A stretch of DNA of 64,000 bases. Origin: Amphiscolops sp. MND2022. Its lineage: Eukaryota. Positions 1 through 64,000 of the stretch are shown in pieces. The stretch is from NCBI GenBank assembly GCA_964187785.1, contig OZ076409.1:40302001-40366000 (forward strand). The letters run 5' to 3'. The position numbers and the translations under genes are program-made. The number at the start of each line of letters is the position of its first letter. Positions within the stretch are counted from its first letter, which is position 1. Under the pieces are notes generated by a model that was given only the letters and a program-made list of their open reading frames with translations, had not been told where the DNA came from and made no database searches.

Positions 1-1107
1 TGAATCCGTTGTCGTTATATTGCATTACATACCTTTCTGAACAATGTATCTGATGCTGTTTATAATTAATAATTGCTTTACTCATTGAACAAGTTTGTCC
101 GTTCCAGACTATGGCCTGGGACCAGGCTTCGTGATCTTAACCAAAAATCAGAGCCGTAAAAACTGTAGAAGCAATTCTACTCTTTCATTTAAAACCTAAT
201 GTGTGATTTGTGTTAAATTTCATTCAAATTGTTGCTGATTTATTTAATTTAGGGAAATATTTGTAAAGAAAAATTGGTTGTCATCATTTTTTCCCAAATT
301 TGTGCAGTTAATCAATCTTATTCAATGACTCATTGCGCGTGTCTTTGATAATTTTTTCAGTTCGGCGTCCTGAATAGGCGGGAAGTTGGAGGCGAAGGGA
401 AGCGGAGTCGCAACTCAGGCCGGAAGTGGACGCGTGCTTTCTTCGGAAAGCATGAACAAGCTGAAAGCCTGAGTTCGACAAAGCGGAACTGAACTTCCTG
501 TTTCCGTGCCTCGGACGGACGCCGGACTGAACAAAATGTGAAGTATGTTCGTGTCTTTTCCCCCGCCTTCCGGGATGGAAAGTATAAATACAATGGGAGC
601 TAAAAGCCATTTTAGTTGAATTTTGTTATTTTTGCGAAACAATTATTTCCGTTTAACGATAATTAAAAATCTTGGAACATCACGCTTTGTCACTTGAGAA
701 CTTGCTCTAATTTCCTTGAAAAGAAAATCGAGAATCATCAAGCCTGAGTAAGATGCCAGAACGTAGCTCCAAAAGAAAAGCCAGAAGGGATTCCCCTGTG
801 AACTCCTTAGACGAACCTGAATCTTCTAGCATGAGGACTGAAAACGTTCCTAGTCTATCTGATAAAGATTTTACGGAATTATCTGAAAAGATAGAAAAGT
901 CTGTAAGTAAAAGAATCAAAGACGCAGAGGTCGGACAGCGCGAGATTCTGAAGATGATAGAGAACCTGACCTCTAAAATTGATACACTGGCAGAAAGACC
1001 GCCTAACAACATGCGTCATGACCCCGGCGACGAGGGCGCGGGAAACACGGATTACTGATTTAGAACAGTTGAACCAAGTGATTTACTCCCGAATCACGGT
1101 CAACACA
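1..1107 (+). mobile_element. Partial LTR of a Ty3/gypsy-like retrotransposon (5' end probably upstream of window)
   Basis: TATAAATA at 583-590, ORF start at 753, ends in CA (1106-1107) directly followed by PBS-like TGGTGACAGGAGT; architecture parallels solo LTR at 10386-11861. Confidence 0.5.
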
Positions 1108-1195
1108 TGGTGACAGGAGTTACCACAACCCAGGACATACCCACCCGATCATCAAGTCTACCCCCGCCCAACATGAGATATCCAGACGATTATAA
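753..1195 (+). pseudogene. Truncated gag-like N-terminus starting inside the LTR and reading through the PBS
   Basis: ORFs 753-1058 and 1107- are in the same frame separated by one TGA; basic N-terminus MPERSSKRKARR plus predicted coiled coil; coding character lost after ...NMRYPDD. Confidence 0.5.
1108..1120 (+). promoter_or_regulatory. Primer-binding site, tRNA-Leu-like
   Basis: TGGTGACAGGAGT immediately after CA; close to the canonical tRNA-Leu PBS TGGTGTCAGGAGT. Confidence 0.5.
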
Positions 1196-1589
1196 GGTAA
1201 CCAGGAGCTTTCATTTTTCCAATCTATCGTTGTCAATGTATGACCTTATGATCTGCTGTTTGATAAAGAGTTTTTCGGCTATAATAAAACAGGTTTTAGT
1301 GTCATTCAAATGCATCAACTACCATGATTCTTGTAAACCTATTGAATTCGATTTAAGATTTCACTGCGCTGTCAATTCCCTGGAGCTTATTGTGATTTAC
1401 TCTTTCTGAGACCCGAAGGAGGCCACGTTCTTGTCGTGGGTCTTGTCAAGTGCGAAACTATGTATCTCACGAGCTGAGTGCCTCCCTAAAAATACAGCAT
1501 AAGGACCTCGGCAACAAATTTTTGTGCATCTTGTGCGCAAGTGGTTGCCTTGTCCGACATCTATCTGATAAGAATTGAACTTTTGGGTT

Positions 1590-1824
1590 TTTATGATTTC
1601 AGGTTGTCCATACTCTGGACCATTTATGATTTCAGGCTGTCCATATTCTGGACCATATATGGTTCCATACTGGACCATAAAAGTTTATGGTTTCAGGCTG
1701 ACCATACTCTGGACCATATATGATTCCAGGCCGATCATAGCAAGATCATAGTAAGGAAATTTGTATGATTTGTATGGTGCCATAATATGGTCAGATTATG
1801 ATCGGCATGGTCGGGAAACCCGGG
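1590..1824. repeat. Subterminal repeat cluster / right end of a CACTA-like non-autonomous DNA transposon
   Basis: Repeated CTGGACCATATATGATTTCAGGCTG-type motifs ending in ...GGGAAACCCGGG; matching left end not found. Confidence 0.4.
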
Positions 1825-2094
1825 ATGAAATAAGACACCCGCCCAGCTGCGGAATAACTTCCGCCAGGAAATAAATTGATAAATTGGCAACAACATATTC
1901 TTAGGGCTCGAAAAACAACGATCATGCAAAAATGCTCGAGAAATCGAAGTTTTAAAAGTTCGTAACATCTGGCTTTTTATGGAAAAAACACCAAATTGTT
2001 TTACACAAGAGACTGTTAACTAGCTACGTGTCTTGTTATTGAAAATTACGGAAGTTAATATCCACAACTATATCCAAATCTTGTCCAAACTCGA

Positions 2095-2309
2095 TGAGGA
2101 GAAGATGCCATTCAAATGGCCATTTAAGTTCTTTAAGTTCAAAGTACATGTCATAGAAACATTCTAATCGTAAAACATTCAACGCCGGTGGTAACGATAG
2201 ATACAGTTGTTTGGATTGCATACTCTGTTGATACATGAATCTTGTTAACTTACTATTGTCAAGATCCTAGTTTTTAATTCATTTCTTCTTTATCCATTGG
2301 TCATTTACA
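2095..2309 (+). repeat. 5' LTR of Mag-like element
   Basis: TGAGGAGAAG...ATTTACA, repeated at 5429-5644. Confidence 0.93.
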
Positions 2310-2322
2310 TGGCGCAGTCAGC
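2310..2322 (+). promoter_or_regulatory. Primer-binding site, tRNA-Ser-like
   Basis: TGGCGCAGTCAGC abutting the LTR. Confidence 0.8.
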
Positions 2323-2328
2323 AATCTA

Positions 2329-3432
2329 ATGGACTCTCAAACAGATCCGAATACTTCGGCACAAACGGCCCAATCGGCCACGAATCAAACGTTGATGAAT
2401 CAGACAACAGCAGACCGAATGGAAAAGAACAAATACAAAATTCCAATCCTATCGGACAGAGAAACCGATCTCACAAAAACAAACCCACGAATGTGGTGGG
2501 AACAAATTTCCGAATACATACATCTCACGTACAACCGAAACCTAGACGAAATGATGGATCAAGGCACGGATCGAATGGGCCCACACGCCGTGTATCACAT
2601 CAAGGGAGATGTTATCTGGGCACTAGGCCCCAAAGCCAAACACGAAATCATGAGGGGTCAAAAGGGTAGAGAGCTGAAAGATGTGGACCTATCAGAACTA
2701 TTGAAACTATTCAAGAAAACATTCATCCCCGCGCGAAATGTTTTTCACAGTCGAGCCCAATTCTTTAACATCAAACAAGAAGATAATGAAACATTAGATG
2801 AATATTGGAAAAGACTTGTCGACATTGAAAGAAAATGCGAATTCAACAGAATCACACCAGACGAGAATATCACGTACAAATTCGCAGCAACCATCAATGA
2901 CAAAGAAGCCCGAGACAAATTCATAAAGGGGCCACTAAAACTCCAAATGGTCCTTGAAACCATCGAACAGGACAACTGCAACCGCAAATACGGAGACAAA
3001 AAGCCAAACAAGAAACACAGAAAACTCCCATCTGATAGCTCGTCAAGCGAAGAACAAGTCGCCTACACACATCCAGAACGGAAACGAAAGAAAGCAGAAA
3101 CCGGAAGAAGAAGCTATCGAACCGCAACTGCCACTTTTGCGGCAAACCAAATTGGTCTTTGGAACTTATCTGCTCAGCACGGCGAGCACAGTGCAATAAC
3201 TGCGAGAAAATGGGACACTTTGCCAAAGTGTGCAAATCCAAGACCGTCAGTCGGATTCAGAAGGAACCAACAACGGACAGCAACACCGAATCATGGCCAG
3301 AAATCGACCATATCCAAACCGTCAACGGTATCAATCGAATAGACTTCTACAAAGCAATATCATTGGTCCAGGGACAGCCAATAGAATTCATTTTTGACAC
3401 CGGCTCTCCAGTGACGATAATACCGCCTATAA
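2329..3432 (+). pseudogene. gag: gag and truncated aspartic protease (frameshifted)
   Basis: Gag core ERARF-like motif FHSRAQFFNIKQEDNETLDEY; CCHC knuckle CNNCEKMGHFAKVC and protease FIFDTGSPVTII in the shifted frame 3159-3485. Confidence 0.85.
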
Positions 3433-3539
3433 TACGAACACACAAAGGAGACAACCAAAAGGGCAGAGAAGGATTTCGCCCTTGACCTTCCGATGCTCGT
3501 GGATGAAACAGCGAGGGACGTGAAGATCTTGAGTGCCAT

Positions 3540-4611
3540 CGTCGCTCTAGAAAAAAATTAACCAGAAGATGTATTCTACCCAAATCGTCCACACAGAAAT
3601 CATCTAACCACCAGATTTGGTCTTCTTTTCTATAACGACAAGATCATCATACCCGAAAACATGCGGACAACAGTCAAAGCTATGCTTCACCAAGGACACA
3701 CATCTGCGACAAAAATGGACCAGTTAGCGGCAGCATTTTGTTGGCTTGGCATCTACCAAGAAATTCGAGAAAAGGCAGAAAATTGTCCTAATTGCAGAGC
3801 CTCAGGTAAGAATCTCACAACACAATTACCGTCTTCGGAGAAAAATAAATTAGAAATTTTGTCCGAACCAAATCAAGAAATTCAAATGGACTTCGCTGGT
3901 CCAATAAAATCAAAAACTCGCGGTAACGTGTACATTTTGGTGGCCGTCGACCAATTTGGTAATTGGCCAACGGCTCAAATTTGTAAAAATACCGATTCAC
4001 GGACAATTTTAAAAATTTTTAACGAAATATTGTTCAGATAACAGAACGCCACGGAGCGTACGCACCGACAACGGCAGTTGTTTTCAAAGTAAGGAATTCA
4101 AGGAATTTTGTAACCGAGAAAATATAAAACGCATTAGATGCACACCGAATTTAAACACCGGTATCGGCCAAGTGGAGAGAACAATACGACGATTAAATCG
4201 CTAACTAGAGCAAACATCGCAGACGGCTTAATGTTCGACGAGAGTGTTGACTTAGCGAATAAAACAATTAGACAAACTCCCCACAGTAAATTAAACATGA
4301 CGCCATTCCAGATGCATTTCGGACGAAAACCTCGCACTGCGATAACTTTTTTAATTGGACAACCTGAATGTTTCTTATCTAATGGGAAAGAGACACTGAC
4401 CAATTATTTTTCAGCACAGCCAACGGAACTCCAAATGTTCACCATAAACGATTCACAAGGTGAGATGGCTGATTATATCGTCCTCAACGATTCGAAGAAA
4501 AGAGCAAGATCGGTAAGCCCGGAATTTAAACAGTACCAATTTTTTGAAAAAGAAAACAAACCAAACGCTTTGAAATGCAGATTCAAAACTAACGGCAGTA
4601 AAGGAAACTAA
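3540..4611 (+). pseudogene. pol: Integrase (frameshifted)
   Basis: HQGH...CPNC zinc finger, IQMDFAGP, VAVDQF, RTDNG, RQTPHS..MTPFQMHFGRKPRT motifs across ORFs 3661-4041 and 4138-4611. Confidence 0.85.
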
Positions 4612-5417
4612 ACATACTATAACTACGTCTGAAGGGAAAACAATACACAAAAAACTAGCGTCAAAACCGGTAAAATTTCAGCTTTCAAGAAAACCGGAAA
4701 AAAACGGAAACCAACTAACAAATGCCGCAGATGTGGAAAATTCTGCCAAGGAGAATTCTGCGATACACATAAAAGAATGTATGGAATTCCAAGAAGCCCG
4801 CAAGAACCGTGCAGCAGCCGCACCCTACCGACGATGCCGCAGAAACGATCCACCTACGGCGACATCATTACAACCCATACAGAGACGGACGTACAGGAAC
4901 CACAAGCCGCTACAATAACGGCGCAACAGCACGAAGAACAAAACACTACCTCAGAAGAAACACAGATAGAGGAAGACGGTGCACCGGAAGTAAATACACC
5001 GTTGCCAACTACACCGATTCAGTGCAGTACCAGTCACGGTCTGTGCCCGTCACAGAAAGATGACGATCAACAAACCCCCCCGATTCGTGCAACTGTTACC
5101 GCTGAAATACCAGCTGAGACCGAAAAAGTAAATTAAAAAAAAGGTAAAGCTGACATTAAAGAGATAAAACAAAAAATTATGAAGGTAACATTTGAAAAAT
5201 CAAGCGATCTTTGTAGATCAAATAGGATAAAGGTCGCTAGGCGAACCGAGAAATTAGGTGGGGTAGAATATTACTAATATTGGTCCTTTAGGAACCATCT
5301 CCAGCTCACTGCGAAGATTCCTTACAACTCCCTCTCCAAGATTGAAGAAAGAGAAAGCCCAAGCTGGACAATCTGACAAGAATCCCTCCGGGAGTCAGGA
5401 TTGGTTTCCCTAGCTGC

Positions 5418-5428
5418 AGAAGGGGGAA
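5418..5428 (+). promoter_or_regulatory. Polypurine tract
   Basis: AGAAGGGGGAA directly before 3' LTR. Confidence 0.85.
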
Positions 5429-5644
5429 TGAGGAGAAGATGCCATTCATATGGCCATTTAAGTTCTTTAAGTTCAAAGTACCTGCCATAGAAACCATTCT
5501 CATCGTAAAACATTCAACGCCGGTGCTAACGATAGATACAGTTGTTTGGATTGCATACTCTGTTGATACATGAATCTTGTTAACTTACTACTGTCAAGAT
5601 CCTAGTTTTTAATTCAATTCTTATTTATCCATTGGTAATTTACA
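5429..5644 (+). repeat. 3' LTR of Mag-like element
   Basis: Matches 2095-2309 with ~9 substitutions and 1 indel. Confidence 0.93.
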
Positions 5645-7024
5645 CTCGACAGAAAACCGTCACACTTGAGGTTTCGACACTTTTCTCTTGCTTTTATTCT
5701 TGTTTCGAAAACTCAAAACAAAAGTTTCCTCCAAATAAAGGCATATGCTCAGTAGCAACTTGTTTTGTGGACTAATTTTGGGGTTATTTATATCCTGAAA
5801 AATATCCGAAAATTATACATACTTCTCATGTATTGGTATTTTTTGGAATCTGTAGCCAACGAAGTTAATCAAACACGATCCATTAATTACATAGAAAGTT
5901 TAATGAATAAATAATTGTGGAATTTTTAACTTTCTTGGTGTCGTTAATGTGTCATGATTGGTCATTACTAAAAAATCTAAAAGTCTCCACTAATACGTAT
6001 CGCACAGAACTTAGTTTTTGGAAATCGAAAAAACTGTATTTCTTACCTGTAGAAACCTGTCTAATAATACTAGCATTTGAGTATAAATTTTAGACATGGC
6101 AAGTTTTGGAAGTTTTGATAGGTTTCCTTTCCCATTTTAGAAATATAGCCAAAAAATTAAATTCTGTTGTAACGCCAAGTTTAAAACAATTTTCGTGGAA
6201 AACCATTTTCCAATTCATGGAAAAGCGGAGGCTCAATTGCTCGAGTGTTAATCAGAGCCGAAAAAGTTTAACATTTTCTCATTTTCAGTCGTTTTTCCCC
6301 ATGATGGTCCACATTTTAAAAAGCACAAAAGCATTTCTGTTCAGTATAAATTGAAACACACACAAGCATTCTCTGTTTGAACAACAAAGTAATGTGTCGA
6401 ACATTCTTGAGCGCAACTAAATCAATTTTGCAAAAGTTTAAAAATCTTCTCGAATGGTTGTTAATTATTAACAACCATTAGAGAAGAGTTTTTAGATTAG
6501 AGAAGAAATCCATGAGAGAAGAAATCGTAAGAAAATGAAGTAGTCCGCAAATGATACTAACTGGTAATTTAGACATGTATTCAAAAGTGTAACGAAAAAC
6601 TTTCAAATTTAAATTTTCTATAATCAAATCAAGCTTCCAGGTATTTGCAAACTACTTCATTTTCTTACCGTAATCGTGACGATTTTTAAGTTGCTTTCTT
6701 TCTCAAGTCCTCACAGAAGTGTTGAACATTTTTGTGGATTCTTGATTTGTAGTGCAAAAAATTGAATTTTTTGAATCCGAACTTCATTCCAAATGAAAAA
6801 TTTAAAACTTTCAGTATCCGTGTATTTACTAATATATTTACCATTATGAATTCGTAAAGACTTTGCGATAGCCCAAATTCACCAAAAAATTAAATGAGAA
6901 AAATCCATTGTTATTCTTGGTTTATTCTTGGATGCGTGAATCAGAAAAATCAGTCATTTTCAATCTCATTCTAGTCAACGCTTTTTGAGCTAACAAAAAA
7001 GCCCGACTCTTACAGAGACTCTTT

Positions 7025-7356
7025 TTAGTCGGCGCCTTTCCCCTTAAAAAAATCCGACCATTACTGGTAGTTTTTTTCAGTTCACTATAAATGGTCCACT
7101 TTTTTGTTCCTTTGTTTAACCTTGTAGTCAAGAGGTCATCCCGGATTTTAGTTTAATTATAACGTTTCAAAGTTCGGATGTAAGGTTTTCAAAGTTAAAG
7201 TTCGAATGTAGCGTTTTCAAAGTTCGGATATAACGTTTTTAAAGTTCGGATATAACGTTTTCATTTCTCGTATAACATTATAGATTTCTCCCCAAATTTC
7301 AACATAATTTATTGAGCTTTAGATATGGCGCCGACTTGGGCCATTCCCGGCTTGTT
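7025..7356 (+). mobile_element. Non-autonomous Helentron/DINE-1 (HINE)-like element
   Basis: Subterminal inverted repeats AGTCGGCGCC (7027-7036) / GGCGCCGACT (7327-7336), short 3' hairpin then CTTGTT, T-run flanks with no TSD, internal ~22-bp tandem repeat TATAACGTTTTCAAAGTTCGGA. Confidence 0.6.
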
Positions 7357-8546
7357 TTTTGTCCAGACCACAGAGCACACACTGAAAGGTCCACTATTTA
7401 CCGAATTACTCAAGCACTTTCTTCCATACAAGCAAGCAATCTCTGGTGCTTCCAAAGGGTACCACCTTTGGCACCATAGTTTTTAAGCTTCTGCCGTTAC
7501 TAGACAACTCGGCATTGTGAGACTATTTTTTCCAAAATTGATGTCGCCAAAGTGCCCTTTTTTGGTTATTTTGATTGTATGCAACAAATTGGATAGTAAA
7601 TAAGTCCAAGGTGTCCCTTTTTTTGCGTTTTTCATCTCCGTGAACATTTTTTGACGAGTTTCATTTTTTCTTCTGAAGGTAGAGGATAGACCGAAATGCT
7701 TCGATTTTGTTTTTTTTTGGTACTATGAAACTTTCTGAGTTTTTTTGAGGCAACCAAGTTCAATTTTTAATAGAATCAAAACGTTTTCGGCACACTAGAT
7801 TTTTCAGCACTATATTTTATCGAAGACATTTTTGAAAACAAAAAAAATCAAATAATTTTTCGTTTTTTTTTTAAATTTCTGAGAAATTCGTTTTTAAGCC
7901 TTAAGTCTGTCATCTTTGGTCCTGTAAGACTGATGAGAGTTTTCTTAATAAGTGGAATTGTTTTTTTGTGATTTTTTGTCACTATGCGACTCTTTTATCG
8001 AAAAATTTTGTATCTGTCAAACCCCTTTTTTAAAGAAGTTCATGGCTTGGAAAAAAATATTTTCGAAAAAGTGTTTTTTTCACAGTTTTGGGTTTTTTGA
8101 TGATTCCAGTCAGAAAAACTGTTTTTGTGTCCCATGTCTCAGTACATGTGATATAATTTTGACAAAAGTGTCCCTTTGCATTTGAAAAAAGTATCTCCTT
8201 CTTGGTTTTCCGCACTTTAAAGATTTTGTTTGAACAAAAAATAAAGCGAAGTTTTCTTTTAGCATACGTTTTCTGGTGTTTTCAGTTCACAAAAAGCTAC
8301 TTTCGACAATCAAGGGTACACTTTCGGGTATTTTGTTAAGCAGGGCGCCAACTTGGGCCGTCCCATTTTGATTGGGTATCTGCTGGTATGAGTAAACTTG
8401 GGTTGTTTGACACTACAGCACAGAAAAACTTGGGAAAGATTAGTATCAAAATTTGCACCACCTAAACTACATAAAGAAATTATGTATTGCCCAACTTCAA
8501 GTTATCACAAAGCAAAACTTTTGGAGAACAATGCATCCCATAATAG

Positions 8547-8886
8547 AACAAGCCGAAACGGCCGAAGTCGGCGCCATATCTCAGGCTCAAAAATAGCAAA
8601 ATTTTTTTCGAAACTTTTTTGTCTCCGGTTTTTTGGTACATTATAAAAAAATTGCGAAAAAAGCCCCACAATGCCGAAAAAACCTGCACAAAAAGTTTTT
8701 GGTCATGAGCGGGACTCGAACTCACGTCCTTCTGCTTGGCAGACCTCAAAAAAGCCTAATTAAACTCTATGCCAAGTGCACAGTCTCTATGCAGTTAGTG
8801 GAAGCCAGCTTATAAAACTTATAGAATCTGTCACTTCGTTGGTCTTTAAAAAAAGTCACTACTATAGTCTGCGTTTTTCTACGAAG
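8547..8886 (-). mobile_element. HINE-like element copy (truncated)
   Basis: AACAAGCCGAAACGGCCGAAGTCGGCGCCATATCT end shared with 7025-7356; other end AAAAAAGTCACTACTATAGTC.. shared with 10255-10303. Confidence 0.55.
8700..8781 (-). other. tRNA-derived segment (Pol III A/B-box-like), not a functional tRNA
   Basis: Minus strand TGGCATAGAGTTT (A-box-like) ... GTGAGTTCGAGTCCCGC (T-arm/B box); no intact cloverleaf. Confidence 0.45.
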
Positions 8887-9294
8887 TTTTCTTTTAGCAT
8901 ACGTTTTCTGGTGTTTTCAGTTCACAAAAAGCTACTTTCGACAATCAAGGGTACACTTTCGGGTATTTTGTTAAGCAGGGCGCCAACTTGGGCCGTCCCA
9001 TTTTGATTGGGTATCTGCTGGTATGAGTAAACTTGAGTTGTTTGACACTACAGCACAGAAAAACTTGAGAAAGATTAGTATCAAAATTTGCACCACCTAA
9101 ACTACATAAAGAAATTATGTACTGCCCAACTTCAAGTTATCACAAATAACTACGTTTGCTTAACTAGTCATAATGACTATGTTTGCTTACAATATTTGGT
9201 AATTCATTTCTCAGGATCGCTTTTTCTGGTGTGCAATAGGTCCATTTGCTCCCGCTTAGACTAAGTATCCTCAAATATGTCAACTATAAATGTC

Positions 9295-10303
9295 AACAAG
9301 CCATAAACGGCAGACGTTGGAGCACTGTCTAGAGCTATTTAAAAACTGCATAAGTCGTCCCCATATCTAAGACTCAACGATAGCAAAACCCTGGTTGGAA
9401 CTGCTTGAACTTTTTTACAAGTTTTTGTAGTTTACCAAGCTAATTTTTCATGATTTTCTAAATTCTCCAAGAGACTTCCATGCATCAAAATTTCACTGAA
9501 ACAATTAAATTTCATCAAGCTGCCTATAAAATGCACCCTAAATTTGGTGGCAATTCCGAGACACGAAGTTTTGCAGGTTTCATCAAGATTTCATTGAAAT
9601 TTTGAAAGCAGCTGTGACCTCAAAAATTTTCCCGCGATTTCAATGCAAATAAACTTCAGTCACATTATAAGTTCCAAAGTAGCGTCATATTCAGCGTGCT
9701 ATTTGAGTAACGGTGGTTACATAAGGTACTTACTTTGAGAAACTTACGCGTGAAAACAAAGTGATCGCATCGGTAAAGAAGTGGATTTGTTTTCAGTTTT
9801 ATTTGAAATAGTGCAAGCTGCATTGTAGTCCTACAAAATTTCTCCAGGAGTGATTTCAGTATTTTCTATGTTTATCAAAAATTTAGATTGCATGCATGAA
9901 TGCAACATGGACAACTTTCCGGCAGGTTCGACTAGGGAAGGACTTCAAAGTGTCAAGTATTCTTTTACAGTACCCAAAAATCCCAAAAGTTGGACCGAAT
10001 TGGCTCGCCGAGGTACAAACAATTAAAAAATATCCAGTTTTTCCTTTGGTGAAAAAAACTTTTCAAAAAAAGTCTCACATTGCCGAAAAACTGAAAGGAG
10101 GGACCCTTAAGTCTCACCAAAAACTGTATGTTGCGCTGATAAAAAGGAACAAGTCTTTTGGTTAAGTACGCAAGGCCAAATAGTTCAATTAGACACCACA
10201 AAATTACGTACAACTCTCTAGAATTGTTTTGATCAGTTCGTGTGGGTTTGAAAAAAAGTCACTATAATAGTCGCGTTTCATTTCATGAAGCGCCGGTTTA
10301 AAA
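9295..10303 (-). mobile_element. HINE-like element copy (diverged, longer)
   Basis: Begins AACAAGCCATAAACGGCAGACGTTGGAGC, ends AAAAAAGTCACTATAATAGTCGCG...GAAGCGCCGGTTTAAAA. Confidence 0.45.
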
Positions 10304-10385
10304 AGGGCGAAAAAACTCCAAAGCACCAAGGAATCTTTAATGAATAAATTCTCATTTTCAGAGTTTCGAAAAACCCAAAGTTGTA

Positions 10386-11861
10386 TGTGTCCCAGGCGTC
10401 CGCCTGTGATGGGAATATGTATTCAATTTGCCATGACTACAAGAAAGCACAGCCTTACACTATCCCATTAAACTAAAACTTACAAGTAAAAACTGTTTAC
10501 ATTATTTTAAAAGTCATGTAAATCTTATATTTTACTTTATGATATAATTTATATTACGCAATCGCATAAAGAATTAGTATTCTGGCGCTAATATTATGAT
10601 GTAAGTTAATTGGACACCAAGGCGTACAGGTAAAGGAAACGCGTTCAAATGTTTCCTCGCCTGTCGCCTTGGTCCGCAAGTCCGAATGCTTCGCTAGCCA
10701 ATCAGAGCGCAGTATTACTTTCATTTGTTGCTGTACTGTATTGTTTGATTAAAGGACTGGATGGCCATATGCCGCCTGTCAACAAAGCGCTAGTCCGCTC
10801 TTGTCGATTGGACACTGAGTCCGCAAGTAGATTAAAGGCGCTAACAAGAAACTATTATTGCTAACGTAATTGATGAAGCTTTAATTGCCTTCAAAATACA
10901 TGAACAGTCCCGAAAGGAGTCATGAACAATGCTAGTCTGAGTGCTATTACTTGTAATTTCATGAAAAGCAGTTAAATGTTGAAATGCATGTAATCTGTTT
11001 TATTTTGTACATGTACGCTGTTCATTGCATTTACGGACTCACGGGCTTCCCGCCATAACACCCGCTGAGGAAGTCCTTTGATGTAAATGACATCATGATG
11101 ATGCTATTGTTGCTATTTATAGCTGCGTCTATATTTTCTATATTTAGAAAGCCCTTAAGGCTATTTTTAGCTCATGACTGCTAAAATTCTGAATGTCATG
11201 TAGTTTCTAATATATATAGCCGGGACATTCAGCCCCGGGGACACAATTGTTGAATGATACTACATGTTGAAGTTACTTACCGTTTAGTAATATCACACTA
11301 AATTTGCAAGCTAAAAGATAATTCACATCTTTATCTTGTAACAATTTCTTATGCCTTCCACAAGAAGACAAAAGGCAAAAGCCAGGAGATCTAGAGAAAT
11401 GGACATGATGTCCGACTTTGAAAATCTAGACGTGATGCTGGGAAATGAAAATAATAATCCCATAGAAAGAGAATTAGCTGATGCAATAGATCAGTCGTCG
11501 GCCCACGGGGACGCTGATACAAACGTGTACCAAGGGAATGAATATAGAGATTATTTACATGAAAATGACATACTGAGACAAAATGAAGTGAGACAGTCCT
11601 TCGAAACTTTCTCAAATGAATTTAACCTTAGACTGTCTCAAGAAATGGACTCAATGATGTCAATGATGCATAGTCAGATAAATAGGGCCATTACGGCAGC
11701 TATAGCTGAGAGAGTTATCCCAGAGATTCAAAACATTGCTAACTCAATGTCCTCCACTGGGCACAGAGACACTGAGGCCAGTTTGTCTCTTAATAGTCAG
11801 GAAAACAGGGAAAGCGCATCTGTAGGTGATTTGAGAGATACCACGGGTCGAGGTCCTCACA
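10386..11861 (+). mobile_element. Solo LTR (~1476 bp) of a Ty3/gypsy-like element
   Basis: TGTG...CACA termini flanked by GTA / GTA(T); TATATATA at 11211; gag-like ORF from 11351 that loses coding character at the LTR end. Confidence 0.6.
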
Positions 11862-11878
11862 GTATGTTTGCAGCTTAA
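11351..11878 (+). CDS. LTR-encoded gag-like N-terminal peptide (175 aa)
   Basis: Intact ATG ORF, basic N-terminus MPSTRRQKAKARRSR, helical/coiled-coil segment FNLRLSQEMDSMMSMMHSQINRAI; last ~5 codons from flanking DNA. Confidence 0.55.
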   Translation: MPSTRRQKAKARRSREMDMMSDFENLDVMLGNENNNPIERELADAIDQSSAHGDADTNVYQGNEYRDYLHENDILRQNEVRQSFETFSNEFNLRLSQEMDSMMSMMHSQINRAITAAIAERVIPEIQNIANSMSSTGHRDTEASLSLNSQENRESASVGDLRDTTGRGPHSMFAA

Positions 11879-14783
11879 GAGATCTTTTGTTGTTTTCAAT
11901 CGCCCCAAAAGCATCAAACAACCAAATCTGTTTTGCTTTTAGTCCAAAACCAGAAATCAAAAAACTAAAGGGAGACCCCGTTTGTGAATTTTAAATTTTC
12001 GAAAAAATTGCACATAGCCAAACAAACCCAAAAGGGGTTCTGTTTGGGTTTTAATCCCCTTTTTTTATCCAAAAATATGAAAAACAAAGAAAACCTTTTC
12101 GAAAAATTTGTGGAATTTTAATTATTTTGGCATTCTGCATGAAATGGTCATTTTCGGTTTTGCTTTTTTTGGACTAGATAGCTCTTTGGGTCAGAATAGG
12201 TCGATTCGCACATTTTCTATGTCCGAATTTCAAAAATTGAGTTTTTACGGTTTGACTATTCCAGGGAAGTTGACTATTCTGAGGTATTTTTTCACTTTTT
12301 ATTAGGCTGAGGCGCCAAGGTTTTTTGATTAAAGTAGTTTAATATAAATATAACTTATTCGAATAAAAGGTGTGGAAGTCTTGCTAACATTACTTGTTTG
12401 AGTATTGTCATTTGACTCGGAAAAATATATCAGACCTTCTCAGGCTGCGTTTTTCTCTCAAAATCGTTTCTCGATTTAACTTGAAATTTTTTTTTCGATT
12501 TTCTGTTGCATAAGGCCATAAGATGTGAAAAACGGTACCCACTGCATGGATCACCTTTGCACTGTTTGGATACCAACTATAAATTGATTCCTCTAGGCCC
12601 AATTTGATGTTAAACCTTGACTGCCTGGCAGTAGCGTTTCGTTTTTTAACGTTACATCACAATCATGTCATATCTTCATAGTATTGTTAAACTAGAAACC
12701 TGGGATTTCTCATTTATTTATCAAAAATAAGAAACTAGTGCATTTTTTATTTCTTTTTTTCCCTCAAACATGTTTCAGATACCAAGTCTGAAAACTGCCT
12801 GGAGGAGCATTTGTTCATGCCGAATTATTTTGATCATTATTAAGATGAATTAGTGTTTTTCCTCAAGGAACCAGCATGACCTCGCCAAATGGCGATCAAT
12901 TCATCATGTTTTCTTTACGAATTACAAACGGTTCTATAATGTTCCATGATTGCTTTATAGAGAAAATGAAACTTTAATTACTTATTTATTTTTGTCGCAT
13001 ATCTAGGACTAAACATAGTTTTCATCTTGTTTTCAAAAATGCAGTACAAATCCGTGAATACGAGCCGCTTTCATTGCTGGATGTTTTGTTTTGTTCAAGG
13101 CTTTAAGGTTTCCCAATGACAACGGGGAATGCTTTCAAAAAAATTGCCAGATAGAAATGCACATTTATAGATGGCTATGCCGTATTAAGCGCTCAGATAA
13201 CACGTGTTACAAAAGATAAGAAATCTCATGACTTTCTCGACGAAAAATGAAAGACTCGCACGTTTCTGAGAAATACCAAATCCAAAAACTGAGCATCATT
13301 AAAATCATTCATGTATAATGAAAAATAATAATGACGCAAACGTTTTTTGGCTAGCTCTTTGAAAACCGATGAGCTGAAAAAAAAACAATTTGAGAAGCAA
13401 TGGATTAGTCATGTTTGGTAATGTGATGGTAAGTAATCCCTAAGCACGAGCTGGTACTGCACGGATGTTTTCTTACCATCATTTCCACTTTTTTCTATAC
13501 AGCTTCTGCCAAAATATTGCAGCATCGTTGTTGCCGGTATATTTGGCAAGTCGGCTTTTGCCGTGGCGCTTTTTTCAACAGTATATTTGGCATTGGTGAA
13601 ATTTGTGCGCGCGGTTGCTCCCGATGGTACTATAAATCATGCATCAGTGACTGTTGCAATTCATTCACGGAGTAACGTTTGAGATCCGACCATTCGTATT
13701 TGGTGCCTATTGGTTGAGTATAACCAGTGTACATAGTTTTTTTATTTAATAACATCTGGCAAATAATAACACAGGCCGCTTTTTGGTTTGTATTACGCTC
13801 CATCCAGTCGGCAAAACCTTTCAATTCAACATTCGTTGTTTAGCATTCAATTTAGAAACGCACCAAGTTTGACTTTGAGAGCGGTCCCTCAAGAGTGCAG
13901 AGTACATTCAGTCTACGTTCGGATCACTATTTAGTTAATTAATTATCCGTGATAACCGAAAATTATAAAAAGTTACTTTCTAACATTTGACTCATCGTTT
14001 AAAAACTTCGCAAAGCATCGTTAAATCAGTTGGTCGTGTAATTTTTGGCTCCATTAATTAATTAAAAGGCACTCCATTGCATACCTGAGTCTGATCAAAA
14101 TCTAAAAGTCAAAAATTGTTTCAGCTGCTGTTAAGTTCAGCTGTCTGGTCGTCAGAAAACCACCAATTAGCCAGAATTAAAACTTTTCATCATCTTACGG
14201 TCGGACACAAGCAGTTCGTGTTTTCCATTGGGATTTGCATTAAATAAATTTTTATTAACCAAACTAAAGATTTAAAAATATTAAAATATTCTTTTCCAAT
14301 TTCATATTCAAAACCTCACTGCAGTGAAATTCGTTTTTTCCAAGATTTACGAGAAATATCATCGAAAATTTTTCAATGAAATTCAATCAATCAAAATTTG
14401 TTAAAGCGGAGCTTTTTGTCTGTCAGTCAATAGATATCTGTTTTGTGAATTTCACTAGAAGTTGTTTCTGGAAAACATGTTTTGCGCCCAAATTATGCAA
14501 AAGAATCAACAAAAAATGATTGTTCTCTCATTTAAAGGTTTGTTACAAACTTTCACACTTAGTACAGGAAGTCAGAATAAAGTATTGAATAAAAATATAA
14601 CTTTTGCAATCGGTATTAAATTTTTCTTGCCACGAAAGTGATCCTTTATGCGAGGATCTTGTTTTCATAAATTCGAAAGACTAATTCAATTCCCAATTCC
14701 ATAATTACAGCTTTGATTCAATAAAAGGTCTCACAATATTCAGAGGAGACTGAAAGGACGCACACTTTTGGTTTCTTGGAGCG

Positions 14784-14862
14784 ATGGCGAAGATGGCGGG
14801 GAACTTGATCACGTTTCTGCTGATCTCCTGGAGTTGCTGGCTTCAACTGAACGCGCAAATCA
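14784..14862 (+). CDS. Exon 1 (signal peptide) of large FN3-repeat surface/secreted protein
   Basis: ATG MAKMAGNLITFLLISWSCWLQLNAQI, hydrophobic core, phase-1 donor GTGAGT that splices in frame to the following exons. Confidence 0.7.
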
Positions 14863-15899
14863 GTGAGTACCTTTACTACAGACCGAATTAATTACGTCAA
14901 TGAATTCTGGATCACCTAGCAAAGTGTAGCTGGGACCTGATTTCTTGAAGTGTTTCAAAACTATCAGGCAACCGTTTTTGAAAAACATTCAAGAGTATGT
15001 GTTTGGGTTCCCCAACTGAATAAGAGATAACTTCACAGAACAAACATATCTGATGCTTGAATAATGAGCAAAATAACTAACATCGAAATCTATGGCAAAT
15101 ATCAAACACAATTTATGAACGCAAAAGTGAGCAAGGTACCCTATACGACAGTTTCACTCAATTCTTGTACGTTGACTATAAAGGTATTAGGTGAAGTCTC
15201 CAAGTAAGCAGAAAATTTACAATTTACAAAAGCAGAAGACTTACAATTTCTAAAGGCTATCAAGAAACTGTTAGGTCCTGGACGAATCCTCATAATCGTG
15301 TTGTCAATTTTACATTGACAAATTCTGAACAATGCGTGAGATCTTAAATGCGTCAACAAATCAGAATTAGAAAATAGCTAAATAACTTTGGAAAAACTCT
15401 TCCTCCTGACAAATTTCACTTTTATGTGGCAAGCAAACATTATAGTATGCCACTCAACCAAAATATCACTTACTTTTCTGTAAGTTTTACACCCCACAAG
15501 TTTAGTGCCGCAAGAACAAACGTTTGTCAAAAGAAAATTTCATTCAAAATTTCGGAAGTTGTGGATACTTGGACGGTTTCAACATCTATTACAAAACTTT
15601 TATAGCAGAAACTTTGGCAGAGCCAGTTTTGGTAGTTTAAAAGTTTTTACTTATTTCAGTGTTGCTAAGATTCTATGTTTGACTTTTATTGCAGTTGCGA
15701 TTCTGTTTCTTTTGTTGCAAATTGAATTGGCAATACCTTAACTGTCAAAATTTACTATTTTCTGGGATCAATTTTTGTTTGCGAAACAAATTCGGCAAAT
15801 TGTTCTCCGACGCTGAAGTCTTCCAGATTTTGGATGTGATAAAAAAATGTGATTTTTTTCGTAAATTGTCGATACGATAGTATTTTTACCCCGGCTCAA

Positions 15900-17520
15900 A
15901 TTTTCATCGCCCATCAAAACCTGGACATTTTCTTTGAGTGCACTTTGGGGTTCGCTGATGATAAAAGAGTATCAAAAAGAATCAAGGACAAGGAAGATGA
16001 CAATGCTTTCCATCTGGAGCTAGGAACAGGTTTACGAGTGGGCTGACCAACATACAATACATCAGTAGTATCCGAAAATCTTTGAAAAAGCGACAAGAAG
16101 TACGTGCTTTTAGAATAATCATGAGTCATGATGCCACCTTCACAGCGCACATTGAAACTATTGTGTCAAAAGTCCAATCAACTGCTTCATCAATCTGCAG
16201 ATGCTTCAAAAGCTGATCCCCTGTAGTTATGAAAATTTTCGAAAGCTCTAGTTATTCCATACTTTGACAACTGTTGTCAACAAAGCAATCCTAAGAAGAC
16301 AGTGAAGATCAACAAGCTGCAATTTTTTCAGAAGAATTTCACTCCCGGCACCTGAACTTGTATTATGTGATCCACTCAAGTACATTGGAGATACTCTTTG
16401 GGAAGATACAACAGCCCCCAACGAGTATACAATGCAGCGATCCTACAACAAACTAGACTGCGCAATGGCGAGACAAAACGCTCAGGATATCAAATCTCGC
16501 AATCAACTGTCCAAACGGTTCAACTGCTTGCCATCGAACCAAATGAGAAAGAAGAACTGCTGTCTACACCCAGTGACACGAATCTTGGCACGCTTGCCAA
16601 GATGCATGGGTATGCTTGCCAAGATCTTGGCAAGATCTTGCCAAGATCTTACCAAGGCTACCATGATCATGCAAGATCATGGCAAGGCTGACCATGCGTC
16701 TTACCAAGCGTACCAAGATTTTCCATGTATCTTACCAAGCTTTTCCATGTGTCTTGCCAAGCATACCAAGATTTTTCCGACCATTTTGAGTTTTTATTGC
16801 ATTCACGAACTTCAGTAATTAGAACCCGTTACCTCAATAGATCAGGTAATAGCATGATTTGCATAATTCTAAACAAATCATAGCTGAAAAAGTTGGTTTT
16901 CACACCGATATCGCAAACCCGCAAGTTTTGAATAACTTGATTCGAAGTTTGCTTTGTATGATAATTAATGATAGTAGTAACAATGCCGTGCTCTCAAGTA
17001 ACAAAACTCGGTCAATAGGTGCAGCAAATTATTGAGCAAATTTTGGATAATTTTGAATTAAAAAACTATTTTCGATCAATAAATGTTATGTCTAAAGTTA
17101 TTACAATGGCTAATTCAGAAATGGCAGACGACAAGGAATTTTCGCGAAAAGAATAAATTATGCACAATTAATACCAGCTTACATGTCTTACCATGGTTAT
17201 CTTGTCAAGATCTTGCCATGATCTTGCCATGATCTTGGCAAGCATTTCCACATGGAACGCTTGTCAAGATCTTGCCAAGATCTTGCCAAGCGTAGCATGC
17301 ATCATGTTTTTCCATGCGTCTTGGTAAGCCTACCATGCGTTTCCATGTTTTTCCAAGATCTTGGCAAGGCTACCAAGATTCGTGTCACTGGGCAGCCATT
17401 TAAAGCGGAAGTGGACGGGTTTTGCGAACTGCTTCCAGATGAACTCTTGTTACCCGGATTCATCAGCAGGAAAATTCTTGCAACAAAAAGCCTAATAGAA
17501 GTTACCCAGTACCAAACAAA
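15900..17520 (+). pseudogene. Degenerate 3' fragment of a CR1-like non-LTR retrotransposon RT, interrupted by a MITE
   Basis: FADDKRVSKRI motif at ~15950, IMSHDATFTAHI segment, C-terminal FKAEVDGF..LPDE..LPG after the insertion; many stops/frameshifts. Confidence 0.7.
16569..17392. mobile_element. CACTA/EnSpm-type non-autonomous DNA transposon (MITE)
   Basis: TIR CCCAGTGACACGAATCTTGG at both ends, 2-bp TSD CA, dense subterminal CTTGCCAAGAT repeats. Confidence 0.85.
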
Positions 17521-19241
17521 TCACATCTATAGTGGAGTCAGCGAACCATTGGGTTAACTAGTGAGCGGTTGTCCTAGGACGAGTCAAAGGTTTTGCGGGA
17601 CACAGTTTTTGAGCAATATATCGATTTGTAACTCGGGAGCAGATCGGTAGATTTTGGAAAGTCTGAAGTCTGTGTTTGCATAAATATCGATGTGTATGAT
17701 TTTCAGCATTTCATTTCCATGACGATGCTTTTCTAAGAATTGCATCTTTCATCTAAAAGCTATCGAGTCTAGATGCATAAACTACAATGAGTGATAGAAA
17801 AACAAATCAAATCTGAAGTCTTTTTGCTTAAGACAGCGAATTTTATGCTTGAATATGAACCTGTTTTATCAACACAGGCATGGAACCGAGTAGGCAAAAA
17901 ATCGTACTTTTATTTCGGTCTCTGGTGTCAGAGTTGACCAAATGTCTGGAAGCACGTCTTCAAAATTCTCAGAAAATGAGCTACGAGATTTTATAGACAT
18001 TTCGTGAGTACCCATCTAAATTCTTTGATTTATTGGGCCATAACTGTAAATTCTTCAGAAGCTCAATTCTGCGCGAAACCAGTTTGGTGGGTGGATGGGA
18101 GCTTTATTTTTGTGAATTTTGAATACTTTTGGTTTTTGCAGCTGAAAGATATCAATTTTTCAATATAATTCTATGTCAAAAGCTTCTAAGCGTTTTATTA
18201 GCATGTTCGTTTGAAAATGAAAATTCAAATACAATGTTGGTTTAATGGAATGTGGATCGAGTTGGAAATTTTGTTGTGATTTTCGTTTTAATGAGAAAGT
18301 GTTTATAGTTTGTATGTCTAATCTTCATACTTTTTCAACGAAAGTTGGTTTTTTATATCCAATTCTTAGATTTTCGTGACCTGATTGCCAAATTTTGAGA
18401 TAATTAATCCTGCCCGGATGTAGCCCTGTTAGTGTCGACTGTTCCAGACTTTATAAATAAATGCAGACTTATAAGCAAAGTTTTTCAGATAAGCTGATCT
18501 AGTTTTTGAACGACTTCGGAACCAACCTTTTCTTGATTTTTTAGAACTGAATCTCTTTTTCGTGTTATATTGGAATTAAATGTGTTCGGCTGTATCTCCA
18601 GCAGTGTTAAATGTCACAGTTGGCCAGCCAAGACTAAAAAACTCACTTTTACGAGGTCCTGATCTGAATTTTGAAGGACGTCAATTACATTCGTACAATG
18701 ATTTTGTTTGAAATGTATCATTTTTTCTCATTTTACTTGAAGTGTTGCCATGCACCTACTCGTTGTAAGGGCAACTAGCGTCACTTCATTTCAATTTGAT
18801 CGAATTGATTTCAAGAGGTCTTGCTTTTCTTAGTACCATCATAGTTTTTTTTGTTGTAGGATGTGCCATTTTATCAAACCTATCATAGAACGATCTTACT
18901 ACGACATCAAGTCAACGATTCGCGGCGTGATTATGACATAATAATGGCATGCATGATCATAATACGATTGTCTAACCATCATGGAGAGTCGGTCAATCTG
19001 GGCTACTTCAAAATAGTCAACCAATTAACGATTTCAAATGCATGCATGTTTTTAAAATATTTTGTCTTCCCGGCCATAAGATAGAAAATTAGCATTGTTT
19101 TTCAGTTTTTATTAAAATTTTCCCTAAGAAAGAAGAAACAATAACTAAAACATTAAGACGGCGGCGATATAAAAACTGGGTAATAGTCTCAAAGTAACAA
19201 TTACCAAACCCGATAACCAACTAACCTAACAATTTTTTCAG

Positions 19242-19466
19242 CCATCCAATACACTGGAACGACTACAGTGAGGCTAAGCGTTGCTCTAACGGGTGCCACA
19301 GCAGAGGACGGTAAGCTTACCTGGGTCGATGGGGATGGCGGCACAGCTGGAGATGATACCAGAGATGTAGACGTATTCACTGTTAATGGTCTCACCGAGG
19401 ATAAATGTTATACCTTCACATACAACTTGGCTCCAGCTGATGATCTCACTGCAACAGCATGCACCT
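19242..19466 (+). CDS. Exon 2, FN3-like domain
   Basis: TTTTTTCAG acceptor, GTAAGT donor, 225 nt phase 1-1, FTVNGLTEDKCYTFTY (FN3 LxPxxxY-like), ends ACT. Confidence 0.8.
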
Positions 19467-20311
19467 GTAAGTTCACAAAGATATGACACTTTTCAACTAA
19501 AGATAGGTTCTAAAGCTCAACATGATGATGACACAAGATAACCACTTTCTGAAACAAAAGTTGAATGGGAACCAAAGAAGAACATCCAACCAATGAAATT
19601 GAATTGAAAATTGCGACATTAATTCCGATAAAATTGTCCAACGAAAATGAGTAAGGCTGACCATATAGCTCACAAATAAATAGCTGAAGGAAAAAGTATG
19701 TTTGATAACTTTCTACTTCCAAAGTGTGTACAATTCTGTCATTCTCCCTAGTGTAATTGACGTTCTGGATTGTTGGAATAAACCGATTACTGCCAGCTCG
19801 AGCTTTACTTACTGGTGGTCAAATACGTGTGAAGGGATCGTGATAGATTCAAATTATTGCTCAAAAACTTGAAACTGAAAGTTTCCTATGGGAAATAGTG
19901 CTGGGGAATAATTAGATCCAACTTTCAATAAAATGAGATCATAGCCATTGTCTTAGCATTGGCTTGCACGGAATTAGAAAGAATAACTTGAACGTTCAAC
20001 TTTTATACGAAGATAACCCTCAAGAGGGAATGTTATTGAAAACATTAAAAGCGTGATTATTCATTGTGTAAAGACATAACAAGGTATTTGACGTAGTTGG
20101 GCAGAAAAAATTACAAACCTATAGCCTGTGGAAAAAAAATCGAGTTCTTTTTCAAGTCAACAGTTCCTGACACTCTAATGGGAATTGCATGACACACGCA
20201 TGTCAGTATTCTCGGTGAAAAATATCTTCAAACTCTGACAAGATCTTGCATATTTTGAAACAAATTTTCATTCTCCCTTGAAAGATTTGATGAGATCTTC
20301 TTTCTTAGATT

Positions 20312-20834
20312 AACAGAAATTTTGTCGTCGGAAGATTGGTCGTCGGAAACTTGGTCGTCAGAAATTTTGTTGTCGGAAATTTCGTCGTCAGAAATTTCAT
20401 CGTCAGAAATGTCGTCGTCGTTACTTACGTTCTATGAAACGTTGTCGCATTTTAGCCTATCTATTAGGATTGGTCTTAAATTTTTGAGTCTACTTATCTT
20501 AATAATTATCGTTATTCTATTATCACAGATTTATTAACATATTACTTCTGCGGACATTATTTCTGAAAGTGTTCGGTAAAATAGTTCAGGACTGAAAATA
20601 TACCGTTGCTCAATAAACGTCTTGATAAGTTGAGTGAATGCAATTTTGGTGTCAAAATGAAACTTGATCTCAAGATCTTATTTTAATTATTAGATAATTG
20701 AATAATAAAAATGGTATCTTTTCGTCGATGCTTTGAATTTCGATTGATACGACGAATTTTCTGAGGAGGAATTTCTGGATTTGCTAATACGTTAAAATTT
20801 CTGACGCGAAATTTTTGGCGACGAAATTTCTGTT
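20312..20834. mobile_element. MITE-like element with 15-bp subterminal repeats
   Basis: AACAGAAATTTTGTCGTC left, GCGACGAAATTTCTGTT right; 15-bp GAAATTTCGTCGTCA tandem repeats inverted at the two ends. Confidence 0.55.
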
Positions 20835-22775
20835 TCTCCTTTATTGGTGTTTAACTCAAATCTCAAATCTATTGATGCTGTTGATATGAATTTGGCAAGA
20901 ATTGTACTAAGTGTCTCTCAAAAAATAAATAACATGCATAGCATTCTTATTTTTGTTCAAAATCACGTTGCTGTTGTTCAAATTAGCAGTTAGTCTAAGA
21001 CGCATCCCTAGTTGAAACTGCAGGAACTTTTTACATGCTGCAGGGTATTTTTTTATGAAACCTAGAAAATTCAGTGAACTTCGGGTGGTAAATCATGTAC
21101 AATTACACTGCATTTTCGACTACTGTAATTAACTTCGAAAGTAAATTCCACTTCATTACCGACACGATCGTTTTCTCAACTACTCATCTAATGTGATCAT
21201 CACTTCTCAAGTAGCATGCTAAACATGACGCGCTAATTGGAAGCTCATTGCGCGACTGAAGTTATTTTGAATTAAATTAGCGTTAAAACTGGAAGGAACT
21301 TATTTTCTTTTAAAATTTATAGCTGCTGCTTAATGAATGAAACCTGCCAAACTTCAGAGCGTAAAATTGACGCCAAAACTTTGACGAAAGTTTCAAGCAT
21401 CTTGATGGAAGGTAAACACAACAGGGGAAATATTTCGCAAGAAAGTTTCCGTAAGAGTTTTAGAAAGTAAGTAAGAGTCTCTAGGGGTGCTTTCTGACCT
21501 GTTCCGGTCTGTTACTGCAACTAGTCACATGAAATACGCTTTTTCTTTGTATCCACTGCGTAAATAGTCTGTATAAAAGGGGCTAAGTTGCATAGAACTA
21601 AATTAAACGATTCAGATGGGAATCTAACGTAAATGACATTAACATCAACAAGGAAAGCTCTCGAAATAAGAATTCATCAAACAAATCAGTGAACACATCA
21701 AAGAAGAGTTAAAATCCAGTTTGGCGAATTGGGTCTAGGTTGCATGGCACTGGCACTCGAGTTTGGCACAACCCTGGGTACGGATACTGCTATTACTCCG
21801 ACATACTGATTCTGCACGAACTGTGATGGGCACCGTGGAAATTAGCGCATAGGCTATAGTTCTTTGGTTCTGTGACGTTTCACGCACCTTCTCGACATTT
21901 CGCTTCTTTTTCCTCATCGCGGGATCTGCTGGTGCTGTCTTTTTATGATTTTTGCGGGCTGGTACCTCGTGAACTCATGTTTGAGGACCACGTCACTTCT
22001 GAACGAATTTTTCAGAAAACTGTCAAAACTTCGAAAATTTTGTTGATCACAGGGTGCCGTTACATGTTTTGAATGTTCACATTCGTTAGCGTTTCTTTTC
22101 AGACTTCCAGCTCGAACTAAATCTTTATTATTTGATCAGTTCATTTTCGGCCAGTTTCACATCCTGTAATTTCGGCGAGTTGTTTTCAACGAGTTATTCT
22201 GATACCCATTTTCTCTCAATAACAATTACCTCAATAGCTGCTTTCAGAAGACATTATCTAAACAACAGACGAATGCTTAGCTTTTGGCTACTGGAAAAAA
22301 GGTTGTTTTCGTCATATTATTACATATTCAGCTTACAGTTCCAAATGATAGTGTTTTCACTCAGGAAGTCAGTTAGCAAAACAAGACAGTGAAAAACCCC
22401 GTTTTGCTCTTTGTTCACCAAAAAAATTGAGAAAACTTTTTAGAAAAAACAACCTTGCTGAGTTGAATGATGGCATGTGATTCCCACAAGTAGTGGTACT
22501 ATTAATATTATTTTTTGTCTATTGTCAGTTCAAAGATGGAATGATCTTTTTTTTTCCAATTTTATCAAGTATTTTCTCAAACCCGCTGAAATTATATTGG
22601 AACTAATGTTGAGAATACTCTATGCTATAGTCGAATTTTGGGGATTAAAGGCATTTTAATATGCATTTTAAAACATTGAAATATGTCACAAATTTGTCAA
22701 AATTCAGTCTCTCATTGTCTTGTGGGCAACAAACTTTTCTGCATTTGCTTCGATTGCCTAATGGGGTCGGCTATA

Positions 22776-22779
<4 letters not shown>

Positions 22780-22813
<34 letters not shown>
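22780..22813. repeat. (CT)17 microsatellite
   Basis: Perfect dinucleotide run. Confidence 0.95.
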
Positions 22814-22817
<4 letters not shown>

Positions 22818-23395
22818 GGGCTTCAGATTGCTTTCTCGCGATGATCGAAATGATGGGTTGGAAGTTTGTTTACAGCGAACTATCGAAAATACCATCTACA
22901 GTAATAGAACGAATGGTAAACAGAACACACTGAGCCTTTATCGCATTCTTTCATCTTCTGAATACCGGAAAAATAGCGATTGTGGCTCAATTAGTTTTTA
23001 TTTATAAGTTTTGAAGCGGTTTTCGGAAGAAACGATTACCCATGATTTTCAACTTGCTGATTTCTGAAATTGGACTGTCAGTTGAACTTCAACTGATAAG
23101 GAGTGATAGAACATCTTGAGTTAAATTGAATCGTGTCTCTCTTGGGGTACTGAGCAATGCTGGTCTTTGCTTCTTTGATATATAAATGCTGAAAAATCAA
23201 AAGTGTGCTATTTTTAGTGTTTTGACCTACATTAGATCTTAGGCATGCTGTAATTTTTGTTGAACTTTTCTGGCAAAAGTGAGCAAATTGAAAAAACAAC
23301 GAAGAGACGAAAAGCCACTGGTCGAGTAGGTCCATATGTCATTTAGCGCTGTTTAAAAATGACTAGTGTTTAGATGTCCCTAATTCTTTGCTTAG

Positions 23396-23635
23396 ATGCT
23401 TTGACCCAGACAAGCATTGACACAACTCAGTTCGTTCTTGGACTTGATGACCCAACTAACAACGTCGCAACAGCCATCACTGCAAAATACACACCTCATG
23501 GTGGATCCGAATTAACCAAGACAGAAGAGACTAGCACAGCAACTTTGGATGGTCTTGTACCCGGAGATAAAGTAACTATAACAGTAGATGCAACTGTTGG
23601 GAGCACTTTGAACTTGGCAGCTGAGTTTTGTTCCA
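23396..23635 (+). CDS. Exon 3, FN3-like domain
   Basis: CTTTGCTTAG acceptor, GTGAGT donor, 240 nt phase 1-1, TATLDGLVPGDKVTITV. Confidence 0.8.
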
Positions 23636-24675
23636 GTGAGTAGCAAAAGCAGCAATAACATTTTTACCATCTATATTGAATGATAATGTTGAAGCATGTT
23701 TTTTTTCAAAAAAACGGCTTCTTCGCTCGGGAACATCACATAAAAGCCCAACACTTTATCTTTGGACTATTTGACTTGACCATATTTTAATTGAATGAGT
23801 ACAACTTTCTGTTACAAGAATATGTTGAGAAAGTAGAACCTGATTCGAAAATCCGCTTCATTTTTGATGTTTCCATTTTAATCCTCACTGAAATTTGTAT
23901 GCGCTTTGAACTTTGATTCAGAGCGTACTTCGTCAAGTGAATAATTTCAAAGTAACCGTTTTCCAGAAAATATATCCAAAGAAATTAAGTGTCCAAAGAA
24001 ACAAATTCATTTTACTACTAACTTTTCTAACCAGTGGCATGTTTCAGACCTTGAAATTTGTGCACCCAAAAGAACGGAATAAAATGACATTCCCACTGGA
24101 CCGTTTATCATTGAACTGATTTTTTTCCGTTTTGAATTTCGGGCAATTTCATGCTAATTTTATCTTTTCTAAATTTATGTATTTGTAAAACTGCGCTTCG
24201 AACGCGCATTACAATGAATAGAAAAACTGTCCGAAAAAACGAAGAAAAACTTGCGCCACCTAGGTCGTACAGCTGCAAATTTTGTCAAATGTATGTCTCA
24301 AATAGCCATTACAGAAAGTGATTTTCAGCTAATTTTCTTCAGTCTGAAAATGTTAGATCTTTGGTATATGATGCTAAAGTGTAATGCTTTGTCAATATTT
24401 ATGGCAGCACAAGGAATATCAAAATGACCCGGGAACGGTATAAAAGTCTGGATTTGTAAAAGGGACGTATAACACGAAACCTTTTAGTGGAAACAGGTAG
24501 AGAAAAATGACTCCATTGAGAGTATTTTGCGTGCATCGGGTTCAACGCTTTACACCACAAGGTTTCAAATTGAATATATAATAATAATAATAATATATAA
24601 AACTAATGGTGATATTTCCAGTCAAGAGCAAATAAACTGCAAATATTTGCGCAATCGCTAGTTATTTGATTTATT

Positions 24676-25714
24676 CCCTAAGTTACAAAAATCACAACTC
24701 TTGCAAAATTCTTACAAGAATTCTTGTAAGATCTTGTAAGAAAATGCATTTTTAGAATCTAACTCTTGCAAAAATCTTGCAAGATTTGCATTTTTCTGCT
24801 CAGAATGTTACGAAAAATGCATAAATCCGACCATTTTTTTGCATTTGGTTCAAAAAAATTTGAACGGCTGCAAAAGAAAACTATCTGTACGCGGAAAATG
24901 ACACAATTGCCCATATTAGGCATCTAAATTATATATAATCGAAATGCCTTATTTGCATCATGAGCATTGTTTGATGTTATATTGTTGTAAAGCTTTCGCT
25001 TACAACATTAAAGCCCTGCGTGGGGTCAGTGCCTCTGAGAGAGCAATGTCCTCTATTCTCAGCTGTCCTCCATTAGTTGAAATGGGCTGGAGAAGAAACG
25101 AAACCGATGGTTGAATTTAGCTAGAATTTTCAGGGTTTTCATAGTTTTCAATATGACATTGCACAGGTGGTTTTGTAGTATTTTTACTGATTTTCTCCAT
25201 CACAGTAGCTGACAGCAGGTTCGGGTTAGAACCGTTAGAAAGCCCTTGAAATGTATTTTCAATTGGTATCATGTTCATTTTCCTATCATCATTAGCTGAA
25301 GAGTTCTCGGAGTTTTTGTCCGGAGTTTCATAGCTGGAATACGTTATAGTAATTTCTGGGGTAAAATTGCATGTAAAATCTTCTTGCTCAAAATTAACAA
25401 TTTGGAGCCTTTTGCTGGGATCCTGGGACAGTTTGTGCATTGTAAGCGGCAACTGTGGCTGTTGTTGCTGGTAGTTTGATGATTTTTGAAGTTTTGGTCG
25501 AATTAACACATCACATTTTTTGTAAGAATTTCCTACCAAAAAAATGCATTTTTTGTTAAAATGTTATCAGAATCTTGTAAGAAATGTTCGACATTGTAAC
25601 AAATTTGCAAAATTTGCGATTCTTGTACAAACTTGTAAGATTCTTGTAAGAAATGCAAAGCTGACGAGAATTTCGGAAGAATTTTGCAAGATTTGTGATT
25701 CTTGTAACCTAGGG
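24676..25714. mobile_element. CACTA/EnSpm-type non-autonomous DNA transposon
   Basis: Imperfect TIR CCCTA(A/G)GTTACAA(A/G)AATCACAA..TCTTGCAAAATTCT, 2-bp TSD TT, subterminal TCTTG(C/T)AAGA repeats. Confidence 0.8.
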
Positions 25715-25805
25715 TTGTAAACTGTATTTTTGCGCCTGCAATTGCATATTCAGCAGTGCTTTTTTAACAGTATTGTCATGGTTCAAAACCCTATTCATGC
25801 TTCAG

Positions 25806-26102
25806 AGCCATCTCCTCTGACTAGTGTAGGGAAAACAGCAGACTCAGCAACCACTGATGGATTGACCTTGACTTTGGGTCTAGCTGCTGACGCCAACCAT
25901 AACCCGGACTCTTCAATCGTAGTAACACCAACATGTGGCAGCAATGACGAGACTGAAAAAACTTGCAATGAGGAGGTCAGCTGCCCGTTAACTGGACTCA
26001 ACGTACCAGGTTGCTTGTACACTTTCAATGCCGTATATCGTTGTCAAGGGGACAACCCAACGGCTCAAAACAGCGATCCATCAACAGGAACTTTCTGCAT
26101 TG
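25806..26102 (+). CDS. Exon 4, cysteine-rich FN3-like domain
   Basis: TTCAG acceptor, GTAAGT donor, 297 nt phase 1-1, SCPLTGLNVPGCLYTFNA, ends FCI. Confidence 0.8.
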
Positions 26103-27684
26103 GTAAGTTGCTTTTTGTTTCCTTGCCGTTTGGATCCCCAAAAACTTAGCTGAAATAATAATTAACGTTACAAGTGCGGAAAAATATTGCGCATTGAAAA
26201 CTGATTTGAAGACAAATGAAGCGACTTCAAATGTGATGTTGGCGTGAGAAACCCTCCAACATTATGGCTTCATCGATGCTTCATTTTAGACCAACTTACT
26301 ACGACTTGCTTTGGGCTCAACATAGGTAAAAAATAACATGGTTCTACAGTATCCAGCACTTTTTTTCCAACACTTCTCGTCTGTATTTGCGAGAACTCAG
26401 TGGTTTCTTAAGACAGTTAACTTACCACCATTGTTCCTTGAAGTCCGACCAGATCTTCGTTATAAATATACTTCGTCGTTTTGTTTGAATTTACTTGACA
26501 GGACTGATTGAATCGGCATACGGGCCGCACCGGACGTCAGCCTGAACTATTAGCAAGGCAAAACTGTTTTCCGAATTGTGTAATGAGTATGACAAAAAGC
26601 AAAGTAGAAGTTTGATCCTAAATAGTAGGAATTATATTTGTATTTTTCCTCAACATTTCATAAATAATTCTTTTTTAATAGCATTATAGGATTCGTTAAT
26701 GAGTTTATGGAAGATACTTTTGAGTCTTTGCTTGAGTTTTCGTCAAAGTCAACGACGATGATTTTAAAGAAACCAATGAATGAGTCATTGTTATACTGGA
26801 AAATCGTAGTAAAAAGTTGCAGTGATAAGTAACAGATTACCCTATATATTACAGCCAGCCCCATTTCACCTTCGTAAAACATGTATGCCTGGGTCCTATG
26901 TCCTCTACCGTGGGAAAGTTTCTGCTGCGCTCAAAAACATTTTGAGAATTTATAAAAAAGAATAAATCTCTTTGAAGATGAACGGTTCAGACAGAAGGCT
27001 GTCTATGCTGTTCTGTTTGCTTGTTAAAATATTGGGTTGGGCTTTGCTGGTTTGATCATTGTGTAATGTTTTTTGCTACTTCTCTTTCGCTGAAGTCGTC
27101 GTCTTCGTGGTGTATGTTTTCAACAGCTTCAATTGGTTGGAGGCGAAGAGCTGGAATTTTGAAAAATTGTTGTTTTTGTCTTGACTTTGTACTGTCGTGG
27201 CTGCTCTGTGTCGTTGTTGTCGAAAGCAGTTTAAAGTAAAAGTGCTGGCAGGTATTCTTTGATCAAACGGGTCTAAACATGGTCTGCAAATTGTTGGGCG
27301 TGAGTGTATCTGTATCGCAGACGTCGGTTGTTCAGGAGTGCTTCAATCCTTTTGAAGGTGTCATCGGTTTAGCGTCTGAGATCCAATGACCTAATAATGA
27401 GCGTTCTTGCAGGATCGTAAAAGGTCATGAATGAATCATTGTCGAACCGAAAAGTCGTAGTTGAAAATGTTGTAGTAAGTTGTCCAGAAAAGTAAGAAAA
27501 GTTATTACTTAGTTTTTTCAAACATTGAAAGCCGGAAAACTGCGACTAATGGCCGGAAAAAATGGTAAAAATGCGTGAGTGTCGGATTGCAAAAAGAATT
27601 CCCGGTTTTTACAACCGAATTTTTTCGACAGTGGTGTTAATTGCAATTAATTACTTTTGGTAGATTTATATTGAGCCAAAATTC

Positions 27685-28416
27685 TGTAACGACAGGCTCT
27701 CACCACTGTCGCCGTAACCATGAGAGTAAGAGGAACACATGATATGGGTATTTGCCCGGGACAGGCGCCCATGACCATGAGCTCATTTTGCCTCCTTCGG
27801 GTAAAAACTGTCCCGTCAGAGGAGGATTCCGCTTCTTGTGAAGTGCTCGCCGGCCTGATCCAGTCTGTAATTGCTATCAGTAACGCGAATTACGCTTTTT
27901 CTTCGAAACCAACGCTTAGATAGCCTTTAAAAACAGGTGAGGTGGAAAAGGAAAATCGTGTTCTCTTGTAGCTACAGAGGAAATCGAAATAAGTAGCTCA
28001 CGAGCTATTACCATGACAAAATACGCAATTTACTGCATAATTAGCACTTTTGGGGCAGCAATTAGCCTGGGACACAAGCACGGATGCTTGTTCAAGCTAG
28101 TTGACTCATTTTGGTGGTCACAACATATTGTAATGATCTGCTAAAGAAAGCACCGATGGGAACAGAGTTTAGTCCGTATCGGCCGAAATTTGAGTCTTTT
28201 TCTGACAGGTTTTGCGGATTCCTGTAGTCGTCTAGTTCGTAGTGGGTCTCTTCTGCTTCTCTCGCTCAAATCCTCTTCAATTTCGGGGACAGGTCCTTTG
28301 GTAAAGACACGGTATCCTTCAGCGGAATATGACTTTTCAGGGGAGGGCATCTAGTCCCTTGAACGAAAATTTCAAAAAAAATTTCGAATTCTCGGACTCG
28401 ATAAGTGATCGTTACA
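27685..28416 (-). repeat. 3' LTR of giant element
   Basis: Matches 46693-47424; preceded on minus strand by PPT-like GGGGAGTGA (28417-28425). Confidence 0.96.
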
Positions 28417-29344
28417 TCACTCCCCGGGGTCTATGCTTGACGTCCCCGTCAAGTGAGGGTAGGCGTCATCGAGTTCCTTGCCAGGTATCATCTCTAGGAG
28501 CTCATCTGCCGTCGCAAGCTGCATTGCATAGACTGTTTCGTCGTCGCGTCGTCCGGTTGACCATTGGAAGCGTTTTTGACCCAGCATTGCTGCATTTTGA
28601 TCAAAACTACTTACAGCTTCGTATACAAATTTAACACGGCAAATTTTTTTTATATCCCGTCGCGAGCTACTCGGGCTTTTAAAACTTCTTTTCGGCCTCT
28701 CAAAGTTCGGCCGTCCGTGTCAAAATCTGTTTTAAGGTCAACGACCTTCACATGACAAGTTAAACTTCTTTTCCGAAGCTCGGGAGCTTCGCGCTGCTTG
28801 GCGCTTGGTAAAAACATCTTTTTTAGCAGCTCCCATCAATTTAACAGATATAGTCAATTTTTATTTTAAAAAAAATTTTGTGAGACTCAATCTCAGTCCT
28901 TCTAAGTAACTCAAGGAAAACAACAGGTTAATGCTCAAAAGCTTTCATTTCTTTCTTTTCCTTTGTTCTCTTCTCTTCTTTTTCCGTCTTTCCAGACGTT
29001 ATCAAAAATCAATATCAAAACTAGTAACTAAAATGGGTGTAATAGCACCTGATGAATATGCTTGGGATGTGTACTATATACCCTCAAGCTAGTAACACTA
29101 ACTACAACGAAAATTATTGCACCGAAATGATACAGATGGGGAGGAAGAAGCCCGCGGGCTTCAACCTCGCTTCTTGGTTTCTGCACCGTGATTAATTGAT
29201 GTTTTCGTATACAACTGCAAAGTTCGTTACAATGTTCAAGCGTATCAACGACATCTGACAACAAAGCTTCGATAAAAGAGCTTAGTAGCGACATTTAAAG
29301 CATAACAGCAATTCTTAATTTAACGGTGATGTTTGGACTTCGCT

Positions 29345-32300
29345 TCATTGTGTGGCGGAGGAGTGGCGCGCCCTGGGCGAAGTGCTCTTCTTCTCTTCCA
29401 TCTCGGACAATGATCCTCTACGGACCGTGGCTTCTCGCAGTACTGGTCCAGAGGCGTTATGGGCAGTCTCCGGTGTATTGGGAGCGGCACTGGAACTGCA
29501 ACGGTCACTGGTCGTTGGTATTGGGGTGGATGCCTCAGGGGAATGCTCTTGTGCGGCATTAGATTCAGTGGCGTTGGTTGAGCTGGATGCGGGGACGTCA
29601 GCCGGAATCTGCACATCTAGTCGACTTGCATTGAATAGATGTGGCAAGTCGATCGGCCTGTTCCTTGTAGCGATGGGGCGCTTCTGCTTCGCGCTGATTT
29701 TACGGCGCAGGTCAGGTCTGCCCCAGAGCCCGCAGGCTCTGGACCAGTTGTCTCTATTTTCATGCTCGATTATTTGTCTTGAAGCTTCCCATTCTGGTCC
29801 CAGAGGATCACTCAGCAGCTCCATGATGTGATAGCAGGTTTCTGCTGGCATATCACTCCCCATGGTTACTCTGGCCTCAGGATTCCATACTGGCGAGATT
29901 TGTGGGGGTACGACTAACCCTTTTAGTCTTCCCTGACGTTCCTCCAAGGTGCGAGACATCCATACACCCAACTTGTAGTGATCCCTGTATGCATATTGCT
30001 CGTCAAACCCGCGTTCGATCATGCTGATAGGTTTGGCTCTGGCATAGCCTATTGGTCCTCGCCAATATCTCGCCGGGATCTTGATCAGCTGAAAATGGTA
30101 ATCGCGATTGGTGTGACCACCCATAGCTTGCACGCACTCAATCACATACTTCCGCAGGTGTGCGAAACTCCAGTTGAATCGGATTGGGATGCCCTTGTCA
30201 TCCAGAGGCGAGTTATACCAGTTTACTGGGCCATATTCTCGAGGGAGAGGGCAAGCCTTCTTCGTTCGAGCTTTCAGTATTCCCGATAGATTCTCATCCT
30301 GCTGGGTTTCATTTTTTGATCGTCGTATACATGCGGGGTACCCTCAAGTACAACCCACGTTCCAGCATTTGTTGATAGTTATGGGGCTTTACGTTCTTTA
30401 TAAATGTCAGGATGGACACCGATGGTGTTTCTGAGGCAAGTCGTAGGGGTTTAGTTGGGTATCGGAGTATCCCAGTCGGACCAAATATCGGAGTTAGCAC
30501 GGGTGCTAACACTGGTATTAAGTCTTCCACTTCGGACAGTGTGAAGTCCGCCAGCTGGTTAGGTGTAAGGAAGCCCGCCACCTCCGTCACCAATTGACGT
30601 CCGTCATAAAGTGGTTGATTCTTATCAACTCCAACAAAGAGTCCCGAAGAGAAGACTAAGCTACAGTAAATCCAATGGTGCAACGAAGTGATCATTTTCG
30701 CCAGGTGTGCGGGATAATCTTGTGCGTCCTTCTTCTGCAACAGTTCGGCTAGAGCAGTGAGTCCTTTGATGTCCCCACGCGACAACACCAGGTAAGAAAA
30801 CAACCATTCCAGGTTACTCTCTGTTATTAAGTCCGTCAGAATCATCATTGGACCCGCAACGAAACGCTTCTGACCAAAGGTCAGCATCAGGGCCAAAACT
30901 TCGTTCAGCTGCATGGCACCAATGATCTGGCTAATCTCGATGATTTGTTGCTCCTCGATTCCGAATTCCACGCGAGTTACATCTGGACTCCAGCCCAGCC
31001 CCAGACAGATCGCAAATTGATCGGTTGACATTCCAAGCTCTTTTGCTATATTGGCAATGGTGGTAGTCTGAAGTTGCTGGTACCACCCATCGTAGGTGCC
31101 ACTAAGGGCCTGGATCTCCGCTTGGGTCTCGCTCGTTAGTTTGGCGGTGATGTATCTCATGCCCGCAGACAGCTGGTCGATTGTGAGGTCTTGGGCGAAT
31201 TGAACTCGTGGGATCGCTCTTTCAATTTCTCTCTCGTTGGGCACTTTCCCCATCGCTGCAGTGACTTCCGCCAGGTCATCCTTTATCGAGGTTTTTCCAC
31301 CGGAGGAGCGCGCGCGCTCCATCCAGTTATGCATACGAATGGCTTCGCACTCACTTTTAGTAGGTTCTGGGAGGCGTCTCTCTCCTTCTTCGGTAAACAT
31401 TAACACAGCCATCCTGGTACCATGATCGAAGTAAACTGCGTCATCGATTGTCAGTTGTGCGTTTCCAGTTTTCTCGACGGATTGCAGCACTTTGGACACT
31501 GAAGCGATATACCCCATATATGATAGCCAAGAGGGGCGCAAATCGCTGCTACTGACACGTAGATTTGGCGCACAGATCGCGAAGTCCACTTCCCTGCTTT
31601 GACACACCTCAGTTACAAGGTAGACGAAACGTTGTAAGGCTGGATGCCATTTGCAGAAGCCAGGAGGTGTAACAAAGATCACCGGCACCTTCAATTTCCT
31701 CTTCAGAATATTCTGGGCCTTCTCCATAGCTCCCGCCAGATTGGTTAATGCATTACGAACTGTTGCTCGTTGTGCAGGAGTTGGATTCAGCATCTCCACA
31801 TTGACGATCTGAGTCATCAGACCTTCGCAGGCCAGGTGGTCGAAAACATTGCTGATGATAACCCTGCGCGGGGGTGGTTCCTTGTACGTCCCTGTCATCT
31901 CGGGGTCGAACATCGTGACCAGGACTTCAGCCATCTCGGGAATGCGGGATAGCGGCAGGGTGAAAACCATCACGTCTGAGAGCACATTGTCTATTGGAAT
32001 GTTTTTCAAGAATGTCGAGTCGATAAGTAAGGCGTAGCGCGCACGCTGCAACCTTTCTTTTGGCATGGGAAGCTGTGCCTCCAAGTCACGGGAATATCTG
32101 GGATTGACTTCATACGTTTCTTCTGCGCGGAGGAAGTACCTTTCTTCGAATTGCCCACGGAGGTCTATGTTAAGGGCATCCAGATAATTATCCTCCACGT
32201 TGGGCAGTATGTTCGTGGCCTTCCCCAACCATTGCGGCTCGTTCGTGGGGGTATGGTCCATGCGGAGTGGGCGAGTCATGAACACCAATACGTGGTCTTT

Positions 32301-33911
32301 CTTCAGCCTCGCGTGTTGTTCGTCGCTGGGAGGACACATGTTCTTTTCGAACAACCACTCTGGTGATATGATTACTGCCGATTCCCAGATACGCCTGGCG
32401 TCTTTCGTTACCAGACTACCCTTGGAGTTTTGCATCGGGCTCAAGTATGTCGGCTGTTTGGTGAACGTTCTTTTCGTTGGATGTTGGATCGCTTGCTTTC
32501 TGAGCGGCGTAGCCGTCGGTCCGCTGTTGGTCACCTTCAGGCCGGGATAATCATCCATCACATCCTCAACGGTTCTCTGCGCCTGGGGTGTCCCTTGGTA
32601 GCCGATTGTGGGTTTGCTTTGCTGCTGCTTTGACGACGATGGTTTGGGAATCGCCCTTTGTGCTAGCGATTCACGCGATGTCGGTTGTGAGGGTGGCAGT
32701 GGTTGCATTATTCCTTGTCCTTCAGTGGATTGGCTCGGTGGCGGCGAAGGAAGCACGGGTGCTTCCGACACCATTGTTTTTGTGTGATCAGATGCGTTGA
32801 CAGTCATGGGTACTTCTATGGATGCTGGCGTGGTTTTTTCGTTGGAGACTCTCTTATCCGGTGGTGGTTTACTCGACGGGCTGTCGCGAACAGCCATTGG
32901 CGGTATTGCACTTGTGCTTGCCCTTGTCGGTGAACGATCATTCCTTTTTCGGGAAGCAGGACGACGCTCTCCTCCCCCCTTGTGAGAAGATGAGGAGCGT
33001 GAGGATGAGCGACTGCGTTCCATAGTGACTGTGCGGGAATGTCCCGGTTGTTCAGACAGCGGGTTCACATGTGGAACAGTCAGTGCGGATGGCGCAGTGA
33101 GGGCACTCGTGTTCTGAATTGTGACTGTGGGAAGGGTTATTTGGCGTAACTCCGGCCAGCATCGCTCCATGGACGTCATAAAGTCAGAATAATGTGGGTC
33201 AATGGCGACAGCTTGCAAGGCTGAGATAACTGCCTGTTCAGCCAACGGTCTATTCGTCATATCAGGAGGCGCTGGTGCAGGCGGGCGCGCCTGAGAGCCC
33301 GGGGGCTCTCCGGCACGCGCGGCTGATTGAGATGCAGGTACCGGTGGTGGTGGAGGAGGGCAAGATGGAATCTGCAAAGAACGGGTCTGGTGGACGCCGC
33401 CACTGGGTAAACTATTGGAAATCGCAGCACGATCGTCAGTGAAGTGATGAGTCAAATCATGACCAAACCACACTCCCTCATGGAAGGTCATGGACCGCTG
33501 AAACCCAGGAAAACCAGACGTGATTGAGATGGTCAGCATTGGAGCTTGGGTCTGGGACTCCATCTGTGCAATTATCGCTGCCACTCCAGCCACAGTAGCG
33601 GATGATAGACCTTGGTCAAGGCGGTCGCGAATGAAAGCGACCTGAGATGTTCGCTGAACACGCGCAGTGTCATATATGCGCTGTCCCATTGCAGGTGATT
33701 CATTGGAACATCGTGGGGGTACTTCGTCAGCTTTGTCTCCGTGATTCATCACCAAGTCTCTGAAAGAGCGCAAGTTGACTGCGTGTTGATCAGTTGCAGT
33801 GCAATACATAAAATCACATTGGGGCAGTACCAAAGACAGGTAACCAGGTAGCGGAACTAATGACATAAGGATAAGTAAGGTAAAGCAAGAAATACACTCA
33901 TACTTCGTCAA
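29345..33911 (-). CDS. Large accessory ORF (~1500 aa when a 1-nt frameshift in an A6 run at 30312-30317 is corrected) with SGNH/GDSL-hydrolase-like domain
   Basis: ORFs 30309-33911 and 29345-30145 join via open sequence IKNETQQDENLSGILK...; ALLIDS, RVIISNVFDHL, DLRPSWLSY motifs at ~31480-32040; long Pro/Ser-rich linker. Confidence 0.7.
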
Positions 33912-33958
33912 CTCATTAAGCTTAACTAACTAAGAATACGAGAAAACAACAAAAAAAA

Positions 33959-36733
33959 TCACGGAAAGCTAGCGATGCTCGCGATGGAAACGTAAATGCG
34001 ATCATGTAATACCACAGACAAAGGTGTATCAGCGAACGCGTCCATTAAGCAGGTATAAAAATCAAAGAGATTACGTATCGGGCGCTCGGGATCGATGATA
34101 GCAAAATGAACCTCGGTGGCTTCTAGGCGTTCGAGTAACGTTTTCAAATATTCCAGACATACGAAAAGAGTATCAGCTATCATGGGGCAACGGGGCGTGG
34201 CGCGCGTAATCAATAAATGTATAGTTTGGGGTTTGTCGTTAATCATAGACACAGGGAGCGTCAATACATTTCCAACTTCCGGTCGGAGTCGAAATATGGT
34301 GTCGGCTCCATGCTCACGCATTACGTAGCGAAGGGCGGCAGAATTAGTCTCCAGATTCGCGGGGCAACACAAAACAACATTATGGGAAGCTTGTAGGAAA
34401 TCCGTGCTGGCATACTGTATGTAGTCGACCAGTTGAGGTCGCACGATTCCATGATATACCAGTTCTCGTCCAGGATCATTGGAGAGGCCATCATCGCAGG
34501 AAACCGGTAGACAGCCCTTAAGGGTTCCCAAGTCTTGCCACACCGAGCGAGGCAAGGATTGATTATCGATGTTCGCCCTGGACCATGTATCCAGCGCCTG
34601 CAAGGCAGACTGGAGTGAAGTGGGTCGTGGAAAAGAATGTGTCCACTCGTCGAGAAAGCGGATTCGAGGGAAACTCGATAAGATCGTGATGATAAGTTCC
34701 AACCACCACTCAAACTTGACTTTGCCGCGATACAAGTCGATGACGTGGAAACATGTTATTTTGTTAGGAGAGGCCATGGTTCGTAAACTCTCGAGACAAG
34801 TGTGCAGGGTTAAAGGGTCAACCAAATCAGAAGCGCGAGGGGCGGTGACCAATAGCCACCAATGAGTTGTTGGTTGATACACATCCCCTGGCGTTGCAAC
34901 GACATTATACCTATCATACAAGAGGTCAGCTGGAATGCAACGTACCATCTGAATGGGTTCTCGTTCATAGTTAAAGGGACCGAAAGCAATATTAGCGGGT
35001 AATGGAGGAACAGTAACAGGCAGTGTGAACTCAAGACCGCGAAGATCATAAGTCCATTCCTTGAATCTCGGACATGGGGCCTTCGCTACCGTCGAGCCTT
35101 TCATCTTGGATAGGATAAAGTCTATAGGATACGGGTTTTCACTGCGTTGTAGCCCAGTGTACGTCTTCTCGGCTCGAATGGTCAAACGGTCGACTGTGCC
35201 GTTTGGGAGTGGCGTCTCCTTCTCACGTGTCAGTAAGACTCCCCGGGGTCTAATTGGGAAGTCCGCGTGGACCAGATTATTGCATTTACAATCTCGTAGG
35301 CCACATGTTCCACAGCGGTATCTGGGGGCACGATTACGTCGTAGGCCATAGCCAGTATTAGGCAACTCCTGCGTTTGCGCTTGATCTGAGGTGACTGCTG
35401 CACTAGGAGCAGAAGAATCAGTATCCACAGATGGGGTATGATGAACACGGGTGGAGGCATTGGGTTCAGTACGTGTTGCTTGAGGTGGTCTGCCTCTGGG
35501 GCGTCCTCTCTTGCGAGCTCCCCTAACAGCGCCTCTTTGTCGATGGCCACGCGGCAGCGAGGCTCGCAGCCTTGCTCTGCCGGGCGGATGTCTTCGTGGT
35601 CTGCTGTGTTGATGTCCTCTGGGAACACCAGGAAGCTTTACTGCTATGGTTGTGTTGTTGGTTGGAATAACTATGGGGGGATTTAACTCTTCTTGACCAT
35701 CGGATATTAGCGATTCGTTACCATCATTCTCCAAGGGTGAATTCGAAACACTATCGTCAATCAATGGCCAAATGGGGAAATTACTCAGCATATCCGTGAG
35801 AGATGGGTTCGTTAACAGTGGAGCAGACGTACCTGCTAAAGAAATGCTAGCATTCTTGGTAGGTATCTGAGTAGGGGCAGATGCCTGAGTAGGAGGACTC
35901 TCGGTATTCTCAATGACGTCAGGTATTACTTCATTCTCTGAGAACAGAGCCTCCTTAGCAGGTAATGGCGAGATCGGCATTTCAAGGATAGGCACGGGTT
36001 CATCCACAAGTGACGACAGAATCACACTCTCGTCGGGATTCACCTGAGCGCTTGATAGAAGTACATCAGAGCGTTCGTCTTCAGATTCCGTTTCGGAATG
36101 ATCGAACTGTTGGTAATGTAGTCGACTGCCACCAGCGCGTGTACGAGTACGCAGTCGAGTATCCATCCAATGTCTTTGTCGGGAAGGCAAGGAGACGTTG
36201 CTGGCTTCCGACAGTGGTTCTTCCGCACGATAGGAAGGTTGTGATGCATCATCTCGAATATCTTCATGAGACTGCTCTGGGTCTGGATCCATAATGATAG
36301 CGACTTCACCGTAGTGCGCAGGGATTGCGGCCCACTCTGTTAGACCACCGTGATGCGGTTTTAGTCGTTCAAAATGTACCATTTGACCAGTGTCGAGTTG
36401 CATGTAGACGCGTCCTTCCTGTAACACTCGTGCTACTTTGTGAGGACCGCGCCAAGCTCTCATCAGTTTGGGAGATCCCTTTTGAGGAATGTATCGGCAG
36501 AAGACCCAAACAGGTTCGCCCACTTCATAAGCTTTAGCACGAATAGCTCGGTCGTATTTCAATTTCTGTCGTTGTTGGGCTTGATGTGTATTCCGACGAA
36601 CTAAGTCATGGATCTCTTGCTGTCGGGCCAAGACATGTTCCACATATGCCTCGTGCGATTCGAATGACTGAGTGGCGAATTCTGGGTACAGGAAGGTCAG
36701 GGGTATTGCTTTTTCCATGCCTCTCGTCAACAT
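33959..36733 (-). CDS. pol: Integrase C-terminus with long extension: GPY/F motif, AT-hook, CxxC cluster, two macrodomain-like repeats
   Basis: In frame with pol after a TAA at 36734-36736 (TGFSP*MLTRG); WRGPHKV and VHFERLKP integrase tail; RKRGRPRGRPP; RCGTCGLRDCKC; TARG1-like C-terminal repeats. Confidence 0.8.
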   Translation of the reverse strand: MLTRGMEKAIPLTFLYPEFATQSFESHEAYVEHVLARQQEIHDLVRRNTHQAQQRQKLKYDRAIRAKAYEVGEPVWVFCRYIPQKGSPKLMRAWRGPHKVARVLQEGRVYMQLDTGQMVHFERLKPHHGGLTEWAAIPAHYGEVAIIMDPDPEQSHEDIRDDASQPSYRAEEPLSEASNVSLPSRQRHWMDTRLRTRTRAGGSRLHYQQFDHSETESEDERSDVLLSSAQVNPDESVILSSLVDEPVPILEMPISPLPAKEALFSENEVIPDVIENTESPPTQASAPTQIPTKNASISLAGTSAPLLTNPSLTDMLSNFPIWPLIDDSVSNSPLENDGNESLISDGQEELNPPIVIPTNNTTIAVKLPGVPRGHQHSRPRRHPPGRARLRASLPRGHRQRGAVRGARKRGRPRGRPPQATRTEPNASTRVHHTPSVDTDSSAPSAAVTSDQAQTQELPNTGYGLRRNRAPRYRCGTCGLRDCKCNNLVHADFPIRPRGVLLTREKETPLPNGTVDRLTIRAEKTYTGLQRSENPYPIDFILSKMKGSTVAKAPCPRFKEWTYDLRGLEFTLPVTVPPLPANIAFGPFNYEREPIQMVRCIPADLLYDRYNVVATPGDVYQPTTHWWLLVTAPRASDLVDPLTLHTCLESLRTMASPNKITCFHVIDLYRGKVKFEWWLELIITILSSFPRIRFLDEWTHSFPRPTSLQSALQALDTWSRANIDNQSLPRSVWQDLGTLKGCLPVSCDDGLSNDPGRELVYHGIVRPQLVDYIQYASTDFLQASHNVVLCCPANLETNSAALRYVMREHGADTIFRLRPEVGNVLTLPVSMINDKPQTIHLLITRATPRCPMIADTLFVCLEYLKTLLERLEATEVHFAIIDPERPIRNLFDFYTCLMDAFADTPLSVVLHDRIYVSIASIASFP

Positions 36734-39700
36734 TTACGGGGAAAACCCAGTCGTTGCATGACGTGTAGAATTATACGCACCCATCACTTCATCTAAGTAT
36801 TGGTCCCAGTCTCGCATTCGTCGGGAGCAAAACACACGCAACAGGGTAAGCAATGTTCTATTTTGTCGTTCCACCAGTCCTTGAGTTTTAGGGTGACCAG
36901 CGGTTGAGGTAACCTTAGTCACCTGTGCTGCTCTCATGAACTCAGTAGATACTGCCGCGGTAAAGTTTGGAGCGTTGTCTGATTGCATCCTGGTTGGTGT
37001 ACCATGTCGGGCAAACCATTTTTGCAGCAATCTCTTCGAGGTGGTTGCTGCATCGTACTCGTCGTGGTTGCATGGTACTGCTTCCGCGAGTTTGGAAAAG
37101 TGATCAATGATGACCAGGATTCCAGTGTTGCCATCATCTGAGGGACAAATTTTCAAGTGATCATATTGAACCAACTCATTGAAGTAGCCACTCTGAATGT
37201 TCTTCAAGTGAAATCGTACATCACCAGGCTTATCGCGTACCTGTTGACAGGTTATGCATTGGCTAACGTATTGCCCAATGGTGCGGCGTATTCCTGGCCA
37301 GGTGTGGCGTTCTTGTATCCTTGCCAGCACCTTTGCGATACCCTGATGTCCCATCGCGTCGTGGGCCTTGAACAAGATCTCATGCTGGTATAATTGGGGC
37401 ATCACAATCATACATGGGCGTTCATGCAGTGCTCTCTGATTCTTGGGATATCTCACACACAACACGCCGTTGGCGTTAATCAGCAGGAGGTTCTTCTTCT
37501 GTTTGTAATAATTTTTGGCGAATGTGCGCACGTTCTCGGGAAATATGTCGTCATCTATTGATTCTTTCATTTCCAATTTCTTGATGGCCAAGATGTGGAC
37601 ATCGCGGTTTTGTGCCAAAAGGAGATCCTTCAATCCATGAACTGTATTTGCGTGTTCATGTAATTCCATCGATACACTTTCAACTACTAGTGCCATCTGC
37701 TTCACGTATTCGGGCGCGGTATCAGTCGCTAGCTTTTCCGCCCCAGTCAACGGGTAGGTCGTTCTTGATGGGACATTGGCAGCATGTGTGGGAAGCAAGT
37801 AGTCCCGTTGATATTCTTCGGTTAATTCTAGCCAATCCTCGGGATATTCGGGATAGAAATCTGCAGGCATCTCCAATTCGGGTTTGGGCAGTATAGGCAT
37901 AGGCGCTTTCATCGCTTTGTCGCGCATGATCGCACTTTGTCTACTTTGTCCGCTTCTCCGTGTGGGAGCGATCGTTGTGGTTTGAGGTGAGTGTTGGGTG
38001 GCCAATCTCTGCAAGTGCGTAGGCAGGTCGGGGTGATTCGGTATCACGCGTCCTTGAACATCAAACCATGGGGCTAGTGGGAGTCTGTCATATTCTTCTT
38101 GCGATAGGAAGTTCCATTTGTTAGCAATTGCTGGTAGATTTTGTAGCTGTTTCTCATGCTTTTTATAGTCGTTGGTTCGTTTACTAAGGCCATCGGCATT
38201 TCGATGTTGTGTTCGGGGTCGATGCACAATGCTGAAATGATATTTTTCTAGAGCCACTATCCATCGACCAATAATCGCCTGATCCATCGAATATGTCTTC
38301 AGCCATGAGAGGGCTTGATTATCGACTCTCAATGTAAATTTTCGGGGACAGAGATAGCTGTGGTTCTTCAAGATGAAGTAGTATGCAGCGTACATTTCCA
38401 GTTTCGGTGCTCCATACTTGGCTTGTGTAGAAGTCAACTTTTTGCTTCCGAACACAATTGGTCGTAATTTGCGGTTTTCGGGTGGTCCCTGCCATTGGTG
38501 AAGAATACCAGATATTGCTACCCCGCTGGCATCTGTGTCTAGCACGAATTCGCCTTCGGTGTCGGGTTGTGCCAAAGCGGTGGCTTCCATTAGTGCCACT
38601 TTGATGCCGTTGAAGGCTCGTTGCTGCTCCTCCCCCCACAAAAAGGAAGAGCCTGTACCCGTCATCGCGTGCAGAGGGGCAACCAATTTAGCATGCCAGG
38701 GGATAAAATCGCGGTAGTAGTTGGCAAAACCCAGAAAGCTCTGTAGTTCGGTTTTGGTGCGCGGAATATCCCAATCTCTCAATTTCGTGACAGCCTTAGG
38801 ATCTGGTTGGATACCATCTGCAGATACCACTCGACCCAAGTATTTGATTTCTGACTTCATGAAACCACATTTGGATACTCTCATCTTGAAACCGGCCTCG
38901 CGTAGACACTGGAATACTTCGCGAAGCCTATCCATATGGTCTTCGATGGTTTCAGTAGCTATCACGATGTCGTCGATATAGGCCATCACCATACTTCCTT
39001 CACGATTGACTATTCTTTGTAGCGCTCGCGCTATTGCCCGCTGAAATGTCGCTGATGCATTGCACATCCCAAAGGGCATGCGCCGCCATTCGAATAATCC
39101 AAGTTCACAAGCAAAGGCAGTCTTTTGACGATCAGCCTTTCGGACAGGAATTTGCCAGAATGCCCATGCTAAGTCGATGCTGGTATAGATCTTTGCCTTC
39201 CCTAATCGAGATAGACTCTCGTCAATTCGTGGTAGAGGATATGCATCCTTGATAGTCACTTCATTGAGTGGTCGAAAGTCACAACAGAATCGTAATTCAC
39301 CACTCTTCTTTTTGACCATGACAATACCACTCGCCCAAGGGGATAGAGAAGGTTGTATCATTCCCAAAGCTAGCAAATCACGAACTTCTTGATTGGCCCG
39401 TTCTGCTTTGTCAGGCGACATTCGTCGTGCACCTTCGCGGTGGGGTATAGCCCCTGGCTCTACTTCCACCGGGTGCTTAGCAATTTTACACTTACCAATG
39501 TCAGCCTTGTACTTCATGAACAAATCGTCAAACTCTTTTAAAAGTTTATCGAGCGTGTCGCTGGCGGCCGGACCCCATAAATTGCGTACTTCAACGAGTT
39601 GCGCTTCCGGGCCCGGTATTGGGGCCATTAGTGCCGGATCGGTGCGTTTTTTTATTTCGCGTTCTGACAAACCTAGCTCCGAGGGATCAGTAGAAGACAA

Positions 39701-40738
39701 AAACTCAAATTCAGATGAAGAGCTATATTCAGAAGAAGAATCAAGATTCATCTGTTCATATACTTTACAAACATAACTTGCATTTGACTGCTGAGTTTCA
39801 GTTGCTTGTCCGGGGACAACTTGGGGGATGGCTCTATGGACCATGGTCACGGGTATTGCGGTTCCCAAGAGGGTTCCCTTTTTGACCCGCTGGACGTTGC
39901 TAGTAAGGTTTCCTAAACTGATGTAAAGGAAGCCTGTTTCCCCCACGGTTGCCACAGTGTCTTCTAAAAATATGGCGTTTTTCAACATTCGATTAGGTGT
40001 TTGAAAATTGATTAAGACAGCACGGAATATGAAAGGTTCTAGATCACTTGCAAGTAACTTAGCGCGCAGTATGGCGCGTTCAAAGGGTTGCAAAACTATG
40101 TCCTCTGCCGTAGCTACCGACGAGCTAAGCGATTCATCACTTACCTGCGCATGGGCGTGATACCATACTGGTTCCGAGGGGGCTCGGACAATGACTTTCA
40201 TCGCAGTGAGGTCTACCAAGACCTGATAGGCTCGGAGGAAGTTCCTGCCTAGCAGAAAGTCTTCCACTCCCATAGCATCGTCAACCACTACGAAGTTAGT
40301 TTCCAACTCGTAACCTCCCAGCTGGAATTTGACTTTCTCTGCTAGACCAAAAGTTTTGATCGTCTTTCCATTCGCCGCGTACAAATCAATATTGTAGGGT
40401 CGCAGAAGTGTACCAGTGCGCACGGCGACACGGTTATAGGCCGAGAACGTGAGGATAGATACCCTCGATCCAGTGTCTATCAATCCGCGCAGTGGTATGG
40501 GTACATCATCAGGGACCATGAATGAAACTACGAGCGACGCACGCTCATCGATTCTCGCTTCACCAGATGGTTCTTGAGCATCAATATTGTAGCAGCGTAG
40601 CTCTCGAGGTCCCAAGCAAATTCCAGGAGGAAACGCATCAGTTATTACAGTCGCTCCAAAACGCATGTCGACGCCATCAATGCAAACTTTAACTGGAACA
40701 GGAGAATAGGCATGATAGGTTGAAGTGACTCCCTTGAC
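36734..40738 (-). CDS. pol: pol: aspartic protease, dUTPase-like relic, reverse transcriptase, RNase H, integrase core
   Basis: LIDTGS, FLLGRNFL, LRFCCDFRPLN, MPFGMCNA, YIDD, TDASG, NADGLS, H-x3-GH...CxxC, QYDH, SDNA, GLVERQNRTL. Confidence 0.96.
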   Translation of the reverse strand, partial: VKGVTSTYHAYSPVPVKVCIDGVDMRFGATVITDAFPPGICLGPRELRCYNIDAQEPSGEARIDERASLVVSFMVPDDVPIPLRGLIDTGSRVSILTFSAYNRVAVRTGTLLRPYNIDLYAANGKTIKTFGLAEKVKFQLGGYELETNFVVVDDAMGVEDFLLGRNFLRAYQVLVDLTAMKVIVRAPSEPVWYHAHAQVSDESLSSSVATAEDIVLQPFERAILRAKLLASDLEPFIFRAVLINFQTPNRMLKNAIFLEDTVATVGETGFLYISLGNLTSNVQRVKKGTLLGTAIPVTMVHRAIPQVVPGQATETQQSNASYVCKVYEQMNLDSSSEYSSSSEFEFLSSTDPSELGLSEREIKKRTDPALMAPIPGPEAQLVEVRNLWGPAASDTLDKLLKEFDDLFMKYKADIGKCKIAKHPVEVEPGAIPHREGARRMSPDKAERANQEVRDLLALGMIQPSLSPWASGIVMVKKKSGELRFCCDFRPLNEVTIKDAYPLPRIDESLSRLGKAKIYTSIDLAWAFWQIPVRKADRQKTAFACELGLFEWRRMPFGMCNASATFQRAIARALQRIVNREGSMVMAYIDDIVIATETIEDHMDRLREVFQCLREAGFKMRVSKCGFMKSEIKYLGRVVSADGIQPDPKAVTKLRDWDIPRTKTELQSFLGFANYYRDFIPWHAKLVAPLHAMTGTGSSFLWGEEQQRAFNGIKVALMEATALAQPDTEGEFVLDTDASGVAISGILHQWQGPPENRKLRPIVFGSKKLTSTQAKYGAPKLEMYAAYYFILKNHSYLCPRKFTLRVDNQALSWLKTYSMDQAIIGRWIVALEKYHFSIVHRPRTQHRNADGLSKRTNDYKKHEKQLQNLPAIANKWNFLSQEEYDRLPLAPWFDVQGRVIPNHPDLPTHLQRLATQHSPQTTTIAPTRRSGQSRQSAIMRDKAMKAPMPILPKPELEMPADFYPEYPEDWLELTEEYQRDYLLPTHAANVPSRTTYPLTGAEKLATDTAPEYVKQMALVVESVSMELHEHANTVHGLKDLLLAQNRDVHILAIKKLEMKESIDDDIFPENVRTFAKNYYKQKKNLLLINANGVLCVRYPKNQRALHERPCMIVMPQLYQHEILFKAHDAMGHQGIAKVLARIQERHTWPGIRRTIGQYVSQCITCQQVRDKPGDVRFHLKNIQSGYFNELVQYDHLKICPSDDGNTGILVIIDHFSKLAEAVPCNHDEYDAATTSKRLLQKWFARHGTPTRMQSDNAPNFTAAVSTEFMRAAQVTKVTSTAGHPKTQGLVERQNRTLLTLLRVFCSRRMRDWDQYLDEVMGAYNSTRHATTGFSP

Positions 40739-43700
40739 TTACCACTCTTCGGGCTGAGGTAGAGTCAATTGCTGATAATTTTCATTGGTAGTCATCTCTT
40801 CGATCAAAGCGTCGATGGTGAGTTCTGGGCGTGTTTCCCTCTCAATAGCCAGTAGCAATCTGGCAGACATTATCGTGCGTCCAGAAGGGTCGAAAATAGT
40901 TGGCTCTGGACTCGTCTGGATTTGAATTTTACCGCACGTAACGGTAAGAGAGGTTGCCACATGAACGGCTTCAGCTGGGCGTAACGTGAGAACCATTTCA
41001 CTATCGCTCAATGTCTGAGGGGTTGATGGCTGTGCAGCCCAGAGGCTGTAGGCCAAATCTTCATGTATTGGAACGTTTTGGCAATGTGATGCTGAGTGTT
41101 CAGTCATACCACAATTGACACAGAACATAGGACCGGAACATGCCGAGGCCACATTACTTTCGCAAAGATTTACTCGTTCGTTTGGCGCAGCGCGAGCAAT
41201 GGGTTTCCTTGCTTGATCCTTATTTGGGCATTCCCGCGCGAAGTGACCGGGTAATCCACAATTGAAGCATGCTCCTTGGGTAACTATCCTCGCTGGTTGT
41301 TGGGGCGGTGCAGCTTGTTGTACCGACGCTGGAGCTGGTGGGGCCATTTGGGGCTTTGCCTCGTGTTGTTGTCCTTGATTTGGAGGGAGCACATTTTGTG
41401 GCAGACCTGGTGCTGGATGAACCACTTTTCCTGGCACAAAAGGGTGAGGCCTTGATCTCATCGCATATCTAGGATCATAGGGCTTTGACGTTGTTGGACG
41501 GTGTCGCTGCAATTGCCGCGTGGTGAATCTCAAGGACTCCACAGTGGGCGGTTCAGTCAGATACGTCTCCGCCGCGTACACCACAGCCAATTCTTGTCGC
41601 AGTGTAGGGTCGTTCACACCATCTATGAAGCGTTGCAGGATTTCGTAACGACGGGTACTGATAGGCTCATCTGGAAAACCTTGGGTGCGCAGGCCTTCTA
41701 ATGCGTCCAAAAACTGCATCCAATCCTCCTTCTCCTGTTGAACGCGAGACATAAAGGTCTGCCGGACGTGCATACGGTTGCCACCTGTCCCGAATCTGCT
41801 GGCTAGGAGGGCGAACACCTTGTCTGGTGTATCTCGTTCAGGTTCTGACTTATTGATAATGTAGTTTCTTGCTTCTCCTTCTAGGTGATCAATTATTGCC
41901 CAGGCCTTGTCGACGTTTGATGATTTTGCATGTACCCTTTCCACCTTTCCAGGAAGCGTTTCATCAGTGGAAGCCACCCGTCAACGGTTCCGTCTTTTGT
42001 ACCTTTATACACTGTAGGACGGACTCTCGTCTGATCACGATTAGCAATTAATGGCGCCAGTTCTTTGGACATTGCCTTTGATATCGCTTCAGTGAATCTG
42101 AGTTGTTCCGGTGATATTGGTGCTTCTTCAGTTGTTGCCGGTGGTGGAACACTGCTACCTCGTGTAGAGTTAATTGAATCATCGGTGTTCTCCGAGATGA
42201 TCACTTCTCTGCGTCGGGTGCTGCTTGCGCACGGATTGCCCGGGGGCAATCCAGTGTCCGCAGTTTGGAATTCTGCATTTGACTCTCCCAAAGTCGCGTT
42301 TGCTGTTTGGAAGGTACTCGTGGTGTTGGTCAATTCGATGATGCACGTGGGTTCTCGTAGACCTGTGATACCCATGCTCAAAGTTTCAAGGGTTATTGCT
42401 TCATACGTTGGTTCCTTTTCGTGAGACTTCGTTATTGGCGGGATAAACTCCGTTTGTGCTGGAAGGATAAGCTTCGTGGACGTTGATACAGCTTCTCCAC
42501 TCGAAACAAGGGGTTGAGGTAGGGGTGCGTATCTCGCCATAGGTTGTTTGGAACCTGAGGGTTTCGTCGTGGTGATTATACTCTCTTTTGGTTTGAGTGA
42601 AACACTCTTCACAGGCTTTGGTAGGGACATGTCAGTCTCCTGCAATAGTTCTTTGATGGTGTTGTTTGGTAGAGTTGATTGAGGCTGGACATTTTTTAGC
42701 GCAGTGCCCATCGCCTGTATTTGCGAGCACACCTCCTGAATTTGGGCTTCCATACGTACCTCTCTTTGGGCCATCATATCCTTCATTTCAGCCATTCGAT
42801 AACCCATGGCATCCATGCGAGCAGCTTGTACTTCCTGTCCTTGCATTTGTCGCTCAGTGGAAGTCCTTAACTCACATTGCACAGCTTCAATCTCCTCCAC
42901 AATTGCCTGATGTTCTCTATCGCACCTCGCCTTGCGCTCAGATAGTTGGGAAGCAGCTTGCTTCACACCAGCTTGGGCTTCCAGCAGGGCTTTACGCGCC
43001 TTTGCTGCTTCATGTACAGCTCGGTATGCTGAAGATCGACCAGACACAGCTTTTGATGAAGGTGAGGACGAGCGCGAGTCGCCGTGAGGTCCTGTAGTGC
43101 CAGTCTGTGCTAGTAGAGCTGGAGGCCGTATTTGTCTACTTTTTCCCGATGGCCGGGGTGCAGTGGCTTCTTGCAAGCGCGCTCTGGCATAATTCATACC
43201 CCCGACATAAGACATTTGTTGCAATATCTCTGCCGTGTTCGCAGTGCTCTCGCTTGCCATGCTGGGAGCCTTGAATTGTCCAGTAGCATTCAAGCAACTC
43301 ATTTCAGCTTCTTCCTCAGCATTTGTTCTGTTGGAGTTGGGCCATGTTCCTGCTTCGTCAGTACCGAAAGGTGTGACAGCTACTTTGGTCAGTTCTTGCA
43401 ACCATTTGGACGTGTGCGCCTGACTTCCTGTTTCGTCGGCTGATCCCCCGATATCGTCTGCCGTCCTGGTGACCTGTTTGGTCTGGTATTCTTCTGATGC
43501 GTTGTCTGACATAGGGTCTGAAAAATCGGGTTCCATAACAAAACTGTCATCAGTTGGCCAATCTTCCTCCCTGGGGTCTGAGGTTAGGTCTGATATTGCA
43601 CTGAGGTTTGTCTCGCACGCCACGGGTTCTGGTGTTTTCAGTGTTTTGGCGTGTAGTGAGGCAGCTTCCCTACCCCTCTTTGAAAGATGTGAGTGCCGAT

Positions 43701-43767
43701 GGGTGTTCGAACGACTTAATGTCTTTGTGATCGAATTCCAAAGACTGCGGAAGTTGTTGTTTTTCAT
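40739..43767 (-). CDS. gag: gag (~1006 aa after removing an 8-bp duplication at 41936-41951)
   Basis: Capsid-like YKGTKDGTVDGWL..MKRFLERVHAK..KAWAIIDHLEGEAR; knuckles CFNCGLPGHFAREC and CVNCGMTEHSASHC; long coiled-coil N-terminal extension. Confidence 0.88.
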
Positions 43768-46659
43768 GACTTAGCCTATTTCGGAATAGTCGAAATTCGA
43801 TGAGGGAGTCGCTTCGGCGTGAAACGTTTACTGCGCGTTAATACCGTTGCGTGGGGTCGAAAACCGTGCGTTTAGGGTTCACGAGGCAACTATGTCACAC
43901 ACACTTAAGTTCTTTTGATAGTTTCAAAGATTTTTGGAGTCTTTCAAAATTCACTCATCGTCTGGTACGTGATGTTCGATTGTATAAAGTACTTGAAAAA
44001 TTATCACGATTCACATTAAGTGATGGACTCACTAACATGCGTTTAGACAAGGGAGTTTTTGCAAATTTTTTACATGGAAGACCGGGTTTCGTCCCACTTT
44101 TCTAAGTTTCGCCTCGGTGGAGACTTGAGCCAGAATGATGATACGCACGTCTCGAATGGGTCGAAACCACATCTAATGGTCGTAGCGAGTTCAAACTTAC
44201 TCAAGCAGTTGTTACCAAACCACAAGCTCAGAAAATGAGCTCAGATTGATGCTACCTTTTCGCTAAGACAATTATGCGACGTTTACAACAAATCTTGAAT
44301 TTTCTCGGAGAGTACCAAAAATATATAAGTGGCTCAAATTCGTTCCTGAAGAATAGGATCTGGCTCAAAATTGACCAGAGGATCTTACACACATATAGGT
44401 ACACGGAATTGAGCACCGATTTGAGCTCCGAGGGTTGTGCACTGTTTTGCCTTGGTATAGACGTGCGGTACACCTATGTCTCAGTAGGAGTCAAAATGCA
44501 CGCTTATTATACAATTTCTAGGCACCAGTATGAGTTAGCGGTTCGGTATTCTCGCTAACAATGCAACAACTAGCACAAGTCACGATGGTGGGCTGCAATT
44601 TATCCCCACTTTTCCAATAAGGTGTTCAGGCATTTCTGAAAAATTTCGAAAAATTTGCCTTTTTGCACCTCTTTTTGAGCAGTACTTTTCAGTCAATTTT
44701 TCAATAAATACAACACTGATTGGCTCGAAACTTAGTAGGCGCTGTCAGTGGGCGCCCACAATGCTGGTTCAATGGTCCGATGAAAGCTCGCGAGCTTTTC
44801 TAGGGTTTCGACTGAGTTCAGACACTATTTCAGCAACAGTCCTTTTTTTGACACTTTTTTCACAAATAGGCTAAGAGGGTCGACACTACAAACGTTACGG
44901 CAGGCAAAATAAGATCAACGTGTTGCCCCACTAGTCACAGCACTGCCACAAGTCCTCAATTAGCCGCGCCTGTTAGGTTTGAGGCACTGTCGGTCTTATA
45001 GTTTTGGAAATTTTCGGCTAGGTCAGCTCAATCTGATGTCAAAACGTCAGAGAGCTTTTCTCAACTTTGGTTAGCGCTAGGCTCACCAAATTTTCGGCAC
45101 TAGTATTATTTTTGTGGTGGTTACGAAAATGCAACCAGTTTTTAGCTAGGGTTCGGGAATCTATGACCCGACCCTAACAATTGGACAGTCCGGTTTTGTG
45201 GAAATTTGGTCAGATTCAATGCGTTTTTCCACTTTTCTCAGCACTGAAAAGGAATTTTTTGACGCGGTTTTCAGCACTATGCGTTATTTTTTATGTAAAA
45301 ACAGAAAATGAGAGCTGGGAAGCTCCTAGCTAACAAAAAGAGTGTCCAGGGGGTTTTAATTATATATGCGGACACTCCTGAAACTAACTAAAAATCAACG
45401 TTTTTCAACTTTTCTTCACACTGAAAAAGAATTTTGGGGTGCAGTCTTCACTCTTGACCGTTAAATCTTTCGAATAAACTGGAAGCAACAGTCCGCGGAC
45501 TGTTCTTGGTATAGGAATGTTAGTCAATGATCGGTTCAAGTTCCATTCAAGAATACTATTGGAAAACTTCAAAATTGCAATTTCTGTAGGTTTTTGTGGC
45601 AGGTAGTGACAATAATTACCGAAACAGGCAGCTCTAGGTACCGGCTGGTGTGCCCTGACATAATTGTGGCCCAGTGGGGATGTTTGGAAGTTCCAACATC
45701 AATCTCCCCACTACTAGAAGTGCTTAATTTTTCCGAAACGGGGTTTTCTCTCACAAGATTCGCACTAAGTGCTTTTTTGGGCAACTTTGAGCAGTTGGCC
45801 CTGGTTTTTGTGAACTCATTAGAGTTCTGAGCTACTTTTATTTAATTTCTGCAAATGTGTGGCTGGCACCAAGAGCGCTCGCGCTCATGTAGGTGTTTCG
45901 CCTCAAAGTGGCCAAATTTGGCACTTTTCGTCGAAAATACATGAAAAAACGCAATTTTTGCACAAAACAGGTGCAAATGCACACGCCTATTTGCAGAAAG
46001 CTCGTAAGAACATCGGCAAGTGATTACACATAAAATTTTGAGCAATCAAAAAAAATTTTTCAACCTGACTCAAAGTATTCATACAACCTGGATCGACGAG
46101 TTGTATCTTTCCGTTCCTTTTACTCGTCACCCAGAACAGTTAGAGACAAACGGGTTGCATCTCTAGATAGGTCAGTGTTTGTAGTACGTTGCCACTAAAT
46201 TTCGTTTTTCTGGGTAGCCTGTACGAGAAATGGGATAGGCGAGTCGTACAACTCCATTCCGGCAGGTTGTAAGGTACTTTTGAGCAAGGATCATCCTCTT
46301 CTCAACACTCGCTTCATTGGTCATAAAAAGCTGAAAAAGGCTGGAAAATACCTGTTAACACCTCTAGCAGCCTTTTGACGGCTTGCTAGACCAATTTTAG
46401 AGAGTGACCCGTTAAGAGGGTTGGTTATTTCGACTGTTACCTGTTAACTACTAAAAAGCTTCAGAATTACAACATACAGCGCTTTTTCACTAAATTTACC
46501 TTTAACCACCAGGCATAAAGCCTTCAATAATGTACATACAGGGTAAAAACATAGAAAACTCTGCTTCTGTCTTCTCCTCGTCTGAGTCGGGTCGTACTTG
46601 GCGTCAATCACCAGAGGGTCGGCTCTTTTAAAACCATTAAGGGAAGCACTTCGAAGCGA

Positions 46660-46676
46660 TCCCTCTGTGGTCGCCA
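46660..46676 (-). promoter_or_regulatory. Primer-binding site, tRNA-Arg-like
   Basis: Minus strand TGGCGACCACAGAGGGA, 16 nt downstream of the 5' LTR end. Confidence 0.7.
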
Positions 46677-46692
46677 AAAAATGATGTCTCTA

Positions 46693-47424
46693 TGTAACGA
46701 CAGGCTCTCACCACTGTCGCCGTAACCGTGAGAGTAAGAGGAACACATGATATGGGTATTTGCCCGGGACAGGCGCCCATGACCATGAGCTCATTTTGCC
46801 TCCTTCGGGTAAAAACTGTCCCGTCAGAGGAGGATTCCGCTTCTTGTGAAGTGCTCGCCGGCCTGATCCAGACTGTAATTGCTATCAGTAACGCGAATTA
46901 CGCTTTTTCTTCGAAACCAACGCTTAGATAGCCTTTAAAAACAGGTGAGGTGGAAAAGGAAAATCGTGTTCTCTTGTAGCTACAGAGGAAATCGAAATAA
47001 GTAGCTCACGAGCTATTACCACGACAAAATACGCAATTTACTGCATAATTAGCACTTTTGGGGCAGCAATTAGCCTGGGACACAAGCACGGATGCTTGTT
47101 CAAGCTAGTTGACTCATTTTGGTGGTCACAACATATTGTAATGATCTGCTAAAGAAAGCACCGATGGGAACAGAGTTTAGTCCGTATCGGCCGAAATTTG
47201 AGTCTTTTTCTGACAGGTTTTGCGGATTCCTGTAGTCGTCTAGTTCGTAGTGGGTCTCTTCTGCTTCTCTCGCTCAAATCCTCTTCAATTTCGGGGACAG
47301 GTCCTTTGGTAAAGACACGGTATCCTTCAGCGGAATATGACTTTTCAGGGAAGGGCATCTAGTCCCTTGAACGAAATTTTCAAAAAAAATTTCGAATTCT
47401 CGGACTCGATAAGTGATCGTTACA
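46693..47424 (-). repeat. 5' LTR of giant element
   Basis: Matches 27685-28416 at ~99%. Confidence 0.96.
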
Positions 47425-50400
47425 TTCGGAAATGTGGTTATAGAAGAGAAATTTGTTCGAAACTAAATGAATGATTTGGATCAGTTTTCAAACAGTTATT
47501 CCACAGTGACTTGAGTTTTTAAACAAGACGCCCGCTGAGCAGCGAGATATTTTCCGCCCGAACTGTTCTACAACTACATAAATTTGAGGCTCAAGGATAA
47601 CTAATGCACTATAAAGACGCTAAGAAGTTAGAAGAAAAGGAAGCTTCGATTTATCCTTGCCCAGTTGTGAAGGAAACACCTTTATTTTAGTATTTCTGCG
47701 ATAGCTGGCCAGTTTTCGTAATTTCGACACAATGCGACTTACCGAGTGAAATTTTTCATTTTTTTTCGAAAGCAATTTTCGAAAAATATTTTTTTGCAAT
47801 TTTTAGTTTATGAGGTTTTCTGTGAAAGAAATAAGTTTCCCGAGTCTTACGGGTGACCTTTCCGTTACTTTTAACCATGTGGAACTGATGAAGTCTCTTA
47901 CTGACTTACCGTGCCTCTTCCCGAAATTTTCATTTGGTCAAAGCGTACCTCCTTGATTTCATAGCTGATTTCGGCATCAAAAAGGTAGTTTGTGAGCTGA
48001 AACTTTTTCCGCCTTCATAGGATTTTACCGAAAAAAATCAAAAACATGGCGTTCTGAAAATCATGTTGGGAAAAAAGTGGTTTCCAATCTCTGGAGTATT
48101 TATTGGGATTAATTTTGGTACTGAGAAAAAGGTTTAGGCTTGAAACTAGGTCATTTGCAAGTTTAGGGACTTTGAGCGGTCCCTGGTTGGTATATTTTTG
48201 CACATAGTTCCATCAAAGGTGTCAAAAATTGGAAATTTTTCTGACAACTTTGGGATCAATTTGAGGAACTTTTCTAACATGAATCTACAGATGTCTTTCC
48301 ACAAATAGGCCTCCTGGACACCGAGTTTAGTTGTTGTTTATTGCCCACACCATTCTAACCCACGACATAGCTGGAAACGTTTTCCTTTGGAAGGCGTTCT
48401 CCATAGCTATTGTTTTTGCTTGAAATTTATTGAAAATTCAATACTTGACAATCAAGGTCGAAGTGTACGTTTTCAAGTAAAGTTTTTGAAAATTGAGCAA
48501 AAACACTTGTCTGAGATCTTTTTGAAACACTACCGGTAGCTAAACGTTTCAATCCTGAGCCCATGGGTTTTCTGATTGATGTGAGATTTCGGAAATGGTC
48601 CAGAATTGGGACTATGTTGTCGAAAATTGAGGAAAATCTGAACTTTTGACACCTTTGTTCTAAAGTCGACTAACTTCATCCTACGTTTCCCCCAAATTGC
48701 GTTGTGAATACCCTTTTGTTTCAACGCTCGGGTCAATGGAAGTTCTATTCTACAAAAATGTTCTTGGTTGGACAAAAATCAAGAATAATTTGTCAAAAAA
48801 CGTGCGTTTTTGTTGTTGAATCGATTTTGGGGTGCTTTGAGACCAATTCCAACCAAAAATTGCAAATATATCTTTAAAATAGCCTACTGGGTACCAGGAT
48901 TAACCCTTGTTGACATTGTTGAAACCTTAAAATTTTTTTATGCCACTCAATAATTGTATAAAAACTGCCTAAAATGTAAAACAATTCGAAAATTTTATTT
49001 TTGCATTTTTTGGGTCTTCCTGAGGAAATTCTCTGGCACAAAAGATGTAAATTTCTCTTTAAAAACGTGCTGTGGATCTAGTTTAATCATTTAGAGCTAT
49101 TCGGAGCTTTCATCTTGCAATTTTCCAATCTCAACAAAATTCACTGAAACTGTCAGAAATCAGCAAAACTCTGACTTTTTCGACTTTTTGCGGTCAGGTT
49201 TGAGCCATTTTTGAACCAAAGTCTGCAAATAATTCTCTAAAGGCCGACTGAAATAAGCGTTCAATCCTTGTTGAATCTTTGTTATCGTTCTGAATCCAAA
49301 ACGCTTCAAAATGTAGACATGGGTTGCTTAAAAACGAGGATGTTGAAAGCAAAAAAATGTTGGTGTTTTTGAAGCAAAACGCTGCAACGTTCTCTTCAAA
49401 AAACGTATTGCATATCTCGTTCTTTCGTTGTTGAGCCTTATGGAACTAATAACGAAGACTTTCAGGAATTGTACGGGCATTTCATTAAAAACGACAATCG
49501 TCGAATTTTTCGACTACTTCAAGGTCAATTTCAAGCACTTTTGAATTAGAAATTGTTCTTATCTGTTGTCGAAAGCTTACAGAGGCAGCAACTTTCTCAT
49601 TGTTTAGGGGTTTTAACATTCTAGTTCACAAAGTCTATCGATAGTTTGGCAATAATTGAAGAAATATGATGAAAACAGAAAATTTTGAAATTTTTCCTTT
49701 TTCGATGTCAATTCCAGACATTTTTCATTTGAAAAGCTGCATTTATTGTTCCACTAAGCATACGGGACATTTGTTCCTTGTTGACCCTTTCCAATCTCCG
49801 GAGTTTGTTGAAAATTTTTAAGAAAAACTGCATAAAACATTGAAATTCGAAAAATTTTGGGATTTTCGTCAATTTCGGTGAAAGTTGAGACTTTTTCATT
49901 CAAAAAACTGAAACTATCTCATCCTTAAAGACTACCGGACAACAAACTGCTACCTTGGTGAACGTTTTCATTATTCCAATCTACGGAGTTTGTCGAAATC
50001 GTGACAGAAATTGCATAAAAACAATGAAAATAAGAAAATTTTGGGTTTTTGGTCGTTTTTGGTGCCAACTTGAGATTTTCTTCATCTAAAAAACTGCATT
50101 AAATTCTTCGCAAAAACTTTTTGGACCAATACTGTTCCTTGCTTACGCTTCGCAACATTCTGATCTACGAAGTCTGTCGAAAATGTGACAAAAATTGCAT
50201 TAAAAATTCGAAAAATAGAAAGTTTGGGTTTTTTGTCACTTTCGGTTTCAGTTTGGGACCTTTTTCAATTAGAAAATAGAAATAATCTTTTCGGGAAAGC
50301 CTATTGGACAGCTAATACGGGCCACTTTGACCGTTTTCAACATTCTAATCAACGAAGTCCTACTAAAATTCGACAAAAATTGAATAAAATCGTTAAAAAT

Positions 50401-50701
50401 CGGAAATTTTTGGAATTTTGGTCATTTAATGGGTCAATTTTCTCTGACAAAACCGCATTTATCTCTTGCTAGAAAACTATTGGACATCGTGCAACGTTTG
50501 CAACATTCTAATTTGCGATGTTTATCAAAAAATTGAAAAAACGCATGAAAACGGTAAAAATTGAGAAATTTTGGAGTTTTTGTTTTTTTTTCGCGGCCAG
50601 TTTGAGATACACTATGGTATCAAAAAGCTACGTACACCAACATTTTTTTAAAAAAACTCAGAACAGTAAAATTTGAAACAACTGTTGAAACAAATAATAA
50701 A

Positions 50702-52204
50702 TCAATATCCCGTCAAACTACCATGGTTTTTGATTACCTTCACCAGACGATTCTCATACGATGAGTACAAGTTGCGAACAACATCAGGGTTTATGTTGTT
50801 CCACACTTCCATAACCTTTTCTTCTAAATTCTCCCAGGTAACAATCTGACCTCGCAAGCTTTTTTTAAAAATGGCCCAAATATTTTCAATAGGATTCAGG
50901 TCAGGACTGTAAGCTGGCCAATCCAGCACCTCCCATTGCTCTTGGGCCAGAAAATTGCGAACAACTTCACTTTTGTGTACTGGGGCGTTGTCTTGCTGGA
51001 ACACCAAATCCGGTATATTCAAATGTCGATCGGATTGCTTTAAAATCTCCAAATATCCGTAACTGTTGAGTGTTGCGGGACATTTAATTAGCAGTTTTCT
51101 ACCATCTGATCTGATGGCCCCCCAAAACATCATAGATCTTTTGTCTGTGCGTATTCCCTGTGTGTTTTTCGGGCAAAAGCGACGACCAGTTTTCCTGAAC
51201 ACCCGCACAACGCCATCACTATTCAAGCGCACACGGGTTTCGTCTGAGAATACGACGTTTTCCCAGAAGCCTAGTTTCCATCCAGCCGAATTTCAGAACA
51301 AAAATGCAAAAGTTCGAGTGAAACAAAAACAACCTTCTTCAAGCTTACAATAACACCCAAATCTGGCCAGCGAATATGCATCTAAGGTAGTGCAGAAGGT
51401 CCCCCCTCTCATTTTCTCTTTTTTAACGCAACATACGAAACCGAACGAGACTAAAGGGTCCCCTTTCAAACTTTATGATATTTTGGTGTTTTGAGGTTTT
51501 TTGTCTTTTCATAAAAGTTCTGAGCAGAGTTTCTACACTTTGCGCTTTTTGAGCCTTAGGTTTAGCGCCGACTTTAGATGTTCTCGTCTTGTATCATTGA
51601 CAGCACCATCAAAAGCGCTATTAGTTCACTCTACCAAAGTGATTGATTTGATAAAATATTTTATTTCGTTTTGGTTTTTTCGGCATTTTGAGATTTTTCT
51701 CAAATATTTTTTCTTTCAAAAAATTCCATAACTTTTTCCCATTTTCGGTGAAAATTGACGCTGGATAAAAACCAAGGGGCTTTTTCAACATTCTCGAGCA
51801 CCAGCGTTTTCTGACCAGCCTTTGTTTTTTGTTCAAGTTAAACTTTTTTGCGGCTTTTCTAGAAACAATTCCGTACTTCTTCAGGATTCTTCGAATAGTG
51901 CATTTAGAAACTGTCTTTGACGTTGAAAAAGAGTTTTGCAGTACTCTTTCTCGTTCTAATGTTGTTTTTGGGTCTTTTTCCACTCTTCGAACTATTAGTC
52001 TTTGCTCTTTTTCGCTGAGCTTTTCTGGCCCGCCTGGAGGTTTTTTCGCCACATAAGAGTTCGTTCTCAAAAACTCTGATAAGCTGTTTGAGCTGTCGAT
52101 CGAGATTTAAGACCCAACTTTTCTTTAATTTCTTTGTATGATAAACCCATTTCGCGAAGTGTAACGATTTTGCAAACAACGTATGAATCCAAAGGTTTGA
52201 CCAT
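50702..52204 (-). pseudogene. Tc1 transposase, disrupted by a frameshift (~52070) and a ~500-bp insertion
   Basis: MVKPLDSY HTH start; VVFSDETR, FQQDNAPVH, WPAYSPDLNPIENIW with 34 residues between D and E. Confidence 0.9.
51274..51772. mobile_element. Small TIR element inserted in the Tc1 transposase (itself containing a HINE-like end)
   Basis: Splits KKP|LGFWENVV; imperfect TIR GTTT(CC/TT)ATCCAGC; flanks CTA/CAA; GCGCCGACTT..CTTGT at ~51565-51592. Confidence 0.55.
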
Positions 52205-53758
52205 TTTCAACAATGTTTAATTCAAGAGTGATTGATTTCACTTCCGGTTGAGAATGAAAATGAAAAGTTCTTCACAAACTGACTGAGATTTAATTTTCAG
52301 CTGTACGTAGCTTTTTGCTACCATAGTGTATTTTTCATTAAGAAAACTGCAATAAATTCTTTAGAAAAGCCTACTGGACTAATAAATTTTCCTTGCTGAC
52401 GCTTCTCAACATTCTAATCTACGAAGTCTGTCGAAAGTTTGACAAAAATGCATTTAAAAATTTGAAAAATGGAAAGTTTTGGGTTTTTTTGTTATTTTCG
52501 GTATCAATATGAGACCTTTTTCATTTGGAAAAAAGCAATTATCTTTTCTGAAAAGCCTACCAGACAGCAAATGCGTGCCATGTTGAGTGTTCTCATTATT
52601 TTAATTAACGAAGTATGTCGAAAATTTGACAAAAATTGCTCAAAATTGTTAAAAATCAGAAAATTTTGGAATTTTTGTCATTTTTGGGGTCAATTTTCTG
52701 AAACAAAATCGCATTTATCTCTTCATAGAAGACTATTGGAGAACGAATTCGTGCCCTGTTGAACGTTTTTAACATTCTAATTCGCGGTGTCTTTCAAAAA
52801 AATGACAAAAATTGCATAAAAACGTTAAAAAATTGAGAAATTTGGGAATTTTTGTCATTTTCGGGGTCATTTCGTCATTAAGGGGTCATTTTCGTCATTT
52901 TAAAAAAACTCCAAAAATCTCTACAAATACATATCGCACGAAGCTAAATTTATGTGAGTTGAATTCTATGGGTAACACCCTTAAAGTTAAACATAAATAA
53001 ATTCTTGGCAAATTTTGTAAAAAAAACCCGTTTGATTTAAATATTTTCCTTTCCCATATATGAGATATGGGCGGAAAATAATAAGTAATTTCAATATTTG
53101 ACCTATTCAAACAACTGTGAGATCAATCGCCAACAGATTGCCAGATACGAGCCAGTAAAGTTTTACGAAGTGCGGGCGCAAACGGAGAAGACTTGATGTC
53201 CGGTACACCCCTTAATGAACTGCATCTGAAATACGCTTTTGAAAGCGATATGTTCTGAAACCGTGCCTAGTTAGGCCGAACCTCTCGGATTCTTATTGCT
53301 GTTATTGACAACAATTGACATTTGCATCTAATTATTGAAAAGGCACTAAAGGAAGTGACTCCGCTGCACCGTTGTCTCGTCAATCACTTCAAAAAACCCT
53401 GTTTTGATAAACTAACGTTTTTTTTGCTAAAAAAGAACGCAAAATTTTTGTTTCCACTTGATATTCTGTCCGAACTCTGGTCACTACTTAAGGTGTAGCT
53501 GCAGTGGAAGCCAGAACCCTATCAAAAGGTGATGACTAATATTCTTTTTGCAGATCTGATTCAGTCCTTATTAGAAACAAAAATTGTTTGGATTTGACCA
53601 GAAAAATGAAACAAACACTAACGAAGCAACTTATGTTACATAAAGTTGTCCAATAGGTTATATCCTGGTTAATGTAGCTGTTGGTTGAGGTGCAAGTCCC
53701 AGCTTAGAAATAGAGATTGTGTGAAAGTTTTGTAAGATTGACTGTGCTTTTTCTTCAG

Positions 53759-54079
53759 CTCCAATGGATTTGGGAGGCACGATCACAATCGACACTTCGA
53801 ACACAAACGACGAAACTTCAGTAAAGTTTGATGGGTTGATAGTTTCTGCCGGAAGAGCAAACGTTCAAGTCGAAGCTACATCTACAACGAGCGGTTGTAC
53901 TAATAAAGACACTGATGTTGACACAGCTGTAAGTTTATCCAACACGGCTTCTTCTATCACAGTGACTGGTTTGACGTCCGGTTGTCCTTACTCCTTCACT
54001 TTGAAAGCAGCTTGCAAGGAATCAGATGGCACCTCAGTTGTAGTGTCGAGTGCTGCACATAATGAGGAACATTGCACAA
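53759..54079 (+). CDS. FN3-like repeat exon, copy 1
   Basis: TTCAG acceptor, GTTAGT donor, 321 nt phase 1-1, ITVTGLTSGCPYSFTLKA. Confidence 0.85.
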
Positions 54080-55098
54080 GTTAGTTGATTTATATGGAAT
54101 GGATTTTTGATAGTGCTCTTGAACTAACAATAGAAAAGACTCTTTAGTGAAGATCGTTGGCTGGATTGTAAGGTGTCTGCCATTTTGAGAGCAATAAGTG
54201 TAGGTTTATATCTGAATCCAAAAAGTTTCAAAAAGTTCTGGTGAAAAAAGTAGTGTTTTGGAAAAACCTACTTTTATACAACTTGGAAACAAATGATTTG
54301 TTCAGACTTATTCGACGTTACTGAACCAGTTGTGAATGGTTCTCTTGTAAGAAAGGAAGTATGGAAAAATGTAACCTCAGTAATAAGACCTTGGTTCAGT
54401 TTTTGGCGAGAGTTTTATGACGGAAAATATAATTGTTACAAAATTTTAAGTGCAGTCAAGGTTTGTTTTTGGTCCATTCAAACATGAAGTAGCGATTTAA
54501 ACCTTAGATCTTAGACTCTTACAACTGCCAATTTTTCTTTCTTTTTAAATCACATTTTGACATGAAACTGTATAAACAGACAACGGACACTACCGACTTG
54601 TGAATCACATCAAAAAACACAGTTTTGAAAAAGAATCTTTTTTGTTTGCCAGGTTGAGACACAAAGAACGCAAGATATCCATTTCCACATAGTAACTTGT
54701 CCAAACTTTGGTCACTACTTGAGTTGTATCTGCTGCATTAGAAGCCAAAGCCCTAGTTATTTTTTCAATGTTGTTACGTAACGTACTAACTGATGAAACG
54801 TCGAAAGTAGAATGGAGTTCAAATTGGAACACCTAACCAATGCCTAATCAAAACGTGATAGTATATTCTCCTTTTGCAGATCTGATTCACTATTTATTAG
54901 GAACATGAAACTGTTCGAAGTTGACCCGAAAAGTGCGAGAAACACCAACGAAGCAGCTTATGTTACATGAAATCGTCAAATAGGTTGTCTAATGGTTAAT
55001 GTCGCAGTTGGTTGAAGTGCAAGCCCCAGCTAAGAATTGAAGATTGGGTAAGAAGTTTGCATCCTTGGTTTTAAAGAGTGATTGTGTTATTTCTTTAG

Positions 55099-55419
55099 CT
55101 CCAATGGATTTGGGAGGCACGATCACAATCGACACTTCGAATACAAACGACGAAACTTCAGTAAAGTTTGATGGGTTGATAGTTTCTGCCGGAAGAGCAA
55201 ACGTTCAAGTTGCAGCTACATCAACAACGAATGGTTGTACTAATAAAGACACTGATGTTGACACAGCTGTCAGTTTATCCAACACGGCTTCTTCTATCAC
55301 AGTGACCGGTTTGACATCCGGTTGTCCTTACTCCTTCACTTTGAAAGCAGCTTGCGAGGAGTCAGATGGCACCTCAGTTGTAGTGTCGAGTGCTTCGCAT
55401 ATTGAGGAACATTGCACAA
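55099..55419 (+). CDS. FN3-like repeat exon, copy 2
   Basis: TTTAG acceptor, GTTAGT donor, 321 nt, open frame. Confidence 0.85.
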
Positions 55420-56452
55420 GTTAGTTGATTTATATGGAATGGTTTTTTGATAGTGCTCTTGAACTAACAATAGAAAAGACTCTTTAGTGAAGATCGTTGG
55501 TTGGATTGTAAGGTATCTGCCATATCTAGAGCAATAAGTGTAGGTTTATATTTGAATCCAAAAAGTTTCAAAAAGTTCTGGGGAAAAAAGTAGAGTTTTG
55601 GAAAAACCTACTTTTATACAAGTTAGAAATAATTGATTTGTTCACACTTCTTCGACGTTACTAAACCAGTTGTGAATGTTTCTCTTGTAAGAATCATGCA
55701 GAAAGGAAGTATGGAAAATTTTAACCTCAGTAATTTTACCTGGTTCAGTTTTTGGCGAGAGTTTTATGACGGAAAATATAATTGTACAAATTTTTAAGTG
55801 CAGTCAAGGTTTGTTTTTGGTCCATTCCAACATGAAGTAGCGATTTAAACCTTAGACCTTAGACTCTTACAACTGCCAATTTTTCTTTCTTTTTGAATCA
55901 CATTTTGACATGATACTGTATGAACAGACAACGGACACTACCGACTTGTGAATCACATCAAAAAACACAGTTTTGAAAAAGAACCTTTTCTGTTTGCCAG
56001 GTTGAGACACAAAGAAAGCAAAGAACGCAAGATATCCATTTCCACATAGTAACTTGTCCAAACTTTGGTCACTACTTAAGTTGTATCTGCAGTAGAAGCC
56101 AGAACCCTAGTTATTTTTTCAATGTTGTTACGTAACGTACTAACTGATGAAACGTTGACAGAAGAATGGAGTTCAAATTGGAATACCTAACCAATGCCTA
56201 ATCAAAACGTGATAGTATATTCACCTTTTGCAGATCTGATTCGTTATTTATTAGGAACATAAAACTGTTTGGAATTGACCCGAAAAGTGCGAGAAACATC
56301 AACGAAGCAACTCAGGTTACATGAAATTGTCAAATAGGTTGTCTCCTGGTTGATGTCGCTGTAGATTGAGGTGCAAGCCCCAGCTTAGAAATAAAGATTT
56401 TGTAAAAGTTTTGCATCCTTGTTTTTGAAGATTGATTGTGTTTTTTTTCTAG

Positions 56453-56773
56453 CTCCAATGGATTTGGGAGGCACGATCACAATCGACACTTCGAATACAA
56501 ACGACGAAACTTCAGTAAAGTTTGATGGGTTGATAGTTTCTGCCGGAAGAGCGAACGTTCAAGTGGCAGCTACATCTACAACGAGCGGTTGTAATAATAA
56601 AGACACTGATGTTGACACAGCTGTCAGTTTATCCAACACGGCTTCTTCTATCACAGTGACCGATTTGACATCCGGTTGTCCTTACTCCTTCACTTTGAAA
56701 GCAGCTTGCGAGGAGTCAGATGGCACCTCAGTTGTAGTTTCGAGTGCTTCGCATATTGAGGAACATTGCACAA
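56453..56773 (+). CDS. FN3-like repeat exon, copy 3
   Basis: TCTAG acceptor, GTTAGT donor, 321 nt, open frame. Confidence 0.85.
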
Positions 56774-57792
56774 GTTAGTTGATTCATATGGAATGGTTTT
56801 TTGATAGTGCTCTTGAACTAAAAATAGAAAATACTCTTTAGTGAAGATCGTTGGCTGGATTGTAAGGTGTCTGCCATATCTAGAGCAATAAGTGTATGTT
56901 TATATTTGAATCCAAAACGTTTTAAAAAGTTCTGGTGAAAAAGTAGAGTTTTGGAAAAACCTAGTTTTATACAACTTGAAAAGAAATGATTTGTTCACAC
57001 TTATTCGACGTTACTGAACCAGTTGTGACTGGTCCTCTTGTAGGAATCATGCAGAAAGGAAGTTTGAGAAAAATGTAACCTCAGTAGTAATACCTAGGTT
57101 CAGTTTTGGAGAGAGTTTCATGACGGAAAACATAATTGTACAAAACTTTATGTGCAGTCAAGGCTTGTTTTTGGTCCATTCAAACATGAAGTAGCGTTGT
57201 AAACCTTAGATTCTTACAACTGCCAAAATCTCTTTCTTTTTAAATCACATTTTGACATGAAACTGTAGGAACAGACAACGGACACTACCGACTTGTGAAT
57301 GACATCATAAAGCACAGTTTTGAAAAAGAACCTTTTTTGTTTCCAGGTTAAGACACAAAGAACGCCAGATTTCATTTCCACATAGTAACTTGTCCAAACT
57401 CTGTCTGGTCACTACTCAAGTTGTATCTGCAGTGGAAGCCAGAACCCTAGTTATTTTTTCAATGTTGTTACGTAACGTACTAACTGATGAAACAACGACA
57501 GTAGAATGGAGTTCAAATTGGAACACCTAACCAATGCCCAATCAAAACGTGATAGTATATTCTCCTTTTGCAGATCTGATTCGTTATTTATTAGGAACAT
57601 GAAACTGTTCGAAGTTGACCTGAAAAGTGCGAGAAACACCAACGAAGCAGCTTATGTTACATGAAATCGTCAAATAGGTTGTCTAATGGTTAATGTCGCA
57701 GTTGGTTGAAGTGCAAGCCCCAGCTAAGAACTGAAGATTGGGTAAGAAGTTTGCATCCTTGGTTTTAAAGAGTGATTGTGTTATTTCTTTAG

Positions 57793-58113
57793 CTCCAATG
57801 GATTTGGGAGGCACGATCACAATCGACACTTCGAATACAAACGACGAAACTTCAGTAAAGTTTGATGGGTTGATAGTTTCTGCCGGAAGAGCAAACGTTC
57901 AAGTCGCAGCTACGTCTACAACGAGCGGTTGTACTAATAAAGACACTGATGTTGCCACAGCTGTCAGTTTATCCAACACAGCTTCTTCTATCACAGTGAC
58001 CGGTTTGACATCCGGTTGTCCTTACTCCTTCACTTTGAAAGCAGCTTGCGAGGAATCAGATGGCACCTCAGTTGTAGTGTCGAGTGCTGCACATAATGAG
58101 GAACATTGCACAA
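57793..58113 (+). CDS. FN3-like repeat exon, copy 4
   Basis: TTTAG acceptor, GTTAGT donor, 321 nt, open frame. Confidence 0.85.
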
Positions 58114-59129
58114 GTTAGTTGATTTATATGGAATGGAATTTTGATAGTGCTCTTGAACTAACAATAGAAAAGACTCTTTAGTGAAGATCATTGGCTGGAT
58201 TGTAAGGTGTCTGCCATTTCTAGAGCAATAAGTGTAGGTTTATATCTGAATCCAAAAAGTTTCAAAAAGTTCTGACGAAAAAAGTAGTGTTTTGGAAAAA
58301 CCTACTTTTATACAACTTGGAAACAAATGATTTGTTCAGACTTATTCGACGTTACTGAACCAGTTGTGAATGGTTCTCTTGTAAGAATCATGCAGAAAGG
58401 AAGTATGGAAAAATGTAACCTCAGTAATAAGACCTTGGTTCAGTTTTTGGCGAGAGTTTTATGACAGAAAACATAATTGTACAAAATTTTATGTGCAGTC
58501 AAGGATTGTTTTTTGTCCATTCAAACATGAAGTAGCGTTGTAAACCTTAGATTCTTACAACTGCCAAAGTCTCTTTCTTTTTAAATCACATTTTGACATG
58601 AAACTGTAGGAACAGACAACGGACACTACCGACTTGTGAATGACATCATAAAGCACAGTTTTGAAAAAGAACCTTTTTTGTTTCCAGGTTAAGACACAAA
58701 GAACGCCAGATTTCATTTCCACATAGTAACTTGTCCAAACTCTGGTCACTACTCAAGTTGTATCTGCAGTGGAAGCCAGAACCCTAATTATTTTTTCAAT
58801 GTTGTTACGTAACGTACTAACTGATGAAACAACGACAGTAGAATGGAGTTCAAATTGGAACACCTAACCAATGCCCAATCAAAACGTGATAGTATATTCT
58901 CCTTTTGCAGATCTGATTCGTTACTTATTAGGAACATGAAACTGTTCGAAGTTGACCCGAAAAGTGCGAGAAACACCAACGAAGCAGCTTATGTTACATG
59001 AAATTGTCAAATAGGTTGTCTAATGGTTAATGTCGCAGTTGGTTGAAGTGCAAGCCCCAGCTAAGAACTGAAGATTGGGTAAGAAGTTTGCATCTTTGGT
59101 TTTAAAGAGTGATTGTGTTATTTCTTTAG

Positions 59130-59450
59130 CTCCAATGGATTTGGGAGGCACGATCACAATCGACACTTCGAATACAAACGACGAAACTTCAGTAAAGTTT
59201 GATGGGTTGATAGTTTCTGCCGGAAGAGCAAACGTTCAAGTTGCAGCTACATCAACAACGAATGGTTGTACTAATAAAGACACTGATGTTGACACAGCTG
59301 TCAGTTTATCCAACACGGCTTCTTCTATCACAGTGACCGGTTTGACATCCGGTTGTCCTTACTCCTTCACTTTGAAAGCAGCTTGCGAGGAGTCAGATGG
59401 CACCTCAGTTGTAGTGTCGAGTGCTTCGCATATTGAGGAACATTGCACAA
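59130..59450 (+). CDS. FN3-like repeat exon, copy 5
   Basis: TTTAG acceptor, GTTAGT donor, 321 nt, protein identical to copy 2. Confidence 0.85.
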
Positions 59451-60468
59451 GTTAGTTGATTTATATGGAATGGTTTTTTGATAGTGCACTTGAACTAACA
59501 ATAGAAAAGACTCTTTACTGAAGATAGTTGGTTAGATTGTAAGGTGTCTGCCATATCTAGAGCAATAAGTGTAGGTTTAAATTTGAATCCAAAAAGTTTC
59601 AAAAAGTTCTGGTGAAAAAAGTAGTGTTTTGTAAAAACCTAGTTTTATACAACTTGGAAATAAATGACTTGTTCAGACTTATTCGACGTTACTGAACCAG
59701 TTGTGAATGGTTCTCTTGTAAAAATCATGCAGAAAGGAAGTATGAAAAAATGTAACCTCAGTAGTAATACCTAGGTTCAGTTTTTGGCGAGAGTTTTATG
59801 ACGGAAATCATAATTGTACAAAAATTTATGTGCAGTCAAGGCTTGTTTTTGGTCCATTCAAACATGAAGTAGCGTTGTAAACCTTAGATTCTTACAACTG
59901 CCAAGTCTCTTTCTTTTTAAATCACATTTTGACATGAAACTGTAGGAACAGACAACGGACACAACCGACTTGTGAATGACATCATGAAGCACAGTTTTGA
60001 AAAAGAACTTTTTTTGTTTGCCAGGTTAAGACACAAAGAACGCAAGATATTCATTTCCACATAGTAACATGTCCAAACTTTGGTCACTACTCAAGTTGCA
60101 TCTGCAGTGGAAGCCAGAACCCTGGCTATTTTTTTAAAGGTTGTTACGTAACGTACTAACTGATGAAACAACGACAGTAGAATGGAGTTCAAATTGGAAC
60201 ACCTAACCAATGCCCAACCAAAACGTGATAGTATATTCTCCTTTTGCAGATCTGATTCGTTACGTATTAGGAACATGAAACTGTTCGAAGTTGACCTGAG
60301 AAGTGCGAGAAACACCAACGAAGCAGCTTATGTTACATGAAATCGTCAAATAGGTTGTCTAATGGTTAATGTCGCAGTTGGTTGAAGTGCAAGCCCCAGC
60401 TAAGAACTGAAGATTGGGTAAGAAGTTTGCATCCTTGGTTTTAAAGAGTGATTGTGTTATTTCTTTAG

Positions 60469-60789
60469 CTCCAATGGATTTGGGAGGCACGATCACAATC
60501 GACACTTCGAATACAAACGACGAAACTTCAGTAAAGTTTGATGGGTTGATAGTTTCTGCCGGAAGAGCAAACGTTCAAGTCGCAGCTACGTCTACAACGA
60601 GCGGTTGTACTAATAAAGACACTGATGTTGACACAGCTGTCAGTTTATCCAACACAGCTTCTTCTATCACAGTGACCGGTTTGACATCCGGTTGTCCTTA
60701 CTCCTTCACTTTGAAAGCAGCTTGCGAGGAATCAGATGGCACCTCAGTTGTAGTGTCGAGTGCTGCACATAATGAGGAACATTGCACAA
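60469..60789 (+). CDS. FN3-like repeat exon, copy 6
   Basis: TTTAG acceptor, GTTAGT donor, 321 nt, open frame. Confidence 0.85.
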
Positions 60790-61808
60790 GTTAGTTGATT
60801 TATATGGAATGGATTTTTGATAGTGCTCTTGAACTAACAATAGAAAAGACTCTTTAGTGAAGATCATTGGCTGGATTGTAAGGTGTCTGCCATTTCTAGA
60901 GCAATAAGTGTAGGTTTATATCTGAATCCAAAAAGTTTCAAAAAGTTCTGGTGAAAAAAGTAGTGTTTTGGAAAAACCTACTTTTATACAACTTGGAAAC
61001 AAATGATTTGTTCAGACTTATTCGACGTTACTGAACCAGTTGTGAATGGTTCTCTTGTAAGAATTATGCAGAAAGGAAGTATGGAAAAATGTAACCTCAG
61101 TAATAAGACCTTGGTTCAGTTTTTGGCGAGAGTTTTATGACAGAAAACATAATTGTACAAAATTTTATGTGCAGTCAAGGATTGTTTTTTGTCCATTCAA
61201 ACATGAAGTAGCGTTGTAAACCTTAGATTCTTACAACTGCCAAAGTCTCTTTCTTTTTAAATCACATTTTGACATGAAACTGTAGGAACAGACAACGGAC
61301 ACTACCGACTTGTGAATGACATCATAAAGCACAGTTTTGAAAAAGAACCTTTTTTGTTTCCAAGTTAAGACACAAAGAACGCCAGATTTCATTTCCACAT
61401 AGTAACTTGTCCAAACTCTGTCTGGTCACTACTCAAGTTGTATCTGCAGTGGAAGCCAGAACCCTAGTTATTTTTTCAATGTTGTTACGTAACGTACTAA
61501 CTGATGAAACAACGACAGTAGAATGGAGTTGAAATTGCTACACCTAACTAATGCCCAATCAAACGTGATGGTATATTCTCTTTTTGCAGATCTGATTCGT
61601 TATTTATTAGGAACAAAAAACTGTTTGGAGTTGACCTGAAAAGTGCGAGAAACACCAACGAAGCAGCTTAGGTTACATGAAATTGTCGAATAGGTTGTCT
61701 CCTGGTTAATGTCGCTGTTGATTGAGGTGCAAGCACCAGCTTAGAAATAAAGATTGTGTAAAAGTTTTGCTTCCTTGTTTTTGAAGATTGATTGTGTTAT
61801 TTCTTTAG

Positions 61809-62129
61809 CTCCAATGGATTTGGGAGGCACAATCGCTATCGACACTTCCAATACAAACGACGAAACTTCAGTAAAATTTGATGGGTTGATAGTTTCTGCC
61901 GGAAGAGCAAACGTTCAAGTTGCAGCTACATCAACAACGAATGGTTGTACTAATAAAGACACTGATGTTGACACAGCTGTCAGTTTATCCAACACGGCTT
62001 CTTCTATCACAGTGACCGGTTTGACATCCGGTTGTCCTTACTCCTTCACTTTGAAAGCAGCTTGCGAGGAATCAGATGGCACCTCAGTTGTAGTGTCGAG
62101 TGCTGCACATAATGAGGAACATTGCACAA
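61809..62129 (+). CDS. FN3-like repeat exon, copy 7
   Basis: TTTAG acceptor, GTTAGT donor, 321 nt, open frame. Confidence 0.85.
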
Positions 62130-63142
62130 GTTAGTTGATTTATATGGAATGACTTTTTAGTGTTATTGAACTAACAATAGAATAACTCTTTAAGTGAAGA
62201 TCGTTGGTTGGATCGTAAAGTGTTTGAAATATTTAGAGCAATAAGTGTAAGTTTTTTGGATCCAATATTTTTTAGAAAGTTCTGATGAAAAGGAGATTTT
62301 TGGGAAAGGCTAGTTAGATCCAATGTGGAAACAATTGTTTTGTTCGTACTTTTGCATCGCTTTTAAAATGGCTGTTACTGTTTTTCCCCTGAATTCCATG
62401 CAAAAACATTGAATGGAAAGTGTAGTGTGTAATTTCAGTGGAATTATCTTTGACCAACATCTGGCGAAAACTTTTTGACGGAAAACATGTTTATACAAAT
62501 TTTGACAGCAGTCAATGTTTATGTTTGGTCCAATCAAACTCGAAGTAGCGATGTAAACCTTAGACTCTTTTAATTGCCGGTTCCTGTTTTTTTAAATACG
62601 TTTTGACATGAAACTGTATGAACAGACAACAGACACAACCGACTTGTGAATACCATCAAAAAGCACTTTTTTGAAAAAGAACTTTTTTATTTGCAAGTTG
62701 AAGACACAATGAGCGCACGATCTTCACTTCCACTTGGTAACTTGTCCAAACACTGGTCACTTCTTGAGGTGTAGCTGTCATGGAAGTCAGAACATTGAGT
62801 AGTTTCTTTTAATGATGTCGTGTAACGGCCTAACTGATGAAACGTCGAACAGTAGAGTGGAGTTAAAATTTGTACACCTAACTAATTCCCAATCAAAACG
62901 TGATGATATATCCTCTTTTTGCAGATCTGATTAGTTCCTTATGAGGAACATAAAACTGTTTGGAGTTGACCTGAAAGGTGCGAGAAGTACCAACGAAGCA
63001 GCTTATGTTACATTAAATTGTCAAATAGGCTGTCTCCTGGTTAAAGTCGCTGTTGATTGAGGTGCAAGCCCCAGCTTAGAAATAAAGATTGTGTGAAAGT
63101 TTCGCATCCTTGTTTTGAAGATTGATTGTGTTATTTTTCTAG

Positions 63143-63463
63143 CTCCAATGGATTTGGGAGGCACGATCACAATCGACACTTCGAATACAAACGACGAAAC
63201 TTCAGTAAAGTTTGATGGGTTGATAGTTTCTGCCGGAAGAGCAAACGTTCAAGTCGCAGCTACGTCTACAACGAGCGGTTGTACTAATAAAGACACTGAT
63301 GTTGACACAGCTGTCAGTTTATCCAACACAGCTTCTTCTATCACAGTGACCGGCTTGACATCCGGTTGTCCTTACTCCTTCACTTTGAAAGCAGCTTGCG
63401 AGGAATCAGATGGCACCTCAGTTGTAGTGTCGAGTGCTGCACATAATGAGGAACATTGCACAA
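63143..63463 (+). CDS. FN3-like repeat exon, copy 8
   Basis: TCTAG acceptor, GTTAGT donor, 321 nt, protein identical to copy 6. Confidence 0.85.
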
Positions 63464-64000
63464 GTTAGTTGATTTATATGGAATGGATTTTTGATAGTGC
63501 TCTTGAACTAACAATAGAATAACTCTTTAAGTGAAGATCGTTTGTTGGATCGTAAAGTGTTTGCCATATTTAGAGCAATAAGTGTAATTTTTTTGGATCC
63601 AAAATTTTCTAGAAAGTTCTGATGAAAAAGAGATTTTTGGGAAAGGCTAGTTAGATCCAATGTGGAGATAATTATTTTGTTCGTACTTTTTCATCGCTTT
63701 TAAAATGGTTGTCACTGTTTTCCCCTGAAGTCCATGCAAAAACTCTGAATGGAAAGTGTGTAACTTCAGTGGAAATATCTTTGTCTAACTTCTGGCGAAA
63801 ACCTTTTGATGGAAAACCTGTTTATACAAAGTTTTGACTGCAGTCAAGGTTTGTGTTTGGTCCATTCAAACATGAAGTAGCCATGTAAATCTTAGACTCT
63901 TAAAACTGTCAAATTCTGTTTTTTCATTACGTTTTGACATGAAACTGTATCAACAGACAACGGACACAACTGACTAGTGAATCACTCTGGAAAGCATTGT

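Follow-up and report, generated by a model that had tools for sequence, protein, structure and literature searches.

The window, i.e., the entire 64,000-nucleotide stretch of Amphiscolops sp. MND2022 DNA analysed here, contains a 19,740 bp element (27685-47424) on the minus strand, on which all features of the element given below also lie. It is delimited by two LTRs of 732 bp, the 5′ LTR at 46693-47424 (TGTAAC..GTTACA) and the 3′ LTR at 27685-28416, which have TG..CA ends and differ by exactly 5 mismatches, matching the original prediction of paired 732-bp LTRs with about 5 differences. A short polypurine tract (GGGGAGTGA, 28417-28425) adjoins the 3′ LTR, and the trinucleotide TTC, as read on the plus strand, flanks the element at 27682-27684 and 47425-47427 as a 3-bp target-site duplication (TSD). 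A 16-nt spacer ending in a T run (46677-46692) separates the 5′ LTR from the primer binding site (46659-46676), which is complementary at 18/18 nucleotides to the 3′ end of host tRNA-Arg(TCG) with its CCA. The 5′ leader that follows (43768-46658) contains 26 ATGs, and the distance between the LTR end and the gag ATG at 43767 is 2,925 nt, in agreement with the 2.9 kb predicted. Within it, a non-coding block (44358-45510) aligns with a sister family across 1,139 nt at 74% identity, and 17 of the 18 indels between the two are not multiples of 3; we infer that this block may act as a packaging or translation signal.

The internal part encodes two long frames: ORF1 (33959-43767), a single Gag-Pol-tail frame in the family, and ORF2 (29345-33749), a protein of about 1,470 aa with no signal peptide. 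Both are broken in the window copy. ORF1 is interrupted by a tandem 8-bp duplication at 41944-41951 and by in-frame TAA codons at 40739-40741 and 36734-36736, all of which had been recognised earlier, and ORF2 by a 1-bp frameshift at 30317 that the earlier damage list had missed. All four breaks are private to the window copy (0/8 siblings). Frames of 2100, 2335, and 2150 codons in copies of the same family cross its break sites, and an unbroken frame of 3111-3219 codons is present in 3/12 sister-family copies, so that the one frame for gag, pol, and the integrase tail, previously obtained by repairing the duplication and the two TAA codons, exists in natural copies. ORF2 is unbroken in two of the eight siblings (1527 and 1539 codons from stop to stop; 1467 aa when counted from the Met that relatives also have), which bears out the predicted second frame of about 1500 aa, and it lacks the signal peptide and membrane anchor of an env glycoprotein.

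The element belongs to a recently amplified lineage, as had been proposed for its activity: the host genome contains at least 40 LTR and at least 40 ORF2 matches at 99%, eight siblings are 99% identical, and the two LTRs of each of nine copies show 0-5 differences. With thousands of candidate matches in the genome, the lineage is very abundant in its host. Across families, the LTRs are 710-732 bp long, the internal part is 18 kb, and the termini read TGTAAC..GTTACA in 20/20 copies. An isolated nested insertion, or an error of assembly, as the source of the accessory region was suggested by nothing more than the unusual size. Siblings lacking this region had been named as the observation that would overturn the prediction, yet ORF2 occupies the same place in 8/8 siblings and 12/12 sister-family copies, each at its own genomic site. 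Since the layout is common to the eight siblings and four sister families, there is no nested insertion, and this explanation was ruled out, with a residual probability close to nil.

In its core, the element is a variant of Ty3/gypsy (Metaviridae; e.g., yeast Ty3), with which it shares TG..CA LTRs, the PR-RT-RH-IN order between direct LTRs, a YxDD motif, a GPY/F-type motif, CX2CX4HX4C knuckles, and a tRNA primer. ORF1 comprises two CX2CX4HX4C zinc knuckles (41081-41269), a retropepsin-like pseudo-protease without the catalytic Asp-Thr-Gly (40568-41008), an aspartic protease with a DTG motif (40178-40550), a beta-rich domain (39848-40123), reverse transcriptase (YIDD) with RNase H (38177-39496), and an integrase (36330-37384) with HHCC, a DDE core, and a GPY/F-type motif, whose WRGPH (36440-36454) aligns to the Ty3 motif. 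The beta-rich domain after the protease may be dUTPase-like, judging by its position and sequence pattern, and a profile search returned no dUTPase match for this domain between PR and RT. Among solved structures, the only references in this comparison, the best relative is Ty3 Gag-Pol (E 7.6e-96), followed by enzymes of a caulimovirus (1.1e-43) and a foamy virus (2.3e-41); the nearest named proteins (Cordylochernes, Globodera) show about 30% integrase identity. Unlike Ty3/gypsy elements such as yeast Ty3, this one has a 3-bp instead of a 4-6 bp TSD, a primer site 14-17 nt off the LTR, a length of 19-20 kb, and, in addition, the pseudo-protease, a macrodomain tail, and an SGNH ORF2.

A 3-bp TSD was found in 32 of 35 insertions, i.e., in 18/20 full copies (five families), 11/12 further copies, and 3/3 solo LTRs, compared with 18/380 and 10/132 in mismatched-flank controls. 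The exceptions comprise one sister copy with a 5-bp match and two copies without a TSD, while 4 bp occurred in none. A 5.9-kb Gypsy family from the same genome, examined as a control, has a 5-bp TSD in 5/5 cases and a primer site directly at the LTR. In the lineage described here, the spacer between LTR and primer site is 14-16 nt in 20/20 copies and 16-17 nt in 12/12 more, and the primer site of three sister families matches tRNA-Lys(TTT). Neither the short TSD nor the displaced primer site figured in the original prediction. The integrase likely cuts its target with a 3-bp stagger, and priming 16 nt from the LTR would add extra bases to the cDNA end; these must be removed or skipped because integrated copies end at CA.

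The 3-bp TSD would also fit a Troyka element (Kuafuortervirus) grown by gene capture, and Troyka shares with the present lineage the single Gag-Pol frame and the lack of env (PMC12440569, PMC11673190). Six features contradict such an assignment: Troyka elements have CG..CG termini, LTRs of 100-400 bp, an internal part of at most 7.7 kb, a CX2CX8-10HX4C knuckle, no GPF/Y motif, and IADD/VADD/LADD in RT, in contrast to TG..CA, 710-732 bp, 18 kb, CX2CX4HX4C, a GPY/F-type motif, and YIDD (PMC12440569, PMC11673190), which makes a Troyka origin highly improbable. Since every Troyka hallmark except the TSD failed, the 3-bp TSD looks like an independent origin inside Ty3/gypsy. According to a 2025 Troyka survey by a Repbase curator, LTR retrotransposons other than Troyka generate TSDs of 4-6 bp (PMC12440569), a typical Ty3/gypsy trait from which the present family departs; this is a usual trait and not the basis of the superfamily, which is RT and domain order. 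The family or clade may already be curated in Repbase, Dfam, or GyDB with its 3-bp TSD noted, leaving only the domain reading as new. Any annotation of the host genome would meet so abundant an element, and one review gives 3-6 bp for LTR elements with the groups unnamed (PMC10045372). This possibility, although not negligible, is unlikely in view of the survey's 4-6 bp range, the close homologues being all unnamed ENA proteins, and a literature search that found no such element.

The earlier claim of a duplicated protease was supported, in the form of a pseudo-protease just upstream of the protease, by profile comparison, Atlas clusters, and a complex model. The two show little profile similarity (E 0.004, probability 9%; reversed control E 0.65), and the pseudo-protease had no match in Pfam and PDB sequence searches. 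Among Atlas clusters, the closest to it are those of retroviral aspartyl proteases (0.91-0.93), with 134-157 of 256 features in common, fewer than the 170 typical of true family matches. The complex model scored 0.70 (best of three controls, 0.00), with runs agreeing in at least 87% of contacts and a partner pLDDT of at least 74; the mark applied to this score was reached by 51/78 solved complexes and 2/108 mismatched pairs, and in eukaryotes by 71/105 and 2/126, respectively. In the model, the pseudo-protease is docked on the protease dimer face and contacts the catalytic loop, flap, and C-terminal strands, using a non-canonical surface of its own in which only residue 52 of the pseudo-catalytic loop lies at the interface. 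Because Gag and Pol come 1:1 from one frame, the protease would need to be restrained, and the pseudo-protease may, as a tentative reading of the model, cap the dimer face until the particle is assembled and in this way delay activation of the polyprotein.

Alternatively, the pseudo-protease could be the second lobe of a single-chain, pepsin-like protease, with a Glu opposite the catalytic Asp and no need for dimerisation. The tandem layout with a short linker is compatible with this, as are the Glu conserved in all families at the position aligned to Asp, a dN/dS of 0.03-0.04 that makes the domain as conserved as RT, and the docking on the dimer face, although the model may pass through likeness to solved retropepsin dimers. 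The Glu, however, is followed by an insertion instead of Thr-Gly and does not lie at the modelled interface. Moreover, retroviral work leads to the expectation of premature cleavage if the protease of a 1:1 Gag-Pol were constitutively active. We consider the single-chain form rather unlikely and the capping reading, itself somewhat short of an even chance, preferable.

Beyond the integrase, the tail of ORF1 contains at 35282-35512 what we take to be an AT-hook-like motif and a CxxC..CxC cluster, followed by two macrodomain-like folds. The second (33998-34429) has the fold of TARG1 (OARD1/C6orf130) and DarG (Foldseek E 4.8e-8 to TARG1 4j5q; VIA Z 14.7, rmsd 4.5, 147 aligned); the first (34646-34987) is shortened and less well supported, so that of the macrodomains predicted originally the second is upheld by fold and the first weakly. 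The profile similarity of the two (E 0.0035) is barely above that of a reversed control (0.022), neither was matched in Pfam and PDB sequence searches, and the models of these and of the SGNH fold came from shallow alignments (mean pLDDT 51 and 46 for macrodomain and SGNH, respectively). Unlike TARG1 and DarG, the macrodomains are fused in tandem to an integrase and have degenerate ADP-ribose pocket motifs. A Gypsy integrase, a long linker, and a C-terminal macrodomain also occur in the ENA (JGI/IMG) polyproteins P0182, P0189, P0201, P0202, and P0288, which in a quick tree of integrases fall together with the lineage (SH-aLRT 91); compared from the proteins alone, P0182-type relatives show 34-40% integrase identity and one detected macrodomain. 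In an alignment with P0182, which keeps LITK and IGCGLD, all families examined here read L/F-x-x-R and DPER, i.e., the pocket and catalytic residues are replaced. The altered loop presumably corresponds to that of TARG1 G123, a mapping made from the TARG1 motif. According to one study, a Gly-to-Glu change in this loop abolishes ADP-ribose binding by TARG1 (PMC5928194). Located where chromoviruses carry a chromodomain, the AT-hook, the Cys cluster, and the two degenerate macrodomains might, with the chances about evenly balanced, anchor the integration complex on chromatin or nucleic acid.

ORF2 is preceded by a predicted splice acceptor (33760-33773) 10 nt before its ATG, and acceptor-like sites, judged by eye, precede it in 5/5 families. 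Its SGNH-fold domain (31470-32045), in line with the SGNH-like protein predicted earlier, gave a VIA Z of 8.7 (rmsd 4.2, 181 aligned), and SGNH hydrolases fill nearly all of the top 50 fold matches, with Oskar OSK at Z 7.0; these Z-scores are close to the range common for unrelated folds, and the assignment follows from a moderate Z with a uniform match list. For this domain, Foldseek returned no match at E ≤ 0.001, and there was none in Pfam and PDB sequence searches. Ser and Asn are present in 17/17 sequences and the block V His in none of the 17, so the S, G, N, H set is incomplete; since neither the serine nor a block III histidine varies, some catalysis is conceivable and may persist. Translated likely from a spliced RNA, ORF2 might be an RNA- or membrane-binding particle scaffold, comparable to the SGNH domains found in Oskar and in the ORF1 proteins of some LINEs, a role we propose with some reserve. 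Esterase ORF1 proteins are described for CR1, L2, and RTEX LINEs, and Vesta elements of bdelloid rotifers likewise have SGNH (GDSL) in a downstream non-env ORF; Vesta ORF3 keeps S, G, N, and H within about 1.3 kb, in contrast to the His-less domain in a 1,470-aa protein with helical parts (PMC5408684).

It is improbable that ORF2 substitutes for env, allowing particles to exit or enter cells. Its env position, the predicted spliced message, and one conserved, proline-broken hydrophobic stretch (30465-30521) speak for it, as do the membrane roles proposed for retroelement SGNH ORFs (PMC5408684, PMC6431247); against it, ORF2 has neither a signal peptide nor a hydrophobic peak near its start, no C-terminal anchor, only 5-19 cysteines in about 1,400 aa, and no fusion-protein match, though two thirds of the model are of low confidence, and it is not a glycoprotein ORF of the errantivirus type. 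A similarly low probability attaches to enzymatic counter-defence, in which the macrodomains would strip ADP-ribose added by host PARPs and the SGNH protein would modify host targets. The original domain guesses (macrodomains, SGNH, protease) were right in kind, the cargo being common to all copies and four sister families, and counter-defence is favoured by the TARG1/DarG-type fold, by viral macrodomains, which are reported to counter ADP-ribosylation, and by the intact-looking motifs of the distant relative P0182, from which it follows that the ancestor may have been an enzyme. The "virus-like" counter-defence role was not supported: none of the families here retains either glycine loop or the Lys, the SGNH His and the Asp-Thr-Gly are missing, and a fold comparison of ORF2 yielded no viral match at E ≤ 0.001. 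Two full pairwise comparisons between sister families gave dN/dS values of 0.04-0.05 for the protease, 0.03 for RT, 0.05-0.11 for the macrodomains, and 0.04-0.05 for both SGNH and the helical part of ORF2. Purifying selection thus acts on every module tested, which indicates constraint and not an arms race, and the loss of catalytic and binding residues under such selection argues against enzymatic counter-defence. Judging from their residues, the conserved extra modules are likely enzyme-dead and probably constitute a protease brake and tethers rather than weapons against the host.

The cargo parts are individually older than the family: SGNH ORFs occur in rotifer LTR elements, and integrase-macrodomain fusions in distant relatives, and Burro is longer (PMC5408684, PMC6431247). 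Burro/GYPSM1 of planarians is similarly giant through coding cargo, with one huge polyprotein, thousands of copies, and a domain intervening between PR and RT; it exceeds the present element in size, its internal part reaching up to 25 kb, and its cargo includes MATH, BIR, BCL2, ankyrin, and env-like domains (PMC6431247), for which no Pfam match was obtained in any ORF here, remote copies in unfolded parts being possible. The insertion footprint and the pseudo-protease are the more distinctive features. On balance, the window copy is probably a recently inserted, since-broken member of a lineage of Ty3/gypsy LTR retrotransposons that measure 19-20 kb and have a 3-bp TSD, in which three kinds of captured enzyme folds serve as likely non-catalytic replication helpers. 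A bolder reading, to which we assign a rather low probability, is an undescribed Gypsy clade with a re-engineered core, combining an integrase that arrived at a 3-bp stagger independently and removes about 16 nt from one cDNA end with a tandem retropepsin whose two lobes fold as one unit within a single chain.

Integrase geometry determines TSD length, a trait used in element classification, and the 2025 survey treats 3 bp as a mark of Troyka alone (PMC12440569). A 3-bp Gypsy lineage with TG..CA ends and a 5-bp family in the same genome form a natural pair for studying how the stagger is determined, and from the displaced primer site one would predict that cDNA ends are processed in an unusual way. 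LTR finders with a default demand for 4-6 bp TSDs would miss the lineage despite its thousands of candidate matches. The macrodomain and SGNH modules would represent captured enzymes retained after loss of catalysis. The pseudo-protease, conserved like RT, would be either a new answer to protease timing without a Gag-Pol frameshift or a natural single-chain retropepsin; if the latter is true, the tandem retropepsin would be a present-day parallel to the duplication from which pepsin-like proteases are believed to derive.

The giant element occupies positions 27685-47424 on the minus strand of the window and is bounded, as originally predicted, by matched 732-bp LTRs (TGTAAC..GTTACA) that differ at five sites; GC content rises from approximately 36% outside it to approximately 49% in its coding part. 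Among solved structures, Ty3 Gag-Pol is closest to it (E 7.6e-96), with caulimovirus and foamy virus ranking behind. In the host genome (1.07 Gb), the LTR has at least 40 matches at 99-100% identity (40 of 2,257 candidates scored), and a piece of ORF2, the downstream ORF with an SGNH domain, has at least 40 at 99% (40 of 433 candidates scored). Eight full siblings of 19.4-21.4 kb show 98.9-99.3% identity to the window copy, and the two LTRs of each differ at 0-3 sites (n = 8). The window copy is broken by the 8-bp tandem duplication (41944-41951) and the two TAA codons (40739-40741 and 36734-36736) named in the original prediction, to which a fourth break, a 1-bp frameshift at 30317, must be added. 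None of the eight siblings carries any of these four breaks; ORF1, the Gag-Pol-tail frame, is unbroken in none of the nine own-family copies, and natural frames span every break site of the window copy. One sibling (L010, on C3) has a 1,660-bp insertion within the integrase C-terminal part.

In a large protein collection, every homolog of ORF2 and the tail is an ENA protein without a name (29-83% identity). Two of these homologs, used as queries, match the same genome at up to 97-100% (130 of 3,257 and 129 of 3,051 candidates scored), and they therefore represent sister families within this host. The layout of the giant element recurs in twelve copies from four sister families (18.7-21.3 kb); a single unbroken frame of 3,111-3,219 codons is found in three of them, and ORF2 comprises 1,427-1,450 codons in all twelve, which were picked for an open ORF2. 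A one-off nested insertion, the alternative to be settled by a sibling search, is refuted, since the siblings and all four sister families share the layout and the cargo is family-wide. Between two sister families (L043 and L046), dS is 0.11 in RT and 0.56-1.6 in the adjoining domains, which suggests that their RT region was recently exchanged. With an internal length of 18.3 kb, the element is large and no size record: the accessible text of a giant-transposon review sets the bar at 20 kb of internal length and describes Burro elements of up to 25 kb with different cargo (PMC6431247).

Elsewhere in the window, a tandem array runs from 53574 to 63924, up to the window end (units of approximately 1,340 bp, at least eight copies, 93-95% identity), a Tc1/mariner transposase remnant lies at 50702-52106 on the minus strand (DDE_3, E 4e-20; HTH_Tnp_Tc3_2, E 9e-11), and a MITE-like sequence with an 11-bp minisatellite and inverted arms lies at 16607-17375. 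The genome also holds a composite repeat of at least 20 kb in four or five loci (L060-L069, ends not reached); it includes a direct repeat of 1,610 bp and three ORFs (300, 906, and 414 codons).

The insertion footprint distinguishes this lineage from typical Ty3/gypsy elements. An exact 3-bp flank match was found in 18 of the 20 full copies from five families, as well as in 11 of 12 additional copies of the window element's own family and all three solo LTRs; overall, the duplication is 3 bp in 32/35 cases, 4 bp in none, and 5 bp in one, with no match in two. These counts leave out 1 of 21 full copies, for which the script had chosen a wrong LTR, 3 of 15 LTR pairs that lacked an outer end or whose roles were ambiguous, and 4 of 7 single hits, each an element end with its partner absent. 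When flanks of different copies were mispaired, 3-bp matches occurred in only 18/380 and 10/132 cases. An unrelated 5.9-kb Gypsy family from the same genome (25% integrase identity) produced 5-bp duplications in 5/5 copies, the second of two control families having been left out because it had no clean LTR pair; the 3-bp duplication is therefore a trait of the lineage and not of host repair. In this control family (L070-L079), the LTR 3' end is TA instead of CA in four of five copies, with clean 5-bp duplications. It is a relative of an older, broken Gypsy remnant (gag, integrase) at 2278-5136 on the plus strand of the window, which is unrelated to the giant element.

In its accessible text, Kojima (2025) gives a 3-bp duplication for Troyka and 4-6 bp for other LTR retrotransposons, and defines Troyka by CG..CG ends, LTRs of 100-400 bp, an internal part of at most 7.7 kb, a CX2CX8-10HX4C knuckle, and lack of a GPF/Y motif (PMC12440569); Troyka-type RT carries IADD/VADD/LADD (Gong and Han; PMC11673190). 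The available part of an earlier paper assigns 3-6 bp to LTR elements overall, without naming groups (PMC10045372). Although the giant element shares the 3-bp footprint, its termini, lengths, knuckle, retained GPF/Y motif, and RT motif all differ from those of Troyka, and this identity was rejected.

Priming geometry is also unusual. The primer site of the own family is complementary to host tRNA-Arg(TCG) over 18/18 nt, and that of three sister families matches tRNA-Lys(TTT). The distance between primer site and LTR end is 14-16 nt in 20/20 copies and 16-17 nt in 12/12 further copies, with a T run preceding it in every copy, whereas the primer site of the control family is immediately at the LTR. 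Across L018-L053, loci of these families, the primer tRNA switches between Arg and Lys while the T run and a spacer of 14-16 nt are kept. Both tRNAs form large tandem arrays in the genome (364 matches with a period of approximately 173 bp for Arg, 847 with approximately 193 bp for Lys), the primer-tRNA arrays being located at 57.54-57.57 Mb of C9 (L055-L057) and 5.22-5.25 Mb of C7. In the standard LTR cycle, the cDNA end would gain a copy of the spacer; since integrated copies end at CA, the extra bases would have to be trimmed or skipped. A literature search on this point gave no relevant paper.

The leader comprises 2,925 nt with 26 ATGs. Over 1.1 kb it is 74% identical to that of a sister family, against just approximately 40% identity for the ORF2 of that family, and indels in this block are frame-breaking; the block is therefore conserved and non-coding, presumably a signal. 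Folding z-scores of the leader are patchy, and Rfam gave no matches within the window.

By sequence, the cargo matched nothing in Pfam or, as single sequence or profile, in PDB, and pseudo-protease, SGNH, and helical-domain profiles detected no distant relative among representatives of at least 500 aa. In the integrase tail, the GPY/F-type motif is followed by a low-complexity linker, then by an AT-hook-like motif and a CxxC..CxC cluster, and finally by two alpha/beta domains. Of the macrodomains originally predicted, the last is confirmed as a TARG1/DarG-type fold (Foldseek E 4.8e-8; VIA Z 14.7, rmsd 4.5, 147 aligned); for the first, secondary structure, two-domain alignments to tandem macrodomains, and a weak profile match point tentatively to a macrodomain. 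The tandem alignment with PARP14 spans both domains (model residues 89-420, rmsd 16), and the tail scores 0.88 against the Atlas Macro cluster, below 0.9. A full HMMER search identified five distant polyproteins with an integrase and one macrodomain, among which P0182 exceeds the Pfam Macro cut-off (E 2.4e-6) and retains the glycine loops and Lys that are replaced in all families of the giant-element lineage. The DPER motif of this lineage is placed on what we take to be the TARG1 motif at G123. According to the accessible text of a TARG1 study, substituting Glu for G43, I44, or G123 eliminates both ADP-ribose binding and activity; TARG1 binds RNA as well (PMC5928194). In a quick integrase tree (48 of 85 rows, picked by identity plus named rows, without an outgroup test), the 3-bp families come together as a single clade (SH-aLRT 99) within a larger group of weaker support (91), which includes all five macrodomain relatives; on this sequence evidence, the fusion therefore predates the lineage. 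The macrodomains, with dN/dS of 0.05-0.11 between sister families in two complete pairwise comparisons, appear to have decayed into a binding module. Literature searches brought up no study of macrodomains at the tail of Gypsy integrases.

The SGNH-like protein of the original prediction corresponds to ORF2 residues ~630-825, which fold as an SGNH domain (best Z 8.7, rmsd 4.2, 181 aligned). SGNH hydrolases take nearly the entire top 50 of fold matches, and Oskar OSK, a non-catalytic RNA-binding domain, reaches Z 7.0; the ORF2 model, poorly modelled outside this domain, gave nothing at E <= 0.001 in Foldseek against PDB and viral structures. Ser and Asn are invariant in 17/17 sequences, and block V has no His, in contrast to rotifer Vesta elements, whose SGNH ORFs 3' of pol are described in the available text as catalytically intact; the same text proposes that LINE ORF1 proteins with SGNH act in RNP assembly and in membrane targeting (PMC5408684). 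The SGNH and helical parts show dN/dS of 0.04-0.05 between sister families. A proline-broken hydrophobic stretch is conserved in 6/6 sequences tested, and acceptor-like sites, judged by eye, precede the ORF2 ATG in 5/5 families. ORF2 has no signal peptide, and a role as an env substitute was rejected as unlikely.

The predicted duplicated protease is supported by a domain of approximately 150 aa upstream of the DTG protease, which lacks Asp-Thr-Gly. This pseudo-protease aligns end to end with the protease, weakly (E 0.004; controls 0.65 and 0.74), and among Atlas clusters it lies closest to retroviral aspartyl proteases. In our alignment, Glu is kept at the position of the catalytic Asp in all families, and dN/dS between sister families (0.03-0.04) is similar to that of RT and integrase. 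A similar stretch in the distant polyprotein P0202 is at best suggestive, with 7, 8, and 31 of 300 shuffles scoring equally high, and it is absent in another distant relative, P0250. A literature search gave no paper on tandem proteases in LTR elements.

A model of the pseudo-protease complexed with the protease scored 0.70 (best of three controls 0.00), with runs sharing at least 87% of contacts and partner pLDDT of at least 74; this mark is reached by 51/78 solved complexes and 2/108 mismatched pairs, and so high a score could stem from resemblance to retropepsin dimers of known structure. Two readings were weighed. The pseudo-protease may be a brake on a protease produced 1:1 with Gag, to which we lean with slightly less than even confidence; its main rival, that both domains would form a single-chain enzyme, seems unlikely. 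On the protease side, the modelled interface involves the catalytic loop, flap, and C-terminal strands, and the pseudo-catalytic loop of the partner lies mostly outside it.

No description of such an element was found in the open literature (subscription papers, Repbase Reports, Dfam, GyDB, and Troyka supplements lay outside the search), including the accessible text of PMC12859917 and PMC9911081; that it is already curated is somewhat unlikely. The proposal that its cargo counters host defense is weak, because the macrodomain and SGNH folds no longer retain the residues needed for activity. The giant element works like a Ty3/gypsy retrotransposon and shows the features that define that group, from which it differs in insertion footprint, primer geometry, and protease layout.

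Follow-up and report, generated by a model that had tools for sequence, protein, structure and literature searches.

Predicted tandem TARG1-like pseudo-macrodomains on the integrase tail of a giant Gypsy-type retrotransposon in Amphiscolops

A giant Gypsy-type element at the locus

The stretch of DNA analysed here (the window; 64,000 nucleotides of contig OZ076409.1 from Amphiscolops sp. MND2022) contains a 19,740-bp Gypsy-type long terminal repeat (LTR) retrotransposon on the minus strand, positions 27685-47424, which hosts two related repeats that we call D1 and D2. Its 732-bp LTRs are 99.3% identical to each other and enclose an interior of 18.3 kb. Pfam searches of the open reading frames (ORFs) in the window returned a zinc knuckle, protease, reverse transcriptase (RT), RNase H (RH) and integrase (IN), in Gypsy order. 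Beyond the SH3-like domain of the integrase, the polyprotein continues as a long tail, consisting of a low-complexity linker of about 330 residues interspersed with conserved islands, then an AT-hook-like RGRP motif, a YxLR motif with a cysteine box and, finally, D1, a spacer and D2. The SH3-like region, the AT-hook-like motif and the other tail motifs had no Pfam match and were named by eye. The features are as follows, in the order of the element.

27682-27684, plus strand: target-site duplication, 3 bp, left copy (right copy at 47425-47427)
46693-47424, minus strand: 5′ LTR, 732 bp, with TG..CA ends and a short inverted terminal repeat (LTR comparison)
46660-46676, minus strand: putative primer-binding-site-like stretch, about 15 nt inside the 5′ LTR end (by eye)
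41893-43770, minus strand: N-terminal part of Gag (ORF list), a single open frame in siblings
40739-41980, minus strand: capsid-like part of Gag with a CX2CX4HX4C zinc knuckle (Pfam PF00098, E = 8e-7)
36734-40738, minus strand: Pol, with protease, RT, RNase H, integrase zinc finger and integrase core (Pfam PF13975, PF00078, PF17917/17919, PF17921, PF00665)
36356-36523, minus strand: integrase SH3-like C-terminal domain with a GPY/F-like motif (WRGPH; by eye), dN/dS 0.011
35798-35833, minus strand: conserved short motif of the GTSAPLLTNPSL type within the low-complexity linker (sibling comparison)
35483-35509, minus strand: AT-hook-like RGRP motif, present in subfamilies A-F
35282-35350, minus strand: YxLR motif and CxxC-x4-CxC cysteine box (sibling comparison)
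34646-35005, minus strand: D1, candidate shortened TARG1-like pseudo-macrodomain; loop 1 and the next helix absent, K84→A/S, G123→Y
34433-34645, minus strand: spacer, 71 residues, two predicted helices (low confidence), without macrodomain similarity
33998-34432, minus strand: D2, predicted full-length TARG1-like pseudo-macrodomain; K84→R, G43→A, G121→D, G123→E, D125→P, with D20 kept
29345-33929, minus strand: second sense ORF, about 1,400-1,500 residues, in two frames in the window copy
28417-28428, minus strand: polypurine-tract-like stretch preceding the 3′ LTR (by eye)
27685-28416, minus strand: 3′ LTR (LTR comparison)

The window copy is itself broken: its frame is interrupted near 41893-41980, stops fall in frame at 40739-40741 and 36734-36736, and the second sense ORF has a further break near 30309-30343. 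That ORF had no significant Pfam or PDB match. Both repeats lie within the minus-strand ORF 33959-36733 (924 residues, stop to stop), where an earlier sequence-only reading had placed them at about 34993-34643 and 34426-34001, a few codons from the limits found here.

Target-site duplications of 3 bp

The element carries most of the marks of Ty3/Gypsy retrotransposons, including TG..CA LTRs, the protease-RT-RH-IN order, the CX2CX4HX4C knuckle and a GPY/F-like motif. It departs from them in its target-site duplication (TSD), which is 3 bp rather than 4-6 bp in every tandem-domain subfamily for which it could be read: in subfamily A for 7 of 7 LTR pairs, one further pair and three solo LTRs, in subfamily C for 11 of 13 pairs and in subfamily F for both pairs. 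Elements of the same genome that carry a canonical macrodomain (described below) have TSDs of 4 or 5 bp in the four cases legible by eye.

LTR retrotransposons other than Troyka are described as producing TSDs of 4-6 bp (PMC12440569, in excerpt), and Troyka resembles the present lineage both in its 3-bp TSD and in its single Gag-Pol frame. However, in Troyka the ends are CG..CG, the LTRs measure 100-400 bp, the interior is shorter than 7.7 kb, the knuckle is CX2CX8-10HX4C and GPF/Y is lacking (same excerpt), as opposed to the TG..CA ends, 732-bp LTRs, 18.3-kb interior, CX2CX4HX4C knuckle and GPY/F-like motif of the window element. Despite the shared TSD length, membership of Troyka is ruled out by the termini, the short zinc knuckle and the GPY/F-like motif. 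The pairing of a 3-bp TSD with the macrodomain pair is a single co-occurrence. An element that combines a 3-bp TSD with TG..CA ends would escape annotation tools in which 4-6 bp is presupposed.

One polyprotein frame under purifying selection

Searching the genome with the 363-residue tail gave 4,416 first-look candidates, 112 of which were scored, many of them within open frames of 3,100-3,300 residues; the tandem-domain family is large and recently active in the Amphiscolops genome. All four siblings that were fetched in full from subfamilies A-D, and both from subfamily F, have a single open frame of 3,049-3,310 residues that contains RT, RH and IN and ends in D1 and D2; a seventh sibling, L124, is broken upstream. 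The sequence-only reading had described the repeats as fused to the C terminus of the integrase. The fusion is real in the siblings, in which integrase and repeats share one Pol frame, whereas in the window copy the stop at 36734-36736 interrupts it; similarly, the pair does lie at the C terminus of Pol, but it starts about 450 residues downstream of the integrase SH3/GPY-F region and not directly on the core.

The D1-D2 pair has been retained across six subfamilies, between which identity falls to about 40%. It probably also exists outside the Amphiscolops genome, because the public protein P0171 is at most 35% identical to any match scored there. Public homologues mostly appear to be conspecific, one of them being 100% identical, and, since most come from the same species, homologue counts represent non-independent events.

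Both D1 and D2 are under purifying selection. The comparison of subfamilies A and B gave dN/dS values of 0.033 for D1, 0.047 for D2, 0.116 for the linker, 0.010 for RT and 0.006-0.025 across the enzymes, which come from a single pair with dS near saturation (pS 0.70-0.74, with finite values in 160 and 241 of 300 bootstrap replicates) and should be read as below about 0.1; dN/dS for the other three subfamily pairs is mostly saturated. This sibling comparison had been proposed in the sequence-only reading, as had the search for intact coding copies, and both came out in favour of a coding region. Within subfamily A, the 27 of 30 loci that align without gaps have 81 nonsynonymous, 39 synonymous and 3 stop singleton changes, and 4 nonsynonymous and 6 synonymous shared changes; the private changes look neutral. 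A non-coding artefact is ruled out by the open frames in siblings together with purifying selection.

D2 is predicted to adopt a TARG1-type macro fold

AlphaFold2, run on a 52-row homologue alignment, modelled the tail as two α/β units with a poorly placed spacer (mean pLDDT 69, mostly 78-93 in D2; pTM 0.47); without an alignment, pLDDT was only 38.7. The best Foldseek matches of the tail model were macro1+2 of PARP14 (E = 9e-9) and TARG1 (E = 4e-8), so that the fold check suggested in the sequence-only reading returned a macro fold for D2. VIA-align superposed D2 on TARG1 with Z of 16.9-17.9 and a root mean squared deviation of 2.0-2.7 Å over 136-140 residues, the best pairing (Z 17.9, 2.4 Å, 140 residues) leading DarG (15.6) and Poa1p (13.5).

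At the level of sequence, a profile search of PDB sequences with the tail alignment returned TARG1 chains only, in 5 of 5 rows, at weak significance (E 0.23-0.29). Pfam found no Macro match for D1 or D2 in the ORFs of the window or in any of the 52 alignment rows, phmmer with a single tail sequence retrieved nothing relevant from the PDB, and separate D1 and D2 profiles found no macrodomain among PDB sequences. Atlas gave only a weak lead for the whole region (0.87, Macro 14%). On the predicted structure, D2 is a TARG1/OARD1-type macrodomain homologue with the macro α/β fold.

D1 is a candidate shortened paralogue of D2

The kinship of D1 comes from profile comparison. With hhalign, D1 matched D2 at 83.5% (E = 8e-6) and, in a second comparison, at 88% (E = 3e-6); against a profile of 119 canonical TARG1-like transposon domains it reached 80% (E = 1.4e-5, score 35.7), against a highest score of 20.5 over 40 column shuffles and one of 9.9 for the reversed control. 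A shallower 9-row profile gave 4.5% only, and the second sense ORF, used as a negative control against the macro profile, gave 0.2%. Atlas produced a weak lead from D1 to Macro clusters (0.88), and VIA-align paired residues 15..354 of the tail model, spanning both domains, with PARP14 macro1+2. D1 lacks about 15-23 residues, corresponding to loop 1 and the following helix. These comparisons support D1 as a shortened TARG1-like paralogue of D2. The original proposal of two tandem TARG1/OARD1-like macrodomains therefore stands, for D2 through predicted structure and for D1 through profile comparison with controls.

Probable loss of the ADP-ribose pocket

With TARG1 numbering mapped through sequence and profile alignments and the end-register of the structural match, rather than through residue-level superposition, the pocket of D2 has K84→R in 128 of 135 rows, G43→A in 151 of 162, G121→D in 100 of 104, G123→E in 91 of 104 and D125→P in 78 of 101, and that of D1 has K84→A/S in 167 of 176, G121→D in 176 of 186, G123→Y in 161 of 185 and D125→G in 172 of 184. 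The same substitutions are seen when the homologue set is thinned at 80% identity. Of the 119 members of the canonical public set, by comparison, 111 keep TK and 106 keep GxGxD. The sequence-only reading had noted that the catalytic lysine and the GCGLD loop appeared to be substituted, and the homologue rows bear this out, with K84 replaced by Arg, Ala or Ser and GCGL by D-x-x-R. Because D-x-x-R is common to D1 and D2, the loop-2 change is probably older than the duplication. At the position of TARG1 D20, which we take to be the adenine-contacting residue, Asp is kept in D2 (155 of 170) and is mostly Asn in D1 (119 of 155).

The positions of K84 and of D125, presumably the second residue of the catalytic dyad, are R/P in D2 and A/G in D1, and both glycine loops, loop 1 (G43/I44) and loop 2 (G121-G123), are replaced or absent. 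In TARG1, K84 is the catalytic lysine (PMC8501950, in excerpt), and the substitutions G123E, G43E and I44E abolish ADP-ribose binding and activity (PMC5928194, in excerpt). We reject an active ADP-ribosylhydrolase on the loss of Lys84 and D125 in D1 and D2, and the alignments suggest that the pair probably does not handle ADP-ribose at all. The near-invariant Arg at the K84 position and the kept D20 of D2 could together mark a remodelled nucleotide site.

The pair is acidic, with pI values of 5.9 for D1, 5.2 for D2 and 5.6 for D1-D2 (29 Lys and Arg versus 38 Asp and Glu), as against 7.9-9.9 for nine canonical transposon domains. A Y-R-G-K motif is conserved in D1.

Canonical TARG1-like domains in other Gypsy lineages

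When the genome was searched with Pfam Macro, three host-like genes were recovered together with 21 weaker matches; 20 of the latter are TARG1-like, and most of these lie in long frames. These TARG1-like stretches belong to other LTR lineages, each with one motif-intact domain, which occupies one of four positions: downstream of the integrase, in the interval from RNase H to integrase, in that from protease to RT, or downstream of Gag-protease. The TARG1 fold is a recurrent Gypsy cargo in the Amphiscolops genome, and the tandem family is its degenerate, duplicated case. In an RT/RH tree of 18 rows, built with no named references, branches are too long to place the tandem family among the canonical-macro lineages, and the nearest rows outside the family are 34-37% identical. 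The host genome has a macroH2A-like gene; the scored matches, which were filled by transposon copies, did not include a TARG1 gene of the host.

A proposed docking module and its alternatives

We propose, giving it about an even chance of being right, that D1-D2 are pseudo-macrodomains that neither remove nor bind ADP-ribose, both activities being unlikely because the catalytic lysine and the glycine loops are lost, and that they form a conserved protein-docking module on the integrase tail. An ancestor would have captured a canonical TARG1-like domain of the type still carried by other Gypsy lineages in this genome; loop 2 would next have changed from GCGL to D-x-x-R; and the domain would then have duplicated, with D1 later losing loop 1. 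In this scheme the mature integrase would retain the whole tail (the linker motifs, the AT-hook-like motif, the cysteine box and D1-D2), and through it the pre-integration complex would attach to a basic host protein, for example a factor of chromatin or of nuclear import, which would raise integration efficiency without confining insertions to one chromosomal region. The protease could also cut D1-D2 off the integrase.

More tentatively, and at well under even odds, the element may represent an undescribed giant TG..CA LTR lineage, the second after Troyka with a 3-bp stagger, in which the tandem pseudo-macrodomain is a working part of the integration complex and a new class of integrase accessory derived from an ADP-ribose eraser, the intact ancestral enzyme being carried by neighbouring Gypsy lineages.

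The tempo of change in the pair fits a different function. The dN of D1/D2 is roughly ten times that of RT (0.10 versus 0.010) and, between subfamilies A and C, D1/D2 are 45-67% identical while RT is 93% identical, as might be expected of a factor that counters host defence by attaching, through its protein surface, to a restriction protein of the host (for example a PARP or a silencing factor) and that has no role in integration. Such a factor could act after release, as the long linker could harbour a cleavage site, and the TARG1-like domains at four other polyprotein positions suggest that the original use of the fold was independent of integrase. We nevertheless consider counter-defence unlikely: the whole-domain test puts dN/dS well under 1 and shows no arms-race signature, and each of the six subfamilies examined keeps the pair in its place behind the integrase and the AT-hook-like motif.

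It is quite unlikely that D2, or both domains, still read ADP-ribose or poly(ADP-ribose), whether to steer integration to PARylated chromatin or to soak up ADP-ribose signals as a decoy, the two functions put forward in the sequence-only reading. Both depend on an ADP-ribose pocket, and this has probably been lost in D2 through G123→E, G121→D and G43→A and in D1 through the deletion of loop 1 and G123→Y, in domains that are acidic in composition; G123E is binding-dead in TARG1 (PMC5928194, in excerpt). What speaks for a reader is the TARG1 fold predicted for D2, its kept D20, the near-invariant Arg at K84 and the tandem reader module of PARP14 as the top Foldseek match. Steering is further disfavoured by the distribution of 90 subfamily A/B copies, which are evenly spread over 11 chromosomes (KS p 0.39; variance 0.46 and mean 0.54 in 5-Mb bins), without megabase-scale clustering, in a coarse test that used 90 of the 112 scored matches (C5, C10 and small contigs excluded) and leaves room for a fine-scale chromatin preference. 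A shared target repeat at insertion junctions was seen in only 4 of 63 flanks, two of which are trivial self or tandem matches. The accompanying analogy with chromovirus chromodomains is apt for the position on the integrase tail and less so for the ligand, which would probably be a protein rather than ADP-ribose.

Binding of RNA or DNA outside the ADP-ribose pocket, in element RNA packaging or at G-quadruplexes, seems very unlikely to us. It has precedents in TARG1, whose G123E mutant retains RNA binding (PMC5928194, in excerpt), and in the SARS-unique domain (SUD), which binds G-quadruplexes (PMC2674928, in excerpt), and the Y-R-G-K of D1 would suit it. These precedents use basic patches, however, and D1-D2 is acidic, unlike the basic canonical domains.

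We regard as highly improbable a structural role in the intasome (oligomerization or target-DNA bending) that contributes to the 3-bp stagger, which is found in every readable tandem-domain subfamily (A, C and F) versus 4-5 bp in canonical-macro elements, given that one lineage amounts to one co-occurrence and that it is ordinarily the integrase core and SH3 that determine the stagger of the cut. Troyka, moreover, makes a 3-bp TSD, and the word 'macro' is absent from the available text of the paper describing Troyka domains (PMC12440569).

Comparison with known systems

The literature searched, with Repbase, GyDB and subscription journals outside its scope, yielded no paper on macrodomains in Gypsy polyproteins, and 'macro' led to nothing relevant in the available text of PMC13524379, PMC12440569, PMC5408684 and PMC12859917. 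Tandem pseudo-macrodomains on a Gypsy integrase tail are apparently undescribed. The tail of an integrase determines both the site and the efficiency of retroelement insertion, and the accessory folds known at that position are few; a conserved pair of dead macrodomains would add a new one. The presence of live and dead TARG1-like domains in one genome offers, in addition, a direct comparison on whether ADP-ribosylation restricts animal retrotransposons.

Among characterized proteins, D2 is closest to TARG1/OARD1 (C6orf130; PDB 2L8R, 4J5R) and DarG (5M3I), which it resembles in predicted fold (Z 15-18, root mean squared deviation 2.0-3.0 Å), in the order of elements and in keeping the D20 and D37 positions. 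D1 and D2 differ from both in their low identity (14-17%), in the replacement of K84, D125 and both glycine loops, in their acidity and tandem arrangement, and in being fused to a retrotransposon polyprotein. Chromoviruses carry another reader-type fold, the chromodomain, at the C terminus of a Gypsy integrase, the position that D1-D2 occupies here; the fold differs, and no regional clustering of insertions is seen in the present case.

Macrodomain capture by an LTR retroelement has a parallel in fish epsilon-like endogenous retroviruses, in which macro-domain ORFs are attributed to Basta et al. 2009 (PMC4977317, in excerpt). Those elements belong to the Retroviridae and carry the domain in additional ORFs, whereas the element described here is of Metaviridae type, with a domain pair that is tandem, degenerate and C-terminal to the integrase. 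The closest precedent for the proposed loss of ligand is the SUD of coronavirus nsp3, whose SUD-N and SUD-M are likewise tandem macro folds within a viral-type polyprotein and do not bind ADP-ribose (PMC2674928, in excerpt), a property shown there and predicted here. The SUD, which is not of the TARG1 type, engages G-quadruplexes through lysine patches, in contrast to the acidic D1-D2 of a reverse-transcribing element; if our reading is true, D1-D2 would be the second case, after the SUD, of a viral-type polyprotein repurposing ADP-ribose folds.

Single TARG1-like domains in other LTR lineages

The window family carries two TARG1-like pseudo-macrodomains in tandem; in other LTR lineages of the same genome (loci L105, L108, L109, L110, L112, L114 and L115) we find a single TARG1-like domain in which the TK and GCGxD motifs are intact. 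Where an RT is in hand, as it is for all of these but L112, the RT/RNase H (RH) identity of the single-domain lineages to the window family is 24–35%. The domain of L052 matches TARG1 at E 2e-30. The place that the domain occupies in the polyprotein differs among the lineages, and weak dUTPase matches are additionally present in L105 and L110.

Position of the TARG1-like domain in single-domain lineages
After IN: L105, L110
Between RNase H and IN: L108, L114, L115
Between PR and RT: L109
After Gag-PR: L112

Target sites and insertion flanks

Read by eye, the target-site duplications (TSDs) of the single-domain elements are 5 bp at L105 and 4 bp at L108, L114 and L115. Those of the window family are 3 bp, with TG..CA ends, across loci L155–L184, L205–L234 and L247–L252, as read in subfamilies A, C and F: 7/7 LTR pairs, one further pair and three solo LTRs in subfamily A, 11 of 13 LTR pairs in subfamily C, and 2/2 in subfamily F. 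The window element itself is bounded as follows.

27682-27684 / 47425-47427: 3-bp TSD of the window element, LTR ends TG..CA

Counting outward from the LTR, the sixth flanking base is T in 41 of 63 flanks around subfamily A and C insertions, a weak symmetric target preference.

Other parts of the element and its surroundings

Two further features lie within the window element.

29345-33929, minus strand: large second ORF, sense, conserved across subfamilies
35798-35833 and 36152-36172, minus strand: short conserved islands in the low-complexity integrase linker

The second ORF is 32% identical to its subfamily F counterpart over 665 amino acids, and Pfam and PDB searches with it returned no significant match; by eye, its middle resembles an SGNH-type alpha/beta domain. 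The linker islands are candidate host-factor-binding motifs.

Elsewhere in the window are other LTR-related sequences and repeats.

2278-5136, plus strand: decayed fragments of another LTR element, in which inspection by eye picks out motifs of Gag, zinc-knuckle, protease and integrase type
21487-21577: old 71–73% match to part of the window element's LTR, likely left behind by a related LTR
49600-52900: two blocks of degenerate ~185-bp tandem repeats; a 30-bp inverted repeat lies at 50607/52302
53500-64000: tandem array of eight copies of a ~1,340-bp unit, ~94% identical

Macrodomains in host genes and public proteins

Two host exons (L031 and L032) appear MacroD-like by eye. The closest match of host gene L033 is macroH2A (E 3e-40), which is consistent with an animal host having ADP-ribose-reading chromatin. 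Among public proteins, P0383, P0388, P0396, P0398 and P0403 each contain both a TARG1-like domain and a BRCT domain of the DNA ligase III type. Ligase domains are present as well in three of the five, and such TARG1-BRCT proteins are a possible cellular source of the TARG1-like fold.

Follow-up and report, generated by a model that had tools for sequence, protein, structure and literature searches.

An array of near-identical, recombining FN3 exon units, likely spliced in series into a long chain of a predicted cell-surface or secreted protein

In the 64,000-nucleotide stretch of Amphiscolops sp. DNA that was analyzed (the window), eight near-identical recombinant FN3 units were found behind a predicted signal exon and three FN3-like exons. 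Splicing probably joins these units, for the most part one after another, into a long FN3 chain. The chain would belong to a cell-surface or secreted protein that probably functions in the manner of an R3 receptor tyrosine phosphatase ectodomain. Taken as a whole, this reading is considered probable. Such a chain would act as a spacer or a multivalent adhesive rod. The features, in order along the window, are as follows.

14784..14862, + strand: likely first exon, coding part, with a 26-residue signal-peptide-like segment; phase 1, GTGAGT donor
19242..19466, + strand: divergent short FN3-like exon, 74 aa, phase 1-1; weakly assigned, from a weak tblastn match to the repeat
23396..23635, + strand: divergent FN3-like exon, 79 aa, phase 1-1; Pfam fn3 E=0.016
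25806..26102, + strand: Cys-containing FN3-like exon, 98 aa, phase 1-1; 28% identity to the repeat
27685..47425, - strand: intronic Ty3/gypsy-type LTR retrotransposon; its 733-bp LTRs (27685-28417 and 46693-47425) are 99.3% identical by self-BLAST
50607..52331, - strand: intronic Tc1/mariner-type element with terminal inverted repeats of ~30 bp; DDE_3 E=4e-20
53376..64000, + strand: whole tandem array of ~1.34-kb exon and intron units, extending past the window end
53759..54079, + strand: repeat exon 1
55099..55419, + strand: repeat exon 2, identical in sequence to exon 5
56453..56773, + strand: repeat exon 3
57793..58113, + strand: repeat exon 4
59130..59450, + strand: repeat exon 5
60469..60789, + strand: repeat exon 6
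61809..62129, + strand: repeat exon 7; downstream intron 20-22% diverged from introns 1-6
63143..63463, + strand: repeat exon 8, 1 nt from exon 6; downstream intron 23-24% diverged from introns 1-6

All eight array exons were 321 nt long with one open frame (offset 2, phase 1-1), and each was bordered by a polypyrimidine tract with an AG acceptor and by a GTTAGT donor. The units were spaced 1334-1354 nt apart, and the seven complete introns measured 1013-1033 nt. In the self-comparison, repeat homology began at approximately 53376 and continued off the window end. Thus, the array itself was confirmed as the first-pass annotation had described it, namely, at least eight copies of a 321-nt phase 1-1 exon with intact splice sites and an open frame, multiplied together with introns of about 1 kb. 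Pairwise differences among the exons amounted to 0-17 nt and 0-6 residues (protein identity of 94-100%); two pairs of exons encoded identical peptides, and six peptide types were present overall. The near-identity of the peptides claimed earlier therefore stood, but the claimed upper bound of five residues did not, since copies 1 and 3, as well as copies 3 and 7, were six residues apart. Position +3 of the donor was T in all eight array exons, compared with GTRAGT in the four upstream exons, a difference that could allow skipping. The possibility that a decayed exon copy starts at the acceptor-like site 205-219 nt ahead of each exon was rejected; in seven of the eight copies the score did not stand out from shuffles, and in copy 1 it did so only marginally (12/300, at the DNA level).

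The Pfam fn3 profile matched the array repeat with E=7e-4 and 20.2 bits, under the curated cut-off of 25, and the related ORF P0091 cleared that cut-off with 27.4 bits. Single-sequence fold prediction was poor (pLDDT 47) and was set aside in favor of an AlphaFold2 model of the repeat and its neighbor domain (pLDDT 80). The best structural matches of this model were the tandem FN3 pairs of fibronectin and tenascin (Z 13.2, rmsd 4.2-4.5, 173-177 aligned), and FN3 1-2 of CD148/PTPRJ followed at Z 12.1, no more than about 1 below the best rows. Accordingly, the earlier assignment of the repeat exons to FN3 was upheld. As modeled, the repeat has the seven-stranded FN3 beta-sandwich fold, and each array exon encodes one whole domain.

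The signal-like segment of the first exon had a hydrophobic core with a Kyte-Doolittle 9-residue mean of up to 2.3, which makes it a candidate by hydrophobicity. The label "cell-surface" rests on this predicted signal-peptide exon, and the protein is likely either cell-surface or secreted. Among the upstream FN3-like exons, 19242..19466 had no Pfam match at E<=0.5, and the ORF of 25806..26102 was recorded in identical form on two contigs. When the stretch from the signal exon to the array, outside the LTR element, was filtered for phase 1-1 exons of at least 150 nt, three were obtained, all of them FN3-like. The minus strand yielded one, and 5 of 100 shuffles also yielded three, so that the filter is modest evidence by itself. 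No transmembrane segment or PTP domain was seen within the window, which ends inside the array.

The array exons are under purifying selection, with a pN/pS of 0.157 (mean pS 0.083 and mean pN 0.013 over 28 pairs) and non-synonymous variation in only 9 of 106 codons, with two states at each. Mean divergence was 3.0% for the exons, compared with 13.3% for the introns (range 3.6-24.1%). Moreover, the array units are recombinant mosaics. The nearest-neighbor unit changed along the length of the units, and the incompatibility of neighboring sites was 0.29, compared with 0.58 after permutation (P about 0.0005; 77 informative sites, units 1-7, 2000 permutations). Exons 8 and 6 are separated by a single nucleotide, yet the introns downstream of them differ by 24%. 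Unequal crossing-over or gene conversion would multiply and homogenize the units, and the number and mix of domains would therefore differ between haplotypes.

The first-pass annotation had offered two interpretations, a very long, length-variable ectodomain and a Dscam-like cassette or mutually exclusive splicing system. The evidence agrees with the former, an ectodomain that is long, probably varies in length and takes in most or all of the exons. It had also noted that any subset of the exons splices in frame, which holds with all array exons at 321 nt and phase 1-1. This property is no evidence of alternative splicing, because the three non-repeated upstream exons are equally symmetric. 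There is nevertheless a modest chance, well short of even, that the repeat exons of the same gene are often skipped, giving a tenascin- or titin-like ladder of ectodomain lengths per allele. This would add to serial splicing rather than exclude it. The in-frame subsets, the T at donor +3 and the annotation of two vertebrate analogues as isoforms X19 and X28 speak for skipping. However, the symmetry of the upstream exons makes this phase pattern a property of the domain family, and the array donor is no further from consensus (two mismatches) than the upstream donors (two to four).

A 27.6-kb intron separates the array from the upstream exons. We regard it as very improbable that the array is no longer, or never was, joined to them, either because the transposon-filled intron cut the gene or because the array uses another start. 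A recent 19.7-kb LTR element, with Pfam matches to protease, RT, RNase H and integrase, and the Tc1 element do sit between exon 25806-26102 and the array. However, both elements lie on the opposite strand, the exon phases agree on the two sides of the intron, and open frames and splice sites are kept in 8/8 exons under purifying selection. From the LTR element to the array, the filter gave no further exon candidate.

A Dscam-like cluster, in which one repeat exon per transcript would diversify a recognition surface, is unlikely and was given a slightly smaller chance still. Candidate mutually exclusive exons are formally recognized as homologous exons in tandem that match in length and phase (PMC3228551), and the array shares with arthropod Dscam1 a series of similar-length homologous exons in a gene for a cell-surface protein. 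However, none of the three blocks to joint inclusion that are recognized in the part of PMC5740500 consulted (frameshift, donor-branch point proximity and splice-site class) applies to 321-nt symmetric exons separated by 1013-1033-nt introns with GT-AG sites. Joint inclusion causes no frameshift, the introns exceed 1 kb against a steric limit of under 50 nt (PMC5740500), and the ordinary GT-AG sites leave no U2/U12 class block. Dscam variants are chosen one at a time through docking/selector pairing, as excerpted from PMC4691838. Here, the best selector-like tile, ~70-120 nt upstream of the acceptor, paired with an upstream intron site near 47696 at -35.4 kcal/mol, but this duplex ranked first among 40 tile-region tests, and 6/100 tile-specific shuffles reached its value. 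The strongest among the 15 most recurrent inverted-match groups had an E of 1.6. Thus, no significant docking/selector pairing was found on the upstream side of the array by tile duplexes or inverted matches; the docking sites of Dscam exons 4 and 9 lie downstream of the cluster according to the same excerpt (PMC4691838), and the corresponding region here is outside the window. Moreover, each array exon is a whole domain and diversity is low, with two identical-peptide pairs and few variable codons. The variants of Dscam exons 4 and 17 are described as old diverged lineages in the portion of PMC1397879 available, in contrast to the homogenized copies here. The Dscam-like half of the earlier interpretation was therefore not supported.

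That the array is a false tandem expansion is scarcely credible, although assembly easily goes wrong on near-identical tandem repeats and the array is known here from assembled sequence, because no two of the seven complete units are identical (at least 39 substitutions between every pair), the differences are biased to synonymous sites, and three of the six peptide types are also recorded on a second contig.

In the FN3 family to which the related reading frames belong, domains usually come as A-B pairs, and a single exon often encodes the whole pair. P0002, on a 440,410-bp contig, is a single ORF in which a repeat-type domain is fused to a second FN3 domain, and this contig also has the eight of ten window transposon ORFs that were found. 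In its partner, P0001, 87 of the first 89 residues are those of the repeat. The contig of the array holds three FN3 reading frames with two domains each; on the 152,221-bp partner contig the repeat types occur in a different mix, and a separate locus has an array of its own. The array would end shortly past the window in a two-domain exon (P0002, from its presumed contig position), followed by more divergent two-domain exons. P0031 and P0160, putative alleles of one domain pair, differed by 18 substitutions, 7 of them within 12 residues, while neighboring pairs differed by 1 and 3. In the representatives search, 5 of the 149 new matches listed reached at least 32 bits on a single domain (P0024, the exon ORF of the window itself, P0031, P0035, P0050 and P0091), and the remaining listed matches stayed at or below 23 bits through the generic FN3 motif. 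The longer-protein searches gave P0001 only. The metagenome match L001 (31 residues, 55%; the one passing of 513 pattern matches) is a probable chance or generic match.

It is doubtful, though conceivable, that these loci belong to a lineage-specific, so far undescribed family of FN3 receptors rich in cysteine, with independently amplified, recombining exon arrays, in which haplotype repeat number and mix, divergent alleles and variable inclusion together serve the polymorphic recognition of self, mates or symbionts. The array would be of greater importance only if this were true. It is otherwise a clear case of an FN3 protein lengthened as its exon-intron units evolve in concert. Conversion or crossover boundaries are visible at the sequence level, the second contig suggests allelic differences, and the fidelity of the spliceosome in joining eight near-identical exons serially can be simply tested. 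The repeats may resemble those of acoel flatworm genomes. In the literature covered on acoel/Xenacoelomorpha FN3, R3 FN3 exon duplication and PTPRJ ectodomain length, from which most subscription journals were absent, no description of this gene was found.

Arrays of this kind have been described before in receptor phosphatases and tenascins of vertebrates. Bacterial Periscope proteins have near-identical tandem domains in variable number, which alter the reach of the N-terminal part (PMC8201768, in the part available). They are an analogy only; their bacterial genes are intronless, and the repeated unit here is an exon with its intron. The tenascins share with the array a duplicated single-exon FN3 domain and concerted exon and intron evolution. 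In the sections of PMC1578592 consulted, the single-exon FN3 domain of tenascin-W is reported to be duplicated species-specifically, from one to nine copies, some identical, with nine in mouse, two of them identical; concerted evolution of FN3 exons and introns in tenascin-X is cited there (PMC1578592). However, tenascins have heptad, EGF and fibrinogen domains, and a scan of phase 1-1 exons of at least 150 nt revealed no EGF repeats in the stretch that leads from the signal exon here to the FN3 exons.

Long runs of FN3 repeats that are 90-100% identical, behind an N-terminal signal sequence, are also found in R3 phosphatases with an expanded FN3 ectodomain (PTPRB, PTPRJ/CD148 and PTPRH). Among 85-residue windows, an identity of at least 90% to sequence elsewhere in the same protein was reached by 30/41 in Bombina PTPRB (XP_053545324.1), 16/38 in Anabas PTPRB-like (XP_026220775.1), 11/15 in a Lepisosteus fibronectin-like protein and 4/25 in a Puntigrus PTP-eta-like protein. 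Annotated vertebrate gene models do not prove the joint inclusion of all repeats. The generic C-terminal FN3 motif alone accounted for the matches to these proteins (16 bits as the best single-domain score of the Bombina protein), and the proteins are best taken as analogues, orthology being unsupported by such a match. The repeat here differs in having four Cys and no Trp, the family unit is the A-B pair, and the transmembrane and PTP domains of R3 phosphatases are not seen in the window. On the other hand, Bombina PTPRB has Cys-Thr-x-Pro domain joints as in the two-domain ORFs here. The part of the gene within the window, a signal-like exon followed by FN3-like domains only, would fit an R3 ectodomain, with the rest of the gene lying beyond.

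The FN3 exon array is genuine. Eight exons of 321 nt were found in the window at a spacing of 1334–1354 nt, and 8/8 carried an AG acceptor, a GTTAGT donor, and one open frame in phase 1-1, in agreement with the first-pass annotation of at least eight such copies, any subset of which would stay in frame. The near-identity of the peptides was also confirmed, but the upper bound of five residues was too low, as 0–6 residues (0–17 nt) differed between exons. Exon 2 was the same as exon 5 in sequence, and exons 6 and 8 encoded the same peptide. Repeat homology started at approximately 53376 and continued past the window end. As any pair among the seven complete units (repeat exon plus its intron) was separated by at least 39 substitutions, the array was not a single sequence pasted repeatedly. 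An acceptor-like site (pyrimidine tract and CAG) was also present in each repeat intron, 205–219 nt 5' of the exon. Splicing to this site in phase 1 would append a short tail ending in a stop, and the resulting form would be truncated and possibly secreted; interpretation of the site as the start of a decayed exon copy was rejected.

Repeat exons and acceptor-like sites
Starts 53759, 55099, 56453, 57793, 59130, 60469, 61809, 63143: repeat exons 1–8, 321 nt each
53554, 54880, 56234, 57574, 58911, 60250, 61590, 62925: acceptor-like sites in repeat introns

Mean divergence was 3.0% for the exons and 13.3% for the introns. The pN/pS of the repeat exons was 0.157, and thus the exons were maintained as coding sequence without diversification; non-synonymous variation was confined to 9 of 106 codons, with two states at each. 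The nearest neighbour of a unit switched along its length, and the PHI-like test (77 sites, units 1–7) gave a P of about 0.0005. The array units are mosaics.

In protein look-ups, which give indirect context, all six repeat peptide types of the window and 8 of the 10 window transposon ORFs that were looked up were recorded on a 440,410-bp ENA contig. A contig of this length, presumed to be the same one (contigs were matched by recorded length), carried three two-domain ORFs, P0002, P0031, and P0050. In P0002, a repeat-type domain is joined to another FN3-like domain. Over the first 89 residues, the partner of P0002, P0001, agreed with the repeat at 87 positions, and over the next 16 at seven. 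No two-domain exon of this type was present within the window. Since no repeat peptides beyond the six types were recorded for the 440,410-bp contig and the introns following exons 7 and 8 were 20–24% diverged from the inner introns, we infer from these look-ups that the array ends shortly past the window, in the P0002 exon. Of the six repeat peptides, three were also recorded on a 152,221-bp ENA contig; the other three were unrecorded there, and it had two of its own, one being the copy-3 type with a lysine otherwise found only in copy 1. Its partners of the three two-domain ORFs differed from them by 3, 18, and 1 substitutions. Most simply, this contig, possibly partial, would represent a second haplotype with another repeat mix. 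In the apparent allelic pair P0031/P0160 (440-kb and 152-kb contigs), the 18 substitutions were clustered at residues 41–67, with just 1 and 3 in the adjoining pairs; either balancing selection or non-allelic copies may account for this divergence.

The match of the repeat to Pfam fn3 scored below the cut-off. The AlphaFold2 model of P0001 (8 aligned sequences, pLDDT 80) consisted of two beta-sandwiches, for which fibronectin and tenascin FN3 tandems were the best structural matches (Z 13.2, rmsd 4.2–4.5); the Z for CD148 was 12.1. The repeat contained four cysteines, likely forming disulfide bonds, and lacked both tryptophan and N-glycosylation sequons; Ser+Thr made up 31% of its residues.

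Further exons were located upstream of the array.

Upstream exons, same strand as the array
14784–14862: signal-peptide-like exon, phase 1
Starts 19242, 23396, 25806: three exons, phase 1-1

The exon filter that gave the three phase 1-1 exons also yielded three in 5 of 100 shuffles, which by itself is modest evidence. Support was added by the peptide of the second exon, which matched Pfam fn3 (E 0.016), and by that of the third, which aligned to the repeat at 28% with four cysteines in common. The intron preceding the array was 27.6 kb long and contained an antisense Ty3/gypsy-type element and a Tc1/mariner element.

Elements in the intron and 5' of the gene
27685–47425, minus strand: Ty3/gypsy-type LTR element, 19.7 kb, LTRs 99.3% identical, recent
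50607–52331, minus strand: Tc1/mariner element, inverted repeats of ~30 bp
2094–5644, 5' of the gene: decayed LTR element, the second in the window, with 217-bp repeats at 95% identity and a Retrotrans_gag match
11342–11878, 5' of the gene: 175-codon ORF of unknown type

The Ty3/gypsy-type element had very long ORFs (those of the pol region and, 3' of it, two of 924 and 1185 residues) belonging to clusters of 79–208 members, and an evident flanking match of only 3 bp. Those ORFs that were found were recorded on one contig each, so the insertion may be missing or different on the 152,221-bp contig. The Tc1/mariner element, whose transposase ORF cluster had 134 members, sat within a degenerate ~185-bp tandem repeat (about 49560–52870).

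At a separate locus (52,247- and 131,405-bp contigs, whose source organism may differ), four clusters held 14 two-domain ORFs in total. The 10 that were read, some differing in read-through tails only, showed 81–100% mutual identity and 41–44% identity to P0001; 128 of 231 informative column pairs were incompatible, and these ORFs look recombinant. Among these ten (P0035, P0161–P0166, P0168–P0170), 54 of 199 columns were variable, more than in the window array. Another, more distant two-domain ORF, P0091, lay on a 134-kb ENA contig. A tree of 14 domains placed A-type apart from B-type domains (support 95/87) and grouped the repeat with A. The family unit is thus an A–B pair, with A alone multiplied at the window locus. 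The second array and the one strongly divergent domain pair suggest, as the boldest reading, a polymorphic recognition family, which we consider rather improbable.

What the sequence shows is an array of FN3 exons, each a whole domain, that lies behind a signal-like exon, recombines, and is under selection. Of the two products proposed in the first-pass annotation, a long ectodomain is favoured: splicing would mainly join the repeat exons one after another, so that the product is a rod with 11 or more FN3-like domains, plus the downstream pairs, and unequal crossing-over or conversion would alter repeat number and mix. The rod may act as a spacer or as a multivalent adhesive surface. An FN3 domain is roughly 3.5–4 nm long, and eight repeats would lengthen the rod by about 30 nm. 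Frequent skipping of repeat exons is possible, as every subset is in frame and all donors have T at +3; however, the single-copy upstream exons are likewise symmetric, and their donors are no nearer to consensus than those of the repeats. The other proposal, Dscam-like mutually exclusive splicing, is unlikely: none of the three mechanisms given in excerpts of PMC5740500 (frameshift, steric, splice-class) applies, and the best upstream docking candidate, itself the best of 40 tests, was equalled in 6 of 100 tile-specific shuffles. For exons 4 and 9 of Dscam, the docking site is downstream (PMC4691838, in part). The same distinction is drawn for titin, in which most homologous exons occur together within one transcript (PMC1397879, in part).

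Neither the gene nor the cysteine-rich FN3 family to which it belongs appeared to be named in the collections searched, and no description was found in the literature searched. The sequence may resemble that of acoels. Recent tandem amplification of FN3 exons and introns with concerted evolution is an already known phenomenon. Three PTP-bearing proteins among the search matches were vertebrate R3 phosphatases with 20–34 FN3 stretches. In Bombina PTPRB, which has Cys-Thr-x-Pro joints, 30 of 41 85-residue stretches had an identity of 90% or more with a stretch elsewhere in the protein, as did 16/38 in Anabas, 4/25 in Puntigrus, and 11/15 in a gar fibronectin-like protein. Their likeness to the repeat was at the generic FN3 level only; therefore, these proteins illustrate the kind of system and not family membership. 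From its FN3 part in the window, the gene may be likened to R3 phosphatases but is not assigned as one, as any TM and PTP domains would lie past the window end. Similarly, tenascin-W has a single-exon FN3 domain in 1–9 copies depending on the species, with identical copies in mouse (excerpts of PMC1578592).
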